Below are positions 1 through 64,000 of a stretch of 64,000 bases of DNA, in pieces. The stretch covers positions 617,517-681,516 of the forward strand of contig JBMOPU010000012.1 of assembly GCA_049322955.1 (NCBI GenBank), given 5' to 3'. Below the pieces are notes generated by a model. It worked only from the letters and a program-made list of their open reading frames with translations, ran no database searches and had not been told where the DNA came from. Both the position numbers and the translations under genes were made by a program. Source of the DNA: Patescibacteria group bacterium (GTDB lineage Bacteria; Patescibacteriota; Microgenomatia; UBA10105; UBA927). Positions within the stretch are counted from its first letter, which is position 1; every line of letters begins with the position of its first letter.

Positions 1-447
1 TGTTGGAGTCAGCCGGAAGGCCTTGCTGACGCGGCGGCGTTGGGGGTAACCGTGCTTTATAAAGAAAGTACCGACGGAAGCTATCAGGTTGCACGGGTCG
101 CCGTGGATCCCGATGCGGCCACCCGCGGAAACAATTTCGATGACACGGGAATTACCACCACGGGTTGCGGTATCGGATACTACGGCAAGGACATCGATTT
201 TACCGCCTTGGGAATCAATCCTTCACTGGATACGCTTTTGGCACTCCGTATTAAACCCTACTATTCCGACACGACCCTTGCCATTGACGGCGGCATTAAT
301 GAGATTCCCAAACAAGGAAATCAAATCGAATCCGTCGGTTCAACCGGCACGGGAGTCAGCCGTAAGGTTGTTGTGTACCAACAGTATCGCGCACCGCTTT
401 CGATTTTTGATTCGGTCATCTACAGTGAATCCGCCTTCGGTCATTAG
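1..447 (+). CDS. hypothetical protein, C-terminal fragment (frame open from position 1; gene starts upstream of window)
   Basis: No stop codon in frame 1 from window start to 447; Gly/Thr-rich C-terminus; sits just upstream of pilM. Confidence 0.35.
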   Translation, partial: CWSQPEGLADAAALGVTVLYKESTDGSYQVARVAVDPDAATRGNNFDDTGITTTGCGIGYYGKDIDFTALGINPSLDTLLALRIKPYYSDTTLAIDGGINEIPKQGNQIESVGSTGTGVSRKVVVYQQYRAPLSIFDSVIYSESAFGH

Positions 448-470
448 GATCGGATCGGCGGACTGCCCGT

Positions 471-1496
471 ATGAAAACACTTTTAGGATTAGACATCGGC
501 TCACATAGTATCAAGCTTATTGAAATAGGCTATTCGGGAGGACCGCAACTTCTGGCGGCGGGAAGTATCCCCACTCCTCCCAAGGCGCTCCAATCTTCGT
601 TGGAAGCGGATCATCAGGCAGTCGCGATGGCGATAAAACAGTTGATGAAGGAAACCGGCGCAAAGTCCAATTCTGTCGTCATTGCACTTCCTGAATCTCA
701 GGTCTTCACGAGAGTCATCGAAGTGCCGGCGCTTTCGCAACGGGAGTTGGCGTCCGCAATAAGCTGGGAAGCGGAACAGTATATTCCCCTTCCCCTCGAT
801 CAGGTAAATCTGGATTACTCGATACTGCGGGATGCCAAAGAAACGGGTACCGACAAAATGGATGTATTGCTTGTTGCGTGTCCGAAAACGCTTCTGGATA
901 AATATCTGTCGATTATTGAAATGGCCGAATTAATTCCCGTGGCGGCGGAGACGGAAATTATCGCGGCCGCAAGAGCGCTGTCACGATCGGTGGCGAATGT
1001 GAAAAATGCCTCGCTTTTGGTGTCATTAGGTGCACAGACGACCGATCTTGCCATTTTGCGGAACGGTGTTTTAGCGTTCACCCGGTCGATTTCCGCAGGA
1101 GGCGAAGCGTTATCGCGGGCGCTGGTCTCGGGGCTGGATTTCAATGTGAATCAGGCGGAAGAATTCAAGCGAACCTACGGTCTTGAAAAGGATAAATTGC
1201 AGGGGAAAATCGTCACTGCGGTAAAACCCATCATGGATACGATTGTCGGAGAAATGAAGCGCGCGCTGGCGTTTTATACGGAAAAGCATAAAGAAGAACG
1301 GGTGGAAGTGACGCTTCTCTCGGGAGGTACGGCAAAACTTCCCGGTATGGTTGTGTATATCGCGCAAAGCATCGGCATGGAAGCCCAGCTGGCCAATCCC
1401 TGGGTAGGAATAAAACGAGATCCCCGATTTGCCGTACTCGACAAAGAAGGTCCCACATTTGCCGTAGCGGTGGGGTTGGCGCTACGTGACGCGTAA
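471..1496 (+). CDS. pilM: type IV pilus assembly protein PilM (actin-like ATPase fold)
   Basis: 341 aa; N-terminus MKTLLGLDIGSHSIKLIEI is typical of PilM/FtsA-like proteins; followed by PilN/PilO-like genes. Confidence 0.8.
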   Translation: MKTLLGLDIGSHSIKLIEIGYSGGPQLLAAGSIPTPPKALQSSLEADHQAVAMAIKQLMKETGAKSNSVVIALPESQVFTRVIEVPALSQRELASAISWEAEQYIPLPLDQVNLDYSILRDAKETGTDKMDVLLVACPKTLLDKYLSIIEMAELIPVAAETEIIAAARALSRSVANVKNASLLVSLGAQTTDLAILRNGVLAFTRSISAGGEALSRALVSGLDFNVNQAEEFKRTYGLEKDKLQGKIVTAVKPIMDTIVGEMKRALAFYTEKHKEERVEVTLLSGGTAKLPGMVVYIAQSIGMEAQLANPWVGIKRDPRFAVLDKEGPTFAVAVGLALRDA

Positions 1497-1506
1497 GGAG
1501 AACGGT

Positions 1507-2049
1507 ATGAGTGATGCGCAAATAAACCTCATCAAACGAGACGTTCGCTCGATGGGAGAATTTTCCCGGCTTGAGGAAATGCTACGGGTAGCCGCGTTAT
1601 GGTCTCTCGCAGGACTTTTTGTCGCGGGACTTCTTATCGGCGGACTCTTCCTTTTCTTGCGAAGTCGTACCCAACAGGCGGAAGAGACGAAGGTTCGTAT
1701 CGTACGAGAGATAAATACGCAAAGTGCCAAGGAAGGATTACTGCTTTCATTGAAGGATCGGATTGGGATTGCCGGCAAGGCGCTTGATGCCGCAAAGCCG
1801 TGGGGGAAGTTGTTCGGTGTTTTAGGGGAGATATCGAATGCCGGAACGTTTAGTTCCATATCAATTGATGAAACCGGCCGCGTGAACACCGCCCTTGAAC
1901 TGGTTTCTTTGGATGATGCCGTCTCCGTCATCGGTAATCTGATGGTGCTTTCGTCAGAGAAAGCGCTTCGTACGCCGCAGATGCTTTCATTTGCGCTCAA
2001 GGATGACGGCGCGGTACAGCTTTCGATATCATTTTTTCCGATATTTTAA
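1507..2049 (+). CDS. pilN: PilN-like type IV pilus inner-membrane assembly protein
   Basis: ATG at 1507 follows an AAGGAG SD; single N-terminal TM helix (LWSLAGLFVAGLLIGGLFLF) then a periplasmic domain; gene order pilM-pilN. The 6-frame ORF starts earlier at a GTG (1486). Confidence 0.6.
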   Translation: MSDAQINLIKRDVRSMGEFSRLEEMLRVAALWSLAGLFVAGLLIGGLFLFLRSRTQQAEETKVRIVREINTQSAKEGLLLSLKDRIGIAGKALDAAKPWGKLFGVLGEISNAGTFSSISIDETGRVNTALELVSLDDAVSVIGNLMVLSSEKALRTPQMLSFALKDDGAVQLSISFFPIF

Positions 2050-2051
2050 CT

Positions 2052-2789
2052 ATGCAATTTGATAAGCTCTTCAAGAAATACCAAAACACCATCGTGTCCG
2101 CGGTGATTCTCCTCTTTTGCGTACTGGCCGCCATTTTTGCGGTTATCCCCTCGGTAGCCAAAGTACAGCAACTGGCCGCCGATCTTCGGGTGATGACAGA
2201 AGAATCCACTGCGTTGAAGAAAAAACTTGATACGTTGGTGACGCTGGATGAGGCGACACTTCGCACGAACCTCACGAACGTCCTTTCTGCGGTTCCCGCG
2301 GAACGTTCTTTTCCGACGGTGTTTGAAACGGTGGAATCCGTCGCCGCGCAAACGGGCGTATCCGTGGTGAGTATGAGTATTTCGGGCGGTGCCTCGTTAG
2401 CGACGCCCACCGCTTCACAAGTGTCGGCCGCGGATAAAAAACTGGGGACCCGTACCATTCCGTTTTCCGTAACCATTAACGGTTCCCTTACCGGGATTGA
2501 ACAATTTATTGCGCTCATTCCGCAGGTGCGACGTCTCTTGCGCATCAGGGTATTTTCGATCGCATTCCCGAAGGACGACCGGCCGCTGACCGTCAATATT
2601 GATATGGACGCGTTTTACGAACCCCTCCCCGCGTCTATAGGAAGTGCAAAAGCCGTGCTTCCTCAGCTTACGGAAACGGATCTTGCGATGATAGAGAAAT
2701 TGACCTCCCTTCCGTTGGCTTCACAGGAAAGCGGGGCACTTCCCCCTCCCCTCATCGGGAAGACGAAGGAAAATCCGTTTTCTCCTTAA
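2052..2789 (+). CDS. pilO: PilO-like type IV pilus assembly protein
   Basis: N-terminal TM helix plus coiled-coil region, positioned after pilM/pilN; 4-nt convergent overlap with trmD. Confidence 0.5.
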   Translation: MQFDKLFKKYQNTIVSAVILLFCVLAAIFAVIPSVAKVQQLAADLRVMTEESTALKKKLDTLVTLDEATLRTNLTNVLSAVPAERSFPTVFETVESVAAQTGVSVVSMSISGGASLATPTASQVSAADKKLGTRTIPFSVTINGSLTGIEQFIALIPQVRRLLRIRVFSIAFPKDDRPLTVNIDMDAFYEPLPASIGSAKAVLPQLTETDLAMIEKLTSLPLASQESGALPPPLIGKTKENPFSP

Positions 2790-3469
2790 GCAAGATCAGG
2801 TCGGCGTTTTTTTGTTTTGAGGGTTGCCTGTTCTTTTTGCCAGGCGACGATTGCGGCATGATTGCCGGAGAGCAAAACGGGCGGCACCGCACGGTTTTTG
2901 TACACTTCCGGGCGGGTATATTGCGGATACTCAAGCAGGTTATCTTCAAAGGATTCATGGACGGTGGCGTCGGTCTTTTTGAGTACGCCGGGAAGCAACC
3001 TGGTAATGCTGTCGACAAGTACCATGGCGGGTATTTCACCGCCCGTGAGCACGTAATCCCCGATGGAAATTTCCATATCGACAAGGTCCCGTACCCGTTC
3101 ATCAACCCCTTCATAGTGGCCGCAGAGGATCACAAGATGTGAGACGGTGTCCGCAAGTTCACGTGCCAGTTTCTGGTGATACGGAACTCCCTGCGGATCC
3201 ATAAGCACAATTTTTCGCTTATCAGGAGTTGCCGTCGAACGATCGAGGACAGCCGACAGGGCGCGGTCGATGACATCCACTTTAAGGACCATTCCCGCAC
3301 CGCCGCCGTAGGGATGGTCATCAACCGTTTTATAGGCATCGGTCGCATAGTCGCGAAGATGAACATATTCAACGATAAGCTTTTCTTGGGAAACGGCTCT
3401 TTTCAGTATTGAGGCGGTAAGCGGTCCGGAAAACATTTCCGGAAACAACGTGATGATCGAGATTTTCAT
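2786..3469 (-). CDS. trmD: tRNA (guanine37-N1)-methyltransferase TrmD
   Basis: MKISIITLFPEMF... and PYGGGAGMVLK motifs of the SPOUT TrmD family. Confidence 0.9.
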   Translation of the reverse strand: MKISIITLFPEMFSGPLTASILKRAVSQEKLIVEYVHLRDYATDAYKTVDDHPYGGGAGMVLKVDVIDRALSAVLDRSTATPDKRKIVLMDPQGVPYHQKLARELADTVSHLVILCGHYEGVDERVRDLVDMEISIGDYVLTGGEIPAMVLVDSITRLLPGVLKKTDATVHESFEDNLLEYPQYTRPEVYKNRAVPPVLLSGNHAAIVAWQKEQATLKTKKRRPDLA

Positions 3470-3723
3470 GCAGACACTTCTTGTGGTGCGGCGTCTTCTG
3501 CGATTTCAACATCAACAAACGTATTTGCTTTTGCCGCAAGCACTTTCATAAGGTCGCGAAGTGCTCGGATAATTCGGCCGCTTTTGCCGATGACCTTGCC
3601 GATATCAGAAGGATTCGTATGGATAATGAGGATAGTCGCGTCCCCGTCCATGCGTTCTTCAATGGTGACTTCCTCGGGATTGTCCACGAGGAACCGTACC
3701 ATGTAAAGGAGTGTGTCTTTCAT
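3466..3723 (-). CDS. KH-domain RNA-binding protein (YlqC/UPF0109-like)
   Basis: 85 aa with a VIGKSGRIIRALR KH signature; sits in the conserved position between rpsP and trmD. Confidence 0.7.
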   Translation of the reverse strand: MKDTLLYMVRFLVDNPEEVTIEERMDGDATILIIHTNPSDIGKVIGKSGRIIRALRDLMKVLAAKANTFVDVEIAEDAAPQEVSA

Positions 3724-3956
3724 TTGGTTTTTTCGGTAAGAAGCTTTGCGACTCCCACGGTTACTTGGGCACCCTTGGATGTCCAGTAGCTTATCCGTTC
3801 CTGATTAATTGTCAGCTGTGCGGGTTTCACGAGCGGATTATAGAAACCCAAAATCTCAACGGGTTTGCCGTTTCGTCGTTTGCCTTCTTCAATGGCAACG
3901 ACGCGATAGGTGCGTCGATTGCGTGAACCGTATTGTGCGAGTCGGATTTTGATCAT
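3720..3956 (-). CDS. rpsP: 30S ribosomal protein S16
   Basis: Internal start MIKIRLAQYGSRNRRTYRVVA matches the S16 N-terminus; the longer ORF start would overlap rnc. Confidence 0.85.
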   Translation of the reverse strand: MIKIRLAQYGSRNRRTYRVVAIEEGKRRNGKPVEILGFYNPLVKPAQLTINQERISYWTSKGAQVTVGVAKLLTEKTK

Positions 3957-3972
3957 AAGAGCTCTTATTCTA

Positions 3973-4659
3973 TCAGATATTCCCGCTCTTCTCAAGCGCG
4001 TCCTGGGCGGCCCGTTGTTCGGCCTCCTGTTTGGATTTACCCATGCCTTTTCCCAGTACCGTTTCATCGCTTAATACTTCGACCCAAAACGTTTTGTTAT
4101 GGTCGGGGCCTTCGCTTTTGACGACCCGGTACAGCGGCGAAACCTTCGTTTTTTCCTGGGTCAGTTCCTGCAGAAGACTCTTAAAGTCGATGTAGGTTTT
4201 GTTTTCGAGAATCGCTTTTGTTTTGTAGAGAAGATGGGTGGCAAGAAAATTTTTCGCCGCCGTTATCCCCTGATCCAAAAATATTGCCCCGAGAAGCGCC
4301 TCAAAACAGTCCGCAAGCAGTGACTCATTATTTCTGCCTCCTGACGACTCTTCTCCCCTGCTCAGCAGGAGAAGCGATCCCAGCTGAAGTTCACCCGCTA
4401 CCTGACTCAGACTTTTGGTTTTGACGAGCGTCGAACGGACATTGGTAAGTGTCCCTTCGGGAAAATCCTGATAGGTGGTATAAAGATAGTGCGATGTGAC
4501 GAATGAAAGCACCGCATCGCCCAAAAACTCCAGGCGTTCATTGGACTCCGTGTGTTCCTTTGACTCATTTAAGTACGAACGGTGTACAAACGCCTGACTT
4601 AATAATTTTTTGTCCGCAAACGTTATCCCGATGCGTTGTTCAAGATCGGTAAAACTCAT
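3973..4659 (-). CDS. rnc: ribonuclease III
   Basis: ERLEFLGDAVL RNase III signature plus a C-terminal dsRBD. Confidence 0.9.
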   Translation of the reverse strand: MSFTDLEQRIGITFADKKLLSQAFVHRSYLNESKEHTESNERLEFLGDAVLSFVTSHYLYTTYQDFPEGTLTNVRSTLVKTKSLSQVAGELQLGSLLLLSRGEESSGGRNNESLLADCFEALLGAIFLDQGITAAKNFLATHLLYKTKAILENKTYIDFKSLLQELTQEKTKVSPLYRVVKSEGPDHNKTFWVEVLSDETVLGKGMGKSKQEAEQRAAQDALEKSGNI

Positions 4660-5018
4660 ACTTGTAATGCGATAGTACCCAATACCCCGTTAATGAATTT
4701 GGCGCTGTGCTCATTGCCGTAGGATTTTGCGAGCTCGACTGCCTCGTCAATGATGACCTTGGCGGGGTTTTTCTTGTCGAACTGGAGTTCCCATACCGCA
4801 AGACGAAGAATGGCAAGATCAATACGGGCAATTTTCGCAAGCGGCCACTCGGGAGCGGCTTTTGCAATCTGACCGTCAATTGCCGGAAGAAGCGCAATGA
4901 TATCCGCGGATTCTTCGCCAACGGAAACATCCCGGAAGCTATAGCTGAATAACTGTTGCATGAGGGTAATTCGTTTTTGGTGTCGGGGGTCGTTTGCCGT
5001 CTTCATGAACAAGCGCAT
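4656..5018 (-). CDS. nusB: transcription antitermination factor NusB
   Basis: 120 aa all-helical protein with NusB-like ARIDLAILRLAVWEL and FINGVLG segments; 4-nt overlap with rnc. Confidence 0.75.
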   Translation of the reverse strand: MRLFMKTANDPRHQKRITLMQQLFSYSFRDVSVGEESADIIALLPAIDGQIAKAAPEWPLAKIARIDLAILRLAVWELQFDKKNPAKVIIDEAVELAKSYGNEHSAKFINGVLGTIALQV

Positions 5019-5076
5019 CTCTCAGCTTTCAGTAATCAGCTCTCGCAATAGACAGCTGGCAACTGAAAACCGATGA

Positions 5077-5283
5077 TTACGCGGTCTGTTTTTTGGTTTT
5101 CTTTGTTTTGACGGTTGCCACCTGGCGTCCGCCATAAAAACCACAGTATTTACATGCTCGATGCGGAAGCCGCGGCTTGCCACAGTTTGCGCAAATCATG
5201 ATGCCGGGAAGAGTCATACGGATGCTTGCATCCCGTTTGCCCTGGCGTCGTTTTGAATGTCTTCGTTTTGGTAGCGGTGTCAT
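5077..5283 (-). CDS. rpmF: 50S ribosomal protein L32
   Basis: PKRRHSKRRQGKR N-terminus and CxxC...CxxC zinc ribbon, typical of Gram-positive-type L32. Confidence 0.8.
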   Translation of the reverse strand: MTPLPKRRHSKRRQGKRDASIRMTLPGIMICANCGKPRLPHRACKYCGFYGGRQVATVKTKKTKKQTA

Positions 5284-5286
5284 AGG

Positions 5287-7344
5287 TTACGAATCAATAG
5301 TGTCTATTTTACTCTGATTGAGCTTTTCTCTCAAGTGGGGAAACCGGGAGAGTGTCGGATCAGCCTTGGTGAGGACCGATACGGCATGTTTTACCCTCTC
5401 AATCAGCTTGGTATCCGAAAGACTTGCGATCGCAAACCCCGGAACACCGTGTTGTCTGGTACCGAACAGTTCACCCGGACCCCGCAGGGTCAGATCAAGC
5501 TCGGCAAGCTCGGGACCATTATGCACGGTTTCGAGTGCTTTGAGCCGGGTCAACACCTCGGGTGTTTCGTTTTCGGTAAAGAGGAGACAGTAGGAGGGCT
5601 TTTCTCTTCGCCCTACTCGCCCCCTGAGTTGATGTAATTGCGAAAGCCCGAAGCGTTCGGCGGCTTCAATGACGATGACGGTTGCTTCGGGAATATCGAT
5701 GCCGACTTCAACGACCGGAGTGGCGACCAGTACGTCGTCCTGACCGTCATGAAGTCTTGTTAGCGCGGCGTTTTTTTCCTCGGCTTTCATGCGACCGTGG
5801 AGCATGTTCACCCGTAACGGGGCAAACACTTGTTTCAGCTTTTCGTATTCACTTTTGACGGCGCGAACCGTTGAAAGCGTTTCGGAATCATCAATAAGCG
5901 GGCAAATGACAAATGCCTGTGAATGCGTCGCGGTGAGTTCTTTTTTGATCCACTCATACGCCGCCGTTCGTTTGTTTGCGGGAACCACCCAGGTTTTTAC
6001 CGGTTTTCGACCGCTGGGAAGCGCTCCCAAAACACTCACATCGAGGTTACCGAATACCGTTTGCGCGATCGTACGGGGAATCGGCGTGGCCGTCATGGTC
6101 AGTTGATGCGGGAGATGCCCCCCCTGGCTTCCCTTTCTGAGAGCCGCACGCTGTGCGACGCCGAATCGCTGTTGCTCATCGATGACAATGAGGCCAAGTG
6201 TCGGAAGCGAAACGGTTTCGCTTAACAGTGCATGCGTGCCGATGTACACAGACGGTGTTGTATGGTCAAATGTCTGCGGTTTTTTTTGTCCGCCAAGAAT
6301 AAGATGAACCGGAATGCCGAGTTTTTCGGTAAGAATTTTTCGAAGGGTATCTTCGTGTTGCTGGGCAAGAATTTGCGTGGGAGCGAGGAATGCTGAACTT
6401 TTTCCGTTGACCGCGGCAATATACATCGCGTATGCGGCGACGACCGTTTTTCCCGCACCGACATCTCCTTCGAGGAGTCGGTTCATCGGAATACTCTTTG
6501 CCATGTCGGCTGAAATTGCGGTTATGGCGGATTGTTGATCGTCGGTGAGCGAAAATGGGAGCGATTGCCGAAACGCCGTATCATGTTTCGCCGATGCCAC
6601 AAGCGGTGTTGCGGTGAGCGTGTTTTGCCATGCCTGTCGCTGTTGTTGACTGCGTAACAGGAGAAGAAATAATTCGTCAAACGCCAGCCTCTCCCGTGCC
6701 TGCTGTGCCGAAGCAAGTGAAGAAGGAAAATGTACCTGATGAATCGCGTCAGTAAGAGTCGGTAAATGCTCGAGTGCCCGTATTTCCTCCGGCAGATCAT
6801 CAACGATAAGCGATAACGAGGTCGACAACACATGGGCGATTCTTCCCCGGAGCCATTTGGAACTTAATCCCTCCGTTTCCGGATACACCGGCACGAGTCT
6901 GCCTGTGTGCAGGCTCTCATGCTCGGCTCCTTCAGACTTCAGCACTTCATACTCGGGTGAGGATAAGACCACTTTTTGTCCGAACCACTCGACTTTTCCG
7001 GATGCGCTCAACAAATCTTGCGGGTGTAAGGTCTTGGTTAAATACAGCTGATTGAACCAGGTCACATCGATTGCCCCCGTGGCATCGCGGAGTTTTCCCA
7101 TAACAATCCGCTTGCCGTTTTTTGTCACGAATGCCCGAATGAATTCAAGCGTACCGACCACCGTAACCGTTTCACCGGGTTGAAGCTTTGCGATGGGAGA
7201 AACGAGAGAATAGTCTTTGTATCGGAACGGCGCGTACGTAAGAAGATCAAATACCGTCGTAATGCCGATCCGTTCAAGCAAGGAAGCCATGCGGGGGCCA
7301 ACGCGGGGAACATATTGCACGGGTGAGCTGAGGAGCAATTCCAT
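5287..7344 (-). CDS. recG: ATP-dependent DNA helicase RecG
   Basis: 685 aa; Walker A GDVGAGKT, DEQQRFG (DEQH-like) box, N-terminal wedge domain. Confidence 0.9.
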   Translation of the reverse strand: MELLLSSPVQYVPRVGPRMASLLERIGITTVFDLLTYAPFRYKDYSLVSPIAKLQPGETVTVVGTLEFIRAFVTKNGKRIVMGKLRDATGAIDVTWFNQLYLTKTLHPQDLLSASGKVEWFGQKVVLSSPEYEVLKSEGAEHESLHTGRLVPVYPETEGLSSKWLRGRIAHVLSTSLSLIVDDLPEEIRALEHLPTLTDAIHQVHFPSSLASAQQARERLAFDELFLLLLRSQQQRQAWQNTLTATPLVASAKHDTAFRQSLPFSLTDDQQSAITAISADMAKSIPMNRLLEGDVGAGKTVVAAYAMYIAAVNGKSSAFLAPTQILAQQHEDTLRKILTEKLGIPVHLILGGQKKPQTFDHTTPSVYIGTHALLSETVSLPTLGLIVIDEQQRFGVAQRAALRKGSQGGHLPHQLTMTATPIPRTIAQTVFGNLDVSVLGALPSGRKPVKTWVVPANKRTAAYEWIKKELTATHSQAFVICPLIDDSETLSTVRAVKSEYEKLKQVFAPLRVNMLHGRMKAEEKNAALTRLHDGQDDVLVATPVVEVGIDIPEATVIVIEAAERFGLSQLHQLRGRVGRREKPSYCLLFTENETPEVLTRLKALETVHNGPELAELDLTLRGPGELFGTRQHGVPGFAIASLSDTKLIERVKHAVSVLTKADPTLSRFPHLREKLNQSKIDTIDS

Positions 7345-7377
7345 GGGACTATTATATACTTTCCGCGGATTATGGCT

Positions 7378-7488
7378 TTATTGCAATCCGCCGGCAAGGA
7401 GCGGCACAAAAGAAGTCGCGATAAGGGCAATCGTCGAGATGATAACGATGACTTTCCACACTTTTTCGTGTTTTCTGAAAAAATTCAT
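7378..7488 (-). CDS. putative 36-aa hydrophobic small protein (MNFFRKHEKVWKVIVIISTIALIATSFVPLLAGGLQ)
   Basis: ATG one nt after the tyrS stop, a single predicted TM helix, stop at 7378; too short for the ORF track. Confidence 0.2.
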   Translation of the reverse strand: MNFFRKHEKVWKVIVIISTIALIATSFVPLLAGGLQ

Positions 7489-7489
7489 A

Positions 7490-8677
7490 TTAGGGATCAA
7501 TTTTAACAGCTTTTCTGCCTACTTCAATAACGTCATTAACGGAAAGGGTTACCGGATCTTTGGTGAGTACTACTGGTTGACCGTTATGCCTGACCGCTTT
7601 TTGCTCGATAAGCCGTTTGGCATCAGATTTACTTGCCGCCATGCCGAATGAGACCAACACATCGACCATGGTTGCATCCGTCTTTACGTTATTTTTGGAC
7701 ATATGCGGAATATCGGATGCCGCTACATCCCCTTTCTGGAATCGGAGTTCAAAATTCGCCTTGGCGTCCGATGCGTCTTTTTCCGAATGCAATTCCGTGA
7801 CCAGACGGACCGCAAGTTCTTTTTTGAGTAACATCGGATTTTCTCCGTCGGCAAGCTTTTTTTCCGCTGAAGCGACTTCCTCCATCGTTGCATCGGTTGC
7901 CAGCGTGAGATATTGGATGATGAGTTCATCCCGCAGTGACATAACCTTGCCGAACATCTCGTCGGCACTATCGGTCAGCCAAATGGCGTTTCCCCAGCTC
8001 TTGCTCATTTTTCTGCCGTCGGTGCCCTCGAGAAAACCGTTGGCGATAATAAATGATTCCTTATGTCGTAAATCCTTCTGTAACACTCTCCCCGCCTGCA
8101 TGTTAAAGGTTTGGTCGGTGCCTCCCAGCTGAATATCGGTGTCCATATAGTAACTGTCGTACCCCTGCATAACCGGGTAGAGCAATTCATGCAGGCCTAC
8201 TTTTTTACCTTCCGTTAATCGTTTTTTGATGAGCTCCCTTCCAACGAAATCCCCTGCCGAAAAATGCTGGGTGAGTTTGACGATATCGGTAAATGACAGC
8301 TTCTTAAGCCATTGGCTGTTATGCACGACGGTAATCTTGGAGAAATCCAAGACCTTTTCCGCCTGCTTTTTATAGGTTTCGAAGTTTTTTTGGATTTGTT
8401 CGGTCGTGAGCACGGGCCGTTCGGTATCTTTGTCCGACGTGTCTCCGATAAGTGCGGTGAAGTCACCGATAAGAAACGTCACATGGTGGCCGAGTTTGGC
8501 GAACGCATTGAGCTTTCGTAGCGGTACCGCGTGACCGATATGGATATTGGTTGCGGTAGGATCAATGCCCAAAAAAATATTGAGTTTTTTCCCGCTTTCC
8601 AAAAGCTCCCGCAACTTCTCCTTGCCGGGAATGATGTTTTCGACGCCTCTCGTCAATAATTCTTCGATACTGTCCAT
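7490..8677 (-). CDS. tyrS: tyrosine--tRNA ligase
   Basis: HIGH (HIGHAVP) and KMSKS class-I motifs; C-terminal S4-like domain. Confidence 0.9.
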   Translation of the reverse strand: MDSIEELLTRGVENIIPGKEKLRELLESGKKLNIFLGIDPTATNIHIGHAVPLRKLNAFAKLGHHVTFLIGDFTALIGDTSDKDTERPVLTTEQIQKNFETYKKQAEKVLDFSKITVVHNSQWLKKLSFTDIVKLTQHFSAGDFVGRELIKKRLTEGKKVGLHELLYPVMQGYDSYYMDTDIQLGGTDQTFNMQAGRVLQKDLRHKESFIIANGFLEGTDGRKMSKSWGNAIWLTDSADEMFGKVMSLRDELIIQYLTLATDATMEEVASAEKKLADGENPMLLKKELAVRLVTELHSEKDASDAKANFELRFQKGDVAASDIPHMSKNNVKTDATMVDVLVSFGMAASKSDAKRLIEQKAVRHNGQPVVLTKDPVTLSVNDVIEVGRKAVKIDP

Positions 8678-8709
8678 ATATACCTCCTTTATCTATAACA
8701 CAGCCTATC

Positions 8710-9837
8710 CTATTGTTCCAGAGCCTGTTTCAGGTCGGCAATAATATCATCGGGATGTTCAAGTCCCAGCGATAAACGGAATAACTGTTCACTTGGCGGA
8801 GACAATGCTGGAGTTTTTTCCCAGTTCATCATGCGCGCGGGATGTTGTATTACCGTTTCAACCCCGCCGAACGAATGACTGATGCAAATAAGTTTGAGCT
8901 TCTTGGCAAATGCCGAGGGGTCCCGATCGTTTGTCAAGAGAAAGCTTACCAATGTTCCTTTCCCCCTCATTTGTTCCCGCACAATTTGTTGTTCTTCTCT
9001 CCCTGCGGAGCCCGGCACCATGACGTGACAAATAGCGGGATGATGGCGAAGCCATTTGCTTACCACGGTTGCGGTTTGTTGTTGTGCCCGTATTCGTGCG
9101 GTGAGTGTTTTCATGCCACGTAAGACAAGAAAACATTGTTGGGGATCCAGCACCGGCCCCGTTGTCTGTGTCAGAAACCGTAACCGTTTTCCGATTGCAT
9201 CGTTATTCGTGCCAATAAAGCCTCCGATGACGTCACTATGGCCGTTCAGAAGTTTGGTAAGACTTTCTACGACGATGTCGGCTCCATGCGAAAGCGGCTG
9301 TTGAATACCGCCGGAACACATAGTGGTATCGACAACCAATATTGCGCCGTTTCGGTGTGCAATGCGGGCCAGTGTTGCAATGGGGAGTACCCGAAGTGAC
9401 GGGTTAGTCGGTGTTTCAGCCCAAAGCAATTTCGGTTTCAGTTCTTCTACTTCATGCTCAAGCGATCGTTCATCGGTAAAATCCGTACATACAGCAGTGA
9501 CCCGGAAAGGAGTCAGCACGTCATGAAATATTCTTCCGGTTCCTTCATAGAGCTCATGATGATGCAGGAGCGTATCCCCTGCACCAAGCAGTAAGCTCAC
9601 CATGAAAATTGCCGATGAACCCGATGCGGTGGCAATCCCCCACGAGGCATTATGAAGCCGCATGAGCACCGACTCAAGTGCGGTTCTTGTATCATTTGCG
9701 ATACGTCCGTACTGGTTTCCCTTTGTCGACGATAATTCATCGAGCGCATATATCACTGAAGGGTGTATGGCCGTAACGATTTCTCCCGTATGCGGACACG
9801 GTGCATGTGGTCGTACCAATAGCGTTTGCTGTTTCAT
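8710..9837 (-). CDS. Cys/Met-metabolism PLP-dependent enzyme (cystathionine gamma-synthase / beta-lyase family)
   Basis: SLTKLLNGHSDVIGG PLP-lysine motif of the trans-sulfuration enzyme family; 375 aa. Confidence 0.8.
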   Translation of the reverse strand: MKQQTLLVRPHAPCPHTGEIVTAIHPSVIYALDELSSTKGNQYGRIANDTRTALESVLMRLHNASWGIATASGSSAIFMVSLLLGAGDTLLHHHELYEGTGRIFHDVLTPFRVTAVCTDFTDERSLEHEVEELKPKLLWAETPTNPSLRVLPIATLARIAHRNGAILVVDTTMCSGGIQQPLSHGADIVVESLTKLLNGHSDVIGGFIGTNNDAIGKRLRFLTQTTGPVLDPQQCFLVLRGMKTLTARIRAQQQTATVVSKWLRHHPAICHVMVPGSAGREEQQIVREQMRGKGTLVSFLLTNDRDPSAFAKKLKLICISHSFGGVETVIQHPARMMNWEKTPALSPPSEQLFRLSLGLEHPDDIIADLKQALEQ

Positions 9838-10769
9838 GCGTCACCTCCTTTTTTTGTTAAGACGATGTTGTGTCGCATGCACAGTAACGGCGGCGTATGG
9901 CTATCGTTTCCAAACCGACTTTTTATGTCACTGACAAAAAAGCCTAACCGTTGCCAAAGGCTCATATGATTACCAAGTGTCCGGAACCATTCGCCGTGAC
10001 CGTTGGGATCTTCACCGAACACGACAAATCCCCCCGGGCGTTCTATCTCGATAAGCTTTCCGCGCATACTGGTCAAGTCCTCACCGAATTCGGCAGTCAG
10101 CTGTCGTAAATCGTAGATATTTTTCCGCAAAGCATCGGTGAGCGTCGGGTGATTTCGCGCGCCGTTTGAAAGGTTCACCGACTCGCGGTGTTCCGATAGC
10201 GGTAAGAGTTCGCTTGTCGTGATATTGACGATTGATGTACCGCCCGGTTTAAGAATACGTGCCGTTTCACCGTCTATGGCTCTATCTATTTCGGGAGGAC
10301 AGCAATTGCCCGTATGGTCCCTGATAACCAGATCAATCGAATGATCGGCAATGCCGGTATGACGCGCATCGATAAGATGCGGTAACACGGCAGTAAGTGA
10401 TTTCTCCTTTTTGAGCGCACTGACCTTGCCGATTATTTCCTCGTCGATATCCACAACATGCAACGACGCAAGTTCCGTTCCGAGCGCATGGGCGATGAAT
10501 CGCTGTGTATCCTCAACTCCGTCGATGCTTGCAAGGCCCAACATGGCAACCGATACCGGAGTGCGCCCGATCCGATGCGCGAGCTTTGCAATTCCCGGCA
10601 TTTCCGACAGTAATTGCAAGTTGAGCCCGACGGGCGGGGTTCGGTTGAGCAGTTCATCCGTTATCCCCTCCTGCTCCATGCGAGCGCGGGTTGCTTCGTA
10701 TCCGCTGGTTCCCCGTAGCCCCCGTCCGAACTCGCGGCCTAATGACCGTGATATTTCTTTATCACTCAT
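9834..10769 (-). CDS. putative class I SAM-dependent methyltransferase
   Basis: Start chosen at ATG 10767-10769, 5 nt after a GGAGAGGAGG SD; Rossmann-like LGLASIDG...VVDIDEE; ATGA overlap with the downstream PLP gene. The longer ORF (to 11054) reads through a terminator and is rejected. Confidence 0.5.
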   Translation of the reverse strand: MSDKEISRSLGREFGRGLRGTSGYEATRARMEQEGITDELLNRTPPVGLNLQLLSEMPGIAKLAHRIGRTPVSVAMLGLASIDGVEDTQRFIAHALGTELASLHVVDIDEEIIGKVSALKKEKSLTAVLPHLIDARHTGIADHSIDLVIRDHTGNCCPPEIDRAIDGETARILKPGGTSIVNITTSELLPLSEHRESVNLSNGARNHPTLTDALRKNIYDLRQLTAEFGEDLTSMRGKLIEIERPGGFVVFGEDPNGHGEWFRTLGNHMSLWQRLGFFVSDIKSRFGNDSHTPPLLCMRHNIVLTKKGGDA

Positions 10770-10803
10770 ACATACCTCCTCTCCGTGCGAAACATAAAAA
10801 CAC

Positions 10804-10875
10804 GGGTGCTGAGGAAAGGGTTCGAACCTTTCTTCCACAACGGGTTCTCCCGTTTGTGAATCCACCATACTCAGC
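10804..10875 (-). ncRNA. non-canonical tRNA-like / tmRNA tRNA-like-domain-like structured element
   Basis: Perfect T-arm (AAAGG-TTCGAAC-CCTTT), 6/7-bp acceptor stem (GCTGAGT/CCTCAGC), GGATTC D-loop-like segment, but no 7-nt anticodon loop (AACGGG-AGAA-CCCGTT instead); 5' part resembles the tmRNA 5' end (GCUGA..UGG..GGAUUC..ACGGG). Confidence 0.25.
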
Positions 10876-10984
10876 GCGAGCCACAAAAAAAACGCCCATG
10901 CAAGCCTCCGATTCATATCGGAAACCTGCAAGGGCGTTCTGGTGCACGCGGTACCACCTTGCTTTACGAAGGAATTGTAGCCAT

Positions 10985-11010
10985 AAAAAAATCCCGCGGG
11001 GCGGGATTCT
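10985..11010 (-). terminator. intrinsic terminator (hairpin AATCCCGC-CCC-GCGGGATT followed by a T7 run on the minus strand)
   Basis: Perfect 8-bp GC-rich stem plus U-run read on the minus strand; nothing coding upstream of it on that strand for ~250 nt. Confidence 0.6.
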
Positions 11011-11244
11011 ACCTTCGCCTCATCTGATTGCTCCGCGAAATGCGACACAATCATTCTGCTGTTACGGGCGTACCCGGAGAAATTTACTGATGTTCAACTT
11101 CTCGGCTCCAGAGGGTATTTCGATCCCTAGAAATTCGGCAGGTCTTTCATCAACCGCCTGCTTTCTTGTGTCACTTTCCAGGTATCTACTTCGTTCTCTT
11201 TCGATGCCGTTCCTATTAACTTGTGCTACTTACCATATCATAAT

Positions 11245-11273
11245 TTGTCATTTTCGTCAATCAAAGTTACAAT
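11245..11273 (+). promoter_or_regulatory. sigma70-like promoter (TTGTCA-N17-TACAAT) upstream of the PBP1A gene
   Basis: Near-consensus -35/-10 hexamers with a 17-nt spacer read directly from the sequence. Confidence 0.45.
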
Positions 11274-11279
11274 CATTGG

Positions 11280-13868
11280 GTGATCCAAATGTCCGAATTA
11301 TTCAGCGAGCGGCAACGAAGAAGACTTTTCGGCAGTCGCATCTCCCGGATGAAATTGTGGAGTATCGTCATCTACGGCGCGTTTATTCTTTTTGTCGTCG
11401 GTATTTTGAGTGTCGGATTGCTTTTTGCCTGGTACGCCAAAGACCTTCCCCGCCCCGACAAAGTCCAACGCAACGACGGATTGTCCACGGTGGTGCTCGA
11501 CAGAAACGGCGAAAAACTCTATGACATTTTTGAAGAAGCAAACAGAATTCCCGCCAAATGGGATGAGATTCCCCAATATCTTAAAGATGCGACGATCGCG
11601 GTTGAGGACAAGGATTTTTACAAGCATCAGGGACTTTCGATGACGGGTATCATGCGCGGTATGCTGGCATGCGTGGTTTTACGACGGTGTCAGGGAGGAT
11701 CCACCCTTACCCAACAGCTCGTCAAAAACGTCCTGCTTTCCCAGGAACGGACGCTTCCGCGTAAGATGAAGGAAGCAGTATTAAGCATTCAGATTGAACG
11801 AAAATACAGCAAGAACGATATTCTTCTGATGTATCTCAATGAAGCTCCCTACGGAGGTACCGCAGTGGGGGTAAAGACAGCCGCCGTGCACTACTTCAAT
11901 AAGGACGTGAAAGACTTGTCCCTTATTCAATCGGCGATATTGGCGGGTCTGCCCCAGTCCCCGAGTTACTATTCTCCATTTACGGGTGAAGAAGGCGCAT
12001 TTAAGGATCGCACGGTTCATGTGTTACGGCGCATGCGTGAAGAGGGATATATTACTCCCGCGCAGGAGGGTGAAGCGAAAAAACAAATGGAAACCATTCA
12101 ATTTGCGGCAGGGGACGCGGCGCTCCGGGCACCGCATTTTGTCGCCTACGTAAAGCAACTCCTCATCGACCGGTTCGGCGAGAAGCGGATTAACGCCGGA
12201 GGCCTTACGGTTACCACGACCCTTGATTGGAAATTGCAGGAGGCCTCCCAGCTGGCGGTCAAAGAGGAAGTCGAAAAAGCCAAGAAACTCAAGGTCAGTA
12301 ATGGAGCCGCTCTCGTGACCGATCCCAAGACAGGAGAAATTCTTGCCATGGTGGGAAGTAAAGATTACGCGGCCACCGACAGTTCGGGGTTGAAATTTAA
12401 CGTGGTTACCCAAGGGCTTCGACAGCCGGGAAGTACGTTGAAGCCGATTATTTATGCGGCCGCACTTACCAAGGGCTATACGGCAAGCACAATGCTCATG
12501 GATGTCGAAACCAAGTACCCTTCCGGTGATGCCTCAAAACCCGACTATAACCCCAAAAATTATGACAATAAATACCGCGGACCGATGCAGATGCGATATG
12601 CACTGGCAAATTCCATCAATACCATTGCCGTCAAATTCGCGGCAATCGTCGGTGTCAAAGATGTCTTAAAAATGGGCTATGCCATGGGACTTACCACCTG
12701 GGAACCGACGGATGCCAACTTGAAGCGGGTGGGGCTTTCTCTGCCTTTGGGAGGGGCCGAGGTGAAAATGACCGATATGGCAACGGCGTTTGGCACGTTC
12801 GCGCATGAGGGACAGCGGGTTGATCTGGTCGCTATTTTAAAAGTCGTTGATGCGAAGGGCAAAACACTCTATGAGCATACGGAGGTTGCCCCCCGACAGG
12901 AAATTGAACCCGATGTCGCGTATGTCATTTCCCATATTCTTTCCGATAACGATGCACGGAAGGAAATATTCGGACTACGATCGTATCTGGTCGTACCCGG
13001 AAAAACCGTGGCGGCAAAAACGGGTACCACCGATGACAAACGGGATAATTGGACGGTAGGTTATACGAAAAGTCGCGTGGTAGTCACATGGGTGGGAAAC
13101 AATGACAATTCCCCGATGAGTCCCACGCTTGCTTCCGGCGTGACGGGAGCCGCTCCTATCTGGAATCGCATCATGAAGGAAGCGCTCAAGGATATCCCCG
13201 ATGAATCCTTTACGCGTCCTGACGGGGTCGTGGAAATGGATATCGATGCGTTTGGCGGCGGGTTACCGTTTGAAGGGCAACCGACGAGAAAGGAAGTCTT
13301 TATCCGCGGCACCGAACCCAACGGTCCCGCGTCCATATATCAGAAACTCAAAGTTTCCCGAAAGGACAGCAACAAGCTCGCAAACAACGTTGAGGTAGCA
13401 ACCGGAGATTACGATGAAAAACTCTTTATCGTGCTCCGTGAGGACGATCCGGTTTCCGGTGACGGGAAGAACCGATGGCAGGAAGGGATCAATGCATGGA
13501 TCAACGGACAGGACAGCAAATATAAGGCGCCTACCGAAACGTATAGCGGCGGCGGATCCGATCAGGTGGTCATCCAACTCAAAAAGCCGTCTGATAAAGA
13601 GCGTATCAACAATAATAACGTCACGATCGAAGCGGAAGCGATTTCTACGGCGGACATTGAGCGGATAGAAATATTTGTTGACGGATCAAAGGTGAAAGAG
13701 CGTACCAACGAAAAAACGATCGCCGAAACGGTCAACATAAGTAACGGTTCCCATAGCATCAAAGTCAAGGCGACCGATAAACGGGGAACCTCAAGCGAGC
13801 GGGAAATTCATGTGGGAATAAATGAGGACTACAAAGAGCCGACCCCCGCCCCTACGCCGACGCCGTAA
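11280..13868 (+). CDS. ponA: class A penicillin-binding protein 1A (transglycosylase + transpeptidase) with C-terminal Big-like/PT-repeat extension
   Basis: GT51 motifs (EDKDFYKHQG, RQPGSTLKP), transpeptidase SxxK/KTG (KTGTTDD) motifs, N-terminal TM helix; ends in PTPAPTPTP. True start may be an internal ATG (11289 or 11349). Confidence 0.85.
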   Translation: MIQMSELFSERQRRRLFGSRISRMKLWSIVIYGAFILFVVGILSVGLLFAWYAKDLPRPDKVQRNDGLSTVVLDRNGEKLYDIFEEANRIPAKWDEIPQYLKDATIAVEDKDFYKHQGLSMTGIMRGMLACVVLRRCQGGSTLTQQLVKNVLLSQERTLPRKMKEAVLSIQIERKYSKNDILLMYLNEAPYGGTAVGVKTAAVHYFNKDVKDLSLIQSAILAGLPQSPSYYSPFTGEEGAFKDRTVHVLRRMREEGYITPAQEGEAKKQMETIQFAAGDAALRAPHFVAYVKQLLIDRFGEKRINAGGLTVTTTLDWKLQEASQLAVKEEVEKAKKLKVSNGAALVTDPKTGEILAMVGSKDYAATDSSGLKFNVVTQGLRQPGSTLKPIIYAAALTKGYTASTMLMDVETKYPSGDASKPDYNPKNYDNKYRGPMQMRYALANSINTIAVKFAAIVGVKDVLKMGYAMGLTTWEPTDANLKRVGLSLPLGGAEVKMTDMATAFGTFAHEGQRVDLVAILKVVDAKGKTLYEHTEVAPRQEIEPDVAYVISHILSDNDARKEIFGLRSYLVVPGKTVAAKTGTTDDKRDNWTVGYTKSRVVVTWVGNNDNSPMSPTLASGVTGAAPIWNRIMKEALKDIPDESFTRPDGVVEMDIDAFGGGLPFEGQPTRKEVFIRGTEPNGPASIYQKLKVSRKDSNKLANNVEVATGDYDEKLFIVLREDDPVSGDGKNRWQEGINAWINGQDSKYKAPTETYSGGGSDQVVIQLKKPSDKERINNNNVTIEAEAISTADIERIEIFVDGSKVKERTNEKTIAETVNISNGSHSIKVKATDKRGTSSEREIHVGINEDYKEPTPAPTPTP

Positions 13869-15869
13869 TCACTTCGTTTTGAGCGTTACGCCGAATTGCT
13901 TTTCCGCCAGACGGATCAGTTTTTCTCGAACGGGGACAATACGTTCCGTCGTCAGATTGTTTTCCGGATCCTGATATTCGATATGCAGGGTACGGGTATG
14001 TTCGTGCATATCAAGGAGCGTCACCCGACGCACAAGCGGATCGCCGGTTTCCAACGCCCTCATGAGCGGTGCCACGGTGAATCGTTCGGGAACGATAAAG
14101 GACAGATCCTCATGCACCGAAGGGTACTTCGGTACCGGGACATAGGTCTTGCCTACCCGTGCGCGTTCCCCCATACGATGCATATCTAATACAAGCATAG
14201 TAGCGGCTCCCGAAAAGCCCATCGCTTTACAAAGCTTCGGATGCAAAACGCCGACGATGCCGTATTCTCCTAGCGGCAACCGGTACCCCGGATCAAACCA
14301 CGCATCATGCGATGTTCCGGTACCCTCATGCGGAAACGGAATACCGATAAGGTCAAAGATTGCCTCCGCAAGTCCCTTTGTTTCATAAAACGTATTCCCG
14401 AGGGTAGCCACGGCAAGCATGGGAGTTTCCTTCGGCAAGTCGCCCGGTTTCCAAAGGTAACACATCGATAGCTCAAAAAGTTTTGCTTGCGGGTTTCGTT
14501 CGCTGTTTGCTTTGAGTGCGGTAAGAACGGAGGGAACCAGCGACGGACGCATATATACCCATTCGGACGATAAGGGATTGGCAATGGTATATGCTTTTGT
14601 CGTATCAAGCGAAAACATATCCATCATTGCCTGAGATAGCATCGAATAGGTATAGGTTTCCGTATATCCCCAGTCACGGAGTCGAATTTTTAGTTGTTCC
14701 TCACGGATGAGCGCCGGGTCCGGTATGGTTACGGGCGGCGCATGCGGCGGAAGAACGGAGGGGATCGCATGGTATCCGTGCACTCTGGCTATCTCTTCGA
14801 TGACATCGACGTCGATCGCAACGTCCCGACGATAACTGGGAACCGTGACCGTGACGGCTTCTTTGGTTTGGCTTACCCCAAAACCCAATGAGGTCAAAAT
14901 GGCGGTAATCGCCGACGACGGCAATATGCCGATATACGCGTCAATTTTTTTCCGGGATACGGTGACGGTTCCCGGTTTGTAGGGAGAAGGATAGATATCG
15001 GTGACATTTGAAACGATTGTGGCGCCGGTGATTTCCCTCATCAAACGGATCCCCTCGGCAAATGCCGGTTTCACAAGTTCCGTATCAAGCCCTTTTTCGA
15101 AAAGCCCCGCCGCTTCGGTGCGATGACCGAGTGCCATGGAGGTTTTTCTGATGTTCAACGGGTGATAGGTCTGCACGAACAGGATAACCCGTTTTGTTTT
15201 TTCGGTAACGGAAGAATTTTCGCCTCCCATAATCCCGCAAAGGTCGATAAGCTTACCGGACTTATCTTCGATGACGATGTCCCCTCCCGGAAGCGTATGT
15301 TTCTTTCCGTCGAGGGTGATGAGCGTCTCCCCTTTCTTTGAGGCTCTCAAGGTCATCGTATGACCCTCAATGGCATCATAATCAAACACATGCGCCGGTT
15401 GACCCAGGCCGCGCATCAGGAAGTTGGTGATATCCACGACGGTATTAATTGATCGCATGCCTGCAAGCTCAAGGTAGTTCCTCAGCCAGGCAGGCGATGT
15501 TTTGACGGAAACATTGTCAAAAATTATTGACATCCAGCGGGGGTTTAGACCGGAATCCGTTTTCAGCGTCAGGGGTAGCGGTTTTGCAACTTTGGCAAAT
15601 ATCACCTTCTCCTTATACGGATCTTTCGCAAGTGTTGCGGCGATGCCGAATCGCGGCAGAATGGTAGCCGCCTCGCGGGCAACACCCATGACGGACATGG
15701 CGTCGGGTCGGTTCCCCGTTATTTCAATATCATAGACGGTATCCTTTCCCGTGCCATAAATTCGCTCAATCGACGGACCGCAGAGCGAAAGATACTCTTT
15801 AAGCTGTGACGGCGTCGCCTTGGTTTTCAGATACTCACGAAGCCAAATATCGGGAACTAAGATGTTCAT
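13869..15869 (-). CDS. pheT: phenylalanine--tRNA ligase beta subunit (short form)
   Basis: 666 aa with B3/B4 and B5 domains and a class-II-like core; adjacent to pheS. Confidence 0.85.
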   Translation of the reverse strand: MNILVPDIWLREYLKTKATPSQLKEYLSLCGPSIERIYGTGKDTVYDIEITGNRPDAMSVMGVAREAATILPRFGIAATLAKDPYKEKVIFAKVAKPLPLTLKTDSGLNPRWMSIIFDNVSVKTSPAWLRNYLELAGMRSINTVVDITNFLMRGLGQPAHVFDYDAIEGHTMTLRASKKGETLITLDGKKHTLPGGDIVIEDKSGKLIDLCGIMGGENSSVTEKTKRVILFVQTYHPLNIRKTSMALGHRTEAAGLFEKGLDTELVKPAFAEGIRLMREITGATIVSNVTDIYPSPYKPGTVTVSRKKIDAYIGILPSSAITAILTSLGFGVSQTKEAVTVTVPSYRRDVAIDVDVIEEIARVHGYHAIPSVLPPHAPPVTIPDPALIREEQLKIRLRDWGYTETYTYSMLSQAMMDMFSLDTTKAYTIANPLSSEWVYMRPSLVPSVLTALKANSERNPQAKLFELSMCYLWKPGDLPKETPMLAVATLGNTFYETKGLAEAIFDLIGIPFPHEGTGTSHDAWFDPGYRLPLGEYGIVGVLHPKLCKAMGFSGAATMLVLDMHRMGERARVGKTYVPVPKYPSVHEDLSFIVPERFTVAPLMRALETGDPLVRRVTLLDMHEHTRTLHIEYQDPENNLTTERIVPVREKLIRLAEKQFGVTLKTK

Positions 15870-16894
15870 AGTTTTTTTAGGGTTGCGAGAAACTCGTCAA
15901 CCGCTTCCTCCTTTGTTGCCCAGGACGTCACCAACCGAATGCACGAAGTATTCTCATTCACAGGACACCATACGTAAAATCCGTACCTGTCTTTGATTTT
16001 ATCGATCAAAGTATTTGGGAATATCGGGAAAATCTGATTTGTCGGCGAATCAGTCAGAAAAGTATGGCCTATGGCGGATATCCCTTTACTAAGTTTTTGT
16101 GCCATGGCATTGGCGTGTCGCGCAAGATCTGTGTATAACGTACCGTCAAATAACGCGAGAAATTGGGCCGCGATTATTCTTCCTTTTGCCAACAACGCGC
16201 CGCGTTGTTTGAGATGGTAATCAAAATTTTCCTGAAGTTTGGGATTGCAAATAATAATGGCTTCGCCGAGTGCCGCGCCGTTTTTGGTGCCGCCGATATA
16301 AAAAATATCAACAAGTCGGGCTATATCCTGAAGCGTCATATCGCTTCCGCTTGCCGCAAGTGCCGTGCCTAATCGCGCCCCGTCAAGATACAAGTACAAC
16401 CCGAGTTTTCTGCAGGTGGCAGATAACTCCGTCAGTTCCCGTTTGGTATATATGGTTCCCACTTCCGTTGCCTGGGAGATAAATACCGCTCGGGGTTTTG
16501 TGGTATGAATGGGCATTGCATCGGTGACAACCTTTTCAATCATCGCAGGGGTGAGTTTGCCGTCGGTTGTCGGTACCGTCTCGATTTTATGTCCCGTCGC
16601 TTCGATTGCCCCCGCTTCATGGACGTGAATATGTCCGCTTATCGGGGCGATGACTGACTCATACGGTTGCAACAGTGAAGCGAGAACCACAAGATTTGCC
16701 TGTGTCCCTCCGGAAACAAATGCAATTTTTGCTTCATTATCTCCGATATGTTTGCGAAGTAATGTTACCGCTTTTCGGGTAATTGTATCTTCCCCGTACC
16801 CGTTTTCCTGACCGTCGTTATAGGTGCCTAATGCCGATAATACCTCTGGGTGCATCCCTTCTGAGTAATCGTTATAAAAAAGATACGTATGCAT
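15866..16894 (-). CDS. ltaE: low-specificity L-threonine aldolase (beta-eliminating lyase family, PLP)
   Basis: GGTQANL, LDGAR and GGTKNG (PLP lysine) motifs, 342 aa; inserted between pheS and pheT with 4-nt overlaps. Confidence 0.7.
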   Translation of the reverse strand: MHTYLFYNDYSEGMHPEVLSALGTYNDGQENGYGEDTITRKAVTLLRKHIGDNEAKIAFVSGGTQANLVVLASLLQPYESVIAPISGHIHVHEAGAIEATGHKIETVPTTDGKLTPAMIEKVVTDAMPIHTTKPRAVFISQATEVGTIYTKRELTELSATCRKLGLYLYLDGARLGTALAASGSDMTLQDIARLVDIFYIGGTKNGAALGEAIIICNPKLQENFDYHLKQRGALLAKGRIIAAQFLALFDGTLYTDLARHANAMAQKLSKGISAIGHTFLTDSPTNQIFPIFPNTLIDKIKDRYGFYVWCPVNENTSCIRLVTSWATKEEAVDEFLATLKKL

Positions 16895-16905
16895 AGTGAT
16901 ACAAA

Positions 16906-17985
16906 TTAAAATTGCTCCAGAAATCGGATATCGTTACTGTACAGTAGTCGTATATCGTCAAGCTTGGTTCCGGATTTCATCATGTACGTGCGCTCGATTC
17001 CCCAACCGAAAGCAAATCCTGAATAGACGTCGGGATCAATGCCGCCGTTTCGAAGTACGACGGGATGCACCATTCCCGACCCTCCCAATTCCAACCATCC
17101 CGCCTTGCAGAGTTTGCAGGGGGTTTTGTCGGGTAATACGCCGGTGCCGAGACAGATGCCGCAGTTGATGTCCACCTCAAATGACGGTTCCGTAAATTGA
17201 AAATGAAACGGCCGGAGTCGTGTCTCCCGATCGGCGCCGAAAAATTGTTTGACGAAATAATCGAACACGCCCTTGAGGTGACCGATCGAAACATCTTTGT
17301 CGATGTAGAGCCCCTCAAATTGATGGAACATCGGTGTATGCGATACGTCAATTTGTCTTCGGTAGCATTTGGCGATATTGATCATACGGATAGGCAATTT
17401 TCCCTTTTCCATCTCTCGTACCTGCCCGTTACTGGTATGCGGGGTAAGGACGATTTTTTGTTTCTTGGGGTTTGTTCCCGGCTTTCCCGGGTAGTTAATG
17501 AAAAACGTTTCCCATTCATCGCGTGCCGGATGATTTTTGGGCATGTTGAGCGACTCAAAAGGATACCAGTCCCAATCAATTTCAGGGTGACGGACGCGGG
17601 TGAATCCGATGCGTTCGAAAATTCGGGTGACTTCCATGATTGCCTGCGTAACGATATGTAAGTGACCTTCGGGAGGACGGATACCCGGTGCGGTTACATC
17701 GATAAAGGTAGTTGGTGTCGAAATAGCGGTCTCTTCGATCTGGGAAAGCGCGCTTTCTATGGAGTGTTTTACCTCGGTGACGACCGGACCGATTTTATGC
17801 CGATCCTCCTTGGGTACGAGACCGATTTGCTTGGTAAGACGGGTAATTTCACTTTTTGCGCCGAGAAGCAAAACACGGAAATCTTCCGGAGATTTTCCTC
17901 CCGCTTTTATGGTGCGTAACGCATCGCCTTGTGCTTCGAGAAGAAGGCTGATGAGGTTCGTCGCTGAAATAATTTCTTCGGTCAT
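16906..17985 (-). CDS. pheS: phenylalanine--tRNA ligase alpha subunit
   Basis: Class II motifs (FQFTEPSFEVD, GWGIERTYMM). Confidence 0.9.
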   Translation of the reverse strand: MTEEIISATNLISLLLEAQGDALRTIKAGGKSPEDFRVLLLGAKSEITRLTKQIGLVPKEDRHKIGPVVTEVKHSIESALSQIEETAISTPTTFIDVTAPGIRPPEGHLHIVTQAIMEVTRIFERIGFTRVRHPEIDWDWYPFESLNMPKNHPARDEWETFFINYPGKPGTNPKKQKIVLTPHTSNGQVREMEKGKLPIRMINIAKCYRRQIDVSHTPMFHQFEGLYIDKDVSIGHLKGVFDYFVKQFFGADRETRLRPFHFQFTEPSFEVDINCGICLGTGVLPDKTPCKLCKAGWLELGGSGMVHPVVLRNGGIDPDVYSGFAFGWGIERTYMMKSGTKLDDIRLLYSNDIRFLEQF

Positions 17986-18006
17986 AACAATATATTGATT
18001 GTACGG

Positions 18007-18231
18007 TTATAGCTCTGGCAGATCAAGGTTATCGATTAAACGTGCCATTTGGCGGATTTTATATAATCGGTTGGTCGCATCCTCCTCAATGAGTTTTAAA
18101 TCATGGTGTAATGGCTGTTCCCGATAAAACAAGCGCGCAGACGCAAGCACTTCCTCAACCTCGGACTCCTCTACGGCCCGATTTACCCGTATGCGCGCTT
18201 CCCTATCGAATGAATAAAATCCTCCCGGCAT
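18007..18231 (-). CDS. hypothetical 74-aa protein (questionable)
   Basis: ORF begins immediately after a strong terminator hairpin and ends 21 nt before pheS; no recognisable domain. Confidence 0.2.
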   Translation of the reverse strand: MPGGFYSFDREARIRVNRAVEESEVEEVLASARLFYREQPLHHDLKLIEEDATNRLYKIRQMARLIDNLDLPEL

Positions 18232-18243
18232 AGTGTTTTGCCC

Positions 18244-18270
18244 AAAAAAAATCCCGCTTGCGCGGGATCC
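18244..18270 (-). terminator. intrinsic terminator / possible attenuator between rplT and pheS (GGATCCCGCGCAAGCGGGAT + T8 on the minus strand)
   Basis: GC-rich hairpin followed by eight U read on the minus strand, ~100 nt downstream of the rplT stop. Confidence 0.6.
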
Positions 18271-18372
18271 TTGGGCATATGTTTTTTTGTTTATGCACCC
18301 AAAGAAACCCGCTGTGGCGAGTTAAAAAAGAAAAATGCAAAAAAGTTCTTGGAGTTCATAACGTCGATTAGC

Positions 18373-18723
18373 TTAGTTGACCGTTTTGACTTCGTCGAGT
18401 ATTGCATCGAAAACGGCGGGATCCTCAACAACCAGGTTGGCAAGCGTCTTGCGATCAAGCTCGATGTTTGCCGCCTTGAGCTTATGGACAAATGAGCTGT
18501 AGGAAAGATTCCGTGCCTTGCTTGCTTCGGAAATACGGGTAATCCACAGTTCGCGGAAATCGCGCTTTCGGTTCTTACGTCCGGCATAGGCGTATTCTCC
18601 CGCGTGGAGGAAGGCCTCTGTGGCGACCTTGATAAGTCGTCGTTTGGTCATCCGATAGCCTTTGTTGGCTCGGAATATCTTGTTGTGCTTTGCTTTACTG
18701 GTAACGCCTCGTTTGACTCTCAT
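18373..18723 (-). CDS. rplT: 50S ribosomal protein L20
   Basis: MRVKRGVTSKAKHNKIFRANKGY... L20 signature. Confidence 0.9.
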   Translation of the reverse strand: MRVKRGVTSKAKHNKIFRANKGYRMTKRRLIKVATEAFLHAGEYAYAGRKNRKRDFRELWITRISEASKARNLSYSSFVHKLKAANIELDRKTLANLVVEDPAVFDAILDEVKTVN

Positions 18724-18734
18724 AGAAAATCTCC

Positions 18735-18935
18735 TTACTTCTTGCGACGAACGTATATTCTAACATGTTTGACCATGGCCTTTTCAAGAGCCACCTGACG
18801 ATCCTGCCGTCGTTGCTGTCTCTTATCCTTCCGTCGCCTGATGTGTCTGGCACCCTGGACGCGATGGACGAGTTTGCCCGTCCCGGTTACTTTAAACCGT
18901 TTTGCCGCAACTTTTCTTGTTTTCATTTTTGCCAT
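18735..18935 (-). CDS. rpmI: 50S ribosomal protein L35
   Basis: MAKMKTRKVAAKRFKVTGTGK N-terminus typical of L35. Confidence 0.85.
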   Translation of the reverse strand: MAKMKTRKVAAKRFKVTGTGKLVHRVQGARHIRRRKDKRQQRRQDRQVALEKAMVKHVRIYVRRKK

Positions 18936-18938
18936 AGG

Positions 18939-19511
18939 TTATTTCGATGAATGATTATCCGTATGTTCGTCTTCGCCGGATCCTTCACCCTTCTTGTCGG
19001 GTACGACCATTGCGGCAAGGACTCTTCCTTCCATCCGGGGCTCGCGGACGAGTTTTACTCCGTCGAGCGATTTGATGAAGCGGTTGAGCACTTCAAACCC
19101 GAACTGTTTTCTCCCTAATTCTCTTCCCTTAAACAGGACGTTTATCTTTACCTGATTGCCCTTTTCAATAAATTCCGTCGCCCGTTTGAGCCACGTGTCG
19201 AAATCATGTTGTTCGATAAACGGTCGCAAACGGACTTCTTTGACACCGACATTTTTGACATTCTTTTTCGCCTCGCGCTCTTTTCTGGCCTCCTGGTATT
19301 TAAACTTTTTGTAATCAATCAGTTTAGCTACCGGCGGCTTGGCGTTTGGCGCAATTTCAACGACGTCGACCGAAAATTCCTTCGCCTTTTGCAAGGCTTC
19401 GATTTTCGAGACTATGCCGATTTGCATACCTTTTTCATCCAAAAGCCGCACCTGCGGACTCAGGATTTGGTAATTAATTCGGTATGTCTTATGAAATTGC
19501 TTTGGTCTCAA
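18939..19511 (-). CDS. infC: translation initiation factor IF-3
   Basis: IF-3 N- and C-domain motifs (VRLLDEKGMQIGIVS, KEVRLRPFIEQHDFD); the true start may be a non-ATG codon, as is common for infC. Confidence 0.8.
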   Translation of the reverse strand: MRPKQFHKTYRINYQILSPQVRLLDEKGMQIGIVSKIEALQKAKEFSVDVVEIAPNAKPPVAKLIDYKKFKYQEARKEREAKKNVKNVGVKEVRLRPFIEQHDFDTWLKRATEFIEKGNQVKINVLFKGRELGRKQFGFEVLNRFIKSLDGVKLVREPRMEGRVLAAMVVPDKKGEGSGEDEHTDNHSSK

Positions 19512-21246
19512 TCTCGGTTACCAGCTTTGCAAGGAAGTCATCAAGGGATTGTTCCTTGAGATTTTCCCCGCGCCGCGTACGAACGCTCACCGTGTTACTA
19601 TTTATTTCGGTATCCCCGATTATAGCTAAGTACGGCACTTTTTGCAACGAGCCATCTCGGACTTTGGCCTGCATGGGTTGGCTACGGAGGTCGGCTTCCG
19701 CCCTGATCCCCTTCTTCTTCATCATTTCGGCAACCGATACCGCCGCTTCGTTATGCCGTTCTGCAATCGGAACGACGATCGCCTGGACGGGAGCGAGCCA
19801 CAACGGGAATGCGCCGCCGTATTTTTCGATAAGAAATGCCATGGTTCGCTCGATGGCTCCCACCGAGGACCGGTGGACAACGACCGGTTCCGCCTCTTTA
19901 CCCTCTTCGTTGGTATAGCTCAGTTTGAAGCGTTTGGGCATGACAAAGTCATATTGCACGGTGAATGCCGTTTCCTCTTTGCCGTGAATATTCTTTATCT
20001 GCACATCAATTTTCGGGCCGTAAAACGCCGCTTCATCGGGTGCCTCATAGAATGACGCATTCCGTTTGACCAGCACCGTGCGAAGCACCGTTTCCGCTTC
20101 ATCCCACATGGCGTCATCCTTGAAGTATTTCTTTTCGTTAGATCGGTCTCCCAGCGACAGGCGATATCGGTAATCGGCTCCCGCGACAAGCCCCATGACC
20201 CGGGCGATGTAATCGATAAGATCCAAAACCGCGTTAATTTCCCCTTCCGCCTGACTTTTTTGGGCGATGATATGGGCATCCGCAAGGCAGAAGCTCCGCA
20301 CCCGCATAAGTCCCGAGAGCTCGCCCGATTTCTCATAGCGGAATAACTTGGCAAGTTCCGCATACCGAAGCGGCAGTTCCCGATAACTGCGGGTTTTTGC
20401 ACGGTACAGTTCAAAATGGTGCGGACACGTCATGGGCCGCAACATAAACTCATCTTCGTCGATCGTTATCGGGGCATACATTGTGTCCTTGTAATACGGA
20501 TAATGCCCGCTCGTGCGGTAAAGATCGAGTCTTGCCAGTTCGGGGGTGACCACATGCAGGTACCCTCGACGCAATTCTTCATCCACGACAAAGCGTTCCA
20601 ATTCCCGTCGTACGGTGGCTCCTTTCGGAGTCCAGAGCGGGAGCCCCTTCCCGACAAGGTCGGAAAAGGTAAACAGATCGAGTTCGACTCCCAATTTCCG
20701 GTGATCCCGTTTCTTGGCTTCTTCGAGCATCACTAGGTGTGCCTCGAGTTCTTTCTTTGTGGGGAAACAGGTGCCGTAGATGCGAGTTAACATTTTGTTC
20801 TTCTCGCTTCCCCGCCAATACGCTCCCGCCACCGAAAGCAGGGTAAAGTGCTTTATGTCACTGCTGGGGTGCTGGCAATGCCCTCCCCGGCACAGGTCCG
20901 TATAGTCGCCTGAGGTGTATGTGGTAAGTTTTTGATCTTCACCTGAAAATTCTTCTATCAATTCACGCTTATATTCGTTGTCGGCAAAAAGAGCGAGCGC
21001 ATCTTCTTTTGACACTTCCGCTCGGTCAAAGGATTTCCAGTTTTTGACAAGTTCCCGCATCTTGGCTTCGATTCGGGGAAAGTCGGCTTCCGACACTTTG
21101 TCGTTACCGAAATCGAAATCATAATAAAACCCGTCCTCTATGGCGGGGCCTATTGTACGTTTTGCATTCGGCCAAAGTTCCATGACGGCCGCCGCGAGCA
21201 AATGCGCGCACGAATGTCTCAGGTTCTCAAGATGTTTTGTTTCCAT
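19489..21246 (-). CDS. thrS: threonine--tRNA ligase (lacks N-terminal TGS domain)
   Basis: Editing-domain HxxxH (HSCAHLL), class II catalytic motifs, C-terminal anticodon-binding domain; 585 aa. Confidence 0.9.
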   Translation of the reverse strand: METKHLENLRHSCAHLLAAAVMELWPNAKRTIGPAIEDGFYYDFDFGNDKVSEADFPRIEAKMRELVKNWKSFDRAEVSKEDALALFADNEYKRELIEEFSGEDQKLTTYTSGDYTDLCRGGHCQHPSSDIKHFTLLSVAGAYWRGSEKNKMLTRIYGTCFPTKKELEAHLVMLEEAKKRDHRKLGVELDLFTFSDLVGKGLPLWTPKGATVRRELERFVVDEELRRGYLHVVTPELARLDLYRTSGHYPYYKDTMYAPITIDEDEFMLRPMTCPHHFELYRAKTRSYRELPLRYAELAKLFRYEKSGELSGLMRVRSFCLADAHIIAQKSQAEGEINAVLDLIDYIARVMGLVAGADYRYRLSLGDRSNEKKYFKDDAMWDEAETVLRTVLVKRNASFYEAPDEAAFYGPKIDVQIKNIHGKEETAFTVQYDFVMPKRFKLSYTNEEGKEAEPVVVHRSSVGAIERTMAFLIEKYGGAFPLWLAPVQAIVVPIAERHNEAAVSVAEMMKKKGIRAEADLRSQPMQAKVRDGSLQKVPYLAIIGDTEINSNTVSVRTRRGENLKEQSLDDFLAKLVTEIETKAIS

Positions 21247-21396
21247 AAAAAAACCGTCCTTTCCTTTGCGCTCCCCGCGTATGGCAGAGAAGGTTCCAGC
21301 GCAAATTTAGTAACGGTCCTTAATTTTCTATCGTATCGTTGATAGACCGCTTTACTTTAGGAGTGGTGAGGTCCTATGCAAACGTAAAGTATGTAT

Positions 21397-21424
21397 AGTC
21401 TAGCACACCCGTTCCGCGTGTCAA
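21397..21424 (-). promoter_or_regulatory. sigma70-like promoter for thrS (TTGACA-N16-TAGACT on the minus strand), followed by a ~150-nt structured leader
   Basis: Consensus -35 TTGACA read directly; the leader (21247-21390) contains inverted repeats (CTTTAC...GTAAAG; GCGCT...AGCGC). Confidence 0.4.
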
Positions 21425-21430
21425 ATACAC

Positions 21431-21841
21431 TCACATGCGCTCAAGTTGCCGGGGAGCCCGTTCCTGTAGATATCGTCGGACAAACTGATCTGCGTCTCGG
21501 TAAAAGTTATGCGTGTCTAAGACCGACAAATGGAGGGTTTTTATGGCATGCGCCTCGAAGTCGCGGATATGCCGGGCGTCATGGAGGTCTCCGCTAATAA
21601 GAACCGGTACGTGGCGTTTATGGAGATGCGGAGCTAGCGAAAGATATGTTTCGTCAGGAAACCCCATTGCATCGAATACGACGATACACGGAAGCTTTTC
21701 GCGAAGATGACGCTTGGCCAGATCCATGCTGTCGACGTGAGTAAAAACCGCATCGGGAAGTCCTTTAAACCCGGTTTCCACAAATCGTCTCCAATCGTTG
21801 GCAATTGCTTTGGGACTCAGGAAAGTCAGTATTGATGTCAT
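21431..21841 (-). CDS. hypothetical protein (weak CheY-receiver-like alpha/beta pattern)
   Basis: 136 aa; IVVFDAMGFPDE...VPVLISGD pattern; no confident family. Confidence 0.3.
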   Translation of the reverse strand: MTSILTFLSPKAIANDWRRFVETGFKGLPDAVFTHVDSMDLAKRHLREKLPCIVVFDAMGFPDETYLSLAPHLHKRHVPVLISGDLHDARHIRDFEAHAIKTLHLSVLDTHNFYRDADQFVRRYLQERAPRQLERM

Positions 21842-21886
21842 ACGATTGCGTCGCTTTCCGCATATTGGCTCACAAAAGCCAATTTG

Positions 21887-22402
21887 TCAAATGCGGAAGG
21901 CATAAATATGGTTCACCGTATCTTGTCGTACCACCTTCCAATCCGGGAACATGAAGCTATTTGAAATTACCAGCGCACCCGGTTTTAATTCCTTTTTTAA
22001 CTTTTTTGCCAGAACATCCATTTTCCAGGGAATCAGATACACAAACACGACATCCGCATTCGTAAGGTCAGCGGACCAGAGGTTCTGCCAACGGACCGTA
22101 ATACGGCCCCTGTATGCCCCCAGGAAGGCTTTTATTTGGGTAAAACGCACGAGATACGGATTGATCTCAATGCCGATGGCGTTGGCTCCTTTTTTGGCGG
22201 CGGCAAAAAGCACCCGTCCGTCGCCGGATCCCACGTCGATAATCGTCTGTCCAGACCGTATTTTGGCAAGCGCGACCATGGCATCAACCGATTTTTTTGA
22301 AGAGGGCACGAACGGTCCTCCCGTGACGAAAGCCAGGCAAAGAAACAGGAAAAACCCGGCCATAAGCAGTTGCAGGATAAGAAAAAGAATACTAAGCATC
22401 AT
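21887..22402 (-). CDS. membrane-anchored class I SAM-dependent methyltransferase
   Basis: N-terminal TM helix followed by an IIDVGSGDGRVLFAAAKKGANAIGIEINP SAM-binding motif. Confidence 0.55.
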   Translation of the reverse strand: MMLSILFLILQLLMAGFFLFLCLAFVTGGPFVPSSKKSVDAMVALAKIRSGQTIIDVGSGDGRVLFAAAKKGANAIGIEINPYLVRFTQIKAFLGAYRGRITVRWQNLWSADLTNADVVFVYLIPWKMDVLAKKLKKELKPGALVISNSFMFPDWKVVRQDTVNHIYAFRI

Positions 22403-23040
22403 ATTCGTTCTGCGGTGACAATAAGGCGTTTATATGTGGTACCGGGCGGCCAGCACGTCATAAGCGTGACCGTTTCCTTGCCGTTTCCCTTGTTTGTCAG
22501 ATATTCTACCGCTTTGGGTGAAACGGTATTTTTACGGGTAACCCGATAGGTATATTTTGCATCATCAAAGTAGAGCAAGATCGTATCATTATCTTCCAAC
22601 TTGCTTAAAAGATAAAACACCGAATTGTATCTAGTTGCCTCATAAAAATTTACCGACGAATGGGAAAACAAAAATACATTTCCCTGGCTCCCGGGTTTTG
22701 CCGTGCCTTTGGCGTGTGCAACGCCACGGGTAAGTGCCACCTGATATTGGCGGCTGTCATACGGATTGACGTCGGGGACAATCACGGCATTCGCGCCGAT
22801 TTTGGGGATGACGATACCGAATTTCCTGTCGACCGGGATGATGTTTCTCGCATGCAATACGGGGATGTTGTTCGTTATCGAATACCCGAGCTCTTCCCGA
22901 ATCACGGGCCAAAACGTGGCAAGGGCTATCACAAAAGATAACGCGATGCACGAAATGCCGCCGTAGGTGAAAAATATGCCCCAGGGGATCGGTCGTCGCG
23001 GATCAGACGGAGAGATCTTTTTTCTTTTTCCGGAAGGCAT
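22399..23040 (-). CDS. sortase family transpeptidase
   Basis: N-terminal TM, conserved His region (VFLFSHSS), and a TLMTCWP (TLxTC catalytic Cys) motif; located immediately downstream of a surface-protein gene. Confidence 0.7.
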   Translation of the reverse strand: MPSGKRKKISPSDPRRPIPWGIFFTYGGISCIALSFVIALATFWPVIREELGYSITNNIPVLHARNIIPVDRKFGIVIPKIGANAVIVPDVNPYDSRQYQVALTRGVAHAKGTAKPGSQGNVFLFSHSSVNFYEATRYNSVFYLLSKLEDNDTILLYFDDAKYTYRVTRKNTVSPKAVEYLTNKGNGKETVTLMTCWPPGTTYKRLIVTAERI

Positions 23041-23989
23041 AAAGCAAGGCTCCTAGTACAAGTATAGCACCGGCGATCGCCATGTTGCGGGCCGTAGAAG
23101 ATTTGTCTGTGCTTTCGGACGTTTTGACCACTTCCGCGCTCGGCGTCGTGTCACCGAGAGTTTCGCCGCTTGTGCCGGTAGGTTGTATGCTCCCGCTTGT
23201 CGAGGATTGTCCCAGGATGCTTCCTCCCGCGTTGCCGCCGCCACTTACCGGGATTGCTCCCTGTGCGGGAGATCCGGTCGGATTGATGACGGTGACGGTG
23301 CTTACATTGTCTCCGATAAGTGCAGAGCCGTTACCCGCCGCATCAAAAGCCCGTACGGCGTAGTAGTACGTCTTGCCGCAGTCAGGTGGGGTATCCGTGA
23401 CGTTTTTGGCCTCATCGGATCCTATGGAAATTACCTGTATGCGCGAGCCGCCGTCCGCGTTAAACGGTACCGCGTCGGATCGGTAGAGTTCTGCCTTGAC
23501 CGTGGCGCCGCTGTCATTTGCGGTTTTGAAATGAATGGTATATTCACAGGCGTTTGTTTTGTTTTTGCTGTAATCGCGCAGATCCCCCGGGCCGCTGGTG
23601 TCATAGGTCACCGTTGTCGTTTCATCGTCGAAGTTATCGCCCGATCCGTCTCCCGCGGTGGCTTCTACTTTAAACGAGTACGTTCCTTCGCCGTCATTGA
23701 GCACGGCATTATCTACGGCACAGCTCCCGCTGTTGCCGCCGTCGGCAAACGTTTGAGTGCTACCGAACTGTGAGAATGCCGCATCGGAAGGACCTTTCTG
23801 AAAACATTTAACGGTCACCGTTCTTCCCTGAAGGTCCAGAACAACAAAGCTCACGGTGAAGTTATTTTGATTGATCGGCGATTTGGGCTGTTGGATTCTG
23901 ACGCTGACATTTTTGGCGGCATACACCCTGCCCGTTACGGCAAACGCCGACAATCCCGCTACAGAGAGAATAATCAGTTTTTTAAACAT
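23003..23989 (-). CDS. secreted cell-surface protein with Ig/Fn3-like beta domains and C-terminal hydrophobic anchor + KKKK tail
   Basis: Signal peptide; beta-rich repeats; C-terminus NMAIAGAILVLGALLYAFRKKKKDLSV resembles a sorting signal but lacks canonical LPXTG. Confidence 0.55.
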   Translation of the reverse strand: MFKKLIILSVAGLSAFAVTGRVYAAKNVSVRIQQPKSPINQNNFTVSFVVLDLQGRTVTVKCFQKGPSDAAFSQFGSTQTFADGGNSGSCAVDNAVLNDGEGTYSFKVEATAGDGSGDNFDDETTTVTYDTSGPGDLRDYSKNKTNACEYTIHFKTANDSGATVKAELYRSDAVPFNADGGSRIQVISIGSDEAKNVTDTPPDCGKTYYYAVRAFDAAGNGSALIGDNVSTVTVINPTGSPAQGAIPVSGGGNAGGSILGQSSTSGSIQPTGTSGETLGDTTPSAEVVKTSESTDKSSTARNMAIAGAILVLGALLYAFRKKKKDLSV

Positions 23990-24016
23990 GGAGCCTCCGT
24001 GTGTATTTCCCGGCAG

Positions 24017-24289
24017 TTAATAATCCGATACCCGTAATGAACAGGAGTACCGCAAACGCGAGCCATGCTTCATCCGCTCCCCTATGAGAATTTCAGCAGG
24101 ATATGAAACGGGCGCAGACGCGGAGGTAAAAAGCGAGGCGTGACGAAGTGAAAGCGTCATACTTCGGAAATATAAAAATTTGTGGGCGCCCCAAACGCCG
24201 AGCAAAACAACTCCGAGGACAAGCAAAACCGTTCCCATGACGCTTTGCCGGTTATGCTGTTTCTTCAAATTTTTCTTGCGTTTTGGCAT
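24017..24289 (-). CDS. small membrane protein (hypothetical)
   Basis: 90 aa; basic N-terminus then one TM helix. Confidence 0.3.
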   Translation of the reverse strand: MPKRKKNLKKQHNRQSVMGTVLLVLGVVLLGVWGAHKFLYFRSMTLSLRHASLFTSASAPVSYPAEILIGERMKHGSRLRYSCSLRVSDY

Positions 24290-24373
24290 GGTGTATCTGT
24301 AGTGTAACAGAGAGCGAGTTCCACCAAAAAGGGGCTCCTAGCAGAGCCCCTTTTGTGCTGCGAATTGAAAATA

Positions 24374-25108
<735 letters not shown>

Positions 25109-25309
25109 CGCCGATTTTCCCGGCGCCTCCTCTGTTAATAAATAATAAATAACCGATAGTTTAGGGTGTAAAAATCACATATCCCTATCTATCAGTCTTT
25201 TCTATCGTAAAATTCTAGGCAGAAGAAATTTATTGAGGCTTATAGTGTAACATACCATACGTAACCTGACAAGAGAGGCGTATCTTTTGGCGAAGAATGC
25301 TTGCGAGGG

Positions 25310-25383
25310 TGGGCGCACAGGGGCTCGAACCCCGGACCTTTGCAATGTGAATGCAACGCTCTAGCCAGCTGAGCTATGCGCCC
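25310..25383 (-). tRNA. tRNA-Val (anticodon CAC), no encoded CCA
   Basis: Manual cloverleaf: acceptor GGGCGCA/TGCGCCC, anticodon loop TTCACAT, T-loop TTCGAGC. Confidence 0.8.
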
Positions 25384-25390
25384 GTGTTTT

Positions 25391-25430
25391 CTGGGACAAA
25401 ACCTGCGGTTTTTTCCCAACGATTTTCCCT
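25391..25430 (-). promoter_or_regulatory. conserved tRNA 5'-leader hairpin motif, copy 1 (upstream of tRNA-Val)
   Basis: Plus-strand CTGGGACAAAACC-TGC-GGTTTTTTCCC-AACGATTTTCCC; shared with copies at 31450 and 33588. Confidence 0.5.
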
Positions 25431-25636
25431 TCAGTGGAGTCGCGAAAGCAGAGGTTCCTCTGCAGAAAACTTCGCGAAGCGTCTTTGTTACTGAAAGAAA
25501 ACATTGTCATTATATATGGAAGCAACGGATTTGGAAAGAATTGTAACGAAAGGGAAAAAGAGCGGTGGCGGTGTTTATCCGGCTATGCCGGATGCCACAT
25601 CGAGAAAAAACCCGCAGGTTTTGTCTCGAGATGCGC

Positions 25637-26239
25637 TTAGCCTGCTGAGGTGGCAAGCGACCGTTCATTAGAGAGGCCAAAGGTGGTACCGTGTTTCTTG
25701 TACATACCCCAGTACCCCATTTTCTTTTTGCGGGTAGCAAATGACGCAAGCCAGGTGCGGCTATCCTCAACCTGTTCACGAAGCACTTTGATGAACGTGC
25801 GAAGTTGTTCGTAGAAGTTCAAATGATACACGCCGGGATTGACCACTTCCTGACTGACTGCGGTCGCGACTTCATTATGGAGGTTTTTGAGCGATACGAT
25901 AAGCGCTTTCAGTTCGGCACGAATTGCATCAAGCTGGCGCTTTGTTTCCGCTTCGATTACATCCGAATTCGGTTTGGGCTGAGGATGTGCTTCCACCCGA
26001 ACGGGTTGCACCGCAACCTGTTTTTCCGGTTTCGTATCACCGAATTCAATGGTTTGATTCGGCCGTAGTTCTCCCGATGCGGGCATCCCCCCGATAAGCG
26101 AAGCGACGATATCACCCCCGATTTTCGAAAATTCGGAAACTGTACTTTTCCCCACGCTTGAAGGTACGGAGCCCAAAGCTTCGAGGACATTATCGTTCTT
26201 ATAATGGTTCTGCTTTTTCTTGGAGGCTAGCTGTGCCAT
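25637..26239 (-). CDS. hypothetical protein
   Basis: 200 aa, no recognisable motif; lies upstream of the trigger-factor-like gene. Confidence 0.4.
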   Translation of the reverse strand: MAQLASKKKQNHYKNDNVLEALGSVPSSVGKSTVSEFSKIGGDIVASLIGGMPASGELRPNQTIEFGDTKPEKQVAVQPVRVEAHPQPKPNSDVIEAETKRQLDAIRAELKALIVSLKNLHNEVATAVSQEVVNPGVYHLNFYEQLRTFIKVLREQVEDSRTWLASFATRKKKMGYWGMYKKHGTTFGLSNERSLATSAG

Positions 26240-26282
26240 AGCGCCTGCATTATACCCTCACGGGCAGTGCAATTGCAAACGA

Positions 26283-27149
26283 TTACGCCATGAGGCCGTC
26301 GAGGGTTTTTTGCCTTCGGATGAGTGACGTTAGGTAATACCGTTGCCCTTCAAGCGCCGTGCGCTCTTCGGGTGATTTGGCGGTCGAAAGGAGCTTATCC
26401 ACTTCCGCTTCGCTCACGGTAACCTTTTCCTGCTCGGCAATCGCTTCAAGACCGAACTCAAGGGTCAGGTTCTTGGCCGCCTGGGCACGAAAATCAGCCC
26501 GAATCGAGTCTGCCGTCTTTCCTGTTGAGGAGAGATACTGTTCCACGGAAAGCCCGAGTTTTTTGGTTTGATCGACGAGTTGTGAAAGCTGATGGGTAAC
26601 TTCATGCTCAAGCAAAATTCCGGGAAGCTTCGCCTCGATTGCGGTAAGCAATGCATCAAGTACTTCGTCCACGGAAGGCCCTTTCGGTTGCGTATCTTCT
26701 TTCCCCGGAACCAGTATTTTGCTCCCGCCTTTGGCCGCTTTGACATCGGCCACTGCTTTTTTGTAGTCCTTCAGTGTCACGACGGGTCGTTCACAGGTTT
26801 TGGCAAGAACGATCCAATCTTTCCCTTCTTCTGCACTTTTCAGTTCAATCTGCGGCATCATGATGGGCGCGACTTTTTGTTCCATCACGGCGTCGGTATA
26901 GGCTTTCGGCACTAACCGCTTGATTGTTTCTTCGTAGGTTTTGGTCTTGTCGATATTTTCCTCAATGATTTGCTTGGGAGCTTTTCCTTTGCGGAAACCT
27001 GCTATTTCGGTGTTACTTGCCGTCTCGGTAACGACGGTCTGATACATGTCCTGGATGTCGCTCCAGGGAATGGTGATGGTAAGTTCAATTGTGCCGTCTT
27101 CGGTTCGGTTGATGGTGCTTTTCATAATTGCCAAGTGTAACACAGGCAT
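26283..27149 (-). CDS. tig: trigger factor, domain-reduced (N-terminal ribosome-binding + C-terminal domain, no PPIase domain)
   Basis: GFRKGKAP trigger-factor signature in the N-domain; total length only 288 aa; an alternative start is 27125. Confidence 0.6.
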   Translation of the reverse strand: MPVLHLAIMKSTINRTEDGTIELTITIPWSDIQDMYQTVVTETASNTEIAGFRKGKAPKQIIEENIDKTKTYEETIKRLVPKAYTDAVMEQKVAPIMMPQIELKSAEEGKDWIVLAKTCERPVVTLKDYKKAVADVKAAKGGSKILVPGKEDTQPKGPSVDEVLDALLTAIEAKLPGILLEHEVTHQLSQLVDQTKKLGLSVEQYLSSTGKTADSIRADFRAQAAKNLTLEFGLEAIAEQEKVTVSEAEVDKLLSTAKSPEERTALEGQRYYLTSLIRRQKTLDGLMA

Positions 27150-27173
27150 GCCTGAGCGTAAAGGGATCGCTCA

Positions 27174-27641
27174 TCAATTGGAAAGATTGAGCTCGAGATC
27201 CAAGATGGGAGGAGCAAGGGTACTGTCCTGTAACGAAAACGAGTTGAGTGTTGCCGAAAATGAGGCAATCTCTTCCTTAAATGCCATAAACGCGGTGGTT
27301 GTCGCAATCCGGGAGACATTGGGAGGAGGGGTCGGTGTCGGTATATGTGTGGGCGTGACGGCAACGGGAGGAGCGGACGTCGTCGGCGCGGCACTTCGTG
27401 CATACAATAAGCCGAAAACCACAATTCCAACAAACAGGATCGCACCGACGACAATATAAAGAACATTCCCCTTTTTTGCTTTGGGAGGAGCAGTCGGCGG
27501 GGTGGTGAGTGATGAAAGTGACGGTTGAACCGTAGGGGTCTGTTCGGGTGCTTGTTGTTGAGGAACAGGCGACGGGGTGGCCTGTGGTGCGGTTGCTGTC
27601 GGTTCATTCACTGTCGGTGATGGTGATTGTTGTTCGTCCAT
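27174..27641 (-). CDS. Pro/Thr-rich single-pass membrane protein (hypothetical)
   Basis: PT-rich low-complexity N-terminus, one TM helix (LYIVVGAILFVGIVVFGLL). Confidence 0.4.
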   Translation of the reverse strand: MDEQQSPSPTVNEPTATAPQATPSPVPQQQAPEQTPTVQPSLSSLTTPPTAPPKAKKGNVLYIVVGAILFVGIVVFGLLYARSAAPTTSAPPVAVTPTHIPTPTPPPNVSRIATTTAFMAFKEEIASFSATLNSFSLQDSTLAPPILDLELNLSN

Positions 27642-27643
27642 AG

Positions 27644-28441
27644 TTATTCGTAGGTTAATGCGGTTTCCAATTCCTTAAGATACGATCCCGCTTCCACAAG
27701 ATCTTGTCGTGCGGTATTGACGGTTCCCTGTAATTGCTGGAATATGCGCTCCTGTTGTTGCACGTCTCCGGTAATTTTGGGAATCGTCGCCCGAATCGTA
27801 TTGGCTTTTTGCTGATACAAGCTGTATTTATTGGAAAGAGCCAACAGCCAACGATCCAAAATAGCCTGCTTTTGGGGTGAAGCGTCCGTTTTGCTCGCAT
27901 TGATAAGCACCTGCGAGTGGGTCGCGACATCATTAAACTCTTTGGCGAAGTAGTTAAGATACCCAAGTTGCAGTGCCGCGATAATCTGCCGATAGGCCGA
28001 CTGCATGGTTTCGTAGTTGGTAACAAATTTTTCCGATACGTCTTCGGCGTCATCAAGTGAAGCGATCGAAGGGGCTAAAATAAGATGTTGATCCAAATAC
28101 GCGATTTGGTTGGTGAGGATCGCCCGATACGTTTGTTTTTCGCTGGCGATCATTCCGGGGTTTTCCGTGATTTTCTCATTAAGAAACAGGAAATAGGTTT
28201 TCGCGACATTCCCCCGCTGGGCGATATACAATTTCACTTTTTCCAGTACATCCTGTTGCGATGCCAACGATTTGAATTGCTTGTATTGATTTAACGCAAT
28301 CTGGTAATCGGATAACCGTTGGCGATACACGCTGAACTGATATTGGTAATCCTGATATGCCTGTTGACTCGTGGCAAAAGCGGGCCGTGGCACGATAAGG
28401 AAGCTCACCGCCAGCAAAAATAGATACGCAATTCTTCTCAC
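27644..28441 (-). CDS. secreted alpha-helical hypothetical protein
   Basis: Signal peptide MRRIAYLFLLAVSFLIVPRPAFA; Q/Y-rich helical repeats. Confidence 0.45.
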   Translation of the reverse strand: MRRIAYLFLLAVSFLIVPRPAFATSQQAYQDYQYQFSVYRQRLSDYQIALNQYKQFKSLASQQDVLEKVKLYIAQRGNVAKTYFLFLNEKITENPGMIASEKQTYRAILTNQIAYLDQHLILAPSIASLDDAEDVSEKFVTNYETMQSAYRQIIAALQLGYLNYFAKEFNDVATHSQVLINASKTDASPQKQAILDRWLLALSNKYSLYQQKANTIRATIPKITGDVQQQERIFQQLQGTVNTARQDLVEAGSYLKELETALTYE

Positions 28442-28488
28442 CGAATTATCGTACCATGCAAAAAAATGAGAATCAACGCGAAATATTT

Positions 28489-28797
28489 TTACTTCCTCTT
28501 GGTGTGGTGATGTTCGGGTAATCGGGTAGCGATACCGCAGGTGAGGCTAAACAGACGGAGTTTCGTACGACCGTCCGCAAGGCAAAAGTTGCAGGCTTTT
28601 TTCATCGTATCCGTTACTTTTGTGCCTTCCGCGCCTATGGCATCCCATTGCTTCCCCAAATCGGTGAGCATCGTTCGTATGAGCTGGCGGTTTCCCTCTC
28701 CCGCCTCTGCGTCTTCGGCCTGATGGCAGGCTAAGCACTGACCGTCGATGGCCCGAGCGGCCGCTTCTAATTTGTCGTCCGAAAGAATTTCATTCAT
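28489..28797 (-). CDS. small CxxC...CxxC putative metal-binding protein (contains CLACH)
   Basis: Two Cys pairs (CLAC, CNFC); no signal peptide. Confidence 0.35.
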   Translation of the reverse strand: MNEILSDDKLEAAARAIDGQCLACHQAEDAEAGEGNRQLIRTMLTDLGKQWDAIGAEGTKVTDTMKKACNFCLADGRTKLRLFSLTCGIATRLPEHHHTKRK

Positions 28798-28952
28798 GGG
28801 TTATGCGAGCTTTTTTTACCGTACGTTATGTCGTGAAGAAGCATTGAATACTTGTAACCGCGACACCCTGCAAAGTGTGATGCGTTTTGTGCTCCCGAGA
28901 GAAACGATCCCCTAAGGGGTACCACATCCCGCTCAGCGGGATACGTTGAGTG

Positions 28953-29034
28953 TGCCGCTGAGAGGACTTGAACCTCTAAGCCTTACGGCACAGGTTCCTA
29001 AAACCTGCGTGTCTACCAGTTTCACCACAGCGGC
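28953..29034 (-). tRNA. tRNA-Leu (anticodon TAG), long variable arm, no encoded CCA
   Basis: Manual fold: acceptor GCCGCTG/CAGCGGC, anticodon loop TTTAGGA, T-loop TTCAAGT; near-identical to tRNA-Leu(GAG) at 41370. Confidence 0.8.
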
Positions 29035-29056
29035 GTATGCTCGATTATACCCTGCT

Positions 29057-29662
29057 TTAGATGGTGACTTCCAGATGTTCGACACCCACGGGATCAAAGT
29101 TTTCGATCTTCGTAAGGAAATAACGCACCTTTATACTCCACGTCGGTGACGCGGCATAGATGCTCCCCATTTTCTCAATGGTATCCGCTCCACGATCAAT
29201 ATACCGATACTTCAAACCCTCGGAAACCGTGGTAATCCCGTCTTTCCAGCTGTCAAAATGTATACCGTCATTTTGTCCGGTGAATACTCCCCAACCCCAT
29301 CCGTTATAGGAATTGCGCGGAATATGTTTGCCGAAGGTAGATTCTACCCCTGCAATGGCGGCGACAAGTTTCCAATCAAGCCCAAGTCTGTCTGCCTCCG
29401 CGATAAAATGCCCCGCATCATCCGCCATGGGTGAATTATGCAGAGTAAGGTATGCCTTCAGTTTGGTGACACGGGCATCGGCAACCGTTTCAGGTATGGG
29501 AAGATGCGCGGAAGCTTCCGCCATGGGAAGAGCCTGCGCAAAAGCGGGCTTTGTAATACACCCAAAAAGGACAAACGACAATGCTATAGTTATGGCTTTT
29601 TTCATAGTCTTACCTCGCATTGATCCCGATACATTCGGGACAAAGGTGAAGTAAGAGAACAT
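29057..29662 (-). CDS. secreted lytic transglycosylase / muramidase-like protein (paralog A)
   Basis: Signal peptide; AIAGVESTFG (ES catalytic-Glu-like motif); paralogous to 29979..30575. Confidence 0.45.
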   Translation of the reverse strand: MFSYFTFVPNVSGSMRGKTMKKAITIALSFVLFGCITKPAFAQALPMAEASAHLPIPETVADARVTKLKAYLTLHNSPMADDAGHFIAEADRLGLDWKLVAAIAGVESTFGKHIPRNSYNGWGWGVFTGQNDGIHFDSWKDGITTVSEGLKYRYIDRGADTIEKMGSIYAASPTWSIKVRYFLTKIENFDPVGVEHLEVTI

Positions 29663-29978
29663 CTTGCCTCATATGTGGGTGAGGCATCGGGGAAGACTGA
29701 GGAATGAGTCGTTAACGGGTACTCAAGCGGGCAGTTTATTTAGCCTCAATTTGAGGCGGCTTGAGTATCCATTAATAACCCTAAAGCAAGCTATGGTTTA
29801 GGTAGCAAACCTTAGGATCTAAGGATGTACTATACCCTATAATAGTTATCTTGTCAAGTCTATGGGCTATTCAGACAAAATGATCTACCCTATTATATAG
29901 GCGCGTTAGTACTTTTTTGTATGTATTATGGGTTAATTATTTGGAGATAAAAAATAAGAAAAGACGAAGCGCGAATAC

Positions 29979-30575
29979 TTACTGAATTTCCGTCATGAAG
30001 TGATCGACGCAATTTGCCCAGGAGTTTCCGTTGGCAACGGAAGGGGGTGCGTATATAGCACCGATATCAACAAGTTCAGTGATGCCTCTGGCAAAATATT
30101 TTTCTTTGAGATATCTCGACACCCAATCAATCGCGTACAGCCAGTTGGGAAATTTTGCGCCGCTAATTTCTCCCGTCTCGACGCTTATTCCCCATGCATT
30201 ATGCGAGTCTTTGCTCGGCATGCGTTTGCCCACATTGCTCTCGCACATGGCGATAGCAGGGACAAGCCGGTAATCAATGCCGTAATGTTCAGCCCTATCG
30301 ACGATGTATTCGGCATACTCCGCAATCGGTGACTCATGTTCTTCTAAAAATTTCGTAAGCAGAAGTGCCCGGGCATCACCCGCAAGTACACTCGCACCCA
30401 ATACCTGTTCGGTACCGTAGGAAGATGCGGCAATGCGCATCGGGGGAACGATCGGCGTCACGACTTCCCCTGCATTTGCTTTATTGGTCAGGGTAATAAG
30501 CAGTGATAAATTGACGGCAAGAAGGCTCAAGGTGAGGGGAAACCACACCAGCGCAATCAGTGCTTTTTTAAGCAT
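29979..30575 (-). CDS. secreted lytic transglycosylase / muramidase-like protein (paralog B)
   Basis: Signal peptide; AIAMCESNVG motif; same architecture as paralog A. Confidence 0.45.
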   Translation of the reverse strand: MLKKALIALVWFPLTLSLLAVNLSLLITLTNKANAGEVVTPIVPPMRIAASSYGTEQVLGASVLAGDARALLLTKFLEEHESPIAEYAEYIVDRAEHYGIDYRLVPAIAMCESNVGKRMPSKDSHNAWGISVETGEISGAKFPNWLYAIDWVSRYLKEKYFARGITELVDIGAIYAPPSVANGNSWANCVDHFMTEIQ

Positions 30576-30632
30576 ATAAACATACTGACATGACCCGATA
30601 GTTCTGTCAACTTGACATGCGGGATTAGCGCG

Positions 30633-31367
30633 TTAAATACGGAAGAATGTTCCCACAACGTATGCTACAAGAGCCGATATTCCGCCGACGAGAAGCGTTT
30701 CGCTGATTGTCTGGAAAGGTTTTCGCTGGGTAACGCCCGCACGGAGTGCGCCGAGGAGTAGCAATGCTGAGGCGGTTGCGATAACGGAATAAAGAAAAAC
30801 ATTCGATCCCATATGTATCATGTATGGCACAAGCGGTATAGTACCGAAGCAGATAAAGGCCAAAAACGTCGCAACGGCCACGACGATCGGCTTTTCACCT
30901 TCCGGATTCGTCATTTCGAGCTCGTCCTTCATCATAAACTCCGTCCAATAGGAAGGATTCGTGCGATAAATACTCGCCAGCGTTGTGGCGTCCTTTTCAC
31001 TAAATCCCTTGTTATGAAGAATCGTAATCGTTTCGGCAAACTCTCCCTCGGGTTCATGGAGGATTTCATGATGTTCTTTGGCTTTTTCGTTGCGATAGAC
31101 TTCCTGATCTGCTCGAAGCGAGAGGAAACTACCCAATCCCATGGATAAGCCGTCGGCAAACAAATTGGCTAATCCGAATAATAAAACGGTTATCACGGGA
31201 ACAGAGGAGGTGACAGGATCCTGTTGTGCACCGGCAAATCCGGCGACGACGGCAAATGTGGTGACGATCCCGTCATTGCCGCCATAGACGATCTCCCGAA
31301 GGTATTGGGAAAACGCCGTGCGTTTGTGTTCCGTCGCAAGGTGTTTCGCCAAATCAAATTTTTTCAT
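30633..31367 (-). CDS. VIT1/CCC1-family Fe/Mn transporter
   Basis: YGGNDGIVTTFAVVAGFAGA N-terminal motif, central cytoplasmic loop, five TM helices. Confidence 0.7.
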   Translation of the reverse strand: MKKFDLAKHLATEHKRTAFSQYLREIVYGGNDGIVTTFAVVAGFAGAQQDPVTSSVPVITVLLFGLANLFADGLSMGLGSFLSLRADQEVYRNEKAKEHHEILHEPEGEFAETITILHNKGFSEKDATTLASIYRTNPSYWTEFMMKDELEMTNPEGEKPIVVAVATFLAFICFGTIPLVPYMIHMGSNVFLYSVIATASALLLLGALRAGVTQRKPFQTISETLLVGGISALVAYVVGTFFRI

Positions 31368-31371
31368 CGTG

Positions 31372-31443
31372 TGAGCGCAGAAGGATTCGAACCTTCAACC
31401 GACAACTTAAGAGGTTGCTGCTCTACCGTTGAGCTATGCGCCC
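31372..31443 (-). tRNA. tRNA-Lys (anticodon CTT), no encoded CCA
   Basis: Manual fold: acceptor GGGCGCA/TGCGCTC, anticodon loop CTCTTAA, T-loop TTCGAAT. Confidence 0.8.
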
Positions 31444-31449
31444 TATTCA

Positions 31450-31487
31450 TGGGGCAAAACCGAGGTTTTTCCCCAACGCTTTTCCTT
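31450..31487 (-). promoter_or_regulatory. conserved tRNA 5'-leader hairpin motif, copy 2 (upstream of tRNA-Lys); a TATAAT box and second hairpin lie further upstream (to ~31550)
   Basis: Plus-strand TGGGGCAAAACC-GA-GGTTTTTCCCC-AACGCTTTTCC; followed by the GTTGCAACGG...CCGTTGCAAC hairpin and, on the minus strand, GGCGTATAAT. Confidence 0.5.
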
Positions 31488-31584
31488 CAAGGTGTTGCAA
31501 CGGGTTCAGATCGAGAGCCACACCGTTGCAACAAATTATACGCCAATTCCTTCGTTGTAATCTCCACTTTCTTATTCACTGCGG

Positions 31585-31656
31585 CGCCCTTGGAGGGAAT
31601 CGAACCCCCATCACCTGTTCCGAAGACAGGCACTTTATCCATTAAGCTACAAGGGC
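31585..31656 (-). tRNA. tRNA-Arg (anticodon TCG), no encoded CCA
   Basis: Manual fold: acceptor GCCCTTG/CAAGGGC, anticodon loop CTTCGGA. Confidence 0.8.
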
Positions 31657-31659
31657 AAC

Positions 31660-31738
31660 TGGGGTGGCTGAGCGGATTCGAACCGCCGACATTCTGCTCC
31701 ACAGGCAGACGCTCTAACCGGGCTGAGCTACAGCCACC
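31660..31738 (-). tRNA. tRNA-His (anticodon GTG) with encoded G-1 and encoded 3' CCA
   Basis: G(-1)GTGGCTG acceptor, anticodon loop CTGTGGA, 3' end CAGCCAC-C-CCA; 3 nt from tRNA-Arg. Confidence 0.8.
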
Positions 31739-31800
31739 AATGACAATATTGTACCTTATTCAGGCGTGATTTGCATGGAGATATACGTGCGCGAAAGGAG

Positions 31801-33510
31801 TTACGGACCGACGAATAGCGAGAGAATAAAGTTCGGTTGTAACTTTATGACGGCAACTGCATCTCTGAAGGTAAGCGCACCGTCCCGATCAAAATCGAGC
31901 GGCAAGGCCTTTGGCATACGAACGTTTGTTCCTTTTGCCGCAATCTCCGTAATACGCTGGGTGGGCAAATAATACGGAACTAAAACGACGACACGATACT
32001 TATTCCCCGGTACGACGTTTCGTAATTCGCCCACTTCGGCTTTACCGTTTTTGAAGGTCACTCCCTGGATTTTATGAATCAATGAAAGATGCTCATACAC
32101 CAGCACGGTTGCGTTTGTAGTATCACTTTGCGTGCGCCACCCCAATTCCGCGTTCACGGTAATAGAAGGCGGCGGAACGACGGCAATGCTACCTGATTCG
32201 ATAGGAATTATCGTGTCATGGTGTCGTATGTTCAGCGCATACGCATAGGTTCCTGGCTGGTTCGGTGTTTCGAGATGGAGTGAAAGCGTACCGAATTGCA
32301 ATGGTTCCATGACGGGAAGCGGGTCATGTACCATGAGAAAAGGAGGATCGATGACCAGCTCCACCGTATATTCCTTATCCTGTTGGGTGAGTATCCCTTG
32401 CCCCTCATTCTTCAAAAGCCCCGTCAGTACGTAAGTGGAACCCGCCACTAACGATTCGGGGAGGATTCGTTTATCAAGGGTATATTTTTCCCGTTGCCTT
32501 GGTCTGCCTTGCGGCTTAGGCAATTTTTGATAGGCATAATAGTGACTGTAATACTCGCCGCTCCCGAGTTTTTTCCAGGAAAAGTGATCAAAGGGAAGGC
32601 CCTGATAACTGAATACAAACGGGGTGACCGCGACGATATTCGGATCATTCCATACGGTGGTAGCCGCAATGGCGAGGTTTGCCCCAACCTGATCTGTGGT
32701 AAGGAGTGCCGAATTGGGCGTCATTCCTTCACGATGTACCCAACCGGTTTCGGTAATAAATACCGGCAGTTTCTTTTGCACGCCCAATTCTGTAAGACGC
32801 ATAAGTTCCCACTGATATGAACGAAGTGTTCCGCGACCTATCGCGTACGGTGACCCGGAAAACGCCGGATTGGGGTACGAGTGTGACGTCCAACCGTCCA
32901 GGTGATCAGCAAGTTTCGGTTCGGCGGCAAACATACGCGCCAAATAGACCGAAGCGTCCATGGATCTGCCGTCGGATGCCGCGGAAACATCCAGCCCCGC
33001 CGGAAGCACAAAAAAATCCTCGCTTACTTCATGCAATTTTCTCGCGTGGGAAACCAGGGTTCTGGCATAGTCTTCGGGGTCGAGTGTTCTCCCCCACTCG
33101 TTGGCATGATTCGGTTCGTTAAACAACACGACGTATCGATTTTCCGTCGGCCAATTTAAACTATTGAGAAAGCGCGCCCAATCGCTCGCTGAATCCTTAT
33201 ACGGCTTTGCCCAGGAATCTCCCTGGATGTGCGTGGCAATACGCACGATCGGTATGAGGTGGAGCGAACGCATATCATTCATTACCCTCTGCCACTTCCC
33301 GAGATCACGATCGTCTTCCTGCATAACCAGCGTGACATATCCCCAATCGCCGCCGTTACTGTTTATGAGATCCTTGGTACTGCCGAGATCATTGGGATCC
33401 ACGATATGAATACCGAATTTATTATTCGGTACGGAGAGCGGATCATATTTCGCGGCGACCGTTTGCGGTAACAACAGGACGGCGATAAGGAGAAGAAAAA
33501 AAACTTTCAT
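31801..33510 (-). CDS. secreted GH5-like (clan GH-A) glycoside hydrolase with C-terminal beta-sandwich domains
   Basis: Signal peptide; VVLFNEPN (acid/base Glu) and FITETGW (nucleophile Glu) motifs, separated by roughly 100 residues. Confidence 0.6.
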   Translation of the reverse strand: MKVFFLLLIAVLLLPQTVAAKYDPLSVPNNKFGIHIVDPNDLGSTKDLINSNGGDWGYVTLVMQEDDRDLGKWQRVMNDMRSLHLIPIVRIATHIQGDSWAKPYKDSASDWARFLNSLNWPTENRYVVLFNEPNHANEWGRTLDPEDYARTLVSHARKLHEVSEDFFVLPAGLDVSAASDGRSMDASVYLARMFAAEPKLADHLDGWTSHSYPNPAFSGSPYAIGRGTLRSYQWELMRLTELGVQKKLPVFITETGWVHREGMTPNSALLTTDQVGANLAIAATTVWNDPNIVAVTPFVFSYQGLPFDHFSWKKLGSGEYYSHYYAYQKLPKPQGRPRQREKYTLDKRILPESLVAGSTYVLTGLLKNEGQGILTQQDKEYTVELVIDPPFLMVHDPLPVMEPLQFGTLSLHLETPNQPGTYAYALNIRHHDTIIPIESGSIAVVPPPSITVNAELGWRTQSDTTNATVLVYEHLSLIHKIQGVTFKNGKAEVGELRNVVPGNKYRVVVLVPYYLPTQRITEIAAKGTNVRMPKALPLDFDRDGALTFRDAVAVIKLQPNFILSLFVGP

Positions 33511-33511
33511 G

Positions 33512-33583
33512 TACCCCCAGAAGGAATCGAACCTTCATCGGATCATTAGAAGTGATCTGCTCTATCCATTGAGCTATGGGGGC
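33512..33583 (-). tRNA. tRNA-Arg (anticodon TCT), no encoded CCA
   Basis: Manual fold: acceptor GCCCCCA/TGGGGGT, anticodon loop CTTCTAA, T-loop TTCGATT. Confidence 0.8.
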
Positions 33584-33587
33584 GTTC

Positions 33588-33627
33588 TGGGGCAAAACCT
33601 AGCGGTTTTTCCCCAACGATTTTCCCT
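33588..33627 (-). promoter_or_regulatory. conserved tRNA 5'-leader hairpin motif, copy 3 (upstream of tRNA-Arg TCT), followed by the GTTGCAAGC...GCTTGCAAC hairpin
   Basis: Plus-strand TGGGGCAAAACC-TAGC-GGTTTTTCCCC-AACGATTTTCCC. Confidence 0.5.
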
Positions 33628-33771
33628 ATTGTGTTGCAAGCTATTCACTCGCATACGCACGCTTGCAACGGATTTTGCCCATTTGATAACGGTTACTTGG
33701 CTTATCCAACGGGCTTTCCGGCAAGTATACGTATTATAAAGGTTTTTGCTACAGGTGAGAAGCGAATGGAA

Positions 33772-35508
33772 TTAATGAAGTTCGGCGCGGCGCTCTTTGA
33801 TGTATTGGCTCCAGTTTTCGATAAAATCAAAAACGACAACCATCGGTGTTTCGACGAGGAACGTGAACACGATCGCAATAATGTTGTACTCTTTCCATTT
33901 GGCGGCAAGGATGCTTCCGATACGCGCGATCGGTACGGAAAGCATATCCAGCAAAAACTCCCACACCGGGGTTTTGTCATCCACGGAAAGTTCTTTTGAT
34001 TTATTGCGTATGCCTACAGCCGCAAAGAAGGTCAACGCAATGGTAAAGGTATCAAAGATAACGGAGGTGATGGGGAGCTTTGCAATGTAGAATAGATAGC
34101 CGACTCCGCCCAACACGCCGAACATCATAATAAGGTACAAAATGCCCACAACCAGCATAAACATCGAATTTCTCCGCCGTTTGATATACACATCATAGAG
34201 TTTCTTTTTTTCATCGTCATAGACGAATTGATATACCGTTGAAAGCACTTGTTTGATGTTTTCGTCTGGCGGCGGACGGATTATCGAGACCAGGGCGAAC
34301 ATGACCGCAGTCGGGACAACAAAGTCGACAATCGCCGCAAACAGATTAAATCCTTCATAAAAAATCTTTGCGAGCGGAATTTCCACGATGTAAAACGTCA
34401 CCCAGTTAGACAAGAATACCGAAAGCGTTGAAAATATCGCCAGTCTGAACAACCTGCTCTTTAAGGAAAGATATCGTTTGTTGTATGACTCGGTGAGCGC
34501 CTCGGTAAGTTTTGCCTTATCGGTGAAAATGGCGTGGACCTTATGCGGCATTTCCTTATGTTGGTCGAGGATGTCTCCCAGAAGCATATATACCGTATCG
34601 ATACGTTCGCATATGGCATACAGCTGGCGACTGATCGGGTGTTCCAATACCTTATCGCTTTGGGCCCATATGCTCGGGATTTCCGCGGAAAGTTTATCCA
34701 GCAATTCTCCCGAAGGGTTATGCCAATCGGCATAGGTAAATTTCAAAAGCTGGGCAACGATAAAACTGTCGTCGAGGTCGAATAACGTGCGACTTGCGGC
34801 GATGAATACGTGTGTTTTTTTCTCATCCGGCGTCATACTGCCTTCGGGCTGAATGCGAATTCTGTCTGTCAGCGTTTGGGTCATCGTTTCCAAAAGCACG
34901 CGTTCTTTGACGGGGTTGGTAAGGATTTCCTCGATATCGACAGCCGCCAGTTCGATAATGAAGTACGTGAAATTTATCTGGCGTTTGAGAGGTATGAGTT
35001 CGGAAGTGGGGAACTTTGCGTGTTTGAGAATATAGAGATACTTCTTCAAAACTGTCTCAACGATATTCACCTGTTCTTCCGGGATTTCATCGTTAGGCAG
35101 ATGCCCGCCGCGGATAAGGTCTGCGGTTACGGAATACGCGACCCGGTAGGTATCGATATCCTGCTTTAGGGTAACGCCGGTAAGTTTTGGAAATAAAATA
35201 CGCTTTAACGCCCGTTCGATTGCACTTCGACGCAACACGTTATCTTCCTTCCAATCAATGACTTTTCGTACCTGTTCATAAAACTTTGCAATATGCGAGG
35301 CGATTTCATCCACGTGGATCGGCGTCACCGGTTTTTTGGCCGATTGGATACCCGCAATATAGGAATCAAGCATGTGTGCTATCTCGGGAGAAAGAGGGTG
35401 TGTATCGCCACTTTCATCGGACGGCGGGGGTTCATGATGCGTCTGCGCGTGATCGTGTGTGTCAGTGGTATGTTCCATACAAATTGCCGAAAACGTTTCG
35501 GCACTCAA
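33772..35508 (-). CDS. large hypothetical membrane protein (cytoplasmic N-domain + C-terminal multi-TM region)
   Basis: 578 aa; His/Pro-rich N-terminus, 5-6 predicted TM helices in the C-terminal third; no family recognised. Confidence 0.4.
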   Translation of the reverse strand: MSAETFSAICMEHTTDTHDHAQTHHEPPPSDESGDTHPLSPEIAHMLDSYIAGIQSAKKPVTPIHVDEIASHIAKFYEQVRKVIDWKEDNVLRRSAIERALKRILFPKLTGVTLKQDIDTYRVAYSVTADLIRGGHLPNDEIPEEQVNIVETVLKKYLYILKHAKFPTSELIPLKRQINFTYFIIELAAVDIEEILTNPVKERVLLETMTQTLTDRIRIQPEGSMTPDEKKTHVFIAASRTLFDLDDSFIVAQLLKFTYADWHNPSGELLDKLSAEIPSIWAQSDKVLEHPISRQLYAICERIDTVYMLLGDILDQHKEMPHKVHAIFTDKAKLTEALTESYNKRYLSLKSRLFRLAIFSTLSVFLSNWVTFYIVEIPLAKIFYEGFNLFAAIVDFVVPTAVMFALVSIIRPPPDENIKQVLSTVYQFVYDDEKKKLYDVYIKRRRNSMFMLVVGILYLIMMFGVLGGVGYLFYIAKLPITSVIFDTFTIALTFFAAVGIRNKSKELSVDDKTPVWEFLLDMLSVPIARIGSILAAKWKEYNIIAIVFTFLVETPMVVVFDFIENWSQYIKERRAELH

Positions 35509-35513
35509 TAATT

Positions 35514-35587
35514 TGGAGCGGATGAAGGGAATCGAACCCTCGTCACCAGTTTGGAAAACTGGCGCTCTACCATTGAGCTACACCCGC
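35514..35587 (-). tRNA. tRNA-Gly (anticodon TCC) with encoded CCA
   Basis: Manual fold: acceptor GCGGGTG/CATCCGC, anticodon loop TTTCCAA, 3' T-CCA. Confidence 0.8.
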
Positions 35588-35696
35588 TTCTTGGACGGGA
35601 AACGACGTTTCCCTTCCGACTATTGTACCCGGTTATCCTGCTGGCGATATATCATATCGCCGGATAATCTCACGTCATATTATATCGTGTTTTGCG

Positions 35697-36137
35697 TTAT
35701 CGGTCGAGAAAGCGCACCGTGTCCCCTACCGCAATACCGTGTTTTTCAACAAACCCCGCATTGACCTCAAGTACTTTATCAACGGGTACACGAGGCTTGA
35801 CGATTGCGGGTGCGCCGTTTGGTTGGGGCGGAGGGACACGGGTCGTGATATCAACAATCGTTGTCCCGTCAATCCATATAAAATCCAACGGAAACTGCAT
35901 GCCGCGCATCCAAAAATTATATTGTTCCTTATGATCGTACACAAATACCATGCCGTGCAACGGATCAAGCGAGGTTCTGCCTCCCAACCCTTTTTGCTTT
36001 TGCGCTTCCGTCGCCGCAACTTGTGTGGTGATGACAACATCACGGATACGAATTTTTGAAACAAGCGGATTCGTGCGGTAGTACAAAATAAGTGCGAGAA
36101 TGAGTACTACGCCGATGGGAATAAGAAAGCGTTTCAT
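35697..36137 (-). CDS. DUF192-family secreted/periplasmic protein
   Basis: N-terminal TM/signal; MQFPLDFIWID and LEVNAGF segments typical of DUF192 (COG1430). Confidence 0.5.
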   Translation of the reverse strand: MKRFLIPIGVVLILALILYYRTNPLVSKIRIRDVVITTQVAATEAQKQKGLGGRTSLDPLHGMVFVYDHKEQYNFWMRGMQFPLDFIWIDGTTIVDITTRVPPPQPNGAPAIVKPRVPVDKVLEVNAGFVEKHGIAVGDTVRFLDR

Positions 36138-36141
36138 AACG

Positions 36142-37050
36142 TTATTTTTTCCTTGTCATACAGAAGCGGACGAGCGATGCGAGTTCCTCTTTGTTCACTT
36201 GTTGTATGGGAAGGACAGCGATTTCCTCATCGCAATGTTCAAACAACGATACCTTCAGGTCATTCATTTCTTCGCTATCGAGAAATTTCGCGAGCGTTTG
36301 CTTGTCGTTTCGTTCATCACTTCCCACAGGTTTCCCTGTGACGGCGGTATCACCTTCGATGCTTAGCTCGTCGTCGCGGATCTGATAGAGCAATCCCATC
36401 GATTCGCCGAGCCGGTCGAATATATCGATGGTATCCTGCGAGCAACCCGCTATCGTGGCGCCGACCGCCATGGATAAGGAAAACGTATATCGGGCGGTTT
36501 TATATCGGTATAACGAAATCACATCATCTTTTGACAAAGCTTTTTTGGAACATCGATGCACATCCTGCATTTGAGCAATGATGACGGGAGGCAGTTCTTT
36601 GCTCACAAGATCGGTAATAGTACTCTTGCCCGCGAGTTCCTGCCCCATAAAAAGACACAGATCACCCGTGTTAATTGCCTGGCTTATGCCCACATGAGGA
36701 TCCTGAGATACGACGCGGTACTGTTCCCATAGACTCGGATTTCCCCGGCGAAGCGTGTCTTTATCCATAATATCATCGTGAATCAGGAATCCAGAATGAA
36801 AAAATTCGAGTGCCGCGGCGGCGTCGAGTATTTTCTGCGACGGTTTCTTCTTGAAGAGCGTGTAAATATAGACGGCCAAACTTCCGCGGGTAGTTTTACC
36901 CGATGTCGTAAATGTGATCAGACGATCGATCGTGTCATCTCCCCAACCGTTTATCGGAGACAGAACCGTCCGTTTTATTTGAAGGTACGCGACTATTGTC
37001 GCATCCACCTCGTGTTTATATCTCAGAATATTCGCCAATCCTCGTTCCAT
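36142..37050 (-). CDS. polyprenyl diphosphate synthase (trans-isoprenyl diphosphate synthase family)
   Basis: First DDxxD (LIHDDIMD) and second DDxxD-like (IRDDELS) motifs. Confidence 0.75.
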   Translation of the reverse strand: MERGLANILRYKHEVDATIVAYLQIKRTVLSPINGWGDDTIDRLITFTTSGKTTRGSLAVYIYTLFKKKPSQKILDAAAALEFFHSGFLIHDDIMDKDTLRRGNPSLWEQYRVVSQDPHVGISQAINTGDLCLFMGQELAGKSTITDLVSKELPPVIIAQMQDVHRCSKKALSKDDVISLYRYKTARYTFSLSMAVGATIAGCSQDTIDIFDRLGESMGLLYQIRDDELSIEGDTAVTGKPVGSDERNDKQTLAKFLDSEEMNDLKVSLFEHCDEEIAVLPIQQVNKEELASLVRFCMTRKK

Positions 37051-37091
37051 GGGATTATTGTAGCGGATTTTGATAAAATAGGAATAGTTAT

Positions 37092-37167
37092 CGGGGTGTG
37101 GCTCAATTGGTAGAGTGCGCGCTTTGGGAGCGTGAGGTTCCGAGTTCGAGTCTCGGCACCCCGACCA
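37092..37167 (+). tRNA. tRNA-Pro (anticodon TGG) with encoded CCA
   Basis: Manual fold: acceptor CGGGGTG/CACCCCG, anticodon loop TTTGGGA, T-loop TTCGAGT, 3' A-CCA. Confidence 0.8.
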
Positions 37168-37177
37168 ATGGACGATT

Positions 37178-37292
37178 CGGGGTGCGGTATCTCGTTCCGA
37201 GTTCTCCGTGGGTACACGGGATCGTTGGCAGTAAGACTCAGCGCGATGCGCGCTTCGTTAACTGCCTCCGTCGAGTCTAGGCACCCCGACTG
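37178..37292 (+). pseudogene. degenerate / scrambled tRNA-Pro-like element (tRNA-like structured RNA or att remnant)
   Basis: Shares the acceptor 5' CGGGGTG, a GTTCCGAGTTC block, a GCGCGCTT block and 3' GAGTCT-GGCACCCCGAC with the adjacent tRNA-Pro, but is ~115 nt and the blocks are in a different order. Confidence 0.35.
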
Positions 37293-37302
37293 AGTGTCAC
37301 GT

Positions 37303-37755
37303 ATGCCTGAAGTCACGGATGAATTTCGGCAAAATAAATCACTGCTCGACGTAAAGCGAGCGCTTCGTGCGGAAGGATTGCATGTTCCTGAGGTTACCCA
37401 TGAGCAATTCTTTGAAGGTCTTCGGAAGTTATTTCCGAGAACTCCCGATATTCCCCGATTACAGAGTGAAATCATGGGAAGAGTTACGCTTCATGATCCT
37501 CACTTCCTCGAAGAACACCCGCTATTCGGCGAACCGTTCACGCAGAAGAGAATTCGCGCACTCTATGGCGGAAGAAAAGATCTCGTTGCGCGTGAAGGAT
37601 CGGTGAAAAAGTTAGTACAAAGAATTGAACGAACGTTTCAAGTGCGGCTGAAACATATCTCGTATCACATGATCGATTCGCCAAGACCCAAAGAATTACA
37701 CTACGCGATTCAACAGGCTGAAGAGATATTGGAGGGAAAGTGGGAGTTTGGCTGA
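37303..37755 (+). CDS. hypothetical protein
   Basis: ATG at 37303 (the ORF track starts at an upstream GTG); no recognisable domain. Confidence 0.35.
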   Translation: MPEVTDEFRQNKSLLDVKRALRAEGLHVPEVTHEQFFEGLRKLFPRTPDIPRLQSEIMGRVTLHDPHFLEEHPLFGEPFTQKRIRALYGGRKDLVAREGSVKKLVQRIERTFQVRLKHISYHMIDSPRPKELHYAIQQAEEILEGKWEFG

Positions 37756-37761
37756 CGCCGA

Positions 37762-38508
37762 CTATTTTCCTTTTCCCTTTTTCCACGAAACACCGGTGAT
37801 AAGCGGAGCGTATATATCCAAAGACAACGGAATACGCAGTTCTTTTGTTTCCGTCGGGGTCGGCGCGTCGGGATCAAAATGAATAAACGGAATATCAGTA
37901 ATAAGGGCTATCGGCGTTTGTTCACTCCCCTCTCCCATGACAAGTACCGAGCTTGCGGCAAGACCGTCAGCCACATTTGCTTTCGTTACCTTGAGTTTTC
38001 TTCCGAAAAGATCGGGCTCCCCGATATAATTATTGAGTGCGGAAAAACCGGCATACGCAAGGGAAACACCCGTAGTTCCGAGGCGGAGGGGGGTCGTTTT
38101 GCTATCAGTGATGAGCACCCCGATTTTATTGCGATGGAATCGCCTCGTGAGGTAATCGAGAATTTCGCGGGCGCTTTTTTCCGGATCACGCGGCCAGAGT
38201 ACATAGTTGCCGTTGCCATTTGATTCATCGATACCGGCCGTCGGAATAAGCGTATCTCGGGTGATCGTCAGCGTGATATCGTACTTGCTTTTTTCGGGAG
38301 GAATATACAGTTGTGCTTCCTGTTCGATGAGTGTTTCTTTGTCCGTGGTTTCCATGGGAATAACGCTTCCTTCGGTAAGCGAAATAATTTTTGAAGTGAC
38401 CGCAAGTATCGATTGTTCCGGCATGTCCGACAAGGCGGCATCAAGGAGGGAAAATAAGGTGCATTTTCCGGCCGAGACTTTTTCGGTTTTTATCGGAATG
38501 ATGTTCAT
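37762..38508 (-). CDS. CofE-like gamma-glutamyl ligase family protein (F420-0:gamma-glutamyl ligase-like)
   Basis: Internal start MNIIPIKTEKV...; TTPLRLGTTGVSLAYAGF-type glycine-rich segment; ATGA overlap with the downstream DHFR-family gene. Confidence 0.45.
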   Translation of the reverse strand: MNIIPIKTEKVSAGKCTLFSLLDAALSDMPEQSILAVTSKIISLTEGSVIPMETTDKETLIEQEAQLYIPPEKSKYDITLTITRDTLIPTAGIDESNGNGNYVLWPRDPEKSAREILDYLTRRFHRNKIGVLITDSKTTPLRLGTTGVSLAYAGFSALNNYIGEPDLFGRKLKVTKANVADGLAASSVLVMGEGSEQTPIALITDIPFIHFDPDAPTPTETKELRIPLSLDIYAPLITGVSWKKGKGK

Positions 38509-39032
38509 ACGACGTGATAATGAATAAGTAACGTCCCCTGATCGTTTAATTTTGTCACAGTAGCGAGACGAAGTGCCACATCGGTGGTGTACGGGGCAAA
38601 CAACGTATTGCCGCTTCCGAAAAACCTGGGCTCGATCGTCAGATAACACTGCGTGATAAGTTTCTTTTCAAGAAATGCGGTATTGAGCATACTGCCGCCG
38701 ACAAGTAACAGGCTTTCATACCCTTCAGCCGCTAATCGCGTGACGAGTGCCTCGGGAGTTTCCGCGGTAAATTCAAGTTGGCCATCGACCTGTTTATCGG
38801 AAAATTGATCGGGTGAATGCGTCATAACGATGCGGCGTAGCGACGTTTGGGGTACGATCTTTTCTTTGAGGGTGAGGTAGGTATTCTTGCCCATGACCAA
38901 TACCCGATGTTTCGATTTCAGTAGGGCAAAATGTGCGAGATCTTCAGGAGAAGACCAGCCGTGCAAAGTGGGATTATCCCCTTTGGTCGTTTTGCCGTCT
39001 GCCGTTTGGACCATGACCAGGATAACGTTCAT
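38505..39032 (-). CDS. dihydrofolate reductase-family / RibD C-terminal-domain reductase
   Basis: MNVILVMVQTADGKT...LLLVGG pattern of bacterial DHFR-like (RibD_C) proteins. Confidence 0.6.
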   Translation of the reverse strand: MNVILVMVQTADGKTTKGDNPTLHGWSSPEDLAHFALLKSKHRVLVMGKNTYLTLKEKIVPQTSLRRIVMTHSPDQFSDKQVDGQLEFTAETPEALVTRLAAEGYESLLLVGGSMLNTAFLEKKLITQCYLTIEPRFFGSGNTLFAPYTTDVALRLATVTKLNDQGTLLIHYHVV

Positions 39033-39352
39033 TTTGAAGGAAACGAAAAAAACGATTGCGTAAGATCAACGGTGTTATCATCCAGAAACACTACGCCTTC
39101 TAACTGCAGTTTTCTGAGTTGTTCTTTGGGACCGCCGAACGCGTATCCGGGGGCAAGTTTGCCGTTGGTAAATACCACCCGATGGCACGGTGTTTTTTCG
39201 GCGTCAGGGTTGGCATGTAAAGCGTGTCCGACTCGCCGGGCGTCTTTGGTATTGAGCGCCTTTGCAAGTGCCCCGTACGTCGTTACATAGCCAGGGGGTA
39301 CGCACTCAACCAGCCGATATACCTGTTCAAAAAATGATGGTGCAGTTTTCAT
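39029..39352 (-). CDS. ogt: methylated-DNA--protein-cysteine methyltransferase (Ogt/MGMT, DNA-binding domain)
   Basis: PCHRVV active-site motif; start set at the internal ATG (39352) to avoid a 139-nt overlap with the upstream gene. Confidence 0.75.
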   Translation of the reverse strand: MKTAPSFFEQVYRLVECVPPGYVTTYGALAKALNTKDARRVGHALHANPDAEKTPCHRVVFTNGKLAPGYAFGGPKEQLRKLQLEGVVFLDDNTVDLTQSFFSFPSK

Positions 39353-40029
39353 ATCTCGGATGTTTGGTACGTCGTAAGAAGAAATGGCACAACACGACTT
39401 ATAAGTTGTTGTTTGACTGTTCGTCCCGCTTTGCCGGGAATTTCCAGGGTAAATGAACGGTTTGCGCGTCGCTCGTCGTACAACCACTTACTCAAAAATC
39501 CGGCAGTGCCGGCTGTTTTTTCAAATCCCAAAGATACATAGCCTTTTTCAACAAGTAAATTCAAATGTTCGTCGTCCACATCATCGACGCCGCTATACAG
39601 TCTGGCGTCGGTCTGTTGAACAAGCTCACGATAACGTTCAAGTTCGTTTATCGTCATTTGTTCACTGTCGTAAAGATAAAATCCGAGCGTGCGATCCGGA
39701 TCCTCATGCACGTCAACGCAAAGCGAAAATCGGTATTGGGAGACAAGCGACATAACAGAGAGTGCCTCAGGATCTTTTGATCCCCGCACAAACTGTCTAT
39801 TTATATCATTGCCGTAGCGGTTTTTGCGTTTTTTGACTTCGACGGCACTTGGGCTTACTTGCGGAATATAAAGAAACGATGGTAAGGAGGAAGCATACGT
39901 TCGTAGATAGTGTTCGAGCAACGCGCCCGATTCATATTCATCGCCGTGCATGCCCGAAAGCAACAACACACGGGGAGATTCTCCGGAAAGAATATAAGGA
40001 AGCCTCCCTTGGTGTAATTGGTTATCCAT
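39349..40029 (-). CDS. M14-family zinc carboxypeptidase / AstE-AspA-like deacylase
   Basis: SGMHGDE zinc-binding motif and DVHED; start set at the internal ATG (40029), since the longer ORF would overlap tRNA-Leu(TAA). Confidence 0.5.
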   Translation of the reverse strand: MDNQLHQGRLPYILSGESPRVLLLSGMHGDEYESGALLEHYLRTYASSLPSFLYIPQVSPSAVEVKKRKNRYGNDINRQFVRGSKDPEALSVMSLVSQYRFSLCVDVHEDPDRTLGFYLYDSEQMTINELERYRELVQQTDARLYSGVDDVDDEHLNLLVEKGYVSLGFEKTAGTAGFLSKWLYDERRANRSFTLEIPGKAGRTVKQQLISRVVPFLLTTYQTSEI

Positions 40030-40036
40030 TGGTAAG

Positions 40037-40123
40037 TGCCGAGGGCGGGGGTCGAACCCGCACGAAGGTTTTAACTTCACGGGCTCTTAAGGCCCGCGTG
40101 TCTGCCAATTCCACCACCTCGGC
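40037..40123 (-). tRNA. tRNA-Leu (anticodon TAA), long variable arm, no encoded CCA
   Basis: Manual fold: acceptor GCCGAGG/CCTCGGC, anticodon loop CTTAAGA, T-loop TTCGACC; a TATAAT box ~10 nt upstream on the minus strand. Confidence 0.8.
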
Positions 40124-40136
40124 GATCTTCCTATTA

Positions 40137-41153
40137 TTATAGCGTATTTTCGCCGCGCATAGCCGAAGGAAGCGTGGAAGCGCTCTTCGTAAGCTTGGCA
40201 ACGAAGAATCCTTCCATAAGCGATGAAGGGAAAACCCGTCCGGTACGGGCAACGGATGGATCGAACACCGTGCCGTCCCATTGTGATAACACGGGATCAA
40301 AAGTAAAGTGCGGTAATACGAGCGTATCGACGGTAACGACTCCTTTTTCCTTTTTGACAATCCAGTCGATGACGCTTTCGTTTTCTTCGGGGCTTAGCGT
40401 ACAGGTGGAGTACACGATAGTTCCTCCGGGTTTCGTGGCACTGATTGCCGAACGGAGCATCCATTTTTGGGCACGGGAAAGTTCCCGTACTTTTTTTACC
40501 GACCAGTCGGAAAAACTTTTCGGATCGTTTGCCTGAAACCGCCCTTCCATACTGCAGGGTACATCAACGAGCGTTTTGTCGAAATATTCGGGGTATTTCT
40601 GCCAGATAGCCCTGGCATCATCGTTGGTGACCCGAACAATAGTTGCCCCCTGAAGCGCAATATTTGCTTTTAGCCGATAGAGACGAACGTGACTTGCATC
40701 GTTTGCCAGGATCTCCCCCTTATTCTCCATGAGTGTCGCCATTTGGGTAGTCTTACTCCCCGGGGCGGCGGTGATGTCGAGCACTCTTTCACCCGGTTTC
40801 GGATCAAGAATAAGCGGCGGAAGCATACTCGAAAGACTTTGTACATAAATACAGCCTTCCTTATAGAGCCCGGTGTCGGTTAGTTCCCTCAGTGTTTTGT
40901 TTTCCAACACAAACGCGTTTTCCTGCCAATCGATAATGCTTATCATAAAGCCGAGCTTTCCGATTGTACGTAACGCATCGACGGTTTTTATCTTAAGGGT
41001 ATTTACCCGAAAGGTTGTTTTTCGATCATTGTTGAAAGCGGCCAAAACGCGGTGCAGGCGATCGTCCGGGACAATAGCGGAAAGTCGCTCAAGAAATTCT
41101 TTGGGAAGTGCGTTCGCAGGTGTAGCATCCATGGTTTGATTGTACCGCGCCAA
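40137..41153 (-). CDS. NOL1/NOP2/Sun-family RNA m5C methyltransferase (RsmB/RsmF-like)
   Basis: SAM-binding DITAAPGSKT, catalytic DVPCS and TC(T) motifs. Confidence 0.75.
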   Translation of the reverse strand: MARYNQTMDATPANALPKEFLERLSAIVPDDRLHRVLAAFNNDRKTTFRVNTLKIKTVDALRTIGKLGFMISIIDWQENAFVLENKTLRELTDTGLYKEGCIYVQSLSSMLPPLILDPKPGERVLDITAAPGSKTTQMATLMENKGEILANDASHVRLYRLKANIALQGATIVRVTNDDARAIWQKYPEYFDKTLVDVPCSMEGRFQANDPKSFSDWSVKKVRELSRAQKWMLRSAISATKPGGTIVYSTCTLSPEENESVIDWIVKKEKGVVTVDTLVLPHFTFDPVLSQWDGTVFDPSVARTGRVFPSSLMEGFFVAKLTKSASTLPSAMRGENTL

Positions 41154-41190
41154 TGCAGGCTATTTCTATGGTATAATTTTTGCTGTTGCC

Positions 41191-41272
41191 GCCCGGATGG
41201 CGAAACTGGTAGACGCGTACGCTTCAGGAGCGTATGCCGCAAGGCTTGGGAGTTCGAGTCTCCCTCTGGGCA
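41191..41272 (+). tRNA. tRNA-Leu (anticodon CAG), long variable arm, no encoded CCA
   Basis: Manual fold: acceptor GCCCGGA/TCTGGGC, anticodon loop TTCAGGA; a TATAAT box at 41172-41177. Confidence 0.8.
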
Positions 41273-41294
41273 CACGGTGTCTTGTTTTGAGTGA

Positions 41295-41336
41295 AGCGAA
41301 ATCCCGCTTGGCGGGACGAGTCCGCTTCTGGGCACA
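41295..41336 (+). other. degenerate tRNA-Leu 3'-half-like remnant (variable-arm-like hairpin + T-arm-like hairpin + CTTCTGGGCACA)
   Basis: GAGTCCGCTTCTGGGCACA matches 16/19 nt of the tRNA-Leu(CAG) 3' end GAGTCTCCCTCTGGGCACA ~60 nt upstream. Confidence 0.35.
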
Positions 41337-41369
41337 AAACAAAAAAATTGCTATAATGAGTATCTCGTT

Positions 41370-41451
41370 GCGGGTGTGGTGAAACTGGTAGACACGCAGT
41401 CTTGAGGAGGCTGTGCCGTAAGGCTTAGAGGTTCAAGTCCTCTCACCCGCA
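41370..41451 (+). tRNA. tRNA-Leu (anticodon GAG), long variable arm, no encoded CCA; its 3' end is overlapped by the integrase gene
   Basis: Manual fold: acceptor GCGGGTG/CACCCGC, anticodon loop TTGAGGA; TATAAT at 41352-41357. Confidence 0.8.
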
Positions 41452-42968
41452 CAAGAAGAGATAGCACCGTTATCAAAGGTGCAAATTGATTGATATAACG
41501 GGCTAATCTCGCGGTTCAATGTACCATTTTGACTCCAAGCTAGTCCTGAGGGGAAGATTGAACCCAAGAGTACTTTGATCTGGCTGATACTCGATCTTTT
41601 GTAGGCTTCTCCTAAATCTGCAAGTAAAGTCCTGATAAATGTTGTTACATCATCGATGTTGTATCTATCAATTGTTGCGTCGTTTTTTACAACCTGCGCT
41701 TTTACCATTCTGTCTTCAACTACAGAATTTTGCTCCTTAAATACCTCATCTGAATAGACACCTGCAAGGTTCTTTTCTACTAGGGTTTGCCTGAGTGCTT
41801 TCAGGGTCGCGATTTCTTGATCTGCCTGGCTTTTAATCTTCTGCAATCTTGCCAGACGAGTGTGATAAGTGCGATATAGAAAAGCGATAAATAGATCTAG
41901 ACATTCTTTCTTCGGGGTTACATCTTTGAGCGTCTCAATCACTGATCCTTCCAAGACATCTGCTTTGGCTGCAACTCCTTTGCAGATACCACCGCAACGA
42001 TAGTAGGCGTATCTAGCGTGTCTGCCTCTACTCCAACCACCAGTCATTCCTGTGCCACATTCTTTGCAACGGACGATCCTTCGCAGTGGAAAATCTGGGT
42101 TAGAGTGAACTCTCTTGGCTAGGGCAACTTTATTGGGATTTCTCCCGTCCAGAATCGCCTGTACTCGGTAAAACTGTTCCTCGGTAATCATTGGCACATG
42201 CTGAGCTTTGACTTCCTCACGATACGTTTTAGAAGTTAATAATCCTAGATAGAACTTATTCCTAAACAACACGTTTGCACGTTGTGCCCTAATCATAAAC
42301 TCTCTTTTTCCGTGATGTTCCCTAAGTCCCCAAGCGTTCATTAAATCTGCCATTTCTTGAAGGCTTTTACTACCAGTCGCCATCAAGTTCCAGGCTTTTT
42401 TCATCAAATCCCATGTTTTATCATCTTTAATGGCATAACCAGCTTGAACTGAGTAACCTAGTGGTACTTGGCCTGTGACAATCATTCCAGATAAGTATCT
42501 AGCCTTTAAGCCATTTCGCGATCGTTCACTGCGAATATCGTTATCAAGTTGTGCAAACCCGGCAAGAATAGTTTCTACAAGCTTTTCAGTAGGGCTATCT
42601 CCGGTAGGCTCAGTAGCCGAAATAATGGTGACACCGTTTTCAGTGAGCTTTTTTCTAATTGCTAAATAGTCGGCGGTAATACGAGAGACGCGATCAAGGC
42701 GATAAACAAATACGGCCTGTACCTTATGCTTTTGTTTTCGACAGAACTCTAAAAGCTGGATAAGAATTGGTCTTCCAATAATTGTCTTGGCTGAGCGACC
42801 TTCCTCTCTAAATACTTCCGTAATTTGGTAACCTCTTTTTTCTGCTTCTTTCCGACAAATTTCCTCTTGCGTATCCAGCGAGAAGTTATCTACCTGTTCT
42901 TCAGTCGAAACACGAAGATAAAGTACTGCTTTTTTACCGTCCGCATATATCACATTTGTTTTATTCAT
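41433..42968 (-). CDS. large serine recombinase (integrase)
   Basis: N-terminal resolvase domain (VLYLRVSTEEQ, catalytic Ser), recombinase domain, Cys-rich zinc-ribbon region; 511 aa; last 18 nt overlap tRNA-Leu(GAG). Confidence 0.8.
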   Translation of the reverse strand: MNKTNVIYADGKKAVLYLRVSTEEQVDNFSLDTQEEICRKEAEKRGYQITEVFREEGRSAKTIIGRPILIQLLEFCRKQKHKVQAVFVYRLDRVSRITADYLAIRKKLTENGVTIISATEPTGDSPTEKLVETILAGFAQLDNDIRSERSRNGLKARYLSGMIVTGQVPLGYSVQAGYAIKDDKTWDLMKKAWNLMATGSKSLQEMADLMNAWGLREHHGKREFMIRAQRANVLFRNKFYLGLLTSKTYREEVKAQHVPMITEEQFYRVQAILDGRNPNKVALAKRVHSNPDFPLRRIVRCKECGTGMTGGWSRGRHARYAYYRCGGICKGVAAKADVLEGSVIETLKDVTPKKECLDLFIAFLYRTYHTRLARLQKIKSQADQEIATLKALRQTLVEKNLAGVYSDEVFKEQNSVVEDRMVKAQVVKNDATIDRYNIDDVTTFIRTLLADLGEAYKRSSISQIKVLLGSIFPSGLAWSQNGTLNREISPLYQSICTFDNGAISSCAGERT

Positions 42969-43312
42969 TTTGCTCCTTTCTCATGTAGTAATTCTTGAAG
43001 TGTTAATCCATCAAATATGTTTCGCTCGTATTCATCCAGCCAAGACTCGGTTAGATATTCGACCTCTGTAATTATGTCGCTCAGTTCTGTTTCGGTGAAT
43101 TGATTTGCCAACGACCCCAAGGCATCCTTAGCAACCTTGATTCGCTTATCTGCTTGTTTTTGTTCTGGGAAGATTGCTTCAAGTGATTGGGAAATTGTTG
43201 GTGTTTGATTGTATTTGAAAGTCGATTGACCGACAGGTTGAAGATATGGCTGAACAATTTCCTGTCTGGTATATTGCTGTTGGATGTGTACTAATTCTAG
43301 GCTCATGGGCAT
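42965..43312 (-). CDS. hypothetical protein translationally coupled to the integrase (candidate recombination directionality/accessory factor)
   Basis: 4-nt overlap with the integrase start; 115 aa, acidic; no recognised domain. Confidence 0.3.
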   Translation of the reverse strand: MPMSLELVHIQQQYTRQEIVQPYLQPVGQSTFKYNQTPTISQSLEAIFPEQKQADKRIKVAKDALGSLANQFTETELSDIITEVEYLTESWLDEYERNIFDGLTLQELLHEKGAK

Positions 43313-43471
43313 GTATCAACTATAAATATATTTATAGTTTATATCATTATATTTATAGTGTCAAGCCAGATGTAGGGAGTATCCTTTTGCCAAAAACGAC
43401 CTCTAGGAGTATCATTCAAACAATATCAAAAACCATTAGTTCTTGATGTTAACTGCCCATCCTGGGTAGTT

Positions 43472-46081
43472 ATGTTGAAAAACAATATCATCCTCACAAC
43501 TATTTACAAAGAAATTCAATCTATTGGAGTATTTCTTGCCCCGTATTTCAACTCTATTTCAGTCACCTTAGTCAATTACAAACTATATCTAGTATTAGGT
43601 ATATCGGTAATCATAGTTATTTGGATAATCTACCACGCTGCTAGACTATATCTATCGTGGAAAGAAGCTACTAAACAATTCACATTATTTGAAGTATCTC
43701 CACCAACTTCTACAGAACAAAGCTCGTTTACCACCACCCAACTGTTCACATCAGTTCACGGATTACTACGCCAACGCTCATTGCTTCTCAGGCTATTTGA
43801 TGCAACTAAATCTTATTCTTTTGAGATTGTCTCTACCAAAGAAAAGGGTATCAGATACATCTTAAGAGTGGGATCGGATGACGCCCCGATTATCAAAAAG
43901 AATTTGATCTCGTATTTACCGGGCATACAAGTAAAAGAAACGGTCGAATATTTAGACGAAACCAGTGATCAGGGGCATGTTGTTGATATAAAACTCAATA
44001 ATCATTTTGCGTTTCCTCTCAAAAAGCAAGATAACCTGCCGGAGTACGATCCAATCGCCTATATCACGGGCACTATGACTAAATTAGGATCACATGAACT
44101 CGTGGCTGCTCAAATTATTGTCGCGCCAGTTAGTAGGTCTACTATAGAATTTGTTGCACGGTTACGATCACTCTTCTTAGGAAAGAAAGATGTTTTATCA
44201 GAACTTAAAGGTACAAGCCTTATAAACTCAATTGTGATATCCATCGTTCATTTTTGTTTACAAATTGTATTGTTTCCGCTCGGGCTACTTGTTTGGATTC
44301 TTACTGGTGGTCGAGAAGGGCCAATTCTATCTATTATGACGCTTGGCGCACAGCTACCCGATAGTACTTATAAAGATATAGTTGAAACCCAGATAAAACA
44401 AAAGATCGACCAGCAATTATTCACCGTTTCATTACGTTATCTCACTGTCTCAAGTAGCTATCAGGATAGAGTTAGAATCGAAAAAGGCTTTATTGCAGCC
44501 CTCAGTCCATTTACTAATGGCGGATATCAAAACCTGCGACCCAAAAGATATTTGAAAATTAAGTCAATCAATAAACTATTGTTATGGCTGTACAAACATC
44601 GCTTATTTAGCTTTGTTGGTAACTTAGTTCTATCAAGCTCAGAGTTGTCTGATTTGTATCACTTCCCATATACGAGTATTACCAAAACTGAAAACTTATC
44701 TAAGCTACACAGCAAAGAATTACCAGCTCCATTATCTTTAAAACAAAAGTCTGAACTCGACATATATTTTGCCAAAAACACTTATGGCGGCACAGATACA
44801 CCAATTGGATTAACCGAAGATGAACGTCGTCGCCATGTCTATATTATTGGCGCAACCGGCACTGGCAAGTCCACCATGCTTTTATCCATGATCAAACAAG
44901 ATGTAGATAACAACAAAGGTTTGGCTGTTATTGATCCGCATGGTGATTTAACAGATCAGATTGTTTCCGTCATTCCTAGAGATCGGATTAAAGATGTCGT
45001 GTATTTTAACCCAGACGATATTAGCTACCCCATGGGGATTAACTTACTTGAATTAACTCCAGGACTTCCAGAAGAGCAAGCCATCAGAGAAAAAGAATTT
45101 ATTGCCGAAAGCATAATTTCCGTATTTCAAAAGATTTACACGGATAAATACTCGGGGCCTCGCATGGAATACATACTCCGCAATACGATTCATACGGCTT
45201 TTACCGTACCCAATGCCACGCTGTTTACCATCTATAAACTCCTTATCAATACGAGTTATAGAAAATCGGTCACTAAAAACCTGACTGACGAAAACCTCAA
45301 AGACTTCTGGAAGTATGAGTTTGCCAAGGCTGGAGATTACCAGAAAGTCAAAATGATCTCACCGATCACTAACAAGATTGGACGCTTCCTATTTTCTCCC
45401 ACAGCCAAGCGAATACTCGAGCAAGGCAAGTCCACAATAAATTTTGACACAATTATGAATGAGGGAAAAATTCTGTTATGCAATCTCTCTAAAGGTAAAG
45501 TTGGTGAAGATAACTCAAGCGTCTTTGGTGTGCTTATTATGGCTAAGATACAACTTTCAGCCTTAAAACGAGCCAGGATAAAGCAGGAAGATCGCAAGGA
45601 CTTCTATTTATATGTAGATGAATTCCAAAACTTTGCCACTCCTGCCTTCGCCCAGATCCTCTCAGAAGCCAGAAAGTATCGACTCAATGCGATTCTGGCT
45701 CACCAGACCACTTCACAACTTGAAGAAACATCACTTGTAAATGTAACTTTGGCAAATACAGGTACAGTAATTTGCTTCAGAACCGCTAACCCTGAGGATG
45801 AACGGATGATCCTGCCACAGTTTCGACCATATATAGAGCAAGGTGAAATTGCCAGTTTGCCGTCATACCACTTCTATATGCGTCTTGGTGCACTTAATCC
45901 AGAAGAACCGTTCTCAGGCGTAACAATACCAGTAAAGATTGAATACAGTCAAAATAGGGTTGATGAGGTGATCGAGTCATCGAGGAAACTGTACGCTAAA
46001 AAGTACACTGGAGCAGTTGAAGCCATCAGCAAACCTAAAGAAAAGCAGGCATCTAAAAAGGTGTATTCAGCGCTTCCTTGA
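43472..46081 (+). CDS. type IV coupling protein-like P-loop ATPase (VirD4/TraG/TraD family) with N-terminal TM helices
   Basis: Two N-terminal TM helices; Walker A GATGTGKST; IDPHGDL...VYFNPDDISYPMGINLLE (IDPKGE / FNPxD..NPL pattern of T4CPs); Walker B LYVDEFQNF; LAHQTTSQL. Confidence 0.55.
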   Translation: MLKNNIILTTIYKEIQSIGVFLAPYFNSISVTLVNYKLYLVLGISVIIVIWIIYHAARLYLSWKEATKQFTLFEVSPPTSTEQSSFTTTQLFTSVHGLLRQRSLLLRLFDATKSYSFEIVSTKEKGIRYILRVGSDDAPIIKKNLISYLPGIQVKETVEYLDETSDQGHVVDIKLNNHFAFPLKKQDNLPEYDPIAYITGTMTKLGSHELVAAQIIVAPVSRSTIEFVARLRSLFLGKKDVLSELKGTSLINSIVISIVHFCLQIVLFPLGLLVWILTGGREGPILSIMTLGAQLPDSTYKDIVETQIKQKIDQQLFTVSLRYLTVSSSYQDRVRIEKGFIAALSPFTNGGYQNLRPKRYLKIKSINKLLLWLYKHRLFSFVGNLVLSSSELSDLYHFPYTSITKTENLSKLHSKELPAPLSLKQKSELDIYFAKNTYGGTDTPIGLTEDERRRHVYIIGATGTGKSTMLLSMIKQDVDNNKGLAVIDPHGDLTDQIVSVIPRDRIKDVVYFNPDDISYPMGINLLELTPGLPEEQAIREKEFIAESIISVFQKIYTDKYSGPRMEYILRNTIHTAFTVPNATLFTIYKLLINTSYRKSVTKNLTDENLKDFWKYEFAKAGDYQKVKMISPITNKIGRFLFSPTAKRILEQGKSTINFDTIMNEGKILLCNLSKGKVGEDNSSVFGVLIMAKIQLSALKRARIKQEDRKDFYLYVDEFQNFATPAFAQILSEARKYRLNAILAHQTTSQLEETSLVNVTLANTGTVICFRTANPEDERMILPQFRPYIEQGEIASLPSYHFYMRLGALNPEEPFSGVTIPVKIEYSQNRVDEVIESSRKLYAKKYTGAVEAISKPKEKQASKKVYSALP

Positions 46082-46181
46082 TTTCCTACCGGTAGGTAAT
46101 GGATATATTTGATTTAGGTTGATAGTACGGTATTTTATATTTTCTTTTTACCCTCTTATTCCTTATATATAAGGGAGAGGA

Positions 46182-46991
46182 ATGATACAATCATTCCAAG
46201 CTGCCCAAAACATAACTATGGACAGTCCTAAACTACCGCAAGCACAATTAGATATTCTTCATTATCTCTATAGATTCCGATTCTTAACCAGTCTTCAACT
46301 TCAAAAACTTCTCAAACACTCAAACATTCGCTTAACTAACTACCATCTCAAAAACCTGATTACTCAAAACTACATAGGTAAACATTATTCGCGTTCCCTA
46401 GGACTCACCAATCAACCAGCCGTCTACTATCTTTCATCTGGAAGTATTAAATTACTATCAGATCACATCGACTTTGATAAACGAGCTCTCAAACGGATTT
46501 ATCGAGAGAAGATACGATCGCAACAATTTATTACTCATGCTTCATTTCTTGCGGATTATTTTCTATTCCTTAGATCCGAGTCCGAAAAATCAGGTCATAC
46601 AATTCATTTCTTTACTAAAACCGACTTACTCGCTCATCCATACCTACTACACCCTTTACCGGATGCGTATTTTGCCAGAGTTGATAAAGCAGGGAAAACA
46701 AAACGATATTTTGTCGAAGTAGTCGAGGACAGTTCTCCTCGTTTTGCCCTGCGAAAAAGAGTCGAACAATACTGTGACTACATTGATGACGGCAAGTTCA
46801 CGGAAGCGACTGGCCATGATTTTCCAGTCTTGCTATTTATCTGCCCCGGGCGTGCAAGTCTTATCTACCTTAAGAAACATATTGCGCGTATCTATGAAGA
46901 AACATCGCTTGACCAAATTGAGATTTACATTGCCACAAAAGAGAGTGCCTTCGCTGGTAATTGGGAAATGATTGAGGTTGAAGATGAGTAA
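46182..46991 (+). CDS. replication-relaxation (Replic_Relax)-family-like protein with N-terminal wHTH
   Basis: N-terminal LDILHYLYRFRFLTSLQLQKLL wHTH-like segment; size and context next to the T4CP. Confidence 0.4.
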   Translation: MIQSFQAAQNITMDSPKLPQAQLDILHYLYRFRFLTSLQLQKLLKHSNIRLTNYHLKNLITQNYIGKHYSRSLGLTNQPAVYYLSSGSIKLLSDHIDFDKRALKRIYREKIRSQQFITHASFLADYFLFLRSESEKSGHTIHFFTKTDLLAHPYLLHPLPDAYFARVDKAGKTKRYFVEVVEDSSPRFALRKRVEQYCDYIDDGKFTEATGHDFPVLLFICPGRASLIYLKKHIARIYEETSLDQIEIYIATKESAFAGNWEMIEVEDE

Positions 46992-47008
46992 AGTTATATA
47001 ATGTATAT

Positions 47009-47611
47009 ATGTTACCAGAAGGTTTTGAATTAAGAACCCAATTTCCTCCAGGAGAACAGGTGAAAGTCACTCCGGCAATTCGCGAGATAAGTGAGCGATT
47101 TCGTGGACTACATTATCCGAATGCTTTTCGCGATATTCATGACTATATTTTTGATCGCATAAAAATACTCCCATATGACGAGTCTGTAGTTGCTTATGAG
47201 AAAAAACGGAGATGGAAATTAACGGCAGATGATATTTTAAGAGTAGGTACAGTTGTCGATACTAAATACTGCAATGACATGGTTAGTCTGTTTTTAGCAA
47301 TTTCTCGAGGCATAGGTTTCGATGCCAAGGTTGCGAAAGTATTTAATCGAAATATTGCAGTTCATTCGTTAGCACTTGTTGACTCACCTCAACTTTCTGA
47401 TCAATATCTTATTAATGCTGGGTCAAAGGATAAATATTGGATTGAACCATTCCCAAGAGAACAAAAATTACAATTTGGGGCTCATTTACCTAATGATTGG
47501 ATTTTATGGAAAGCTGACGTAGATCAATGGGCAATGGGATTAAATGATTCTTCACAAGAAACAACGACAATTATGGCAGATGCCAGACAATTATTTGCTC
47601 CTAAGGCATGA
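47009..47611 (+). CDS. transglutaminase-like cysteine peptidase superfamily protein
   Basis: KYCNDMVSLFLAISRGIGFDAKV matches the TGase-core Cys motif (C..F/LF.A..R..GIPAR); downstream His (AVHSLA) and Asp. Confidence 0.5.
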   Translation: MLPEGFELRTQFPPGEQVKVTPAIREISERFRGLHYPNAFRDIHDYIFDRIKILPYDESVVAYEKKRRWKLTADDILRVGTVVDTKYCNDMVSLFLAISRGIGFDAKVAKVFNRNIAVHSLALVDSPQLSDQYLINAGSKDKYWIEPFPREQKLQFGAHLPNDWILWKADVDQWAMGLNDSSQETTTIMADARQLFAPKA

Positions 47612-48098
47612 AGAAGTAGTTATATTCATCATATTGAAAGTGTCCGGCTGGCTTATTGAGTAGCACATCAGCCAGATCCCAAGCAGTCATATTCTCAGAA
47701 ATCCGATATTCAGCATTTTGGTCTATTGTTCCGCTTGAACCGACCTTTATAGCTTTATCGTTTGGTGTTGTATCTTTGGTGTGTTCTAGTGCATGCATAA
47801 AAGCTTTTTCGTCTCTAATAAATCCATAATGAACAAGATTCCCAGTCAATCCTTGTAACGTAACGTTAGTGTTTAATCGTAAATCAACCGTTCCATCAAC
47901 TCCTGGCTTCTTCCTGATTGTATTGGCTTCCTCGGAAGACATATGCAGCCGTTCAATAAAATAATCCTCGACTTTCTTGGGTGATTCCCAATCCCTGCCT
48001 GGCGCTTTGAAATTTTCCTCGTTTGGTTTTGAGAAATACCAATATGCACTTATAGCCAACAATAAAAGCACGATCAACAGACCTACTTTCTTGATCAT
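47601..48098 (-). CDS. secreted/membrane-anchored hypothetical protein
   Basis: N-terminal TM/signal (VGLLIVLLLLAISAYWYF). Confidence 0.4.
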   Translation of the reverse strand: MIKKVGLLIVLLLLAISAYWYFSKPNEENFKAPGRDWESPKKVEDYFIERLHMSSEEANTIRKKPGVDGTVDLRLNTNVTLQGLTGNLVHYGFIRDEKAFMHALEHTKDTTPNDKAIKVGSSGTIDQNAEYRISENMTAWDLADVLLNKPAGHFQYDEYNYFFMP

Positions 48099-48121
48099 TC
48101 CATTATTATAACCCTTTTAAG

Positions 48122-48325
48122 CTAGTAGTCGCTTAAACGCCTACCTAAAACATAAGCAATTTCTTTTCGGCCTTCCTGCGTTTGTCTTAACTCATTAAAT
48201 AGTCGTGTTCCCTTATCGCTTAAGAGTGGGACAAACTCTGGTAAGTCGTTAAGCGGGACTTTTCGAAACTCCTGCAATCGTAAATCTACTGTGTAACCTT
48301 TAAAAACTGGTAATCTTCTGATCAT
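48122..48325 (-). CDS. small hypothetical protein (MIRRLPVFKGYTVDLRLQEFRK...)
   Basis: Internal start chosen to avoid overlap with DUF2958 and a GC-rich palindrome; 67 aa. Confidence 0.3.
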   Translation of the reverse strand: MIRRLPVFKGYTVDLRLQEFRKVPLNDLPEFVPLLSDKGTRLFNELRQTQEGRKEIAYVLGRRLSDY

Positions 48326-48383
48326 ATATTTTCCTTTCTTGGATACCCATCCGCGGGGTTGGGGCCCCGCGGTGGATAAAACT

Positions 48384-48698
48384 TTATAATTTTGCACTCG
48401 GCACAACCTCGCTGATTCTCTTCTCGTCAAAATACAAATCTCTCTCAATCCCTATACCAAACTGTCCACGATAGCTTTCAAGCTCAGTTAGGGAAAAAGA
48501 ACCCCATTCGTCATTCCAATCCCCAAAGATTGAAACGAAGCCGAAAAATTCTTGACTCGCTGGATCGTACTCGGTGGCGTACCATGTACCCGCGCCAGCT
48601 GGATTGAAGAACTTAGCAACTACGATGGGATCGCTGCTGTCCTCCTGTCTGCCTAGCTTGGCGAATCTGGCTAAAAGCTCCTTGGTTAATAGTTTCAT
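48384..48698 (-). CDS. DUF2958-family protein (common on conjugative plasmids/ICEs)
   Basis: MKLLTKEL...VAKFFNPAGAGTWYATEYD...FGFV...WGSFSLTELES...GIERDLYF matches the DUF2958 pattern from memory. Confidence 0.55.
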   Translation of the reverse strand: MKLLTKELLARFAKLGRQEDSSDPIVVAKFFNPAGAGTWYATEYDPASQEFFGFVSIFGDWNDEWGSFSLTELESYRGQFGIGIERDLYFDEKRISEVVPSAKL

Positions 48699-48949
48699 AA
48701 TTTCTCACCTCCTTCTTGGCTTCTTCCCTAAAATTAATGGTTGGGAAGTATGGCCATACTTCCCATACCTGGGAATTTTTAAAGCGGGGTGAATTTTGCA
48801 AGGGCAAGCGAAGCGCAGTTTATTGAAGGCGTAGCCGGAAACCCTTGCGAAATGAGGGGTAAGGCCCCTTCTTTAAGCAGAACTAACTACTCTATACAAA
48901 CTGTATAGTTAAAAAGAAGACAACCATCATAGTAAAAACTTATCAATCA

Positions 48950-49387
48950 TTAATCAGATTCATTTTTTGGAATACTGAGTAATTTTTCGATCCTTTTCAT
49001 ACGCTTATCCCGCCCTTCGATAAAACTTCTAGCGAGAGTAGAAAAAATGTATAGTCCCAGGCCAACACCTATAAAAATGTAGGCAACTGTAAAAAGTTTT
49101 GTCGCTGTGGTAGTTGGATGTAGATCACCGTATCCGACAGTTGCTAGTGTAACAACTGAGAAATAAAAAGAGTCGATATAACTCCAGCCTTCATATGATG
49201 AATAAAAAGCAGTGCCCACAATCAGCAAAATAGATAGCGTTGAAATAGTCGCGATAAATCCTGGTGGTGGTTTTACGCCAGTAAGCTGTTCATGTATTTC
49301 GGAAAGTAGCCAATGTAAAATACGTTTCATAATAGCAATAATTTTATTGATCTTTATTATTAATATTCTTCCGAGTGTTATAGTCAA
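48950..49387 (-). CDS. small two-TM potassium channel (pore-only, TVGYGD selectivity filter)
   Basis: FYFSVVTLATVGYGDLHP pore helix + filter between two TM helices; a likely start is the internal ATG at ~49327. Confidence 0.7.
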   Translation of the reverse strand: MTITLGRILIIKINKIIAIMKRILHWLLSEIHEQLTGVKPPPGFIATISTLSILLIVGTAFYSSYEGWSYIDSFYFSVVTLATVGYGDLHPTTTATKLFTVAYIFIGVGLGLYIFSTLARSFIEGRDKRMKRIEKLLSIPKNESD

Positions 49388-49482
49388 TCATAGTTTATGA
49401 ACTTTTTGCTTCCTATAAAAATGTAAGGGTAGGTTCAAAGACAGAGATGATTGAGAGACGCCAGCAAATTGTTTTTGTTCTT

Positions 49483-50697
49483 TTATTCATGTCTCAGTGC
49501 TTCTATCGGTGACAGTTCACTTGCTTTTTTAGCCGGCGTCACGCCAAAAATTATGCCTACTCCGGCAGAGACAGCGAATGCTAAAGCTATTGACCACCAA
49601 GCAACAGTAATAGGCATGAAGTTTCCGATAAGAAGTGCTCCACCTGCACCAAGCAAAATCCCGATAATACCGCCTCCAACGGACAAAATGGTAGCTTCGA
49701 GTAGAAACTGTGTCAGAATAACTTCCGGTTTGGCCCCCAAGGCTTTTCGCAAACCGATTTCCTGGGTGCGTTCCGTCACTGATACCAGCATGATATTCAT
49801 GATGCCAATACCTCCCACTAACAAAGAAATAGCAGCAATACCCCCCAAGGCAATTGTCAAAGTATTCAATATACTAGAAACAGTCGATAGAATTTCCTTC
49901 TGATCAAGCACGGTAAATTCACTCGATTCCAACCTTCGACTCATAATACTTTCAACCATTTCTACCGCAGGGGTGACGTCTTCGGATGATGTTGCCTGAG
50001 CAAAAATAACACCTAAATGATTCTGATTAAATTGTCTTTGAGCGACAGTTACAGGAATGAACACCTTATCATCTGAGCTCATACTACCTTGGCCACCAGC
50101 TTCTTCAATGACCCCGACAATGGTGTATCGGTAATCACCGAGTTTAATTTTTTCACCGATAATATTGGTGGTTCCAAAAATATCATCGGCAACTTTGTAG
50201 CCGACGACGGCTACTTTTCTGCCAGAATTAACGTCCGCTTCAGAGAAAAAATCACCTGAAGCGAAGTTGGTACTACGCACTTTGGTGTAATCCGCAGTTG
50301 TACCAAATATCTGCGCCATTTGCGACTCTCCCTGATAGCGAATCGGTGCAGACCCCACAACCATTGCAGCTGCGTGTTTTATATATGGCACTTGCTCTTT
50401 AATTGTCGCTAAATCGTCCATCTCAAGTTTTGAAGCGGACATGGCGGCAAAACTACTCGACATAGCTCCACCACCAGCAACATTATCTAAGTCAATTTCT
50501 CCTGGCATCACCATCACCAGATTGGACCCCATATCCTCCATCTGGCTGGTTATGTAATCCTTAAGCCCAGAGCCGACGGAAACTAGAAGAATAACTGAGG
50601 CAACCCCAATAATGACACCGAGTGAGGTGAGCACTGAACGGTTTTTATTGGCTTTAATTGCCCTGAGGGCTACTTTTAATAATGATTTAAATGGCAT
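49483..50697 (-). CDS. MacB/FtsX-family ABC transporter permease
   Basis: N-terminal TM, large periplasmic domain, C-terminal FtsX-type 3-TM bundle; 404 aa. Confidence 0.75.
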   Translation of the reverse strand: MPFKSLLKVALRAIKANKNRSVLTSLGVIIGVASVILLVSVGSGLKDYITSQMEDMGSNLVMVMPGEIDLDNVAGGGAMSSSFAAMSASKLEMDDLATIKEQVPYIKHAAAMVVGSAPIRYQGESQMAQIFGTTADYTKVRSTNFASGDFFSEADVNSGRKVAVVGYKVADDIFGTTNIIGEKIKLGDYRYTIVGVIEEAGGQGSMSSDDKVFIPVTVAQRQFNQNHLGVIFAQATSSEDVTPAVEMVESIMSRRLESSEFTVLDQKEILSTVSSILNTLTIALGGIAAISLLVGGIGIMNIMLVSVTERTQEIGLRKALGAKPEVILTQFLLEATILSVGGGIIGILLGAGGALLIGNFMPITVAWWSIALAFAVSAGVGIIFGVTPAKKASELSPIEALRHE

Positions 50698-50705
50698 ATA
50701 TATTG

Positions 50706-51422
50706 TTACGAAACTATTTTTCCGTCTTTAATAGTGATTATTCGATCAGCTTGGCTTGCAACCGAGCCATCATGGGTAACTAAAATAATCGTCTTTCCGT
50801 GTTGATGCAAGTTTCTGAAAATTTGCATGACCTCTTTTCCTGACTTTGAGTCCAGATTTCCGGTAGGCTCGTCTCCCAAAATAACCGGAGCGTCCGTTAT
50901 TAGCGACCTGGCGATAGCTACCCTTTGCTGCTGCCCGCCTGAAAGCTGATTGGGATGATGGTAAAGTCTTTCGCCGAGACCCACCATTTCCAACATTGCT
51001 TTGGCTTTTTCCAGGGCATGTTCTTCGGAAGTGTGATTATAAATCAGCGGCAGGCTCACATTTTCCAAGGCACTGGTTCTGGCAAGTAGGTTAAAAGCCT
51101 GAAAAACAAAGCCGATTTTTTGATTTCTGATTTCTACCAGTTCGCTTTCCTCTAATTTACTGATATCGTGGCCGTCCAAGATAATTTTGCCTTCGGTTGG
51201 CACATCCAGGCAACCAATGAGGTGCATCAGGGTTGATTTACCTGAACCCGATGGTCCGGTGATCGACACGAATTCCCCTCGCTCTATAGACAGGGAAACA
51301 CTGTCAAGCGCTTTTACCGCAATGCCATCCATCTGATAGGCCTTGGTCACATTTTGAACAGAGAGAAGGACATTTTTGCTACTCATATTGTGTTTCTTAT
51401 TTACTTTCCTTAACCAGGACAA
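50706..51422 (-). CDS. ABC transporter ATP-binding protein (MacB/LolD-type)
   Basis: Walker A GPSGSGKST, ABC signature LSGGQQQRVAIARS, Walker B ILGDEPTGNLD. Confidence 0.85.
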   Translation of the reverse strand: MSWLRKVNKKHNMSSKNVLLSVQNVTKAYQMDGIAVKALDSVSLSIERGEFVSITGPSGSGKSTLMHLIGCLDVPTEGKIILDGHDISKLEESELVEIRNQKIGFVFQAFNLLARTSALENVSLPLIYNHTSEEHALEKAKAMLEMVGLGERLYHHPNQLSGGQQQRVAIARSLITDAPVILGDEPTGNLDSKSGKEVMQIFRNLHQHGKTIILVTHDGSVASQADRIITIKDGKIVS

Positions 51423-52467
51423 CTTCCTGACCTTCTTCTACGCCAGATGCAACTTCCGTTTGGGAAATAGTTGAGAGGCCAACAGTCACTTCCCGGGATA
51501 CTGGCTTGCCATTCTCCAAGATATAGACATATGTCTTTCCTTGGTTGTGTTTAATAAATTCCCTGGGAATAGAGAGGACGTTTTCTTTCTTGGCAATGAT
51601 AAAATCAGCGTCTCCGGACAAGCCGACCGCTAGTCTCTCATCAACTTTGGTAAAGGTTATTTCGATGGGGATGGTAACTCCACCGCTTAATGTTTTCTCT
51701 CCCTCTTTACCGATAAAACTGACGGCACCTTCAAATGACTGATCAGGAAAAGCGTCCAGTTGAATTTCTACCTTCTGTCCGACCTGGATTTTGCCAAAAT
51801 CAACCTCGTCAATTTGGGCAATAAAGTAGAGTGTGGACAGGTCAGCAACCTTGATAATTTTAGTTGCCAGATTTGCTGCCGTTAAATTCTCTCCTGCAAT
51901 TAGACCGCCGGTGCTCAGAACCGTGCCGGAGATGGGTGAAACTAATACTGCATCTTTTGCCGCGACATCAGCTATTTCGACATCCAAAACCGATTTATCA
52001 AGTCCGAACTGGGTTTTTTCCAGGATTCGTTTTTCTTCATCGGTCAGGAGTACCTGCTCCAGGGATCGTCCATCGACATCGTAGTTGTCCTGTGTTTGCT
52101 CAAAGTCCCATCGATTTGTCTGGTAGTCCAGTAATTTTTTTCGTAGGTTTTTTTCCAGGGTGCGTTTATCCAACGAGGCAACTGATTGCCATTTCTTGAC
52201 CCTATCACCTTTTTTAACTCCCAACCAAACTATCTTGCTTGGGGTATTAAAGCGTAATTCCGCATAATCCTTTGCTTGCACATTGCCTGAGGCATTCACG
52301 GACTCGGTAATATCTTGTCTTTTGACGGTGGTGGTCCGGAGTTCATCGCCATTTTGACGGAAAGTGATATACCCAGTTGAAATAGTGACCAGCAGTAAGA
52401 GTGCTATATACCACTTGTATTTTTTAAGACGATCGACAACAGTTTGTTTTTTAGTATTTTGTGACAT
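51397..52467 (-). CDS. HlyD/MacA-family periplasmic adaptor (membrane fusion protein)
   Basis: N-terminal TM, coiled-coil and beta-barrel segments typical of MFP; located upstream of the ABC pair. Confidence 0.7.
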   Translation of the reverse strand: MSQNTKKQTVVDRLKKYKWYIALLLLVTISTGYITFRQNGDELRTTTVKRQDITESVNASGNVQAKDYAELRFNTPSKIVWLGVKKGDRVKKWQSVASLDKRTLEKNLRKKLLDYQTNRWDFEQTQDNYDVDGRSLEQVLLTDEEKRILEKTQFGLDKSVLDVEIADVAAKDAVLVSPISGTVLSTGGLIAGENLTAANLATKIIKVADLSTLYFIAQIDEVDFGKIQVGQKVEIQLDAFPDQSFEGAVSFIGKEGEKTLSGGVTIPIEITFTKVDERLAVGLSGDADFIIAKKENVLSIPREFIKHNQGKTYVYILENGKPVSREVTVGLSTISQTEVASGVEEGQEVVLVKESK

Positions 52468-52476
52468 AGTGCACCT

Positions 52477-53037
52477 CTAAACTTTTTGGGTTAATAATTC
52501 AGTTAAATCTTTTGCTGTTTGCTTGGTATTTTTCCCATGCATTAAATAAAAGGGAGACAGAGTAATACTTATAATAGAAGTGGCCAAGGTAAATAAAACC
52601 GAATATGTAGATGTCCTGACAAAATCCAACCCTTTAATCATCAATAATATTGATTTTATTAATTCCTGTCTAAGTTCTGTTGCTAGTTCCAGCATAGGAA
52701 CACGTTCATCATTTTGTACCCCTAACGATACCAGTAAAGAAATTTCGGGGTGTCCTAGCTTAAAGTTGAGCAATGTCTTGGTGATGTTGAAAACCATATC
52801 AGACGGGAGAATACTAGCGTTAACCGTCAGTTTTAACTCACTTTTCAGTTCGCTCACAGCATCTCGGAGCAGTATTTCCACCAAGGCATCCTTGCTTTCA
52901 AAGTGGTAGTAAAGGGCGGCCTTGGTAATACCCACTTCGTTAGCAATATCCTGCATGGATACGCCAAAATAGCCCTTTTGAGATAGGAGCTTTCCAGCTT
53001 TCTGTAGTATTATTGTTTTAGTTTCTGATTTTTTCAT
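52477..53037 (-). CDS. TetR-family transcriptional regulator
   Basis: N-terminal HTH GYFGVSMQDIANEVGITKAALYYHF. Confidence 0.8.
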   Translation of the reverse strand: MKKSETKTIILQKAGKLLSQKGYFGVSMQDIANEVGITKAALYYHFESKDALVEILLRDAVSELKSELKLTVNASILPSDMVFNITKTLLNFKLGHPEISLLVSLGVQNDERVPMLELATELRQELIKSILLMIKGLDFVRTSTYSVLFTLATSIISITLSPFYLMHGKNTKQTAKDLTELLTQKV

Positions 53038-53134
53038 AATATTTACTAACCGTTCGGTAAGTATAATACCTCACATTGCATTTGTCAACACACCACATAC
53101 CTGAAAACAAAGGGAGAGTAACAACAAGCGCGAT

Positions 53135-53458
53135 TTAGGAAGATTTACTTAAGTATTTTTCCGCAAATAATTTAATTTGCTTTAAAATTGGTAAGATACC
53201 TATTCCCTTATCGGTTAGAGCGTAAACTACTGATAATTTATCAACCGTTTCCTCTTTACGTACTATAAGGCCTTGCTCTTCCAGCTTTTTTAGCCTATTA
53301 CTCAGTGTTGTAGGATTAATGCTTGCAAGCTCCCGTTCAATTTCAGAGAATCTTTTTTCAGAAGCGCTTAGGACTTGAATTATCGAGAGTGTCCAATAAT
53401 CACCTAGAATTTGTAATTCATGAGCCGAACATTTATTGGTATTACTTTGTGTTGACAT
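53135..53458 (-). CDS. HxlR-type winged-helix transcriptional regulator
   Basis: CSAHELQILGDYWTLSIIQVL...RFSEIEREL...LSNRLKKLEEQGLIVRKE. Confidence 0.75.
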   Translation of the reverse strand: MSTQSNTNKCSAHELQILGDYWTLSIIQVLSASEKRFSEIERELASINPTTLSNRLKKLEEQGLIVRKEETVDKLSVVYALTDKGIGILPILKQIKLFAEKYLSKSS

Positions 53459-53536
53459 GCTATAAAAACTGTAGTACTCTATTTATCGTAGTAATTATAT
53501 ACAAACAAGACGCAAAAATCAAATCGGGAGGATTTT

Positions 53537-54145
53537 ATGAAATACAACACAATACCTTCAAACGAAGTTATAGAAAAAACACAAAAAGCACTTGAGGCAA
53601 ACGGGATGCAAGTCATAATTGTCGAAAATGGCAGACAAGCAAAAGAAAAAGCTCTGTCTCTTATCCAAAAAGGCGCAAGCGTTATGACTGCCACTTCCAC
53701 AACGGCTCAGCAGATCGAACTTGATAAAGCAATCGATGAATCTTCAGATTTTGAATCTTTGAGAAAAAAAATTATGGCCCTTCCCCAAAGCGAGCAACGG
53801 GCTCAGGCAAGAAGGATTAATAGCTCACCTGATTATGTAGTGGGAAGTGTTCACGCAGTGACAGAGAACGGAAAAGTTGTTATTGCCTCAAACTCAGGCA
53901 GCCAGCTTGCCCCCTATGCTTTTTCGGCGGCAAAAGTTATCTGGGTAGTAGGTGCGCAAAAGATCGTTAAAAATCTTGAAGAGGCAACGAAACGCATTGA
54001 GGAATATACCTTTAAATTAGAAGATGAGCGAATGATGCAAGTGTATGGCATGCACAGCGGTATCAGAAAAACTCTGATTGTTGACTCCGAAGTCATGCCT
54101 GAGCGTATCACTATTATTCTGGTCAAAGAAAATCTGGGGTTTTAA
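53537..54145 (+). CDS. LUD-domain (LutC/YkgG-like) protein
   Basis: 202 aa with the lactate-utilisation-domain pattern (VIWVVGAQKIV...). Confidence 0.5.
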   Translation: MKYNTIPSNEVIEKTQKALEANGMQVIIVENGRQAKEKALSLIQKGASVMTATSTTAQQIELDKAIDESSDFESLRKKIMALPQSEQRAQARRINSSPDYVVGSVHAVTENGKVVIASNSGSQLAPYAFSAAKVIWVVGAQKIVKNLEEATKRIEEYTFKLEDERMMQVYGMHSGIRKTLIVDSEVMPERITIILVKENLGF

Positions 54146-54146
54146 A

Positions 54147-54758
54147 ATGAAGCTAGCAATTTTTGGGGCGACTGGCCCAAGCGGACAACTATTGGTAAAA
54201 CAGGCCTTACGAGCAGGTTATAATGTTACCGTGCTTGTCAGGGACCCTGCAAAATTAGGGGTTCAGAATAAAAACTTGACTGTTATAAAGGGTAACGTTT
54301 TAAATTACGATGATGTTGATAAAACAGTCAAAGGCCAGGATGTTGTATTAAGCGCCTTGGGAGTCAAACCACCAAGCCGGGAGAAAGTTGTCGGACCCGC
54401 AACCAGAAACATAGTCCGTGCCATGGTAAGTCATAGTGTAAAAAGGCTCATTGTAGAATCCGCGTTTTTTATGGACGAGTCCGTAAGAAAGAATCTGTTT
54501 ATAAAACTCCTTACCGTGACGTTTATGAAAGGTCTTTACGATGATAAAAAAATACAAAATGAAGCACTTCAGAAAAGCGGACTTGACTGGACAGAAGTAC
54601 GACCAACTATGCTTACTAATGGTCCCAAAAGCTCCTATAGAATAAACGTTAAGCCTGGAATGTTTTCAAAAATTTCAAGAGCAAATGTGGCGGATTTTAT
54701 GCTGAAAGAGATTGTCGACGGTAATTTTAAAAATAAGTCAGTCATAATAACAGAATAG
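54147..54758 (+). CDS. NmrA-like / atypical SDR NAD(P)H-binding oxidoreductase
   Basis: MKLAIFGATGPSGQLLVKQAL Rossmann motif at the ATG 54147, right after the LUD stop. Confidence 0.7.
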   Translation: MKLAIFGATGPSGQLLVKQALRAGYNVTVLVRDPAKLGVQNKNLTVIKGNVLNYDDVDKTVKGQDVVLSALGVKPPSREKVVGPATRNIVRAMVSHSVKRLIVESAFFMDESVRKNLFIKLLTVTFMKGLYDDKKIQNEALQKSGLDWTEVRPTMLTNGPKSSYRINVKPGMFSKISRANVADFMLKEIVDGNFKNKSVIITE

Positions 54759-54761
54759 CCT

Positions 54762-55142
54762 ATGCCCCAACAAGAATATATTCCGGGAGTTTGTAATATT
54801 GGACCTGCTGAAACAAAGAGACGAAAACAATCGGGATGGGTAGGGCTTGCCTTAACCGTTATCCTCCGGGGAATCCTTGTTTACATTAATGCCGCACCGG
54901 TCTGGCAACTGCTTCTCTTTTTTCCAGCGATGATGTCAGCAACAGGATTTTTGCAGGCATACATGCATTTCTGCGCTTATTTTGGCTTTACCTCGCTTTT
55001 TAATTTTGGCAATGTCGGTAAAACCGATTCAGTCCAGCAGGTAGAATTTCGTGTCCGGGATAGACACAAAGCATTGCAAATCGTAATCTATTCCGTGTTT
55101 ATCGGAATACTAGTTTCTGTATTAGCAGTATACATAAAATGA
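54762..55142 (+). CDS. small multi-TM hypothetical membrane protein
   Basis: 126 aa, 3-4 predicted TM helices. Confidence 0.4.
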   Translation: MPQQEYIPGVCNIGPAETKRRKQSGWVGLALTVILRGILVYINAAPVWQLLLFFPAMMSATGFLQAYMHFCAYFGFTSLFNFGNVGKTDSVQQVEFRVRDRHKALQIVIYSVFIGILVSVLAVYIK

Positions 55143-56080
55143 CTACTTTATCTCTCCCTCAGCCTGTGGCAATTTCAGTCGACCGCATTCATCCCGAAAG
55201 TCTGCCGGGCTATATTCACCTCAAAGTCGCTGATCTTGACAATCAAATTAGGTTTTACCAGCAGGTGATCGGCTTGCAGTTGAACTGGCGCAAGGATAAA
55301 AACGCCGCGCTCGGCGTCAACGGACACGATCTAGTGCGCATGAGTCAAGTGCAGGACGGTAAGCGGTACCGAGGCGTGACCGGTATGTATCACTTTGCCA
55401 TTCTATTTCCCAGCCGTCGTGAACTGGCGCGCGTGATTGCTCGCCTATTTGATAAGAAGTATCCGAATTATCCAACCGACCACATCATGACCAAGACCAC
55501 CTACCTCGATGACCCCGAAGGCAATAACATTGAGTTGTACTGTGAGTCGCCCGAAGATGGGGTGAATGAGATCAAAAAGGGGCAGTTTTATGTCCGCCGC
55601 GCTGACGGCTCCATTAGTGACGGGCGTGAAGCTATGGATTTGGATGCGCTTTTCTCAAACCTGACTGAAGACGACCTCCTCAACCTGCCCGTCCCACACG
55701 AAACGCGCATGGGACATTTCCATCTCTACGTCGCTAACTTGGAGGAGACACGCAAGTTCTATCACGACCTACTCGGCTTCGACGATATGGGGACTGCGAG
55801 TGGCTTCCGCATGGGAATGTTGTCTGCTGGAGCGTATCACCACCACATCGGATATAACACATGGCAGGGAGAGGGCGCGCCTCCTCCCCCCGATGACGCT
55901 CTGGGTTTGTTTTACTACACTTTTAACCTTCCCAATGTCCGGGAATTGAAAAGAATGGAACATTTACTGGAAACAAAAGATATTTCCTTCGAACGCCGCC
56001 CCAACGGTCTATTCATGAGCGACCCATCCCGAAACTCCTTACTCCTAACCACTGCTGAACTAGCGCGAGAGGGCAGGTGA
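55139..56080 (+). CDS. two-domain VOC (glyoxalase/bleomycin-resistance/extradiol dioxygenase) family protein
   Basis: Two tandem VOC modules (HLKVADLDNQIRFYQQVIGL...; HFHLYVANLEETRKFYHDLLGF...); noticeably higher GC than the surrounding island. Confidence 0.65.
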   Translation: MTTLSLPQPVAISVDRIHPESLPGYIHLKVADLDNQIRFYQQVIGLQLNWRKDKNAALGVNGHDLVRMSQVQDGKRYRGVTGMYHFAILFPSRRELARVIARLFDKKYPNYPTDHIMTKTTYLDDPEGNNIELYCESPEDGVNEIKKGQFYVRRADGSISDGREAMDLDALFSNLTEDDLLNLPVPHETRMGHFHLYVANLEETRKFYHDLLGFDDMGTASGFRMGMLSAGAYHHHIGYNTWQGEGAPPPPDDALGLFYYTFNLPNVRELKRMEHLLETKDISFERRPNGLFMSDPSRNSLLLTTAELAREGR

Positions 56081-56260
56081 AGAATTATAAGATCTCTAAT
56101 TGTGTTGCGCGAGGCATAATGGCAAATCAAAATTTGATTGGAAAATTGAAAAATAGGTAAATTGTTTTATATATTAATAGTTTTTTGTTACTCCATGATT
56201 TGCTTTCTTCTTGACTTTCTGCCTGGTTAGGATAATAATTCCCTCAAATTTACAAGAGCT

Positions 56261-56285
56261 GCCCCTCCGATAGGGGCTTTTTTGT
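56261..56285 (+). terminator. intrinsic terminator (GCCCCTCCGATAGGGGC + T6)
   Basis: Perfect 6-bp GC stem plus U-run downstream of the VOC gene. Confidence 0.6.
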
Positions 56286-56336
56286 AACTAGTCCTGCCTA
56301 AAGTTATAAATTATTGATTTATATGGAGGTCGGACT

Positions 56337-56672
56337 ATGAATAAAAAAATAATTGTTACTTCTTCTCTAGCCATCACGGCACTAATGTTTGCGTCACCAG
56401 TCTTTGCTGCTTCAGCCGACGTAACCAAAATAGAAACCTTCATCAAAAGCATTATCCAAATATTAGTTACCCTTGCCGGACTTATCTCCGCTGGTTTCTT
56501 TGTTTGGGGTGGCGTTGGCTATATCACAAGCTCAGGCAATCCAGAAACTCTCGACCGTTCCAAAAAAACTATCATGTACTCTGCCATAGGTTTAGCTGTA
56601 GTACTTGGTGCGTTTGTGTTGACTAATATCATCTCTGATTTAGCGACTGGAGCATTTGGCTCGGCGCAGTAA
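56337..56672 (+). CDS. VirB2/TrbC-like conjugative pilin candidate
   Basis: Signal peptide + two hydrophobic helices (ILVTLAGLISAGFFVWGGVGYI...; AIGLAVVLGAFVLTNII), 111 aa. Confidence 0.5.
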   Translation: MNKKIIVTSSLAITALMFASPVFAASADVTKIETFIKSIIQILVTLAGLISAGFFVWGGVGYITSSGNPETLDRSKKTIMYSAIGLAVVLGAFVLTNIISDLATGAFGSAQ

Positions 56673-56700
56673 GTCGGCCAATATTGGAATATGAACAAAT

Positions 56701-57990
56701 ATGAAATTATTAGTATTGGCTGTAACCATACTCATAGGACTTCTATCACCGTCGGTAGCATATGCTTCAACTAACGCACCTACGGAGGTAACAGCGTTTA
56801 CTAATGACGCTCTTTCAATAGTTACACTTATCTCGACCGCAGCAACGGTCTTTTTTTTAATTCGGGGTGGCTATATCTACATTACCTCCACTGGTAAGCC
56901 GGACGCTTTAGAAGAAGCCAAGAAAACTATCAGAAATGCCTTGATAGGCTTGGTGGTTGTTTTTGCTGCCAGTTCGATTGTCTCGTTTCTCTCTGGTGCA
57001 TTAGTCGGTGACGGTTCAACTACTTCCACATCCAACTTACCTATTACCCAAATTGAGAGTGTTGCGCCTAGTGATGGCTTAACCCAAGTACTTATTGATG
57101 CAGTCAACGGCTTTATTCAAAACATTGTTGAAAGTTCCACCAAGCCAATAGTTGATGGCATTATGACCTTTCTTTCAACCACACCATCACTTCTAGAGAA
57201 TGCTTCGATCGTTAAATTCTGGCTAATCATGCTCGGGATTACCGACACGTTATTCGTGCTGGTTGTAGCGCTTCTAGGCCTTCAGTTTATGAGTGCTTCC
57301 ACCTTTGGATTTGAAGAGATTGAATTTAAACACCTGCTTCCCCGAATTGGCTTGGCTTTTCTCGGAGCCAATATTTCGCTTTTCCTGGCTGACTACGCCC
57401 TAAAAGCGAGTAATGCTCTAGTTTCTGGTGTCATTTCCGCTACTGGAGGACTAAATCACGCATGGATTAGTAACGCCGTTACTATCTCAAGCATTACTAA
57501 CGGTACTGCACCATTTATTATCCTGATTTTCCTACTCATATTCCTAATCGTGGCGATTGTGCTACTTCTTATGTACATAAGTCGCCTGATAGTGATCTCG
57601 CTTGGTGCTGTGCTCTCACCATTTATTTTCCTACTCTCAGCAATCCCCAAGACAGCCGACTTTGCCGAGATGGCAGTAAAAGGGTACTTTGTTTCAGTAT
57701 TTACCATCTTCATCCATGTGGTGACGATTCAGCTTGCGGGTACTTTTTTGTCTCTCCCTGAACAAACTAATAATTCGCTCATCTCAATCGCTGTCGCGAT
57801 TGGGTTACTCTTAACTCTGCTTAAAATTCCCTCATTCATGATGCAACTCATCCTCTTTTCTAGAAGTGTAGGAGCAGTTCGCCATATGGGTAGTCAAATC
57901 ACCAATGTGTTAAGTACTGACTCTAGCTCAAACATGTCATACAAAGGCACCAAATCGGCCAAATTGCCTAGAAGGAGTGCCAACCTATGA
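56701..57990 (+). CDS. fusion of a second VirB2-like pilin domain to a VirB6/TrbL-like polytopic membrane domain
   Basis: Residues 1-105 parallel the 111-aa pilin-like protein; residues ~150-400 contain 6+ TM helices typical of VirB6-like proteins. Confidence 0.5.
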   Translation: MKLLVLAVTILIGLLSPSVAYASTNAPTEVTAFTNDALSIVTLISTAATVFFLIRGGYIYITSTGKPDALEEAKKTIRNALIGLVVVFAASSIVSFLSGALVGDGSTTSTSNLPITQIESVAPSDGLTQVLIDAVNGFIQNIVESSTKPIVDGIMTFLSTTPSLLENASIVKFWLIMLGITDTLFVLVVALLGLQFMSASTFGFEEIEFKHLLPRIGLAFLGANISLFLADYALKASNALVSGVISATGGLNHAWISNAVTISSITNGTAPFIILIFLLIFLIVAIVLLLMYISRLIVISLGAVLSPFIFLLSAIPKTADFAEMAVKGYFVSVFTIFIHVVTIQLAGTFLSLPEQTNNSLISIAVAIGLLLTLLKIPSFMMQLILFSRSVGAVRHMGSQITNVLSTDSSSNMSYKGTKSAKLPRRSANL

Positions 57991-58460
57991 GAACTACGAT
58001 AATTCCAGCTCAGATTACGACTGTTGAAGATAAAGTGGCTGGCTCACTCAATATGACTCAGGTATTAATCCTGATGACGCCGATTCTTTGGACTGCTCTC
58101 ATCTACACTCTTTTTGCACCTACTATGAAGCTCGTGCCCTATAAGCTTGGGCTCATTGGCGTCGTGATCGTGATCTGTCTAATTCTCGTTATTCGGATTA
58201 AAGACAAAATAGTAGCTGAGTGGCTTGGAGTGGTACTCAGGTATCAATTCCGCCCTAAGTACTGGCTCTATAACAAAAACGATACTACTAACCGCATTAT
58301 TGATATTCCTGATATCCCAGACATTGCCCTTGTTAAACGAAAATCAACAAAGAAGGTCTCTAGCGATCAAAAGACTGAAATAAATATTTCTGACCTTGTT
58401 CGTCTCGAGCAATTAATCGACTCAGGCAAGGTAGCCGTTCGTTATCAAATGAAGAATTAA
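57987..58460 (+). CDS. VirB3-like small membrane protein
   Basis: Two TM helices; located immediately upstream of VirB4. Confidence 0.45.
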   Translation: MRTTIIPAQITTVEDKVAGSLNMTQVLILMTPILWTALIYTLFAPTMKLVPYKLGLIGVVIVICLILVIRIKDKIVAEWLGVVLRYQFRPKYWLYNKNDTTNRIIDIPDIPDIALVKRKSTKKVSSDQKTEINISDLVRLEQLIDSGKVAVRYQMKN

Positions 58461-58464
58461 AACT

Positions 58465-59082
58465 ATGAATATCTTTAGTAAATCAAAAAAGTCTAGCAGT
58501 CGAGGACAAATCCAGATTAAAGAAGTCGTGGATAATATCCTCGTACTCCCTGGTAACGAATATCGCCAGATTTTAGAAACTTCATCGGTTAACTTTGAGC
58601 TCAAGAGTGAGGAAGAACAGGATGTGATTATCGATAGCTTTCAAAACTTCTTAAATTCGTTACCGTGTGAAATCCAAATATTAGTGAGAGTGAGAGAAGT
58701 GGATATTGATCGCTATGTCGAAGATATTGGTAAAACCAAAGACAAAGAAACCATTCCTGCCTACAAAAAGCAGATTGAAGGTTACTGCTCGTTCGTTAAA
58801 AAACTTGTCTCTGGTAACAAGATTCTTTCCCGCCGTTTCTATATTGTTATTCCTTACAAGCACGCGGAGCGTCATCAAGATATGAAACTCATCAAAGAAC
58901 ATTTAAACCTTGAGAAAGACATTATAATCAAAGGCTTGGAGAGAATGCAAATGAAAGCACGAAGTTTAACTGGCCTTGAAATTCTCAATTTATTTTATGG
59001 TTTCTACAACCCTGAAAATCTGAAAACTCAGGCCATAACGAGGGAAACGGTCGAAGCCTTACTAAAGAACAACTATGTTTAA
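58465..59082 (+). CDS. VirB4-like ATPase, N-terminal domain fragment (split gene, part 1)
   Basis: N-terminal domain pattern of Gram-positive VirB4/TrsE (ILVLPGNEYRQILETSSVNFELKSEEEQ...FQNFLNSL); ends 8 nt after the start of part 2, in another frame. Confidence 0.55.
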   Translation: MNIFSKSKKSSSRGQIQIKEVVDNILVLPGNEYRQILETSSVNFELKSEEEQDVIIDSFQNFLNSLPCEIQILVRVREVDIDRYVEDIGKTKDKETIPAYKKQIEGYCSFVKKLVSGNKILSRRFYIVIPYKHAERHQDMKLIKEHLNLEKDIIIKGLERMQMKARSLTGLEILNLFYGFYNPENLKTQAITRETVEALLKNNYV

Positions 59083-60874
59083 CTTAAAGAAAAGAATCAC
59101 TAACCTCAAACCGATTAAAGCTTGGCAAAAGAAGCGCAAACTCAAAGTCATGACAAATCAGGCGGTCAAAATAGCGTTTGGTACACAGGATCAAGTGGAT
59201 TTAATATCCTACTCAGGCCTCAAAGAGGAATCCTCGTATTTGCAGATTAACGATAGATATGTCCGCACCTTGTTTGTTTCTGGATATCCCTATGTAGCTT
59301 CAACTGGTTGGCTCAACAACCTCATCAACTTCAACCACGATATCGATATCAGCTACCATATCGAGCAAGTTGACCCGCTTACTGCCCTGCCCAAACTAAT
59401 CAGAAAAATAACTGAGCTTGAGTCCACCAAGCGTACCATGCTTAAAGAAGGCAAAGTCATAGGGAGCGAAATTACTGATCCTCTTGAATCCGCCATGGAG
59501 CTTAAAGACAAAATCCAGCGGGGCATGGAAAAACTCTTTCAAATCTCAATCTATATGACGATTAGTGCGGAATCGCTGATTGAGTTAAACAAAGTCACCA
59601 AACTTTTAGAAACAGTCATGCAAACAAGGCTTTTCTACATCAAGTCTGCCACCTTTCAGCAAATCGAGGGGTTACAGTCCATTCTCCCTAGAGCTGAGAA
59701 CAAACTCGCGCAAAAACGTAACCTTGATAGCTCTAGTGCTGCCTTAACATTTCCTTTCGTCTCATCTGAACTCGTACAGGAATCAGGCATCCTCTATGGC
59801 ATTAACAAATCAAATAACTCATTAGTAATTATCGACCGATACTCTCTTAACAATGCCAACTCTATAATTTTTGCACAGTCTGGATCGGGCAAAAGCTATA
59901 CCGCTAAAGTAGAGATCTTGAGACATCTCATGCAGGGCACCAAAGTCATCATTATTGACCCTGAGAGGGAATACAAACAACTGGCTGCAAGTGTGGGCGG
60001 AACATATATCAAACTCTCAGCCACTTCCAAAGAGAAAATTAATCCGTTCCAATTCTCTCAGCACTCAGTTACATCGGAAAATAACTTAGCCGAGCATATT
60101 CAGGATTTAACTGAGCTTATTTCTCTCATGGTGGGGTCACTCACCTCAGAGGAACGTGCGGTAGTGGATCGAGCGCTACTTCTTACCTACAAAGAGGCCA
60201 AGCTAACTCCTCGCAAAAACGCTAAAAAGCAAAAAGAAGTTGAATACCCACTCCTGAAGGATTTCTACAAAAACCTCAAAACCATGAAGCATAGAGATTT
60301 ATGCGACAGACTCGAGCGATTTGTTAAAGGTTCGCTATCAACCGTCTTTGATTCTCAAACTAACATTAAACTAGATAACCGCCTGATAGTCTTTGACATC
60401 AAAGACCTAAATGAATCAATCAGGTCAATCATGATGATGGTGGTGGCCAACTTCGTAAATAATGAAGTAAAACAAAATCCTCAAAAACGAATGCTAGTTA
60501 TTGATGAGGGATGGATTCTCCTCCAAGAGCCAGAAAGCGCCAGATTTATCTCAGGACTTGTCAGACGTGCTAGAAAATATTATCTAGGTGTCACAATTAT
60601 TTCTCAACAAGCCAATGACTTCCTCAATCAAGATTATGGAAAAGCAATCGCGAGCCAGTCTTCACTTAGAGTCCTAATGCGCCAAGACACGACCACCATC
60701 AAAAAAGTGGCTGATGAATTCCATTTATCTGCTTACGAACAACATTATCTGCTGACCTGTGATCGCGGTGAAGCTTTAATTATTGCCGATCAAAATCATG
60801 TGGCAGTCAAAATTGTAGCCTCAGAGCAAGAACACCCATTTCTGACTACTGATCCCCGGGAAGTCTATATCTAG
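59075..60874 (+). CDS. VirB4-like conjugation ATPase (CagE/TrbE/VirB4 family), central + ATPase domains (split gene, part 2)
   Basis: Walker A AQSGSGKSYT, Walker B LVIDEGWIL; N-terminal part of this piece matches the VirB4 middle domain (RTLFVSGYPYVASTGWL). Confidence 0.8.
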   Translation: MFNLKKRITNLKPIKAWQKKRKLKVMTNQAVKIAFGTQDQVDLISYSGLKEESSYLQINDRYVRTLFVSGYPYVASTGWLNNLINFNHDIDISYHIEQVDPLTALPKLIRKITELESTKRTMLKEGKVIGSEITDPLESAMELKDKIQRGMEKLFQISIYMTISAESLIELNKVTKLLETVMQTRLFYIKSATFQQIEGLQSILPRAENKLAQKRNLDSSSAALTFPFVSSELVQESGILYGINKSNNSLVIIDRYSLNNANSIIFAQSGSGKSYTAKVEILRHLMQGTKVIIIDPEREYKQLAASVGGTYIKLSATSKEKINPFQFSQHSVTSENNLAEHIQDLTELISLMVGSLTSEERAVVDRALLLTYKEAKLTPRKNAKKQKEVEYPLLKDFYKNLKTMKHRDLCDRLERFVKGSLSTVFDSQTNIKLDNRLIVFDIKDLNESIRSIMMMVVANFVNNEVKQNPQKRMLVIDEGWILLQEPESARFISGLVRRARKYYLGVTIISQQANDFLNQDYGKAIASQSSLRVLMRQDTTTIKKVADEFHLSAYEQHYLLTCDRGEALIIADQNHVAVKIVASEQEHPFLTTDPREVYI

Positions 60875-60876
60875 CT

Positions 60877-61503
60877 ATGAATCCGAAGCTAGTATTTACA
60901 CTCTGGTCATTTCGCAAAGAACTTAAATTCGCCCTCTTAGCCTTCTTAACGATCCTCATGTTGCCTGTGATTGCGGTTATCCTGCTAACTCAGGTTGGTA
61001 TCAATGTCATCTCTGACAAGCTCATTGATCAAAATTCCACAACTCAGGCCATTCAGATCAAAGATCCAACAACTGGAGAGGTAGTCAAAGAAATTAATCC
61101 GACAGTGGTCTGGCCTACAAAAGGGGTAATTACTCTGGAATTTGCACAATCGAGCATGTACCAAGTATTTCATACAGGAATTGACTTAGCTAGCAAACTG
61201 GATGAGCCGGTAAATCCTGCCATGGACGGCACTGTTATTTATGCAGGTGAAATATTCTGGGGTTACGGCAAGCACGTCATTATTGACCATGGTAATAATG
61301 TGGTGACTATCTATGCCCACCTAAACAAGATTTACGTCTTTAAAGGCCAAAAGGTGACCGTCAGTGACGTGATTGGTGGCCAAGGTCAAACTGGTTGGGC
61401 AACAGGAGTTCATCTTCACTTTCAGGTGAATGTGTATGGGATACCAGTGAATCCGAGAGTGTTCTTAGACAATCCCGCATCAGCCGATTTAACAAAGAAC
61501 TAG
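60877..61503 (+). CDS. membrane-anchored M23 (LytM-type) peptidoglycan endopeptidase, T4SS-associated hydrolase
   Basis: N-terminal TM; HTGIDLA ... DHGNNVVTIYAHL ... HLHFQV zinc-binding motifs. Confidence 0.75.
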   Translation: MNPKLVFTLWSFRKELKFALLAFLTILMLPVIAVILLTQVGINVISDKLIDQNSTTQAIQIKDPTTGEVVKEINPTVVWPTKGVITLEFAQSSMYQVFHTGIDLASKLDEPVNPAMDGTVIYAGEIFWGYGKHVIIDHGNNVVTIYAHLNKIYVFKGQKVTVSDVIGGQGQTGWATGVHLHFQVNVYGIPVNPRVFLDNPASADLTKN

Positions 61504-61590
61504 GGTAATTATGCCTATGAAGTACTATAATGTAGATATAATTAATTTTTGTTGATAGCAAATAAATAGTAGCCGAATAAACATAAAATT

Positions 61591-63423
61591 ATGTGGAGCG
61601 ATAACGAAACAGCCATAGACCTTTTAAACATTGAACATTACGTTTCTACTGTTATTGAACTAGCTACGGACGAAACACTATTGCCAGTAACTATTGGTGT
61701 ATTTGGCGATTGGGGCAATGGGAAGTCTAGTCTACTGCAAATGGTTAAAGAGAAATTAGTTGCAGAAGATAAAGTTGTTTGTCTATATTTTAACGGTTGG
61801 CTATTTGAAGATTATGACGATGCGAAAGCTGCTTTAATGGGAACTATTCTTGATGAAATTGAAAAGTCTCCAAAATTTCTTACTTCAGCAAAGAAAACGC
61901 TAGATAATCTTCGCAAAAAAATAAACTGGCTCGGTCTTATGGGGGTTGCGGGGAAATACGGAATGGGTTTGATGCTTGGTGGACCCGTTGGTGGGATTGG
62001 TGCGATTGCGATGGACGTAGGACAAAAGGTTTTGAAAAAGGTAACTACTGGCGAGGTTGCGGATGCAACTCAAAAAATATTCAATGACAGTATTCCAGAT
62101 TCTACGCAAGTTAGAAAGAATATCCAAGAATTTAAAGAAGAATTTCCTAAGTTGTTAGAAGAGTCAAAAATTGAAAAATTGGTTGTAATAATTGATGATC
62201 TGGATCGATGTTTACCAGATACTATAATCAACACATTGGAAGCAATAAAACTTTTTCTTACATCAAAAAATACATCATTCCTAATCAGTATTGACGAAAG
62301 AGTAATAAAATACGCAATTACTGATAGATACAGCAAATTTGATTCACAGCAAAAGGAGAGCATATCGAGAGATTATCTTGAGAAACTTATTCAAATTCCT
62401 CTAAGAATCCCACTCATGAACAAAAGCGAGATGAAGTCGTATATAAATTTACTATTTGCTTCAAAACATTTGTCGGCAGATGTATTTACAACTCTTCTCG
62501 CATCCGTAAACGAGTCTCGGAAAGGTTCAAATTTTAACGTAGGCATTGACCTGCCTTGGTTCAAGAAAAATTCAGCAAGCGCTTTGGGTAAAGGATTGGA
62601 TGAAGAGTTGATGATTACAGAGCAAATAAATGATCTACTATATGATTTCCTGAAAGGAAACCCGAGGCAAGTAAAGAGATTTATCAACGCTTTGCTTCTA
62701 AGAATCAAGCTTGCTCATCTTCGAGGAGTTACACTCAAGAAACAGGTTTTAGCTAAACTCATGGCGTTGGAGTATATGAAAATAGACTATTTTAAAACTC
62801 TTGCGGACTGGCAAAGCCTTCAAAACGGGCAACCAAAGGAAATTAAGGAATTGGAATCAGTAAATCACGAAAAAGATGAAGACGAATATAAAAAATGGAC
62901 ATCTGATCCATGGGTTAGAAAATGGCTTAACACAGAGCCTAAATTAGGTGATGAAAATTTAGAGTCCTACTTCTATATCTCCAGAGATTCTCTCTCTCAT
63001 TTTTCTACACCATCAATTGAATTAAGTGAGACAGAACAGACAGTATTTGATGAACTTGTTTCAGGATCAGAAGCACATAAAATAAAAGGAAAGGATCTTT
63101 TCAAAAACCTTACTGAACAAGAAGCTTCAAGAATTGTTAGGGTTCTAGTTGAGAGACAGACAAAAATTGATCCTGATTCTGATGATGGTGATTTGGTTGC
63201 ACTAATTTCATCTTTACCAAACCTTAAACGAGAAGTATCAGACGATGTTATTAGCTTTTTGACTATGGCCCCAGAGAAATCAATACCACCAGCCGTGGTA
63301 GCAGAGATAAAAGGATTACAAAAGAGTGCAACAGGTGATCAGAAGGCGAGAATAGATTCTGTGTTGGAGAAATTTAAAAAATCTACAATAAATAAGCAAT
63401 TAGCCAAAGCAGTGGATTTATAA
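61591..63423 (+). CDS. KAP-family P-loop NTPase
   Basis: FGDWGNGKSS Walker A, hydrophobic/TM insertion between Walker A and Walker B (GLMGVAGKYGMGLMLGGPVGGIGAIAM), Walker B LVVIIDDLDRC. Confidence 0.7.
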   Translation: MWSDNETAIDLLNIEHYVSTVIELATDETLLPVTIGVFGDWGNGKSSLLQMVKEKLVAEDKVVCLYFNGWLFEDYDDAKAALMGTILDEIEKSPKFLTSAKKTLDNLRKKINWLGLMGVAGKYGMGLMLGGPVGGIGAIAMDVGQKVLKKVTTGEVADATQKIFNDSIPDSTQVRKNIQEFKEEFPKLLEESKIEKLVVIIDDLDRCLPDTIINTLEAIKLFLTSKNTSFLISIDERVIKYAITDRYSKFDSQQKESISRDYLEKLIQIPLRIPLMNKSEMKSYINLLFASKHLSADVFTTLLASVNESRKGSNFNVGIDLPWFKKNSASALGKGLDEELMITEQINDLLYDFLKGNPRQVKRFINALLLRIKLAHLRGVTLKKQVLAKLMALEYMKIDYFKTLADWQSLQNGQPKEIKELESVNHEKDEDEYKKWTSDPWVRKWLNTEPKLGDENLESYFYISRDSLSHFSTPSIELSETEQTVFDELVSGSEAHKIKGKDLFKNLTEQEASRIVRVLVERQTKIDPDSDDGDLVALISSLPNLKREVSDDVISFLTMAPEKSIPPAVVAEIKGLQKSATGDQKARIDSVLEKFKKSTINKQLAKAVDL

Positions 63424-63425
63424 AT

Positions 63426-64000
63426 ATGGGAACTTCTAAATCATATTCTGGTCCCTCAGGGAAAAACCCCTTAATTCCCGATTGGGCTGAAGATGGTGCA
63501 AGCATTCTTCCCCAAGACAGCTCCACTCAAGATACAACGAATCCAAACGAAGGTTCAGCTGAAGCCAATACGAATCAGACAAATATGCCTCCAACACCTA
63601 ACCCAGCTGCACTAGAGTCTTGGGGAGATGTAAAGGGAAACTTTACTAGGTATGCAGGGAATTCCTCATCTTCAGCAAGCGGTCGTAGTACATTGAGAAG
63701 TTTTGTAAGAGCCCAAGGAGGTGCGAAGAGCGCTTCTAGCAACTCAAGAAGAGGCCGGAGTGTAGTTCAAAATATTGGTGGCGTACTTTCTGGCTTAGCT
63801 CAGCAGGGAACTAAATTTGTCTATGAAGGTTTTAATTTTCAAGAATGCGTTGGTAAAACATCCACAGAATTATTGGCAACATTGGTCGAGCTTGTGGCTC
63901 CCGATAGCGATGACTTAGAAAGTATGATTGCACGAAATGCATCGATTGAAGCTTTTCAAAAATTATTTGAAATATTTGATATTAACGCACAAGGCTTAGA
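63426..64000 (+). CDS. hypothetical protein, N-terminal fragment (runs off the window end)
   Basis: ATG 3 nt after the KAP NTPase stop; open to the window end; Ser/Asn/Thr-rich low-complexity N-terminus. Confidence 0.4.
   Translation, partial: MGTSKSYSGPSGKNPLIPDWAEDGASILPQDSSTQDTTNPNEGSAEANTNQTNMPPTPNPAALESWGDVKGNFTRYAGNSSSSASGRSTLRSFVRAQGGAKSASSNSRRGRSVVQNIGGVLSGLAQQGTKFVYEGFNFQECVGKTSTELLATLVELVAPDSDDLESMIARNASIEAFQKLFEIFDINAQGL

Follow-up and report, generated by a model that had tools for sequence, protein, structure and literature searches.

A predicted tRNA-Tyr-specific T-box and a tRNA-derived element in the leader of a methyltransferase-PLP-tyrS operon of a Patescibacteria bacterium

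The operon and its leader

The window, as the whole 64,000-nucleotide stretch of DNA analysed here is called, belongs to a Gottesmanbacteria-like bacterium (CPR/Patescibacteria). Its minus strand carries an operon of three genes, which encode an orphan class-I SAM methyltransferase-like protein, a PLP enzyme of Cys/Met metabolism and tyrosyl-tRNA synthetase; the last of these had been missed by the earlier note on this DNA. The operon is preceded by a leader of ∼460 nt that extends from 11230 to 10770 (Table 1). A search of NCBIfam returned no match for the methyltransferase, whose best PDB match has an E-value of 1e-3. The extended -10 promoter at the head of the leader is kept in relatives, where it reads TTGACA-17-TACAGT (L003) and TTGACG-17-TATAGT (L004).

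The earlier note had described ∼480 nt devoid of credible coding sequence, and indeed no conserved coding sequence is found between the ATG at 10769 and the PBP promoter. An N-terminal extension of the methyltransferase into this region has next to no probability, even though an open frame spans 11054 to 9834 and public annotations give the protein 354–406 aa, with P0001, P0003 and P0067 listed at 406 aa. Among relatives, between 3 and 108 open codons precede the MSDKEIS start, and close variants differ by a 1-nt indel in a U-tract (U8/U7), which shifts the frame. A T-box terminator and a tRNA-derived element occupy the same stretch, and both the Shine-Dalgarno sequence and the N-terminus M(S/N)DKEIS are conserved across all homologues. 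The comparative data refute the in-frame extension to 11054, which is an artefact, and the public annotations of the methyltransferase at 354–406 aa are wrong.

Table 1. Coordinates of the operon, its leader and the parts of the leader
Feature	Position	Strand	Basis or remark
Regulated operon	7490-10769	-	Pfam and NCBIfam matches; synteny kept in relatives
Tyrosyl-tRNA synthetase gene tyrS	7490-8677	-	third operon gene
Cys/Met-metabolism PLP enzyme (cystathionine-lyase-like)	8710-9837	-	second operon gene
Orphan class-I SAM methyltransferase-like gene	9834-10769	-	first operon gene
Shine-Dalgarno GGAGG (10775-10779) and methyltransferase start ATG (10767-10769)	10767-10779	-	
Trailer, blocks CCGUG and CACGG, possible 5-6 bp hairpin (tentative)	10783-10805	-	after discriminator, just before Shine-Dalgarno
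tRNA-Tyr-derived tRNA-like element, 72 nt	10804-10875	-	fold, covariance model, positional homology
Element, A73-CCC end	10804-10807	-	
Element, acceptor 3' strand	10808-10813	-	
Element, T arm (6-bp T-stem, loop UUCGAAC)	10814-10832	-	
Element, 11-bp hairpin	10834-10860	-	
Element, linker UAUGGUGGA, 9 nt	10861-10869	-	
Element, acceptor 5' strand	10870-10875	-	
T-box intrinsic terminator, long hairpin and U8	10885-10938	-	fold
T-box riboswitch (Stem I, Stem II/IIA-B, Stem III region, antiterminator)	10927-11213	-	Rfam RF00230
T-box sequence AAGGUGGUACCGCG with UGGU bulge (10953-10956)	10947-10960	-	
Terminator-like hairpin and U7 in Stem III region	10985-11010	-	fold; insertion in Rfam Stem III
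Specifier codon UAC (Tyr) in Stem I specifier loop GAAAUACC	11115-11117	-	alignment to Rfam consensus
Leader promoter-like site TTGACG, 17 nt, TG-extended TATGGT	11232-11260	-	overlaps divergent PBP1A promoter

A T-box with a tyrosine specifier

The promoter-proximal part of the leader aligns with the Rfam T-box model RF00230 over its full length (model positions 1–219 of 219; 90.6 bits, E 4.2e-20). The score lies 2.4 bits under the Rfam gathering score of 93 bits because two insertions, of 28 and 34 nt, lower it. Orthologous leaders reach 79–101 bits and several surpass the gathering score: L003 (98.9), L009 (94.7), L015 (101.2) and L027 (93.9). The motif GAAAUAC, which contains the UAC specifier, is present in every T-box leader of this operon, that of the distant L015 included, and the specifier agrees with the presence of tyrS in the regulated operon. 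Likewise, GGUGGUACCGCG is conserved across all the orthologous T-box leaders. The last U of the UGGU bulge is complementary to the discriminator base A73 of the clade's tRNA-Tyr, and the bulge is predicted to base-pair with the ACCA terminus of the tRNA.

The segment ACGCCCUU serves both as the 3' strand of the antiterminator and as the 5' strand of the terminator, so that the two helices are mutually exclusive. The 86-nt stretch that holds the terminator (10880–10965) folds at -42.7 kcal/mol (z -6.2), a value equalled by none of 200 shuffled sequences. This terminator, absent from the earlier note, is much stronger than the hairpin at 10985–11010. Judged from its sequence, alignment and predicted fold, the first module of the leader is shown to be a transcription-attenuating T-box specific for tRNA-Tyr that controls read-through into the methyltransferase-PLP-tyrS operon. 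A T-box attenuator for a Met/Cys-type operon had been among the alternatives proposed for this region: the T-box itself is there, in the upstream 350 nt, and is Tyr-specific, rather than Met/Cys-related, as the operon contains tyrS.

The Rfam search proposed in the earlier note matched the T-box and no tmRNA, SAM riboswitch or tRNA: across 10400–11700 at E ≤ 10, and across the whole window at E ≤ 1e-3, the T-box was the sole family found, apart from chance microRNA-like matches on the terminator hairpin. After these scans tmRNA, SAM riboswitches and other known RNA families were dropped as candidates.

The closest known counterpart is the T-box riboswitch class (RF00230), for example the tyrS leader of Bacillus subtilis, which shares the UAC specifier in Stem I, the UGGU bulge, the antiterminator/terminator switch and control of an aminoacyl-tRNA synthetase gene. 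The leader described here differs from it in several respects: the host belongs to the CPR/Patescibacteria lineage, a conserved terminator-like hairpin with a U-tract lies in the Stem III region, a tRNA gene or tRNA-like element precedes the first open reading frame, and tyrS stands third, behind the orphan methyltransferase and the PLP enzyme.

The hairpin in the Stem III region consists of 10 bp (AGAAUCCCGC/GCGGGAUUUU), is GC-rich, folds at -17.7 kcal/mol and runs straight into U7. All orthologous leaders keep a hairpin with a tract of U5–U8, on stems that differ and covary (CCCGC/GCGGG, CCGACC/GGUCGG, CUCCC/GGGAG). A simple terminator scan left the hairpin of the window unflagged and flagged its orthologues in L003 and L004. 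The canonical GC-rich form, the covarying stems with their retained U-tract and the two flagged orthologues would all suit a true terminator, giving rise either to a small RNA of ∼240 nt made of Stem I/II or to a second, independent attenuation checkpoint. Such a terminator is unlikely, however: efficient termination at this site would render useless the antiterminator/terminator switch that is intact and conserved downstream, and around the hairpin lies an outer helix, aligned by Rfam as Stem III, in which the window and L003 differ by a compensatory change. In addition, pausing close to Stem III has reportedly been described for the glyQS T-box of B. subtilis. On this comparative evidence the hairpin is a conserved internal part of the T-box, at which transcription probably pauses or terminates in part before the antiterminator decision is taken. 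The earlier description of an orphan terminator was accurate as to hairpin and U-tract; orphan it is not, since it lies inside the Stem III region of a T-box.

The 72-nt element and its descent from tRNA-Tyr

Between the T-box terminator and the methyltransferase gene lies a 72-nt element, which ends 25 nt from the Shine-Dalgarno sequence. Folding bore out the earlier account of an element at 10804–10875 with a T arm, a 6/7-bp acceptor stem and no anticodon arm. The fold has an energy of -27.1 kcal/mol (z -2.7), and two of 200 shuffles are as good. Six of the seven acceptor pairs form, and the U7.C66 mismatch recurs in the intact tRNA of L009. The acceptor and T stems (6 + 6 bp) stack into a 12-bp coaxial minihelix that carries the T-loop and N73-C74-C75. 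A remnant of the D-loop, with its GG, persists in the linker; the D stem is absent. The anticodon arm is missing from the fold, and the covariance-model alignment deletes 35 positions that comprise the D and anticodon arms. As the D stem and the anticodon arm are gone, the element cannot decode. Applied to the element, standard tRNA models are silent: ARAGORN makes no call and Rfam gives no tRNA match at E ≤ 10.

The evidence on the origin of the element comes from relatives. In four sister lineages (L003, L004, L009 and L025/L031) the same slot holds an intact 88-nt type-II tRNA-Tyr(GUA), which scores 53–57 bits in Rfam and is called as tRNA-Tyr by ARAGORN. Two further leaders, L008 and L024, have in this slot a full-length tRNA with G33 and non-Tyr anticodons. 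Across the six full-length copies, four intact and two with G33, the cloverleaf is 97.9% paired and six pairs have changed on both sides. A covariance model built from these copies matches 10804–10875 end to end, with 25.5 bits and an E-value of 7e-5 for the whole window. The slot of the element, from T-box terminator to Shine-Dalgarno sequence, is the tRNA slot of L003, L004, L008, L009, L024 and L025. The 5' strand GCUGAGU of the element is identical in L009, and GUGGA, the T-loop, the 3' acceptor strand, ACCC and the trailer are common to the element and the leader tRNAs. The long hairpin of the element is placed by the covariance model at the variable-arm position of bacterial tRNA-Tyr. 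The T-stem differs from that of the intact tRNAs by two double compensatory changes (GGAGG/CCUCC to AAAGG/CCUUU). From this homology of position and structure, the second module is shown to descend from a tRNA-Tyr(GUA) gene located between the T-box terminator and the first open reading frame.

The lead idea of the earlier note, a tRNA-like domain left over from a tmRNA, did not hold: neither Rfam nor ARAGORN finds a tmRNA match, in the case of Rfam even at E ≤ 10. The layout that inspired it, an acceptor stem and T arm, a D-like segment left unpaired and a missing anticodon arm, is shared with the tmRNA domain; this likeness is real but convergent. The element lacks homology and any model match to tmRNA as well as the mRNA-like domain, and, as read from the sequence, it has U3-A70 in place of the alanine-identity pair G3.U70. 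It is instead a 72-nt derivative of tRNA-Tyr: what relatives carry at the orthologous position is tRNA-Tyr(GUA) and not ssrA. A tmRNA remnant or decayed ssrA is refuted by these orthologous tRNA-Tyr genes and retains practically no credence. The earlier alternative of a decayed ssrA or tRNA att remnant was right as regards derivation from a tRNA; the element is not an att-site scar, nor does it behave like a sequence in free decay, as the minihelix and the hairpin are maintained.

A consensus promoter scan of the interval between terminator and tRNA in L003 and L004 found no promoter-like site. As no separate promoter was detected, the intact leader tRNA-Tyr is apparently transcribed only by read-through of the T-box. 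In two sister lineages, L027/L028 and L029, and also in L011/L030, the stretch from terminator to Shine-Dalgarno sequence contains neither a tRNA nor a tRNA-like element, and the module is therefore dispensable for expression of the operon. No tRNA-Tyr figures among the 11 tRNA genes of the window. A metagenome scan with the conserved 3' half of the element, GGTTCGAANCCNNNCCTNAGCACCCGTG, recovered two contigs only, both of known types.

Downstream of the discriminator, every tRNA-bearing leader retains the two trailer blocks while the loops that they flank vary, and one U-A pair has become U.G in L004. The hairpin that the blocks could form is thermodynamically weak: its energies fall short of significance, and the sequence can also fold in other ways. 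Its proposed use as a 5' stabiliser was set aside on these grounds despite the conserved blocks, and the hairpin is kept as a tentative feature.

Selection on the element and its possible role

The selection case for the window-type element is built on one informative diverged variant, L033, together with two variants that carry a single substitution each; in one of the latter, L036, U36C breaks a hairpin pair. The window and L033 show 26% four-fold divergence. Between them a single substitution falls in the 42 positions of the acceptor, GGUGGA, T arm and ACCC, against 10 substitutions and one insertion in the 30 positions of linker and hairpin (Fisher p = 4e-4). The hairpin of L033 nevertheless folds at -14.1 kcal/mol versus -4.5 +/- 2.8 for simulated mutants, 0.4% of which are as stable. 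The full-length tRNAs of L008 and L024 offer a parallel: outside the anticodon stem-loop their bodies differ at none of 71 positions, whereas 54% of four-fold sites differ between their methyltransferase genes; divergence is seen as well in their anticodon loops, in the trailer loops and in the spacers. Gene conversion from a second copy of tRNA-Tyr could, however, look like purifying selection on these bodies.

The element is identical to that of L001 at 72 of 72 positions, and the methyltransferase genes of the two show 46% four-fold divergence. A sliding-window profile of this pair reveals a mosaic in which blocks of 97–100% identity, which include the whole PLP gene, sit beside blocks of 70–80%, a pattern that suggests recombination or chimeric assembly. 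The identity of the two elements was consequently dropped as evidence of selection.

These comparisons have to be weighed against a neutral relic, that is a tRNA-Tyr pseudogene left by an internal deletion, devoid of present function and too young to have decayed. Decoding has been lost at least three times in the clade (by deletion in L027/L029, through G33 in L008/L024 and in the window type), which speaks for an expendable leader copy; moreover, the leaders of the window and L001 are near-identical only through the mosaic, and a single diverged window-type variant is available. Yet substitutions between the window and L033 avoid the minihelix, the fast-evolving hairpin stays as stable as few simulated mutants do, the L008 and L024 bodies are identical in spite of drifting anticodon loops, and the centre of the element forms an 11-bp helix, not a scrambled stretch. 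A neutral relic is rather improbable. The variation seen among these few sequences indicates that the minihelix with its T-loop, the GG remnant of the D-loop, A73-CC and the stable hairpin are under structural selection. The identity and origin of the parts of the leader and the structural selection on the element, taken together and leaving any role in processing aside, are judged likely to be correct.

What the selected structure might do can be approached through known tRNA-mRNA co-transcripts. In the thrU-tyrU-glyT-thrT-tufB operon of Escherichia coli and in mitochondrial transcripts, tRNAs act as punctuation. As in those units, a tRNA lies upstream of an open reading frame, and RNase P together with 3' processing must separate the two; here, in contrast, the tRNA follows a riboswitch of which it is itself the ligand, and in the lineage of the window the tRNA is no longer a tRNA. 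The element may still function as a tRNA-shaped signal for RNase P and RNase Z that detaches the T-box leader from the mRNA, a role that is tentative yet the most likely of those considered. RNase P would cut at the 5' end of the element (10875), and the second cut, made by a tRNA 3' endonuclease, would follow A73 (10807). The two cuts would remove the bulky T-box leader and leave the mRNA with a new 5' end shortly before the Shine-Dalgarno sequence. CCA is not encoded in eight of the 11 tRNA genes of the window, so the organism needs a 3'-end maturation step followed by CCA addition.

Several systems resemble such an arrangement in part. The mascRNA/MALAT1-type elements of eukaryotes are tRNA-like processing elements that set the 3' end of a long non-coding RNA: they too are non-decoding tRNA-like structures within a longer transcript, recognized by RNase P and RNase Z, a recognition that is predicted for the window element. 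The latter differs in being bacterial, in lying in a 5' UTR and in being traceable to a bona fide tRNA-Tyr. In the thrS T-box leader of B. subtilis a general endonuclease cuts upstream of the terminator, and this processing stabilises the downstream mRNA. The concept of a cleavage in a T-box leader that affects the fate of the mRNA after read-through is the same, whereas the signal proposed here is a tRNA-shaped module downstream of the terminator. In the E. coli thrS operator the synthetase binds a tRNA-like leader that mimics the anticodon arm; there, as here, a tRNA-mimicking structure lies near the ribosome-binding site of an operon that encodes the cognate synthetase, but the element of the window has no anticodon arm and mimics the acceptor/T-arm half.

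Alternatively, the element could be a tRNA mimic that acts in trans or binds an enzyme: once processed and supplied with CCA, it would be a non-decoding tRNA-like RNA to which the TyrRS of the operon might bind or attach tyrosine. Its task could then be that of a translational operator beside the Shine-Dalgarno sequence, in the manner of the E. coli thrS operator, that of a decoy for the T-box, or that of a carrier serving the methyltransferase and the PLP enzyme. It retains G1-C72, A73 followed by CC, a canonical T-loop, the GG of the linker and a long hairpin in the place of the variable arm, its position near the Shine-Dalgarno sequence is in an operon that encodes TyrRS, and non-decoding forms have been kept in two distinct lineages. 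Nonetheless, lacking an anticodon it has no means of pairing with the specifier codon, tyrS comes third in the operon, 2 kb downstream, the methyltransferase-PLP pair is found without an adjacent tRNA in at least 10 genomes, and some lineages have deleted the element wholly. A mimic of this kind is highly doubtful. A broader scenario, speculative and improbable, would have the T-box of the clade control its own ligand tRNA-Tyr, a tRNA that in several lineages has become a dedicated non-decoding RNA, released, CCA-tailed and possibly tyrosylated, with a function of its own. If that were true, the RNA would go beyond passively marking a cleavage site: it would feed back on the T-box or TyrRS, or it would be a tRNA-like carrier or cofactor of the orphan methyltransferase and the PLP enzyme, a pair that is invariably linked.

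Known T-box riboswitches control genes for synthetases, biosynthesis and transporters. A literature search found no description of T-box-controlled tRNA genes or of T-boxes in CPR/Patescibacteria, and to our knowledge neither a T-box followed by its own cognate tRNA gene nor a T-box in this group has been described. The clade offers a natural series that runs from an intact tRNA-Tyr through a dead anticodon loop and a remodelled 72-nt element to a clean deletion. The series shows a tRNA gene turning into a structural RNA module whose acceptor/T-arm half is still under selection, as the substitution pattern indicates. It invites the question how a riboswitch and the gene of its ligand cooperate in a feedback loop, and links an uncharacterised methyltransferase-PLP pair to the sensing of tyrosine or tRNA-Tyr. 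The element would, moreover, provide a testable case from bacteria in which a tRNA shape punctuates an mRNA within the 5' UTR.

The T-box riboswitch and its operon

Read on the minus strand from 11300 to 10760, the leader comprises a promoter-like site, a structured RNA, a terminator, a tRNA-like element, a trailer, a Shine-Dalgarno sequence and the ATG of a methyltransferase gene (see table). This leader is a tyrosine-specific T-box riboswitch and a member of the T-box family. The Rfam T-box model matches it over its full length at 90.6 bits (E 4.2e-20); two insertions keep the score 2.4 bits short of the curated threshold. Apart from that score in the window copy, every defining sequence and structure feature tested is present. 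Orthologous leaders in relatives score 79-101 bits, four of them above threshold. The specifier, placed by alignment to the Rfam model, lies in a heptamer kept in every leader of the operon, down to one case in which methyltransferase identity is only 43%. The UGGU bulge ends in a U that matches A73, the discriminator base of tRNA-Tyr in this clade. ACGCCCUU is both the antiterminator 3' strand and the terminator 5' strand, and a fold of -42.7 kcal/mol (z -6.2) is predicted for the 86-nt stretch 10880-10965, which includes the terminator.

Features of the leader, contents of the slot between terminator and Shine-Dalgarno sequence, and associated regions (window positions unless a locus of a relative, L001-L036, is named)
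Feature	Position or loci	Strand	Remark
Promoter-like TTGACG-17-TG-TATGGT	11260-11232	-	leader promoter
Structured RNA, ~350 nt	downstream of promoter-like site	-	
Rfam T-box match	10927-11213	-	
Specifier UAC	11117-11115	-	inside GAAAUACC
Hairpin AGAAUCCCGC-CCC-GCGGGAUUUU into U7	11010-10985	-	-17.7 kcal/mol
T-box sequence AAGGUGGUACCGCG	10960-10947	-	bulge UGGU
Very strong hairpin, then U8	10938-10885	-	terminator
72-nt element	10875-10804	-	
GGAGG, after a short trailer	10779-10775	-	ATG at 10769
Slot: intact 88-nt type-II tRNA-Tyr(GUA)	L003; L004 (=L005/L006/L010); L009; L025 (=L026/L031)		Rfam 53-57 bits
Slot: tRNA body unchanged, anticodon loop CGGUUAG or CGAUGAG (G33, non-Tyr anticodon)	L008, L024		Rfam 42 and 38 bits
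Slot: window-type 72-73-nt element	window, L001/L002, L023, L033-L036		
Slot: empty	L027/L028, L029, L011/L030, more distant genomes		
Spacer and partial tRNA-start copy	L003 3815-3871; L008 ~3290-3374; L024 ~575-630; L025 ~1318-1374		not in window
Mosaic identity, window and L001	8700-10000, 10800-11300, 13400-13700		

The operon encodes a class-I SAM methyltransferase-like protein without an NCBIfam family, a Cys/Met-metabolism PLP enzyme (cystathionine gamma-lyase/synthase family) and tyrosyl-tRNA synthetase (tyrS; TIGR00234, E 7e-98). The earlier note had listed a T-box or riboswitch-like attenuator for a Met/Cys-type operon. The T-box half of that suggestion is borne out by the Rfam match, the specifier and the T-box sequence; Met/Cys sensing is contradicted by a UAC (Tyr) specifier and by tyrS, which had been missed and is the key to the leader.

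Relatives keep the order pheT, PBP1A (opposite strand), leader, methyltransferase, PLP enzyme, tyrS, recG. The PBP1A promoter (TTGTCA-17-TACAAT, plus strand) and the leader promoter overlap back to back in a block of ~60 nt (11216-11273) that hardly varies among relatives. The methyltransferase has few homologues, which come from Microgenomates (Candidatus Gottesmanbacteria, Beckwithbacteria, Roizmanbacteria and "Patescibacteria group"); the motifs DHxGNCCPP and GHGEWFR are invariant (window 8710-10769, minus strand, and L011-L022), and the best PDB match has E 1e-3. A cystathionine-lyase-like PLP gene follows in all 12 loci tested by tblastn, out of 16 genome loci, and tyrS is next in line at only some. 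Directly behind tyrS, L001, L002 and L003 share a syntenic 36-aa ORF (window 7380-7490 region; L001 7567-7677) without a Pfam match. Five distant loci without tyrS (L013, L014, L017, L019, L021) carry, upstream of the methyltransferase gene and some 60 to 470 nt from its start, one or two terminator-like hairpins with U-tracts; no Rfam T-box reaches the gathering score in these regions, which may hold a divergent T-box or another attenuator. Several public methyltransferase records begin within the T-box leader: P0001, P0003, P0067 and P0072 (406 aa; window 9834-11054, minus strand), P0065, P0068 and P0070 (370 aa) and P0066 (354 aa). Their N-terminal extensions were rejected as translated riboswitch and tRNA-like sequence.

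The hairpin at 11010-10985, termed an orphan terminator in the earlier note, is real, as is its U7 tract; it is no orphan, since it lies inside the T-box, in an insertion within what the Rfam alignment treats as the Stem III helix. All orthologous leaders have a hairpin and a U5-U8 tract at this position, and those of L003 and L004 are flagged terminator-like by the terminator scan. The stems differ in sequence (CCCGC/GCGGG, CCGACC/GGUCGG, CUCCC/GGGAG, CCCCGC/GCGGGG), and the hairpin is therefore maintained by covariation. It would act as a programmed pause or partial terminator before the antiterminator decision, because efficient termination there would leave the conserved switch further downstream without a purpose. 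Pausing close to Stem III is reportedly known for the Bacillus subtilis glyQS T-box.

Descent of the element from tRNA-Tyr

Six full-length tRNA copies occupy the slot in relatives, four intact and two with G33; pairing in their cloverleaf reaches 97.9%, and in six pairs both partners have changed. When these copies are made into a covariance model, it matches the whole length of the element (25.5 bits, E 7e-5 for the 64 kb), ranking it above one genuine window tRNA, and its alignment deletes the D and anticodon arms and places the long hairpin on the variable arm. The element has the 5' strand GCUGAGU with the U7.C66 mismatch of the intact L009 tRNA, and shares with the leader tRNAs the D-loop GUGGA, the T-loop, the 3' acceptor strand, A73-CCC and the trailer CCGUG...CACGG-GGAGG. 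A neighbour-joining tree built on the methyltransferase groups the loci with intact and G33 tRNAs in a clade to which the window type is sister, with L004 (intact) on a deeper branch. Descent from a leader-embedded tRNA-Tyr is thus well supported, and decoding capacity has been lost.

By membership tests the element is neither a tRNA nor a tmRNA. The sequence observation in the earlier note is confirmed and its interpretation partly supported: a T-box attenuator and a tRNA origin, both among its alternatives, hold up; a tmRNA tRNA-like domain is not supported, since neither ARAGORN nor Rfam returns a tmRNA match (Rfam gave the T-box) and U3-A70 stands in place of G3.U70.

A conserved ~44-nt spacer, CCCCTCAAARCAACTGGGGCAACARCATAGTGATWAGMAAATATT, separates the tRNA proper from an incomplete 5' copy of its own start (GCTGAGKTAGC), an arrangement that resembles an insertion flanked by a target duplication of 11 bp. 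L008 has one additional tandem copy, and L009 lacks the spacer despite a methyltransferase 97% identical to that of L025.

Selection on the element and a possible processing role

The element is identical at 72/72 positions to that of L001, the closest public relative, whose methyltransferase differs at 46% of four-fold sites. This was dropped as an argument for selection: blocks of 97-100% identity, in which the leader and the entire PLP gene are contained, lie beside blocks of 70-80%, a mosaic that suggests recent recombination between lineages or a chimeric MAG assembly. Two independent comparisons do support selection. L008 and L024 differ at 54% of methyltransferase four-fold sites, and divergence is also seen in their spacers, accessory hairpins and trailer loops; their non-decoding tRNA bodies show 0/71 differences outside the anticodon stem-loop and three within it. 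L033, a window-type variant (methyltransferase divergence 10% at nucleotide and 26% at four-fold level), differs from the window element by 11 substitutions and one insertion. The acceptor stem, GGUGGA, T arm and ACCC, 42 positions together, have only one change, at the variable T-loop position; ten substitutions and the insertion fall in the 30 linker and hairpin positions (Fisher p = 4e-4). The L033 hairpin, re-paired in a shifted register, still folds at -14.1 kcal/mol; for randomly mutated hairpins carrying equally many changes the mean is -4.5 +/- 2.8 kcal/mol, and only 0.4% are as stable. Relative to the intact tRNAs, two double changes in the T-stem retain pairing (GGAGG/CCUCC to AAAGG/CCUUU). 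Minihelix and hairpin are structurally conserved. Both comparisons speak against a neutral relic, a reading we consider unlikely; on its side, the slot is wholly empty in L027, L029 and L011, which argues against an essential role, and the window-type evidence is largely one variant. Identity, origin and selection are, taken jointly, probable.

No promoter-like site separates terminator and tRNA in L003 or L004, and the L009 tRNA begins 12 nt past the U-tract; leader tRNA and element therefore appear, from this arrangement, to be transcribed only on T-box read-through. Such a transcript would have to be resolved by tRNA-processing enzymes. The 64-kb window has no tRNA-Tyr gene, and 3/11 of its tRNA genes (His, Gly, Pro; 25308-41452) encode a 3' CCA; as 8/11 do not, the organism must mature CCA-less 3' ends and add CCA. 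Its tRNA-Val is followed by CCC, as is the element. The non-decoding versions keep A73-C74-C75, a T-loop, the GG of the D-like linker and an acceptor/T-arm stack of 12 bp, which are the features that RNase P, RNase Z and the CCA-adding enzyme recognise. This conservation favours "punctuation", a role as processing signal that we put forward tentatively; a TyrRS-binding or otherwise trans-acting tRNA mimic seems quite improbable. Cleavage of the transcript at 10875 and just behind 10807 would free the T-box leader with its bound tRNA and create an mRNA 5' end ~25 nt before the Shine-Dalgarno sequence, where the conserved CCGUG/CACGG blocks might form a 5' hairpin, of weak predicted fold.

As a processing signal the element would at most resemble mascRNA, a tRNA-like processing element, or the tRNA punctuation of co-transcripts such as that of the Escherichia coli tRNA-tufB operon. 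In the limited set of papers searched, no T-box was described ahead of the gene for its cognate tRNA, nor any T-box in CPR bacteria, which is absence of evidence only. The arrangement is unusual in that a riboswitch stands ahead of the gene for its own ligand, and the window represents its most derived state.

Follow-up and report, generated by a model that had tools for sequence, protein, structure and literature searches.

A conserved two-hairpin leader element upstream of tRNA and small protein genes in CPR Microgenomates

Results

Three tRNA genes on the minus strand of the window (the whole stretch of DNA analysed, 64 kb), tRNA-Val(CAC), tRNA-Lys(CTT) and tRNA-Arg(TCT), are each preceded by a hairpin, here called P2, on the tRNA-sense strand at the positions where a preliminary description had placed it (Table 1). 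The minus-strand consensus of these copies (n = 3) is GGAAAAKCGUUGGGRAAAAACC-loop-GGUUUUGYCCCA, and each P2 folds as a hairpin of 11-12 bp, interrupted by a single A.G mismatch, with energies of -12.5 to -15.4 kcal/mol. Pattern searches of the window returned four matches to CAAAACC-N2-6-GGTTTTT where 0.01 were expected, far above chance, and three matches to the R1-R2 23-mer (up to 3 mismatches; repeats defined below) where 0 were expected. Two ORFs begin close behind these tRNAs, a 569-aa ORF (31801-33510) directly after tRNA-Arg(TCT) and a VIT1-family ORF (30633-31367) 3 nt past tRNA-Lys(CTT). No RNase P RNA was found within the 64-kb window.

Table 1. Leader elements, related hairpins and neighbouring features in the window
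Feature	Position	Strand	Details
tRNA-Val(CAC)	25308-25383	-	8 nt downstream of P2
Full leader element, tRNA-Val(CAC)	25392-25494	-	covariance-model match 66 bits; sequence; fold
P2, Val copy	25392-25418	-	
R1, Val copy	25419-25429	-	
P1, Val copy	25440-25477	-	sequence differs (UCGCGAAG...CUUUCGCGA); inner hairpin inside
Sigma-70-like promoter match TTTCCA-17-TATAAT	25509-25537	-	upstream of Val copy; consensus match
Isolated P2-like hairpin	25600-25628	+	covariance-model partial match 23.9 bits; fold z -4.9
tRNA-Lys(CTT)	31371-31443	-	6 nt downstream of P2
Full leader element between tRNA-Arg(TCG) and tRNA-Lys(CTT)	31450-31548	-	covariance-model match 81.1 bits; sequence; fold
P2, Lys copy	31450-31475	-	
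R1, Lys copy	31476-31486	-	GGAAAAGCGU
P1, Lys copy	31493-31533	-	arms UGUUGCAACGG/CCGUUGCAACA
TATAAT, Lys copy	31536-31541	-	2 nt from P1
tRNA-Arg(TCT)	33511-33583	-	4 nt downstream of P2
Full leader element, tRNA-Arg(TCT)	33588-33685	-	covariance-model match 93.1 bits, E 1e-20; sequence; fold
P2, Arg(TCT) copy	33588-33615	-	R3 arm 33588-33599; loop GCUA 33600-33603; R2 arm 33604-33615
R1, Arg(TCT) copy	33616-33626	-	GGGAAAAUCGU
P1, Arg(TCT) copy	33633-33669	-	9-bp arms GUUGCAAGC/GCUUGCAAC
-10-like CAAAAU, Arg(TCT) copy	33672-33677	-	adjoins P1
Sigma-70-like promoter match TTCTCA-17-TATAAT	33733-33761	-	~46 nt upstream of Arg copy; consensus match only
Diverged P2-like hairpin and TACAAT box, tRNA-Gly(TCC)	35593-35627	-	fold -13.6 kcal/mol, z -2.1

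What had been described as a ~40-nt motif is the 3' part of an element of ~98 nt, roughly 100, consisting in order of a -10-like box, a hairpin P1, a linker, a purine repeat R1 and P2. P1 has 9-11 bp of variable sequence closed by a 19-20-nt loop and is followed by a linker of ~10 nt; R1 (GGGAAAAUCGUU) mirrors the 5' arm of P2, termed R2, with R3 as the opposite arm. P2 (UGGGRAAAAACC / GGUUUUGYCCCA) has 12 positions, one obligate purine-purine mismatch and a stable tetraloop, and the functional RNA, either a tRNA +1 or a strong Shine-Dalgarno site, starts 4-9 nt past it. About 35 nt of the element are near-invariant. The second, GTTGCAA-type hairpin credited to two window copies does exist, as P1, in all three, the Val version being of other sequence. 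A TATAAT box, likewise credited to two, adjoins P1 in the Lys copy alone; the Arg copy has CAAAAT in that place, and the TATAAT boxes of the Arg and Val copies sit further upstream within the sigma-70-like matches.

Of about 66 copies that bear P1, 35 have a -10-like hexamer ending just 0-2 nt ahead of it, so near that a standard start at the seventh nucleotide lands in the P1 5' arm. Despite this proximity the outermost P1 pairs covary, so part of P1 may arise only from upstream promoters or read-through. A start at the promoter predicted at 33733-33761 would transcribe the P1 of the Arg copy in full.

The other window tRNAs had been thought to lack the motif, which does not quite hold for tRNA-Gly(TCC). 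Its leader contains a diverged P2-like hairpin (GGAAGGGAAAC-GUC-GUUUCCCGUCC, 35593-35617) that carries the A.G mismatch and lies 4 nt after the TACAAT box (35622-35627) and 5 nt before the tRNA, without P1 or R1. An isolated P2-like hairpin (UCGAGAAAAAACC-CGCA-GGUUUUGUCUCG) is found just beyond the 3' end of a DUF5660 ORF (25637-26239, minus strand), in an orientation opposite to the other copies.

A scan of 185,579 genomes with the exact pattern yielded 75 loci, nearly all in CPR Microgenomates; together with the window these give 82 copies of one common architecture, a sample biased by its exact-pattern seed toward conserved R1-R2 sequence. RNAalifold and a covariance model both recovered P1 and P2, and an MI/APC analysis independently recovered a 9-bp P1. 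In a pairing test 97.7% of cells were paired, 16 of 18 pairs showed double changes and 0 of 500 shuffles reached the observed values, a statistic that overstates independence because the copies are phylogenetically related; slid controls of the same test collapsed. The 3' arm of P2, left out of the search pattern, is complementary in all 82 copies, with pair 4 being A-U in 60 and G-C in 22 without exception, and the mismatch being A.G in 77, A.A in 5 and never Watson-Crick. In five diverged copies (L013, L016, L019, L053, L068) compensatory and G.U changes preserve the helix, and the mismatch is retained as well. P2 loops are mostly GNNA or UUCG tetraloops, with a 26-nt insertion in L059 and a longer one in the diverged copies L046 and L049. 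Over the P1 region the sense strand folds better in 55 of 76 copies (p = 9e-6). Covariation and loop types thus argue for RNA structure, and the original view of a conserved, structured leader element of the transcribed strand, and not a promoter hexamer, stands. The element is very probably a transcribed, structured leader common to tRNA and protein genes.

The same repeats could be read at the DNA level, as three half-sites GGGA(A/C)AAAA in direct-direct-inverted order beside the -10 box (R1 and R2 ~12 bp apart, R3 inverted) that bind a transcription factor just downstream of the promoter; conserved sequence within a stem is indeed unusual for RNA. We regard such an operator as highly improbable, since insertions between R2 and R3 are tolerated in L059, L046 and L049, GNNA/UUCG loops and G.U pairs indicate RNA, and R2 differs from the complement of R3 in a conserved, asymmetric way at the mismatch. 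Canonical and variant half-site classes also occur in one genome (L016, L019, the window), for which several paralogous factors would be needed. The element might also be a new, small self-cleaving ribozyme, a natural RiboJ-like insulator that removes leader sequence derived from the promoter; its small size, two helices and invariant single-stranded segment would suit this, as would its constant position directly 5' of a functional RNA. This reading is extremely improbable: conservation lies mainly in a stem and not in junctions, P2 occurs alone without P1, ribozyme families went unmatched even at E up to 10, and a search for pseudoknot or tertiary covariation detected none.

The first 7 nt of R2 are repeated in R1, and the two change together in five sequence classes, for example GGGAAG-AUCG with GGGAAGAAACC, GGAAGG-AUCG with GGGAAGGAAAC and GGAAGGGA with GGAAGGGAAAC. 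Another 6 copies from metagenomes, found by a pattern that left the R1 purine block free, show this co-change too, and MI picks up the R1-R2 column pair. R1 and R2 might therefore compete for R3 in a regulatory RNA switch, in which the choice of conformer by a signal or factor would place tRNA and abundant-protein genes under joint control as a translation-apparatus regulon; in L054, where R3 is mutated, the minimum-free-energy structure does contain R1:R3. A switch nevertheless seems unlikely to us. R1:R3 duplexes are weak (-5 to -9 kcal/mol, against -10 to -13 for P2) and not class-specific, and the minimum-free-energy structure contains P2 in 70 of 77 copies. The downstream site is equally exposed in both conformers, the gene set is heterogeneous, and with neither a terminator nor Shine-Dalgarno sequestration an expression platform is not evident.

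All three canonical window copies, and at least 31 of the 82 overall, lie 4-9 nt from a tRNA +1 (mode 4 nt). The preliminary description had proposed a tRNA-specific precursor-leader structure or regulator site, which might, for example, tune or replace RNase P cleavage; the 4-nt minimum would fit a steric limit of RNase P, and diverged copies likewise lie upstream of tRNAs. However, about 25 of the 82 copies stand at a comparable distance before protein genes with their Shine-Dalgarno sites and ATG start codons, the Shine-Dalgarno sites beginning 5-12 nt downstream of the element. These genes encode ATP synthase c (AtpE), L7/L12, S21, HU, YbaB, Hsp20, an RRM protein and DUF5679. The mRNA-linked copies largely refute tRNA specificity, which we now consider very unlikely. 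One further copy precedes a 23S rRNA fragment, some stand in tandem arrays, the orthologous Lys leader is degraded in L052, and in the same genomes most tRNAs are without the element, with a plain TATAAT promoter in its place. Non-tRNA sites are thus many but not random, keeping the same promoter-proximal position before other genes. A position in front of a 16S or 23S operon was not seen at any of the 75 loci.

In tRNAs without the element the TATAAT box lies 9-14 nt from +1, so the element resembles an insertion that separates promoter and transcript body. The same tRNA species bear it across classes, as with Arg-TCT in Gottesman- and Levybacteria and with the order Arg(TCG)-element-Lys(CTT), shared by the window and L066; this argues for vertical inheritance. 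We read the element as an old module, passed on vertically within CPR Microgenomates, that serves a subset of tRNAs and small protein genes of usually abundant kinds, between promoter and transcript body.

Several observations would also fit a REP/BIME- or Correia-like repeat or a "mobile promoter" cassette, conserved by its own propagation or gene conversion and not by host function. There are several copies per genome (up to six by exact pattern on one genome's fetched contigs), paralogous copies within a lineage have common P1 "flavours", L020, L021, L041 and L042 of one MAG are near-identical including their flanks, and degenerate upstream duplicates occur at L007, L031, L035 and L066. Odd contexts include the inside of a 23S insertion, a position antisense to a convergent gene, and 85-nt tandem arrays that lie antisense to ftsI and murE in the gap between them and consist of P2 with R1, lacking P1 and the -10 box. 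These arrays are more like a repeat element and count against our main reading. Overall, self-propagation is decidedly unlikely: the same loci are occupied across class-level distances at 35-52% GC, orientation and spacing to the downstream gene are strict, whereas REPs are scattered at 3' ends or between genes, terminal inverted repeats and target duplications were not seen, and no copy was found in the viral contigs searched.

The excised leader could itself be the product, a stable small RNA freed by RNase P or processing to act as sponge or guide, its two ends formed by hairpins and its centre by ~20 nt of single strand (linker and R1). The 5' hairpin, the conserved single-stranded stretch and the 3' hairpin with its stable tetraloop caps have the right form, and L003, L005, L060 and L072, pointing into a convergent gene, have no recognisable gene after them, others lying in arrays. 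We think this quite improbable, as the close and constant distance to the tRNA or Shine-Dalgarno site that follows points to a cis role and no target complementarity was seen, the R1-R2 23-mer matching only the three elements in the window.

Discussion

No family in Rfam 15 matches the element, and no description of it was found in the literature searched. Its conservation extends through an entire group of uncultured bacteria, the CPR Microgenomates.

We tentatively favour a modular promoter-proximal leader RNA, recognised by a putative conserved factor, that would govern 5'-end fate through protection, processing or insulation. The element would most likely act as RNA, with the near-invariant R1-P2 sequence and its mismatch as a putative binding site for a conserved trans-acting factor. 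The two hairpins may set 5'-end fate by shielding it from 5'-end-dependent decay, by insulating the RNase P site or ribosome-binding site that follows, or presenting it, by marking a processing site just 3' of P2, or by several of these; in tRNA transcripts RNase P would then remove the whole leader. The analysis shows the sequence, structure, conservation, placement and gene associations of the element; where transcription begins, that a factor binds and how stability or processing might be affected are predictions. Several points weigh against this mechanism: a simple stabiliser hairpin would not need ~35 near-invariant nt, 5' protection is not obviously of use to a tRNA whose leader gets cut off, and the mechanism accounts neither for the mirroring of R2 in R1 nor for the overlap of the -10 box with P1.

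Four known systems resemble the element in part. In 5'-terminal stabiliser stem-loops (the E. coli ompA 5' hairpin; the B. subtilis aprE, ermC and SP82 leaders) a hairpin stands where P1 does, at or very near the predicted 5' end, a second one comes just before the ribosome-binding site, and the genes are likewise of usually highly expressed kinds. Known 5' stabilisers are, to our knowledge, gene-specific and without conserved sequence, whereas the element has its near-invariant core, many unrelated genes including tRNAs, and superphylum-level conservation.

Antitermination sites of rRNA-operon leaders and the lambda nut type (boxB hairpin, boxA, boxC) and the HK022 put RNAs are similarly promoter-proximal. 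Nut-type sites have the same layout of a variable hairpin, then conserved linear sequence, then a second structured part, and the element too is on stable-RNA and ribosomal-protein genes. Put RNAs are cis-acting and consist of two hairpins with internal irregularities, in this like the element. However, the element has no boxA-like sequence and is absent upstream of rRNA operons at the loci scanned, and tRNA genes are too short for antitermination to be needed.

REP/BIME and Correia elements and "mobile promoters" share multiple copies per genome, tandem arrays and, in some copies, a -10 box brought along, and P2, like them, is an imperfect palindrome with a conserved mismatch. The element differs in its strict, promoter-proximal position and orientation and its orthologous placement across classes, and neither terminal inverted repeats nor target duplications nor a link to a transposase came to light. 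Likewise, synthetic 5'-UTR insulators (RiboJ plus hairpin) are standard structured modules between promoter and ribosome-binding site or RNA, and both end in a hairpin a few nt before the functional part. The element, unlike these, shows no sign of self-cleavage, is natural, and is used before tRNAs too.

Three tRNA genes are preceded by a conserved two-hairpin element

ARAGORN and Rfam place 11 tRNA genes in the window, and a preliminary description had reported a hairpin motif in the 5′ leaders of three of them, to be read as a precursor-leader structure or a regulator-binding site. Pattern searches and folds of all three copies bore out both the coordinates and the description: GGAAAAKCGUUGGGRAAAAACC, a 2-4-nt loop and GGUUUUGYCCCA precede tRNA-Val(CAC), tRNA-Lys(CTT) and tRNA-Arg(TCT) on the minus strand, the sense strand for these tRNAs, with spacers of 8, 6 and 4 nt, respectively, between motif and tRNA. 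The core pattern matched four times in the window against 0.01 expected, and the 23-mer with up to three mismatches matched three times against 0 expected. Each copy folds into a hairpin of 11-12 positions with a single A.G mismatch. The feature is real and strongly conserved, but its scope was drawn wrongly, as the motif is part of a larger element that is not confined to tRNA genes.

The architecture of this element was derived from an alignment of 64 non-redundant copies. It consists of a -10-like hexamer, a gap of 0-3 nt, a 5′ hairpin (P1), a linker made of ACA and 6-8 variable nt, a purine repeat (R1, GGGAAAAUCGUU) and a 3′ hairpin (P2, with 5′ arm R2 and 3′ arm R3). The P1 stem measures 9-11 bp and varies in sequence, and the 19-20-nt loop holds a semi-conserved GUG...GAGUGAAUA; both P1 and a -10-type box lie upstream of the motif in all three window copies. 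P2 seems to be the core of the element, able to stand at the very start of a transcript, because a variant before tRNA-Gly(TCC) places a P2-like hairpin directly behind a -10 box without P1 and without R1 (TACAAU-AGUC-GGAAGGGAAAC-GUC-GUUUCCCGUCC-AAGAA, with the mismatch kept). The window also holds an isolated P2-like hairpin preceded by AUCGAG, which resembles the R1 tail AUCGUU.

Positions of the element, its variants and neighbouring features
Feature	Sequence	Position	Strand	Remark
Element, tRNA-Arg(TCT)	window	33588-33685	-	
Element, tRNA-Lys(CTT)	window	31450-31548	-	
Element, tRNA-Val(CAC)	window	25392-25494	-	
-10-like hexamer and gap to P1	window	31534-31541		
-10-like hexamer and gap to P1	window	33670-33677		
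Isolated P2-like hairpin	window	25600-25628	+	found with covariance model; just past stop codon of DUF5660 ORF
DUF5660 ORF	window	25637-26239	-	
ORF start after tRNA	window	33508-33513		
ORF start after tRNA	window	31365-31372		
ORF start after tRNA	window	40027-40036		
Terminator-scan match	window	33587-33602	+	Arg copy
Purine-arm hairpin match	window	766-794		inside ORF, discarded
Collagen-repeat ORF	window	24374-25108	-	
Change in GC content	window	~42000 to end		
Region of 23S rRNA gene with inserted ORF and element	L050	5260-5650	-	
R1-P2 tandem array	L067	5075-5284	-	
Degenerate second copy	L007	2605-2694		
Degenerate second copy	L031	2332-2427		
Degenerate second copy	L035	4515-4606		
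Degenerate second copy	L066	772-865		
tRNA-5′-half-like sequence	L019	~3415-3535		
tRNA-5′-half-like sequence	L037	~2920-3110		

Covariation favours an RNA structure on the sense strand

RNAalifold predicts both P1 and P2, with compensatory changes in every P1 pair. A covariance model found exactly three copies in the window, at 66-93 bits, plus the isolated hairpin, and 100 matches in the loci from other genomes (L-numbers). Pairing in the model alignment reaches 97.7% of cells, and double changes occur at 16 of 18 pairs, figures that come from related sequences in an alignment fitted to the model itself; shuffles never reached the observed pairing, and sliding the partner by 1-3 columns reduced pairing to 24-55%. 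Independent support comes from the P2 3′ arm, which is complementary in all 82 exact-pattern copies (from the window and 75 scan loci) though it lay outside the search pattern. In the same copies pair 4 of P2 is A-U in 60 and G-C in 22, with no exception, and the mismatch is A.G in 77 and A.A in five, never a pair.

P2 loops are mainly GNNA or UUCG-type tetraloops, with an insertion of 26 nt in L059 and longer ones in the diverged L046 and L049. In the diverged copies that the model picked up (L013, L016, L019, L053, L068), A-U to G-C and G.U changes leave the helix intact, and the purine-purine mismatch persists. In 55 of 76 copies the sense strand of the P1 region gives the more stable fold of the two strands. 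Together, covariation, 3′-arm conservation, tetraloops, insertions, diverged copies and sense-strand folding speak for an RNA structure on the tRNA-sense strand rather than a DNA palindrome. Loop insertions, tetraloops and G.U pairs also weaken the alternative that the element serves as a DNA operator. A pseudoknot was rejected, as MI/APC analysis found no covariation between P1 loop and linker, and a window-wide scan for purine-arm hairpins proved unspecific.

R1 mirrors the 5′ arm of P2

R1 is a repeat of the first seven nucleotides of R2, and the two change together: GGGAAAA in R1 accompanies GGGAAAAAACC in R2, GGGAAG accompanies GGGAAGAAACC, GGAAGG accompanies GGGAAGGAAAC, GGAAGGGA accompanies GGAAGGGAAAC, and GGGAAA accompanies GGGAAAAACC. 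MI detected the R1-R2 column pair, and in every variant class (L013, L016, L019, L068, L076, L080, L131, L136, L168, L181) the base changes of R1 are those of the P2 5′ arm. Metagenomes scanned with an R2-variant pattern gave mostly chance matches and only 6-7 usable true elements; the R1-R2 match holds in six metagenome copies, for which the pattern had left the R1 purine block free.

The natural reading is that R1 and R2 pair alternatively with the same 3′ arm, R3. A conformational switch of this kind would suit the way R1 copies R2 changes across variant classes, but by energy the R1:R3 helix is weak and shows no class specificity, P2 prevails among the predicted structures, and the R1:R3 and P2 conformers leave the downstream site equally free. 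A common trans partner for the R1/R2 classes is unlikely because canonical and variant classes coexist in one genome. Two further candidates were set aside, a purine-purine-pyrimidine triplex, judged by reasoning only to be incompatible with the parallel arrangement of R1 and R2, and rRNA mimicry, for which the single 23S/5S locus compared (L050) offered no convincing similar helix. The three-way relation of R1, R2 and R3 goes beyond simple hairpin models.

The element precedes tRNAs, protein-coding genes and a 23S rRNA fragment

A tRNA follows the element after 4-9 nt (mode 4) in 31 of the 82 exact-pattern copies, with many specificities represented, and apparent interrupted tRNA genes come next in about six more. 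Around 25 copies are instead followed by a strong Shine-Dalgarno site (GGAGGUGA-like) 5-12 nt downstream and then a start codon. Pfam assigned the downstream proteins to ATP synthase c, L7/L12, S21, HU, YbaB, Hsp20, the ATP synthase alpha/beta N-terminal domain, an RRM protein, DUF5679 and DUF1761, and membrane proteins also occur; in L048 two tandem copies precede the gene for the RRM protein. The small proteins among them are of kinds that are typically abundant. One copy precedes part of an rRNA: the Saccharibacteria 23S gene at L050 contains an insertion made of an 80-aa ORF and then a full leader element, and the 23S sequence restarts 4 nt past P2, so that the gene may be split or internally promoted. 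Because the element is not tRNA-specific, the interpretation first given to it is only partly right; its position as a putative leader on the tRNA strand stands.

At six loci (L019, L037, L065, L069, L038, L026) sequence resembling a tRNA 5′ half (acceptor and D arm) directly follows P2, and ARAGORN calls a tRNA 47-135 nt further on. Judging by this order, the tRNA genes concerned may contain introns or insertions.

In 35 copies only 0-2 nt separate the end of the -10-like hexamer from the first paired P1 base, so transcription is predicted to start inside the P1 5′ arm with no 5′ tail; the outermost P1 pairs covary despite this predicted start. The juxtaposition is partly resolved in the window, where better sigma-70-like promoter matches lie further upstream of the Arg copy (46 nt) and the Val copy (~30 nt) and the Lys copy can be read by read-through from the His-Arg tRNA cluster. 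Reading GAAAAU in R1 as the -10 box, with P2 at the transcript start, was ruled out by the GGAAAAGCG class, which lacks the final T. Where tRNAs in the same sequences lack the element, a TATAAT box is found 9-14 nt from +1; on this spacing, the element behaves like a module inserted between the promoter and the usual transcript start. It is a conserved, structured, promoter-proximal element of the sense strand, and in many unrelated genes the functional RNA begins at a short, fixed distance after it.

Distribution among genomes points to vertical inheritance

An exact-pattern scan of one genome per species across 185,579 species returned 75 loci, labelled Gottesmanbacteria (18), Roizmanbacteria (17), Levybacteria (6), other Microgenomates or 'Patescibacteria group' (14), Saccharibacteria (2), Paceibacterota (1) and MAGs of 'uncultured Gammaproteobacteria' or Bathyarchaeia (17: L006, L013, L018, L022, L025, L032, L034, L037, L039, L047, L055, L057, L062, L066, L067, L071, L069). 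The labels of these MAGs are probably wrong, because the leader and flank of L018 are nearly identical to the window Arg copy. Four loci from one MAG (L018, L022, L037, L067) are near-identical to the window at orthologous sites, and some of the copies in such MAGs have flanks near-identical to the window. The window itself evidently derives from a Gottesmanbacteria-like genome. A search of viral contigs found no copy.

The element stays with the same tRNA species over class-level distances, as with Arg-TCT in the window, L018, L052, L012, L019 and L047 and, recurrently, Asp-GTC, Pro-GGG, Gln-UUG and Thr-CGU, which argues for old, vertical inheritance. The window and L066 also have the arrangement Arg(TCG)-element-Lys(CTT) in common. 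Decay is seen in L052, where P2 is reduced to its 3′ half. Degenerate second copies lie 70-170 nt upstream of an intact copy at four loci, and the one at L007 has an unrelated hairpin in place of P2 and retains an R1-like GUGAAAAUC.

Five loci (L067, L014, L015, L063, L070) carry tandem arrays of R1-P2 units with a period of 85-87 nt, each unit followed by a conserved AAAGNGGUCAGCG... module; the array of L067 runs antisense to the two genes on either side of it, ftsI and murE, and a conserved TATTATAC box lies upstream of it. These 85-nt arrays, together with lineage-specific P1 flavours common to paralogous copies, would fit a REP/Correia-like or mobile-promoter repeat, and the element has the palindrome and the repetition of REP/BIME sequences. 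Strict orientation and orthologous placement speak against such a repeat, however: most of the 82 copies share the orientation of a tRNA or ORF that follows them at a fixed distance, and only the arrays and the isolated window hairpin look REP-like. The 'spacers' of the arrays are identical or near-identical, not unique, and a CRISPR repeat or Cas6 substrate was rejected on that ground.

The element matches no Rfam 15 family

Rfam 15 gave no family for the three window copies at gathering thresholds or at E up to 10, where the sole overlap, snoZ178, was spurious (on the opposite strand, and scoring 18 bits where the gathering score is 100), and it gave nothing over the elements of 18 related loci. 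Two motif-discovery papers (PMC7247131, PMC5737381) do not describe the element. We found no description in the literature on RNA motifs, promoters and leaders of Microgenomates and Patescibacteria, of which our coverage was incomplete, so a prior description is possible.

The element corresponds to a tRNA 5′ leader by position only, ending 4-9 nt before +1 with -10 boxes upstream. As a riboswitch or attenuator platform it lacks a U-tract after P2, the Shine-Dalgarno site 5-12 nt beyond P2 is unpaired, and the downstream genes (tRNAs, ribosomal proteins, HU, AtpE, Hsp20, RRM, membrane proteins) do not form a metabolically coherent set. A terminator scan of the window was no richer than shuffles (15 sites against a mean of 13.0), and its one match at the three P2 sites was a short partial stem on the opposite strand. 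P2 was rejected as an intrinsic terminator on either strand, with no adjacent U-tract and only that partial plus-strand stem. By eye, linker and R1 do not resemble E. coli boxA, no copy among the loci lies upstream of an rRNA operon, and no rRNA genes occur near the loci except at L050. The element thus resembles 5′ stabiliser hairpins, nut/rrn-type leaders, REP/Correia elements and synthetic insulators in differing respects but fails the defining features of each. The best assignment is to a new structured leader element that is Microgenomates-wide.

Possible roles in defining RNA 5′ ends

We tentatively propose a three-part mechanism, which we rate just short of an even chance. The element would act as RNA; its near-invariant R1-P2 segment and purine-purine mismatch would be bound by a conserved putative factor; and the module would set the fate of the 5′ end, by protecting it, by insulating or presenting the site for RNase P or ribosome binding, or by a cut just 3′ of P2. 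In tRNA transcripts the leader would then be removed by RNase P. Rival readings are a new ribozyme and an excised leader that would be a stable small RNA.

The genomes carrying the element have a second peculiarity. At 17 of 119 tRNAs, a long ORF begins within 0-8 nt of the tRNA 3′ end and shows no Shine-Dalgarno site by eye; three of these cases are in the window and others at L018, L049, L052, L022, L053, L056, L057, L069, L071 and L016. Several pairings are seen in more than one genome: Arg-TCT is followed by a large ORF (569 aa in the window), and the others are Lys-CUU with VIT1, Thr-CGU with a 237-aa Ig-like-domain protein and Leu-UAA with an M14-like peptidase. That ORFs without an evident Shine-Dalgarno site abut tRNA 3′ ends suggests, by analogy with mitochondrial tRNA punctuation, leaderless mRNAs freed by tRNA 3′ processing. 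We think it improbable that P2, with R1, is the mark at which a conserved nuclease or RNP sets 5′ ends, a few nucleotides beyond the 3′ side of the hairpin, for tRNAs, abundant mRNAs and even rRNA fragments. Considered jointly with the tRNA-abutting ORFs, that reading would give these reduced bacteria a mitochondrion-like RNA punctuation in place of one promoter and 5′ UTR per gene.

CPR bacteria account for a large part of the diversity of bacteria, and to our knowledge almost nothing is known of how they control transcription and RNA processing. The ~100-nt element, with ~35 near-invariant nucleotides, extends across Gottesman-, Roizman- and Levybacteria. Because these nucleotides are common to tRNA genes, genes for ribosomal and other abundant proteins and one rRNA fragment, the element implies a conserved, so far undescribed trans-acting partner, as well as a common expression step for otherwise unrelated genes. 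Its interest lies in this sharing between tRNA and mRNA genes, in a conservation that demands a partner, and in host genomes that put start codons right after tRNA 3′ ends. The RNA could serve as bait for pull-downs, the covariance model could delimit the regulon, and the element could mark transcript starts in metatranscriptomes. If it is merely a portable promoter-leader cassette, it would still be a useful annotation feature and a possible strong-expression part for these organisms.

Other features of the window

GC content falls from ~0.48-0.52 to ~0.38-0.45 in the last part of the window, which may mark an island, a different replicon region or an assembly join. An ORF ~200 nt downstream of tRNA-Val matches the collagen triple-helix repeat, which is unusual for a bacterial protein.

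Follow-up and report, generated by a model that had tools for sequence, protein, structure and literature searches.

About 80% of Patescibacteria genomes carry a T4SS. Most of these systems are held not to be conjugative (PMC12102498), and most loci have no relaxase; in Southlakia epibionticum (Wang et al. 2023, reviewed in PMC12857230), the T4SS is essential for epibiotic growth (PMC12102498, PMC12857230). Loci of this clade are chromosomal and often lie near dnaA, with t4cp located elsewhere. They contain VirB2-like pilins, which are normally absent from monoderm T4SSs (PMC12102498, PMC12857230). Among 2,474 virB4 genes, 15 relaxases were found near virB4, and the elements and their att sites were not delineated (Quinonero-Coronel et al. 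2025, PMC12102498). Integrative conjugative elements (ICEs) as a kind are already known; the searchable literature yielded no delineated ICE family in Patescibacteria.

Here, we analysed a window of 64,000 nucleotides from a Patescibacteria MAG. We propose, with a probability of roughly three in four, that it carries a currently mobile ICE of ~26.7 kb at the extreme 3' end of tRNA-Leu(GAG), which would transfer by conjugation. The prevailing view has been that Patescibacteria secretion machines largely abandoned DNA transfer, which is why such an element matters. The original prediction held that a complete conjugative T4SS island in such a host would be notable. The presence of a T4SS is commonplace in itself; the unusual feature here is that it is linked to a relaxase candidate, a T4CP and an integrase within a demonstrably mobile island (Table 1).

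Table 1. Features of the tRNA-Leu(GAG) element and its insertion site, in window coordinates.
Feature	Position	Strand	Basis or remark
tRNA-Leu(CAG)	41191-41273		ARAGORN, Rfam
tRNA-Leu(GAG), integration target	41370-41452	+	3' end is host arm of attL; ARAGORN, Rfam
attL element arm (P' arm)	41453-41500	+	AAGAAGAGATAGCACCGTTATCAAAGGTGCAAATTGATTGATATAACG
Large serine recombinase, 511 aa	41433-42968	-	Pfam Resolvase, Recombinase, Zn_ribbon_recom
115-aa conserved partner ORF	42965-43312	-	start/stop overlap with recombinase gene
Divergent intergenic region, conserved	43313-43471	.	palindromes ACTATAAATA/TATTTATAGT twice; repeat search
T4CP, 869 aa, VirD4-type, long N-terminal membrane region	43472-46081	+	Pfam TrwB_AAD_bind, TraG-D_C, T4SS-DNA_transf
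MOBC-class relaxase candidate, 257 aa	46218-46991 (ORF open from 46182)	+	Pfam Replic_Relax PF13814
200-aa ORF, small cargo	47009-47611	+	missing from L010, L016
165-aa backbone protein, N-terminal hydrophobic anchor	47601-48098	-	TM segment 5-23
DUF2958 protein, backbone	48384-48698	-	PF11171 E = 1e-19
Non-coding block	48699-48870	.	perfect 12+12 palindrome TGGGAAGTATGG/CCATACTTCCCA at 48742-48765, plus two hairpins
Cargo 1: K+ channel, MacB-type permease, ABC ATPase, HlyD-type adaptor, TetR, HxlR	48950-53458	-	Pfam
Cargo 2: LUD-domain protein, NAD(P)H-binding (NAD_binding_10), 126-aa membrane protein, glyoxalase/dioxygenase-fold	53537-56080	+	Pfam
VirB2-like pilin, 111 aa	56337-56672	+	T4SS_pilin/TrbC PF18895 and PF04956 above cut-off
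Pilin fused to polytopic TrbL/VirB6-like membrane domain, 429 aa	56701-57990	+	PF18895 and PF04956 at N-terminus
PrgI/VirB3-like membrane protein, 157 aa	57987-58460	+	PF12666 25.9 bits, cut-off 27
TrsD/TraC-like protein, 205 aa, equivalent to detached VirB4 N-terminal domain	58465-59082	+	PF26593
VirB4-type ATPase, 599 aa	59075-60874	+	Pfam P-loop_TraG, AAA_10
M23 peptidase, likely cell-wall hydrolase of T4SS	60877-61503	+	PF01551 E = 3e-28
Cargo 3: QatA and start of QatB	61591-64000	+	QatB-D and NERD protein continue in L001
Right-end backbone beyond window: HTH_31, 83-aa ORF, PLDc_2, attR arm	to equivalent 68181		read in L001

Comparison with described systems

The T4SS operon resembles the Patescibacteria-clade loci: VirB2-like pilins, PrgI/VirB3, a TrsD-like protein, an MPF_FATA-related VirB4 and an M23-type hydrolase occur in the same order, and outer-membrane components are missing. 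Unlike those loci, it lies in an integrase-bounded, polymorphic island beside a T4CP and a MOBC candidate. Its monoderm architecture is shared with Firmicutes MPF_FATA elements (CTn2-type, CD1110/CD1115): VirB4 passes the CD1110 cut-off, the T4CP weakly matches CD1115, and the split TrsD plus ATPase arrangement resembles that of pGO1 (TrsD/TrsE). Several Firmicutes MPF_FATA ICEs use large serine recombinases. In contrast to these elements, the present one has VirB2-like pilins and a pilin-VirB6 fusion, a MOBC-class candidate instead of a MOBP, MOBQ or MOBT relaxase, and a host from another phylum; the searches turned up neither a VirB8-like nor an adhesin gene in it. The earlier label "Gram-positive-type" is apt for the architecture and fails for the pilins.

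Mycoplasma ICEs (Mbov_0395/0397 families) share a pilin-like conjugal protein (E = 3e-7) and VirB4 (E = 7e-91), both below equivalog cut-offs, and likewise inhabit wall-poor or reduced-genome hosts. They use a DDE transposase and are not known to have a tRNA target. Classical tRNA islands and ICEs with tyrosine integrases also integrate at a tRNA 3' end, leave an intact tRNA and carry defence and resistance cargo. Here, however, the enzyme is a large serine recombinase whose ORF ends antisense inside the tRNA, the core is ~6 bp and the attR arm is a decayed tRNA-like sequence. MOBC systems (pAD1 TraX, CloDF13 MobC) also encode a PF13814/MOBC-class protein beside a coupling protein. The N-terminal winged HTH of pAD1 TraX (PMC12857230) is shared with our relaxase candidate, whereas the direct-repeat binding site of TraX was not identified in the element.

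Insertion site, ends and empty site

The window proteins are NCBI "Patescibacteria group bacterium" entries MFZ5535170-MFZ5535206 on a 990,597-bp contig, so the suspicion of a Patescibacteria-like host was correct. GC content is 0.498 in window 1-41452 and 0.407 in 41453-64000, and this drop from 0.50 to 0.41 falls exactly at the tRNA-Leu(GAG) 3' end, 41452/41453. The mobile-element island predicted from ~41.45 kb therefore begins with a sharp compositional break. Homology to four empty-site contigs (L002, L022, L110, L113) stops exactly at 41452, and acceptor-stem covariation across occupied sites indicates that the tRNA is entirely host-derived. L016 and L025 share the same P' arm and L021 has a near-identical one, all in differing host contexts; empty sites lack it.

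The right end lies outside the window, as predicted. Contig L001 matches window 55700-64000 at 100% identity and ends right at the right junction, ~4.2 kb past the window; the element thus spans 41453 to equivalent coordinate 68181. Its right-end 48 nt (...TCGTCCTCCGCAC) are common to L107 and L108, where a host tRNA-Val follows directly. Only the terminal ~6 bp of the tRNA (CCGCAC) make up the common att core. Judging by the numbering of the NCBI proteins, 43 of them separate the gene at 33.5 kb from Ddl, which fits an island of ~32 genes, within ~2.

Two contigs from other samples (L110 and L113) match window 32409-41452 at 99.989% identity over 9,044 bp and run directly into the 155-aa/flavodoxin/Ddl flank, with the island missing. 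Their attB reads ...CACCCGCAC/TAGCGAACATGG; an attB is also present in L022. Because the empty site lies in 99.989%-identical DNA, a single strain-level population is polymorphic for presence of the element. A scan of one sequence collection did not turn up the attP junction. The three tests on which the original prediction staked its case favour an island: a compositional break, empty-site alleles both in relatives and in this near-identical DNA, and T4SS profile matches.

Recombinase and DNA-processing genes

The recombinase predicted at the tRNA-Leu boundary has all three domains, including the Resolvase catalytic domain with its active-site serine, above Pfam gathering score, and a catalytic motif YLRVSTEEQ. 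The gene runs antisense into the tRNA 3' end with its final 6 codons. The same arrangement at tRNA-Leu(GAG), with an overlap of 20 nt, recurs in other hosts (L016/L023/L025, L021, L045, L024), and family members have C-termini that are antisense-tRNA peptides. Across a reconstructed attP the ORF would encode 541 aa, 30 codons more. The 115-aa ORF is always upstream of the recombinase (L016, L018, L021, L024, L045, L109) and is 95% identical to the L016 copy. It matched no family in Pfam and NCBIfam profile searches and is a candidate directionality or accessory factor. The divergent intergenic region beside it is nearly identical between the window and L016, whereas the flanking genes are 74-83% identical in DNA. 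Assemblies often break within it (L018, L020, L023), and it may be an operator, a promoter or an alternative oriT.

The T4CP has two predicted hydrophobic segments and weak NCBIfam matches to TraD and CD1115; its homologues carry DUF8128. The neighbouring protein matches Replic_Relax above gathering score over its full length. It had been described as replication-relaxation-like, which the PF13814 match bears out. This family is, however, the CONJscan MOBC relaxase class (PMC5357655), so the statement that no canonical MOB relaxase was recognised has to be revised: the island encodes a relaxase candidate of the MOBC class with putative nicking activity. Its predicted core has an alpha-beta-beta-beta-alpha-beta topology with conserved E97, P148-D149 and E167. 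Together with weak Foldseek matches to nicking and restriction endonucleases (E = 0.03), these features suggest that the fold may be restriction-endonuclease-like. A canonical (D/E)XK lysine was not identified in the candidate, and solved structures gave no significant sequence match (best E = 0.31, T-cell receptor chains).

Downstream, the 200-aa ORF matched no Pfam or NCBIfam profile. The 165-aa backbone protein is found in L009, L010, L016, L017 and L019 (74% identical in L016), and the DUF2958 protein is 93-95% identical in L010 and L016. The adjacent non-coding block is conserved in L010, L016 and L019 and partly in L021; its 89% DNA identity to L010 is the maximum for the element. It matched no Rfam family and is our best candidate for oriT.

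T4SS operon

Two pilin-domain genes and the TrsD-like gene lie directly upstream of virB4. The 111-aa pilin is 91-92% identical in L010, L011 and L102. The 429-aa fusion has 8 predicted hydrophobic segments over the whole protein and is 37% identical full-length (E = 2e-58) to a homologue in L118. The 157-aa protein has two hydrophobic segments and keeps its position before VirB4 in all relatives. The 205-aa protein matches positions 5-173 of NF045971, and also TrsD NF041427, both below cut-offs; its equivalent is fused to VirB4 in L118. VirB4 scores 370 bits (cut-off 325) against its best NCBIfam family, the equivalog NF045971 (CD1110 family). Its nearest 50%-cluster representatives (62% and 55% identical) both lie in the same operon type. 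The M23 peptidase follows VirB4 in every relative. Among the element ORFs, Pfam and NCBIfam profiles detected no VirB8-like component, and no island ORF matched a family of the outer-membrane core VirB7/9/10.

Profile matches above cut-offs agree with the earlier assignments of coupling ATPase, DUF2958, VirB2-like pilins, VirB4 and M23 hydrolase. Those of VirB3-like and VirB6-like proteins stand less firmly, with PrgI below its cut-off (Table 1) and TrbL_4 at 25.2 bits (cut-off 27) in the L118 homologue. The island thus holds a protein of a relaxase class, a T4CP, a VirB4 ATPase and a site-specific recombinase with att sites and an empty allele.

Element family

The same backbone occurs in many Patescibacteria contigs: serine recombinase, 115-aa partner, T4CP, MOBC, DUF2958, two pilins, VirB3-like, split VirB4, M23, HTH and PLD nuclease. 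It is syntenic in L009-L013, L016-L019, L021 and L102-L108, with variable cargo that consists mostly of defence systems in the relatives. Family copies adjoin tRNA-Leu(GAG) in unrelated host contexts. Close relatives of VirB4, the relaxase candidate and the recombinase come from MAGs named Collier-, Shapiro-, Levy-, Woese- and Nomurabacteria. Against four relatives, VirB4 has a dN/dS of ~0.02, and seven other backbone genes give 0.02-0.09. These ratios argue for strong purifying selection on the backbone. Since dS between copies exceeds 1, they did not spread across lineages recently.

In the comparison with L021, identity is 62-85% for element proteins and 35-52% for host orthologues. VirB4 is 96.5% identical to that of L108, whereas the partial SBP_bac_5 proteins in the flanks do not align significantly. 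By these comparisons, the element has diverged far less than its hosts. This discordance and the presence/absence difference at 99.989% identity both bear indirectly on excision and transfer. Family-wide, element GC is 0.38-0.43 and host GC is 0.39-0.50.

Alternative explanations

It is conceivable, if unlikely, that the T4SS of a site-specific island serves epibiosis (contact, effector delivery or uptake from the host bacterium), with spread by, for example, natural transformation and Replic_Relax acting as a regulator or replication factor. Such a role would fit the Southlakia T4SS and the relaxase-less majority of loci (PMC12102498, PMC12857230). The operon order also matches relaxase-less L118 (pilin, pilin-VirB6 fusion, VirB3, VirB4, M23), and PF13814 was formerly read as a transcriptional regulator (PMC3424549). 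However, throughout the family the T4CP and MOBC genes sit side by side and are conserved along with the T4SS and integrase, and element conservation far exceeds that of the hosts. Because a strain without the island exists, its T4SS can be dispensed with, and an essential role in epibiosis is unlikely.

We consider it improbable that independently acquired elements (an integrase/relaxase mobilisable element, a T4SS island and a defence island) were stacked at a tRNA hotspot. The entire 26.7 kb is missing in one piece from L110 and L113, and the island showed neither an att-like copy in its interior nor a second integrase. GC does vary from 0.37 to 0.45 within it, cargo varies among relatives, and L024 is a small 7.6-kb island with a related integrase and without a T4SS. 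Nevertheless, the left module (int, T4CP, MOBC, DUF2958), the T4SS operon and the right-end module (HTH, 83-aa ORF, PLD, tRNA-like arm) recur together, and only the slots between them change. An assembly or binning artefact, or a prophage, is highly improbable: GC is unlike the flank and assemblies often break at island borders, but an independent Logan assembly (L001) matches 8.3 kb at 100% identity, the tRNA/recombinase junction was assembled in several independent samples, and capsid, terminase and tail families were found in no ORF.

If the locus is a mobile ICE, the recombinase would recombine attL with attR and release a circle, probably assisted by the 115-aa ORF; in the circle, the recombinase ORF would gain its additional codons. 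The MOBC-class candidate, with its winged HTH and putative restriction-endonuclease-like domain, would nick oriT, perhaps within 48699-48870. The VirD4-type T4CP would then pass DNA to the monoderm-type T4SS (split VirB4, VirB3-like, pilin-VirB6 fusion, VirB2-like pilin, M23). In the recipient, the recombinase would integrate the circle where tRNA-Leu(GAG) ends in ...CCGCAC.

A broader proposal is speculative, and we think it may well be wrong. The pilin-bearing monoderm-type T4SS, typical of Patescibacteria, might in this family be a working conjugation machine between ultra-small epibiotic cells (or with their hosts), and "essential" chromosomal T4SSs of the phylum might derive from such ICEs by domestication. 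Defence systems could be distributed among Microgenomatia-type lineages mainly by this family, and the integrase C-terminus might switch between integrated and excised states.

Cargo

Three internal slots hold exchangeable cargo, here efflux ABC genes, a K+ channel, detoxification-type enzymes, QatABCD and NERD. The cargo 1 block is inverted in L016, and other genes fill this slot in other family members. Cargo 2 has a slightly higher GC (0.45). The KAP NTPase that the original prediction listed with the T4SS is present (61591-63423, above Pfam gathering score). It is followed by QatB, QatC (QueC-like) and QatD (TatD), and PADLOC matches the four consecutive genes at E = 1e-126, 2e-41, 2e-106 and 2e-71. 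These matches identify it as the predicted QatA of a complete QatABCD defence system, and thus as cargo rather than a T4SS component.

The island boundary and the empty site

The original prediction placed a switch to AT-richer DNA at approximately 41.45 kb, and a sliding profile bears this out: GC stays at ~0.48-0.52 as far as 41 kb and lies at 0.37-0.45 beyond 42 kb, with means of 0.498 (1-41452) and 0.407 (41453-64000). Nearly all of the genes it had named were recovered by Pfam above gathering thresholds (see table).

In L002, the closest genome in the species collection, and in L022, a metagenome contig ~97% identical to the window, homology stops abruptly at 41452, and housekeeping DNA follows (flavodoxin, a Ddl-family ligase, a tRNA cluster, CofD and UvrC). 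Over 9,044 bp, window 32409-41452 shares 99.989% identity with L110 and L113, which come from other samples, and in both contigs the 3' end of tRNA-Leu(GAG) joins straight to the 155-aa/flavodoxin/Ddl flank. Comparison with relatives lacking the insertion, a proposed check, thus yields empty sites in these four. Because L110 and L113 are near-identical to the window and lack the island, it is present or absent within essentially one strain. The element is real, precisely bounded and currently mobile, with a full ICE gene set; its conjugative transfer is inferred. Prophage and assembly chimera were rejected as readings of the island.

Independent assemblies repeatedly break between the 115-aa ORF and the T4CP (coupling protein) gene (L018, L020, L023) or end at or beside the att junction (L001, L111, L114-L116). 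This pattern is in keeping with many samples holding strains that differ in the element.

The right end was expected to lie outside the window. L001, an independent Logan contig, is 100% identical to window 55700-64000 and continues through QatB, QatC, QatD, a NERD protein, an HTH_31 protein, an 83-aa ORF and a PLDc_2 nuclease, terminating at ...CGGAGAGCGGTTCAAAATAAGAATCGTCCTCCGCAC. In L107 and L108 (Collierbacteria MAG contig), the terminal 48 nt of L001 are followed directly by a host tRNA-Val, which predicts a right end at equivalent coordinate 68181 (window numbering extended through L001) and a length of ~26.7 kb. By exact sequence, window proteins are NCBI MFZ5535170-MFZ5535206 of a 'Patescibacteria group bacterium' MAG, on a contig of 990,597 bp. 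The protein numbering agrees with this end within about two genes: 43 proteins lie between the gene at 33.5 kb and Ddl (MFZ5535249), and these include nine host genes plus the Ddl-side flank, leaving room for ~32 island genes. L027 was ruled out as a right junction owing to its unrelated context.

Since 90%-identity clusters of window proteins include entries labelled Candidatus Gottesmanbacteria, the host probably belongs to Microgenomates-type lineages. The host flank also encodes PilM (a type IV pilus assembly protein by NCBI name; window 471-1496), which marks a second surface-filament system, distinct from the T4SS pilins of the island.

Features of the island and its attachment sites (a slash marks the junction)
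Feature	Position	Strand	Evidence or sequence
tRNA-Leu(CAG)	41191-41273		ARAGORN + Rfam
tRNA-Leu(GAG)	41370-41452		ARAGORN + Rfam
Large serine recombinase, 511 aa	41433-42968	minus	Pfam; catalytic motif YLRVSTEEQ
VirD4-type coupling protein, 869 aa			Pfam above gathering threshold
Replic_Relax protein; DUF2958 protein			Pfam above gathering threshold
K+ channel; MacB/ABC/HlyD efflux set; TetR; HxlR			Pfam above gathering threshold
LUD, NAD(P)H-binding, glyoxalase-fold proteins			Pfam above gathering threshold
Two T4SS-pilin proteins; VirB4-type ATPase; M23 peptidase; KAP NTPase			Pfam above gathering threshold
attB			...CTCTCACCCGCAC / TAGCGAACATGG
attL			...CTCTCACCCGCAC / AAGAAGAGATAGC
attR, element arm			...AATCGTCCTCCGCAC /
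attL, predicted junction			...CACCCGCAC / AAGAAGAGATAGC
attR, predicted junction			...TCGTCCTCCGCAC / TAGCGAACATGGC
attB, predicted junction			...CACCCGCAC / TAGCGAACATGGC
attP, predicted junction			...TCGTCCTCCGCAC / AAGAAGAGATAGC

Integration at the tRNA 3' end

The att sites share a 6-bp core, CCGCAC, and the right arm of the element is a decayed tRNA-Leu-like sequence. Across occupied sites in different hosts the strands of the acceptor stem co-vary, indicating that the whole tRNA is host-derived and that crossover falls at its last bases. Some empty-site alleles (L002, L022) encode the tRNA CCA end (...GCACCA); the sequence is ...GCACAA at the occupied site (window 41452-41455) and ...GCACTA at the strain-matched empty site. 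These differences place the crossover where an encoded CCA would sit. The predicted attP junction was absent from IMG/VR viral contigs in an exact scan.

The recombinase ORF terminates antisense within the tRNA (...SSCAGERT-stop) and would gain 30 further codons across the reconstructed attP. Most of 120 homologues (P0121-P0240) end in ...CA[G/D/E]ERT-stop, and the tails of others, such as ...GNRTRDLLLGKETFY, resemble other tRNA genes read antisense. The tails fall into distinct types, which suggests that members differ in the tRNA gene they target, and in our reading the family as a whole probably targets tRNA 3' ends. One recombinase that lacks a neighbouring tRNA (L109:2604-6035) has a C-terminal tail of the 'excised' type and was considered as a possible trace of a circular form; what follows it, in place of the element's right end, is an IS630-like DDE_3 transposase and the toxin-antitoxin pair BrnT/BrnA.

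We also considered whether the recombinase inverts the tRNA and element as one unit. Relative to Ddl/flavodoxin, tRNA-Leu(GAG) is flipped in every relative with an island (L016, L023, L024, L025, L045) and unflipped in every empty site (L002, L022, L026, L028, L030, L110, L113). It is unflipped in the occupied window too, and local tRNA flips occur without the element as well; the neighbouring Val-Phe-Gly-Gln tRNA cluster flips independently.

A MOBC relaxase candidate and candidate oriT

The original prediction found no canonical MOB relaxase. This does not stand, as CONJscan assigns Replic_Relax (PF13814) to its MOBC relaxase class (PMC5357655). PF13814 belongs to the PD-(D/E)XK superfamily (PMC3424549), and in its prototype, pAD1 TraX, the N-terminus forms a winged HTH (PMC12857230). 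An AlphaFold model of the candidate (54 homologues, pLDDT 88.5) has a winged HTH followed by an alpha-beta-beta-beta-alpha-beta core, E97, P148-D149 and E167 are conserved, and Foldseek gave weak matches to nicking and restriction enzymes. From this topology, the conserved residues and the weak matches, we consider the nuclease fold putative.

The best-conserved DNA of the element is the 170 bp upstream of DUF2958 (48699-48870). A perfect 12+12 palindrome lies within it, together with two more hairpins; relatives L010, L016 and L019 keep these structures, and L021 does so in part. The region has no Rfam family, with only chance-level matches far under gathering scores, and an exact scan of IMG/VR viral contigs did not find the palindrome. 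We propose this region as a candidate oriT. A second stretch (43313-43471), which separates the divergent 115-aa ORF and T4CP gene, is near-identical in the window and L016, holds two copies of a 20-bp palindrome, and may be an operator or an alternative oriT.

The T4SS and its variable cargo

The VirB4 protein scores above the NCBIfam equivalog cut-off for the CD1110 family. A 205-aa ORF 5' of virB4 aligns to the N-terminal 170 positions of the same model, indicating that VirB4 is split, as in TrsD/TrsE systems. In the second pilin (429 aa) the pilin domain precedes a polytopic one; the whole protein has eight predicted hydrophobic segments and shares 37% full-length identity with a homologue matching TrbL_4 just under cut-off; on these grounds calling it VirB6-like was reasonable. 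The VirB3-like assignment has a PrgI match, but its 25.9 bits fall slightly under the gathering score of 27. No VirB8-like gene was found among the island genes, and the 115-aa, 165-aa, 200-aa, 83-aa and DUF2958 proteins had no informative match in PDB sequence, PHROGs or NCBIfam searches.

The KAP NTPase had been listed with the T4SS genes and is QatA (PADLOC E = 1e-126); QatB-QatD follow on L001 (E = 2e-41 to 2e-106). Qat and NERD are slot cargo, occupying places in the backbone where genes vary between copies. Other copies carry a type I R-M system (L010, a 1.05-Mb genome), an SNF2/MmeI-like system (L011), SMODS with copper and thiol-disulfide genes (L102), or an acetyltransferase, EamA and a 1590-aa protein (L106-L108). 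The K+ channel-MacB-ABC-HlyD-TetR block (window 48950-53037) is inverted relative to L016:590-4615, the two copies being otherwise collinear.

A conserved element family

The constant backbone runs recombinase, small partner ORF, T4CP, MOBC, 165-aa protein, DUF2958 and a slot; then pilin, pilin-VirB6 fusion, VirB3-like, TrsD-like, VirB4, M23 and a slot; then HTH, 83-aa ORF and PLD nuclease. The recombinase/tRNA-Leu(GAG) junction occurs in at least three unrelated host contexts (L016/L023/L025, L021 and L045), and L024 has a 7.6-kb island without a T4SS, with a related recombinase at tRNA-Leu(GAG).

More than 100 database clusters match VirB4 at 90-97% amino-acid identity, from Collierbacteria, Microgenomates, Nomurabacteria and others. 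The relaxase candidate has 171 relatives, with Shapiro-, Collier- and Microgenomates MAGs among the named sources; relatives of the recombinase are more diverse. Beyond the tight group the nearest VirB4 is 62% identical, and the next (55%) belongs to the same operon type and adjoins a T4CP, with no visible relaxase. Backbone genes are under strong purifying selection; for VirB4, dN/dS is ~0.02 with dS >1, which indicates that the copies are old but functional. Between the window and L021, identity is 62-85% for element proteins and 35-52% for host orthologues. VirB4 is 96.5% identical to that of a Collierbacteria contig, and the partial flanking SBP_bac_5 proteins gave no significant alignment. 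Judged by such protein comparisons, conservation is much higher for the element than for its hosts.

Possible conjugation in Patescibacteria

To our knowledge, almost nothing is known about gene exchange among the reduced, host-dependent Patescibacteria. VirB4 is present in ~80% of 3,035 Patescibacteria genomes, where it forms a separate MPF_FATA clade accompanied by VirB2-like pilins, TrsD and PrgI (Quinonero-Coronel et al. 2025, PMC12102498). Relaxases numbered only 109, of which 58 were MOBC; 15 lay near virB4 and 39 near t4cp, and the system was concluded to be mostly specialised for non-conjugative roles, with transfer between classes rare (PMC12102498). Because relaxases are rare, the literature sees this T4SS as largely past conjugation; a 2025 FEMS review presents Patescibacteria T4SSs as essential for epibiotic growth (PMC12857230). 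The assemblies met here are missing from the PMC12102498 supplements, and our element most likely belongs to the relaxase-linked minority in that paper's count. In the literature searched, we found no paper delineating an ICE in Patescibacteria, CPR or Saccharibacteria, and the element's ends, target site, empty site, family structure and cargo slots appear undescribed. The element is of a kind already known and sits in a phylum where conjugation has been doubted.

The element provides a concrete test case, with defined ends, a 6-bp core, an empty site in a near-identical strain, a candidate relaxase, a candidate oriT and a Patescibacteria-type T4SS. Its one backbone carries different defence systems by host (Qat, type I R-M, MmeI-like, SMODS). 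Whether conjugation occurs in Patescibacteria, whether their pilin-bearing T4SS moves DNA and how defence genes spread there are now testable. The integrase/att pair could become a tool for the genetics of these organisms, whose manipulation is very difficult.

Unusual tRNA sequences in other contigs

In three contigs, a 19-nt GC-rich palindrome (CTGCCTGCGCAGGCAGGCG) separates the D-arm from the rest of a tRNA-Leu-like sequence that directly adjoins the functional tRNA-Leu(GAG): L028:1700-1840, just 3' of L042 11473 and just 3' of L057 5971. Possible readings are a pseudo-tRNA, a tRNA with an intron or the scar of an old att site. A related Patescibacteria contig encodes a tRNA with a CUA anticodon (L055:5706-5779; labelled Pyl by ARAGORN), which may be an amber suppressor.
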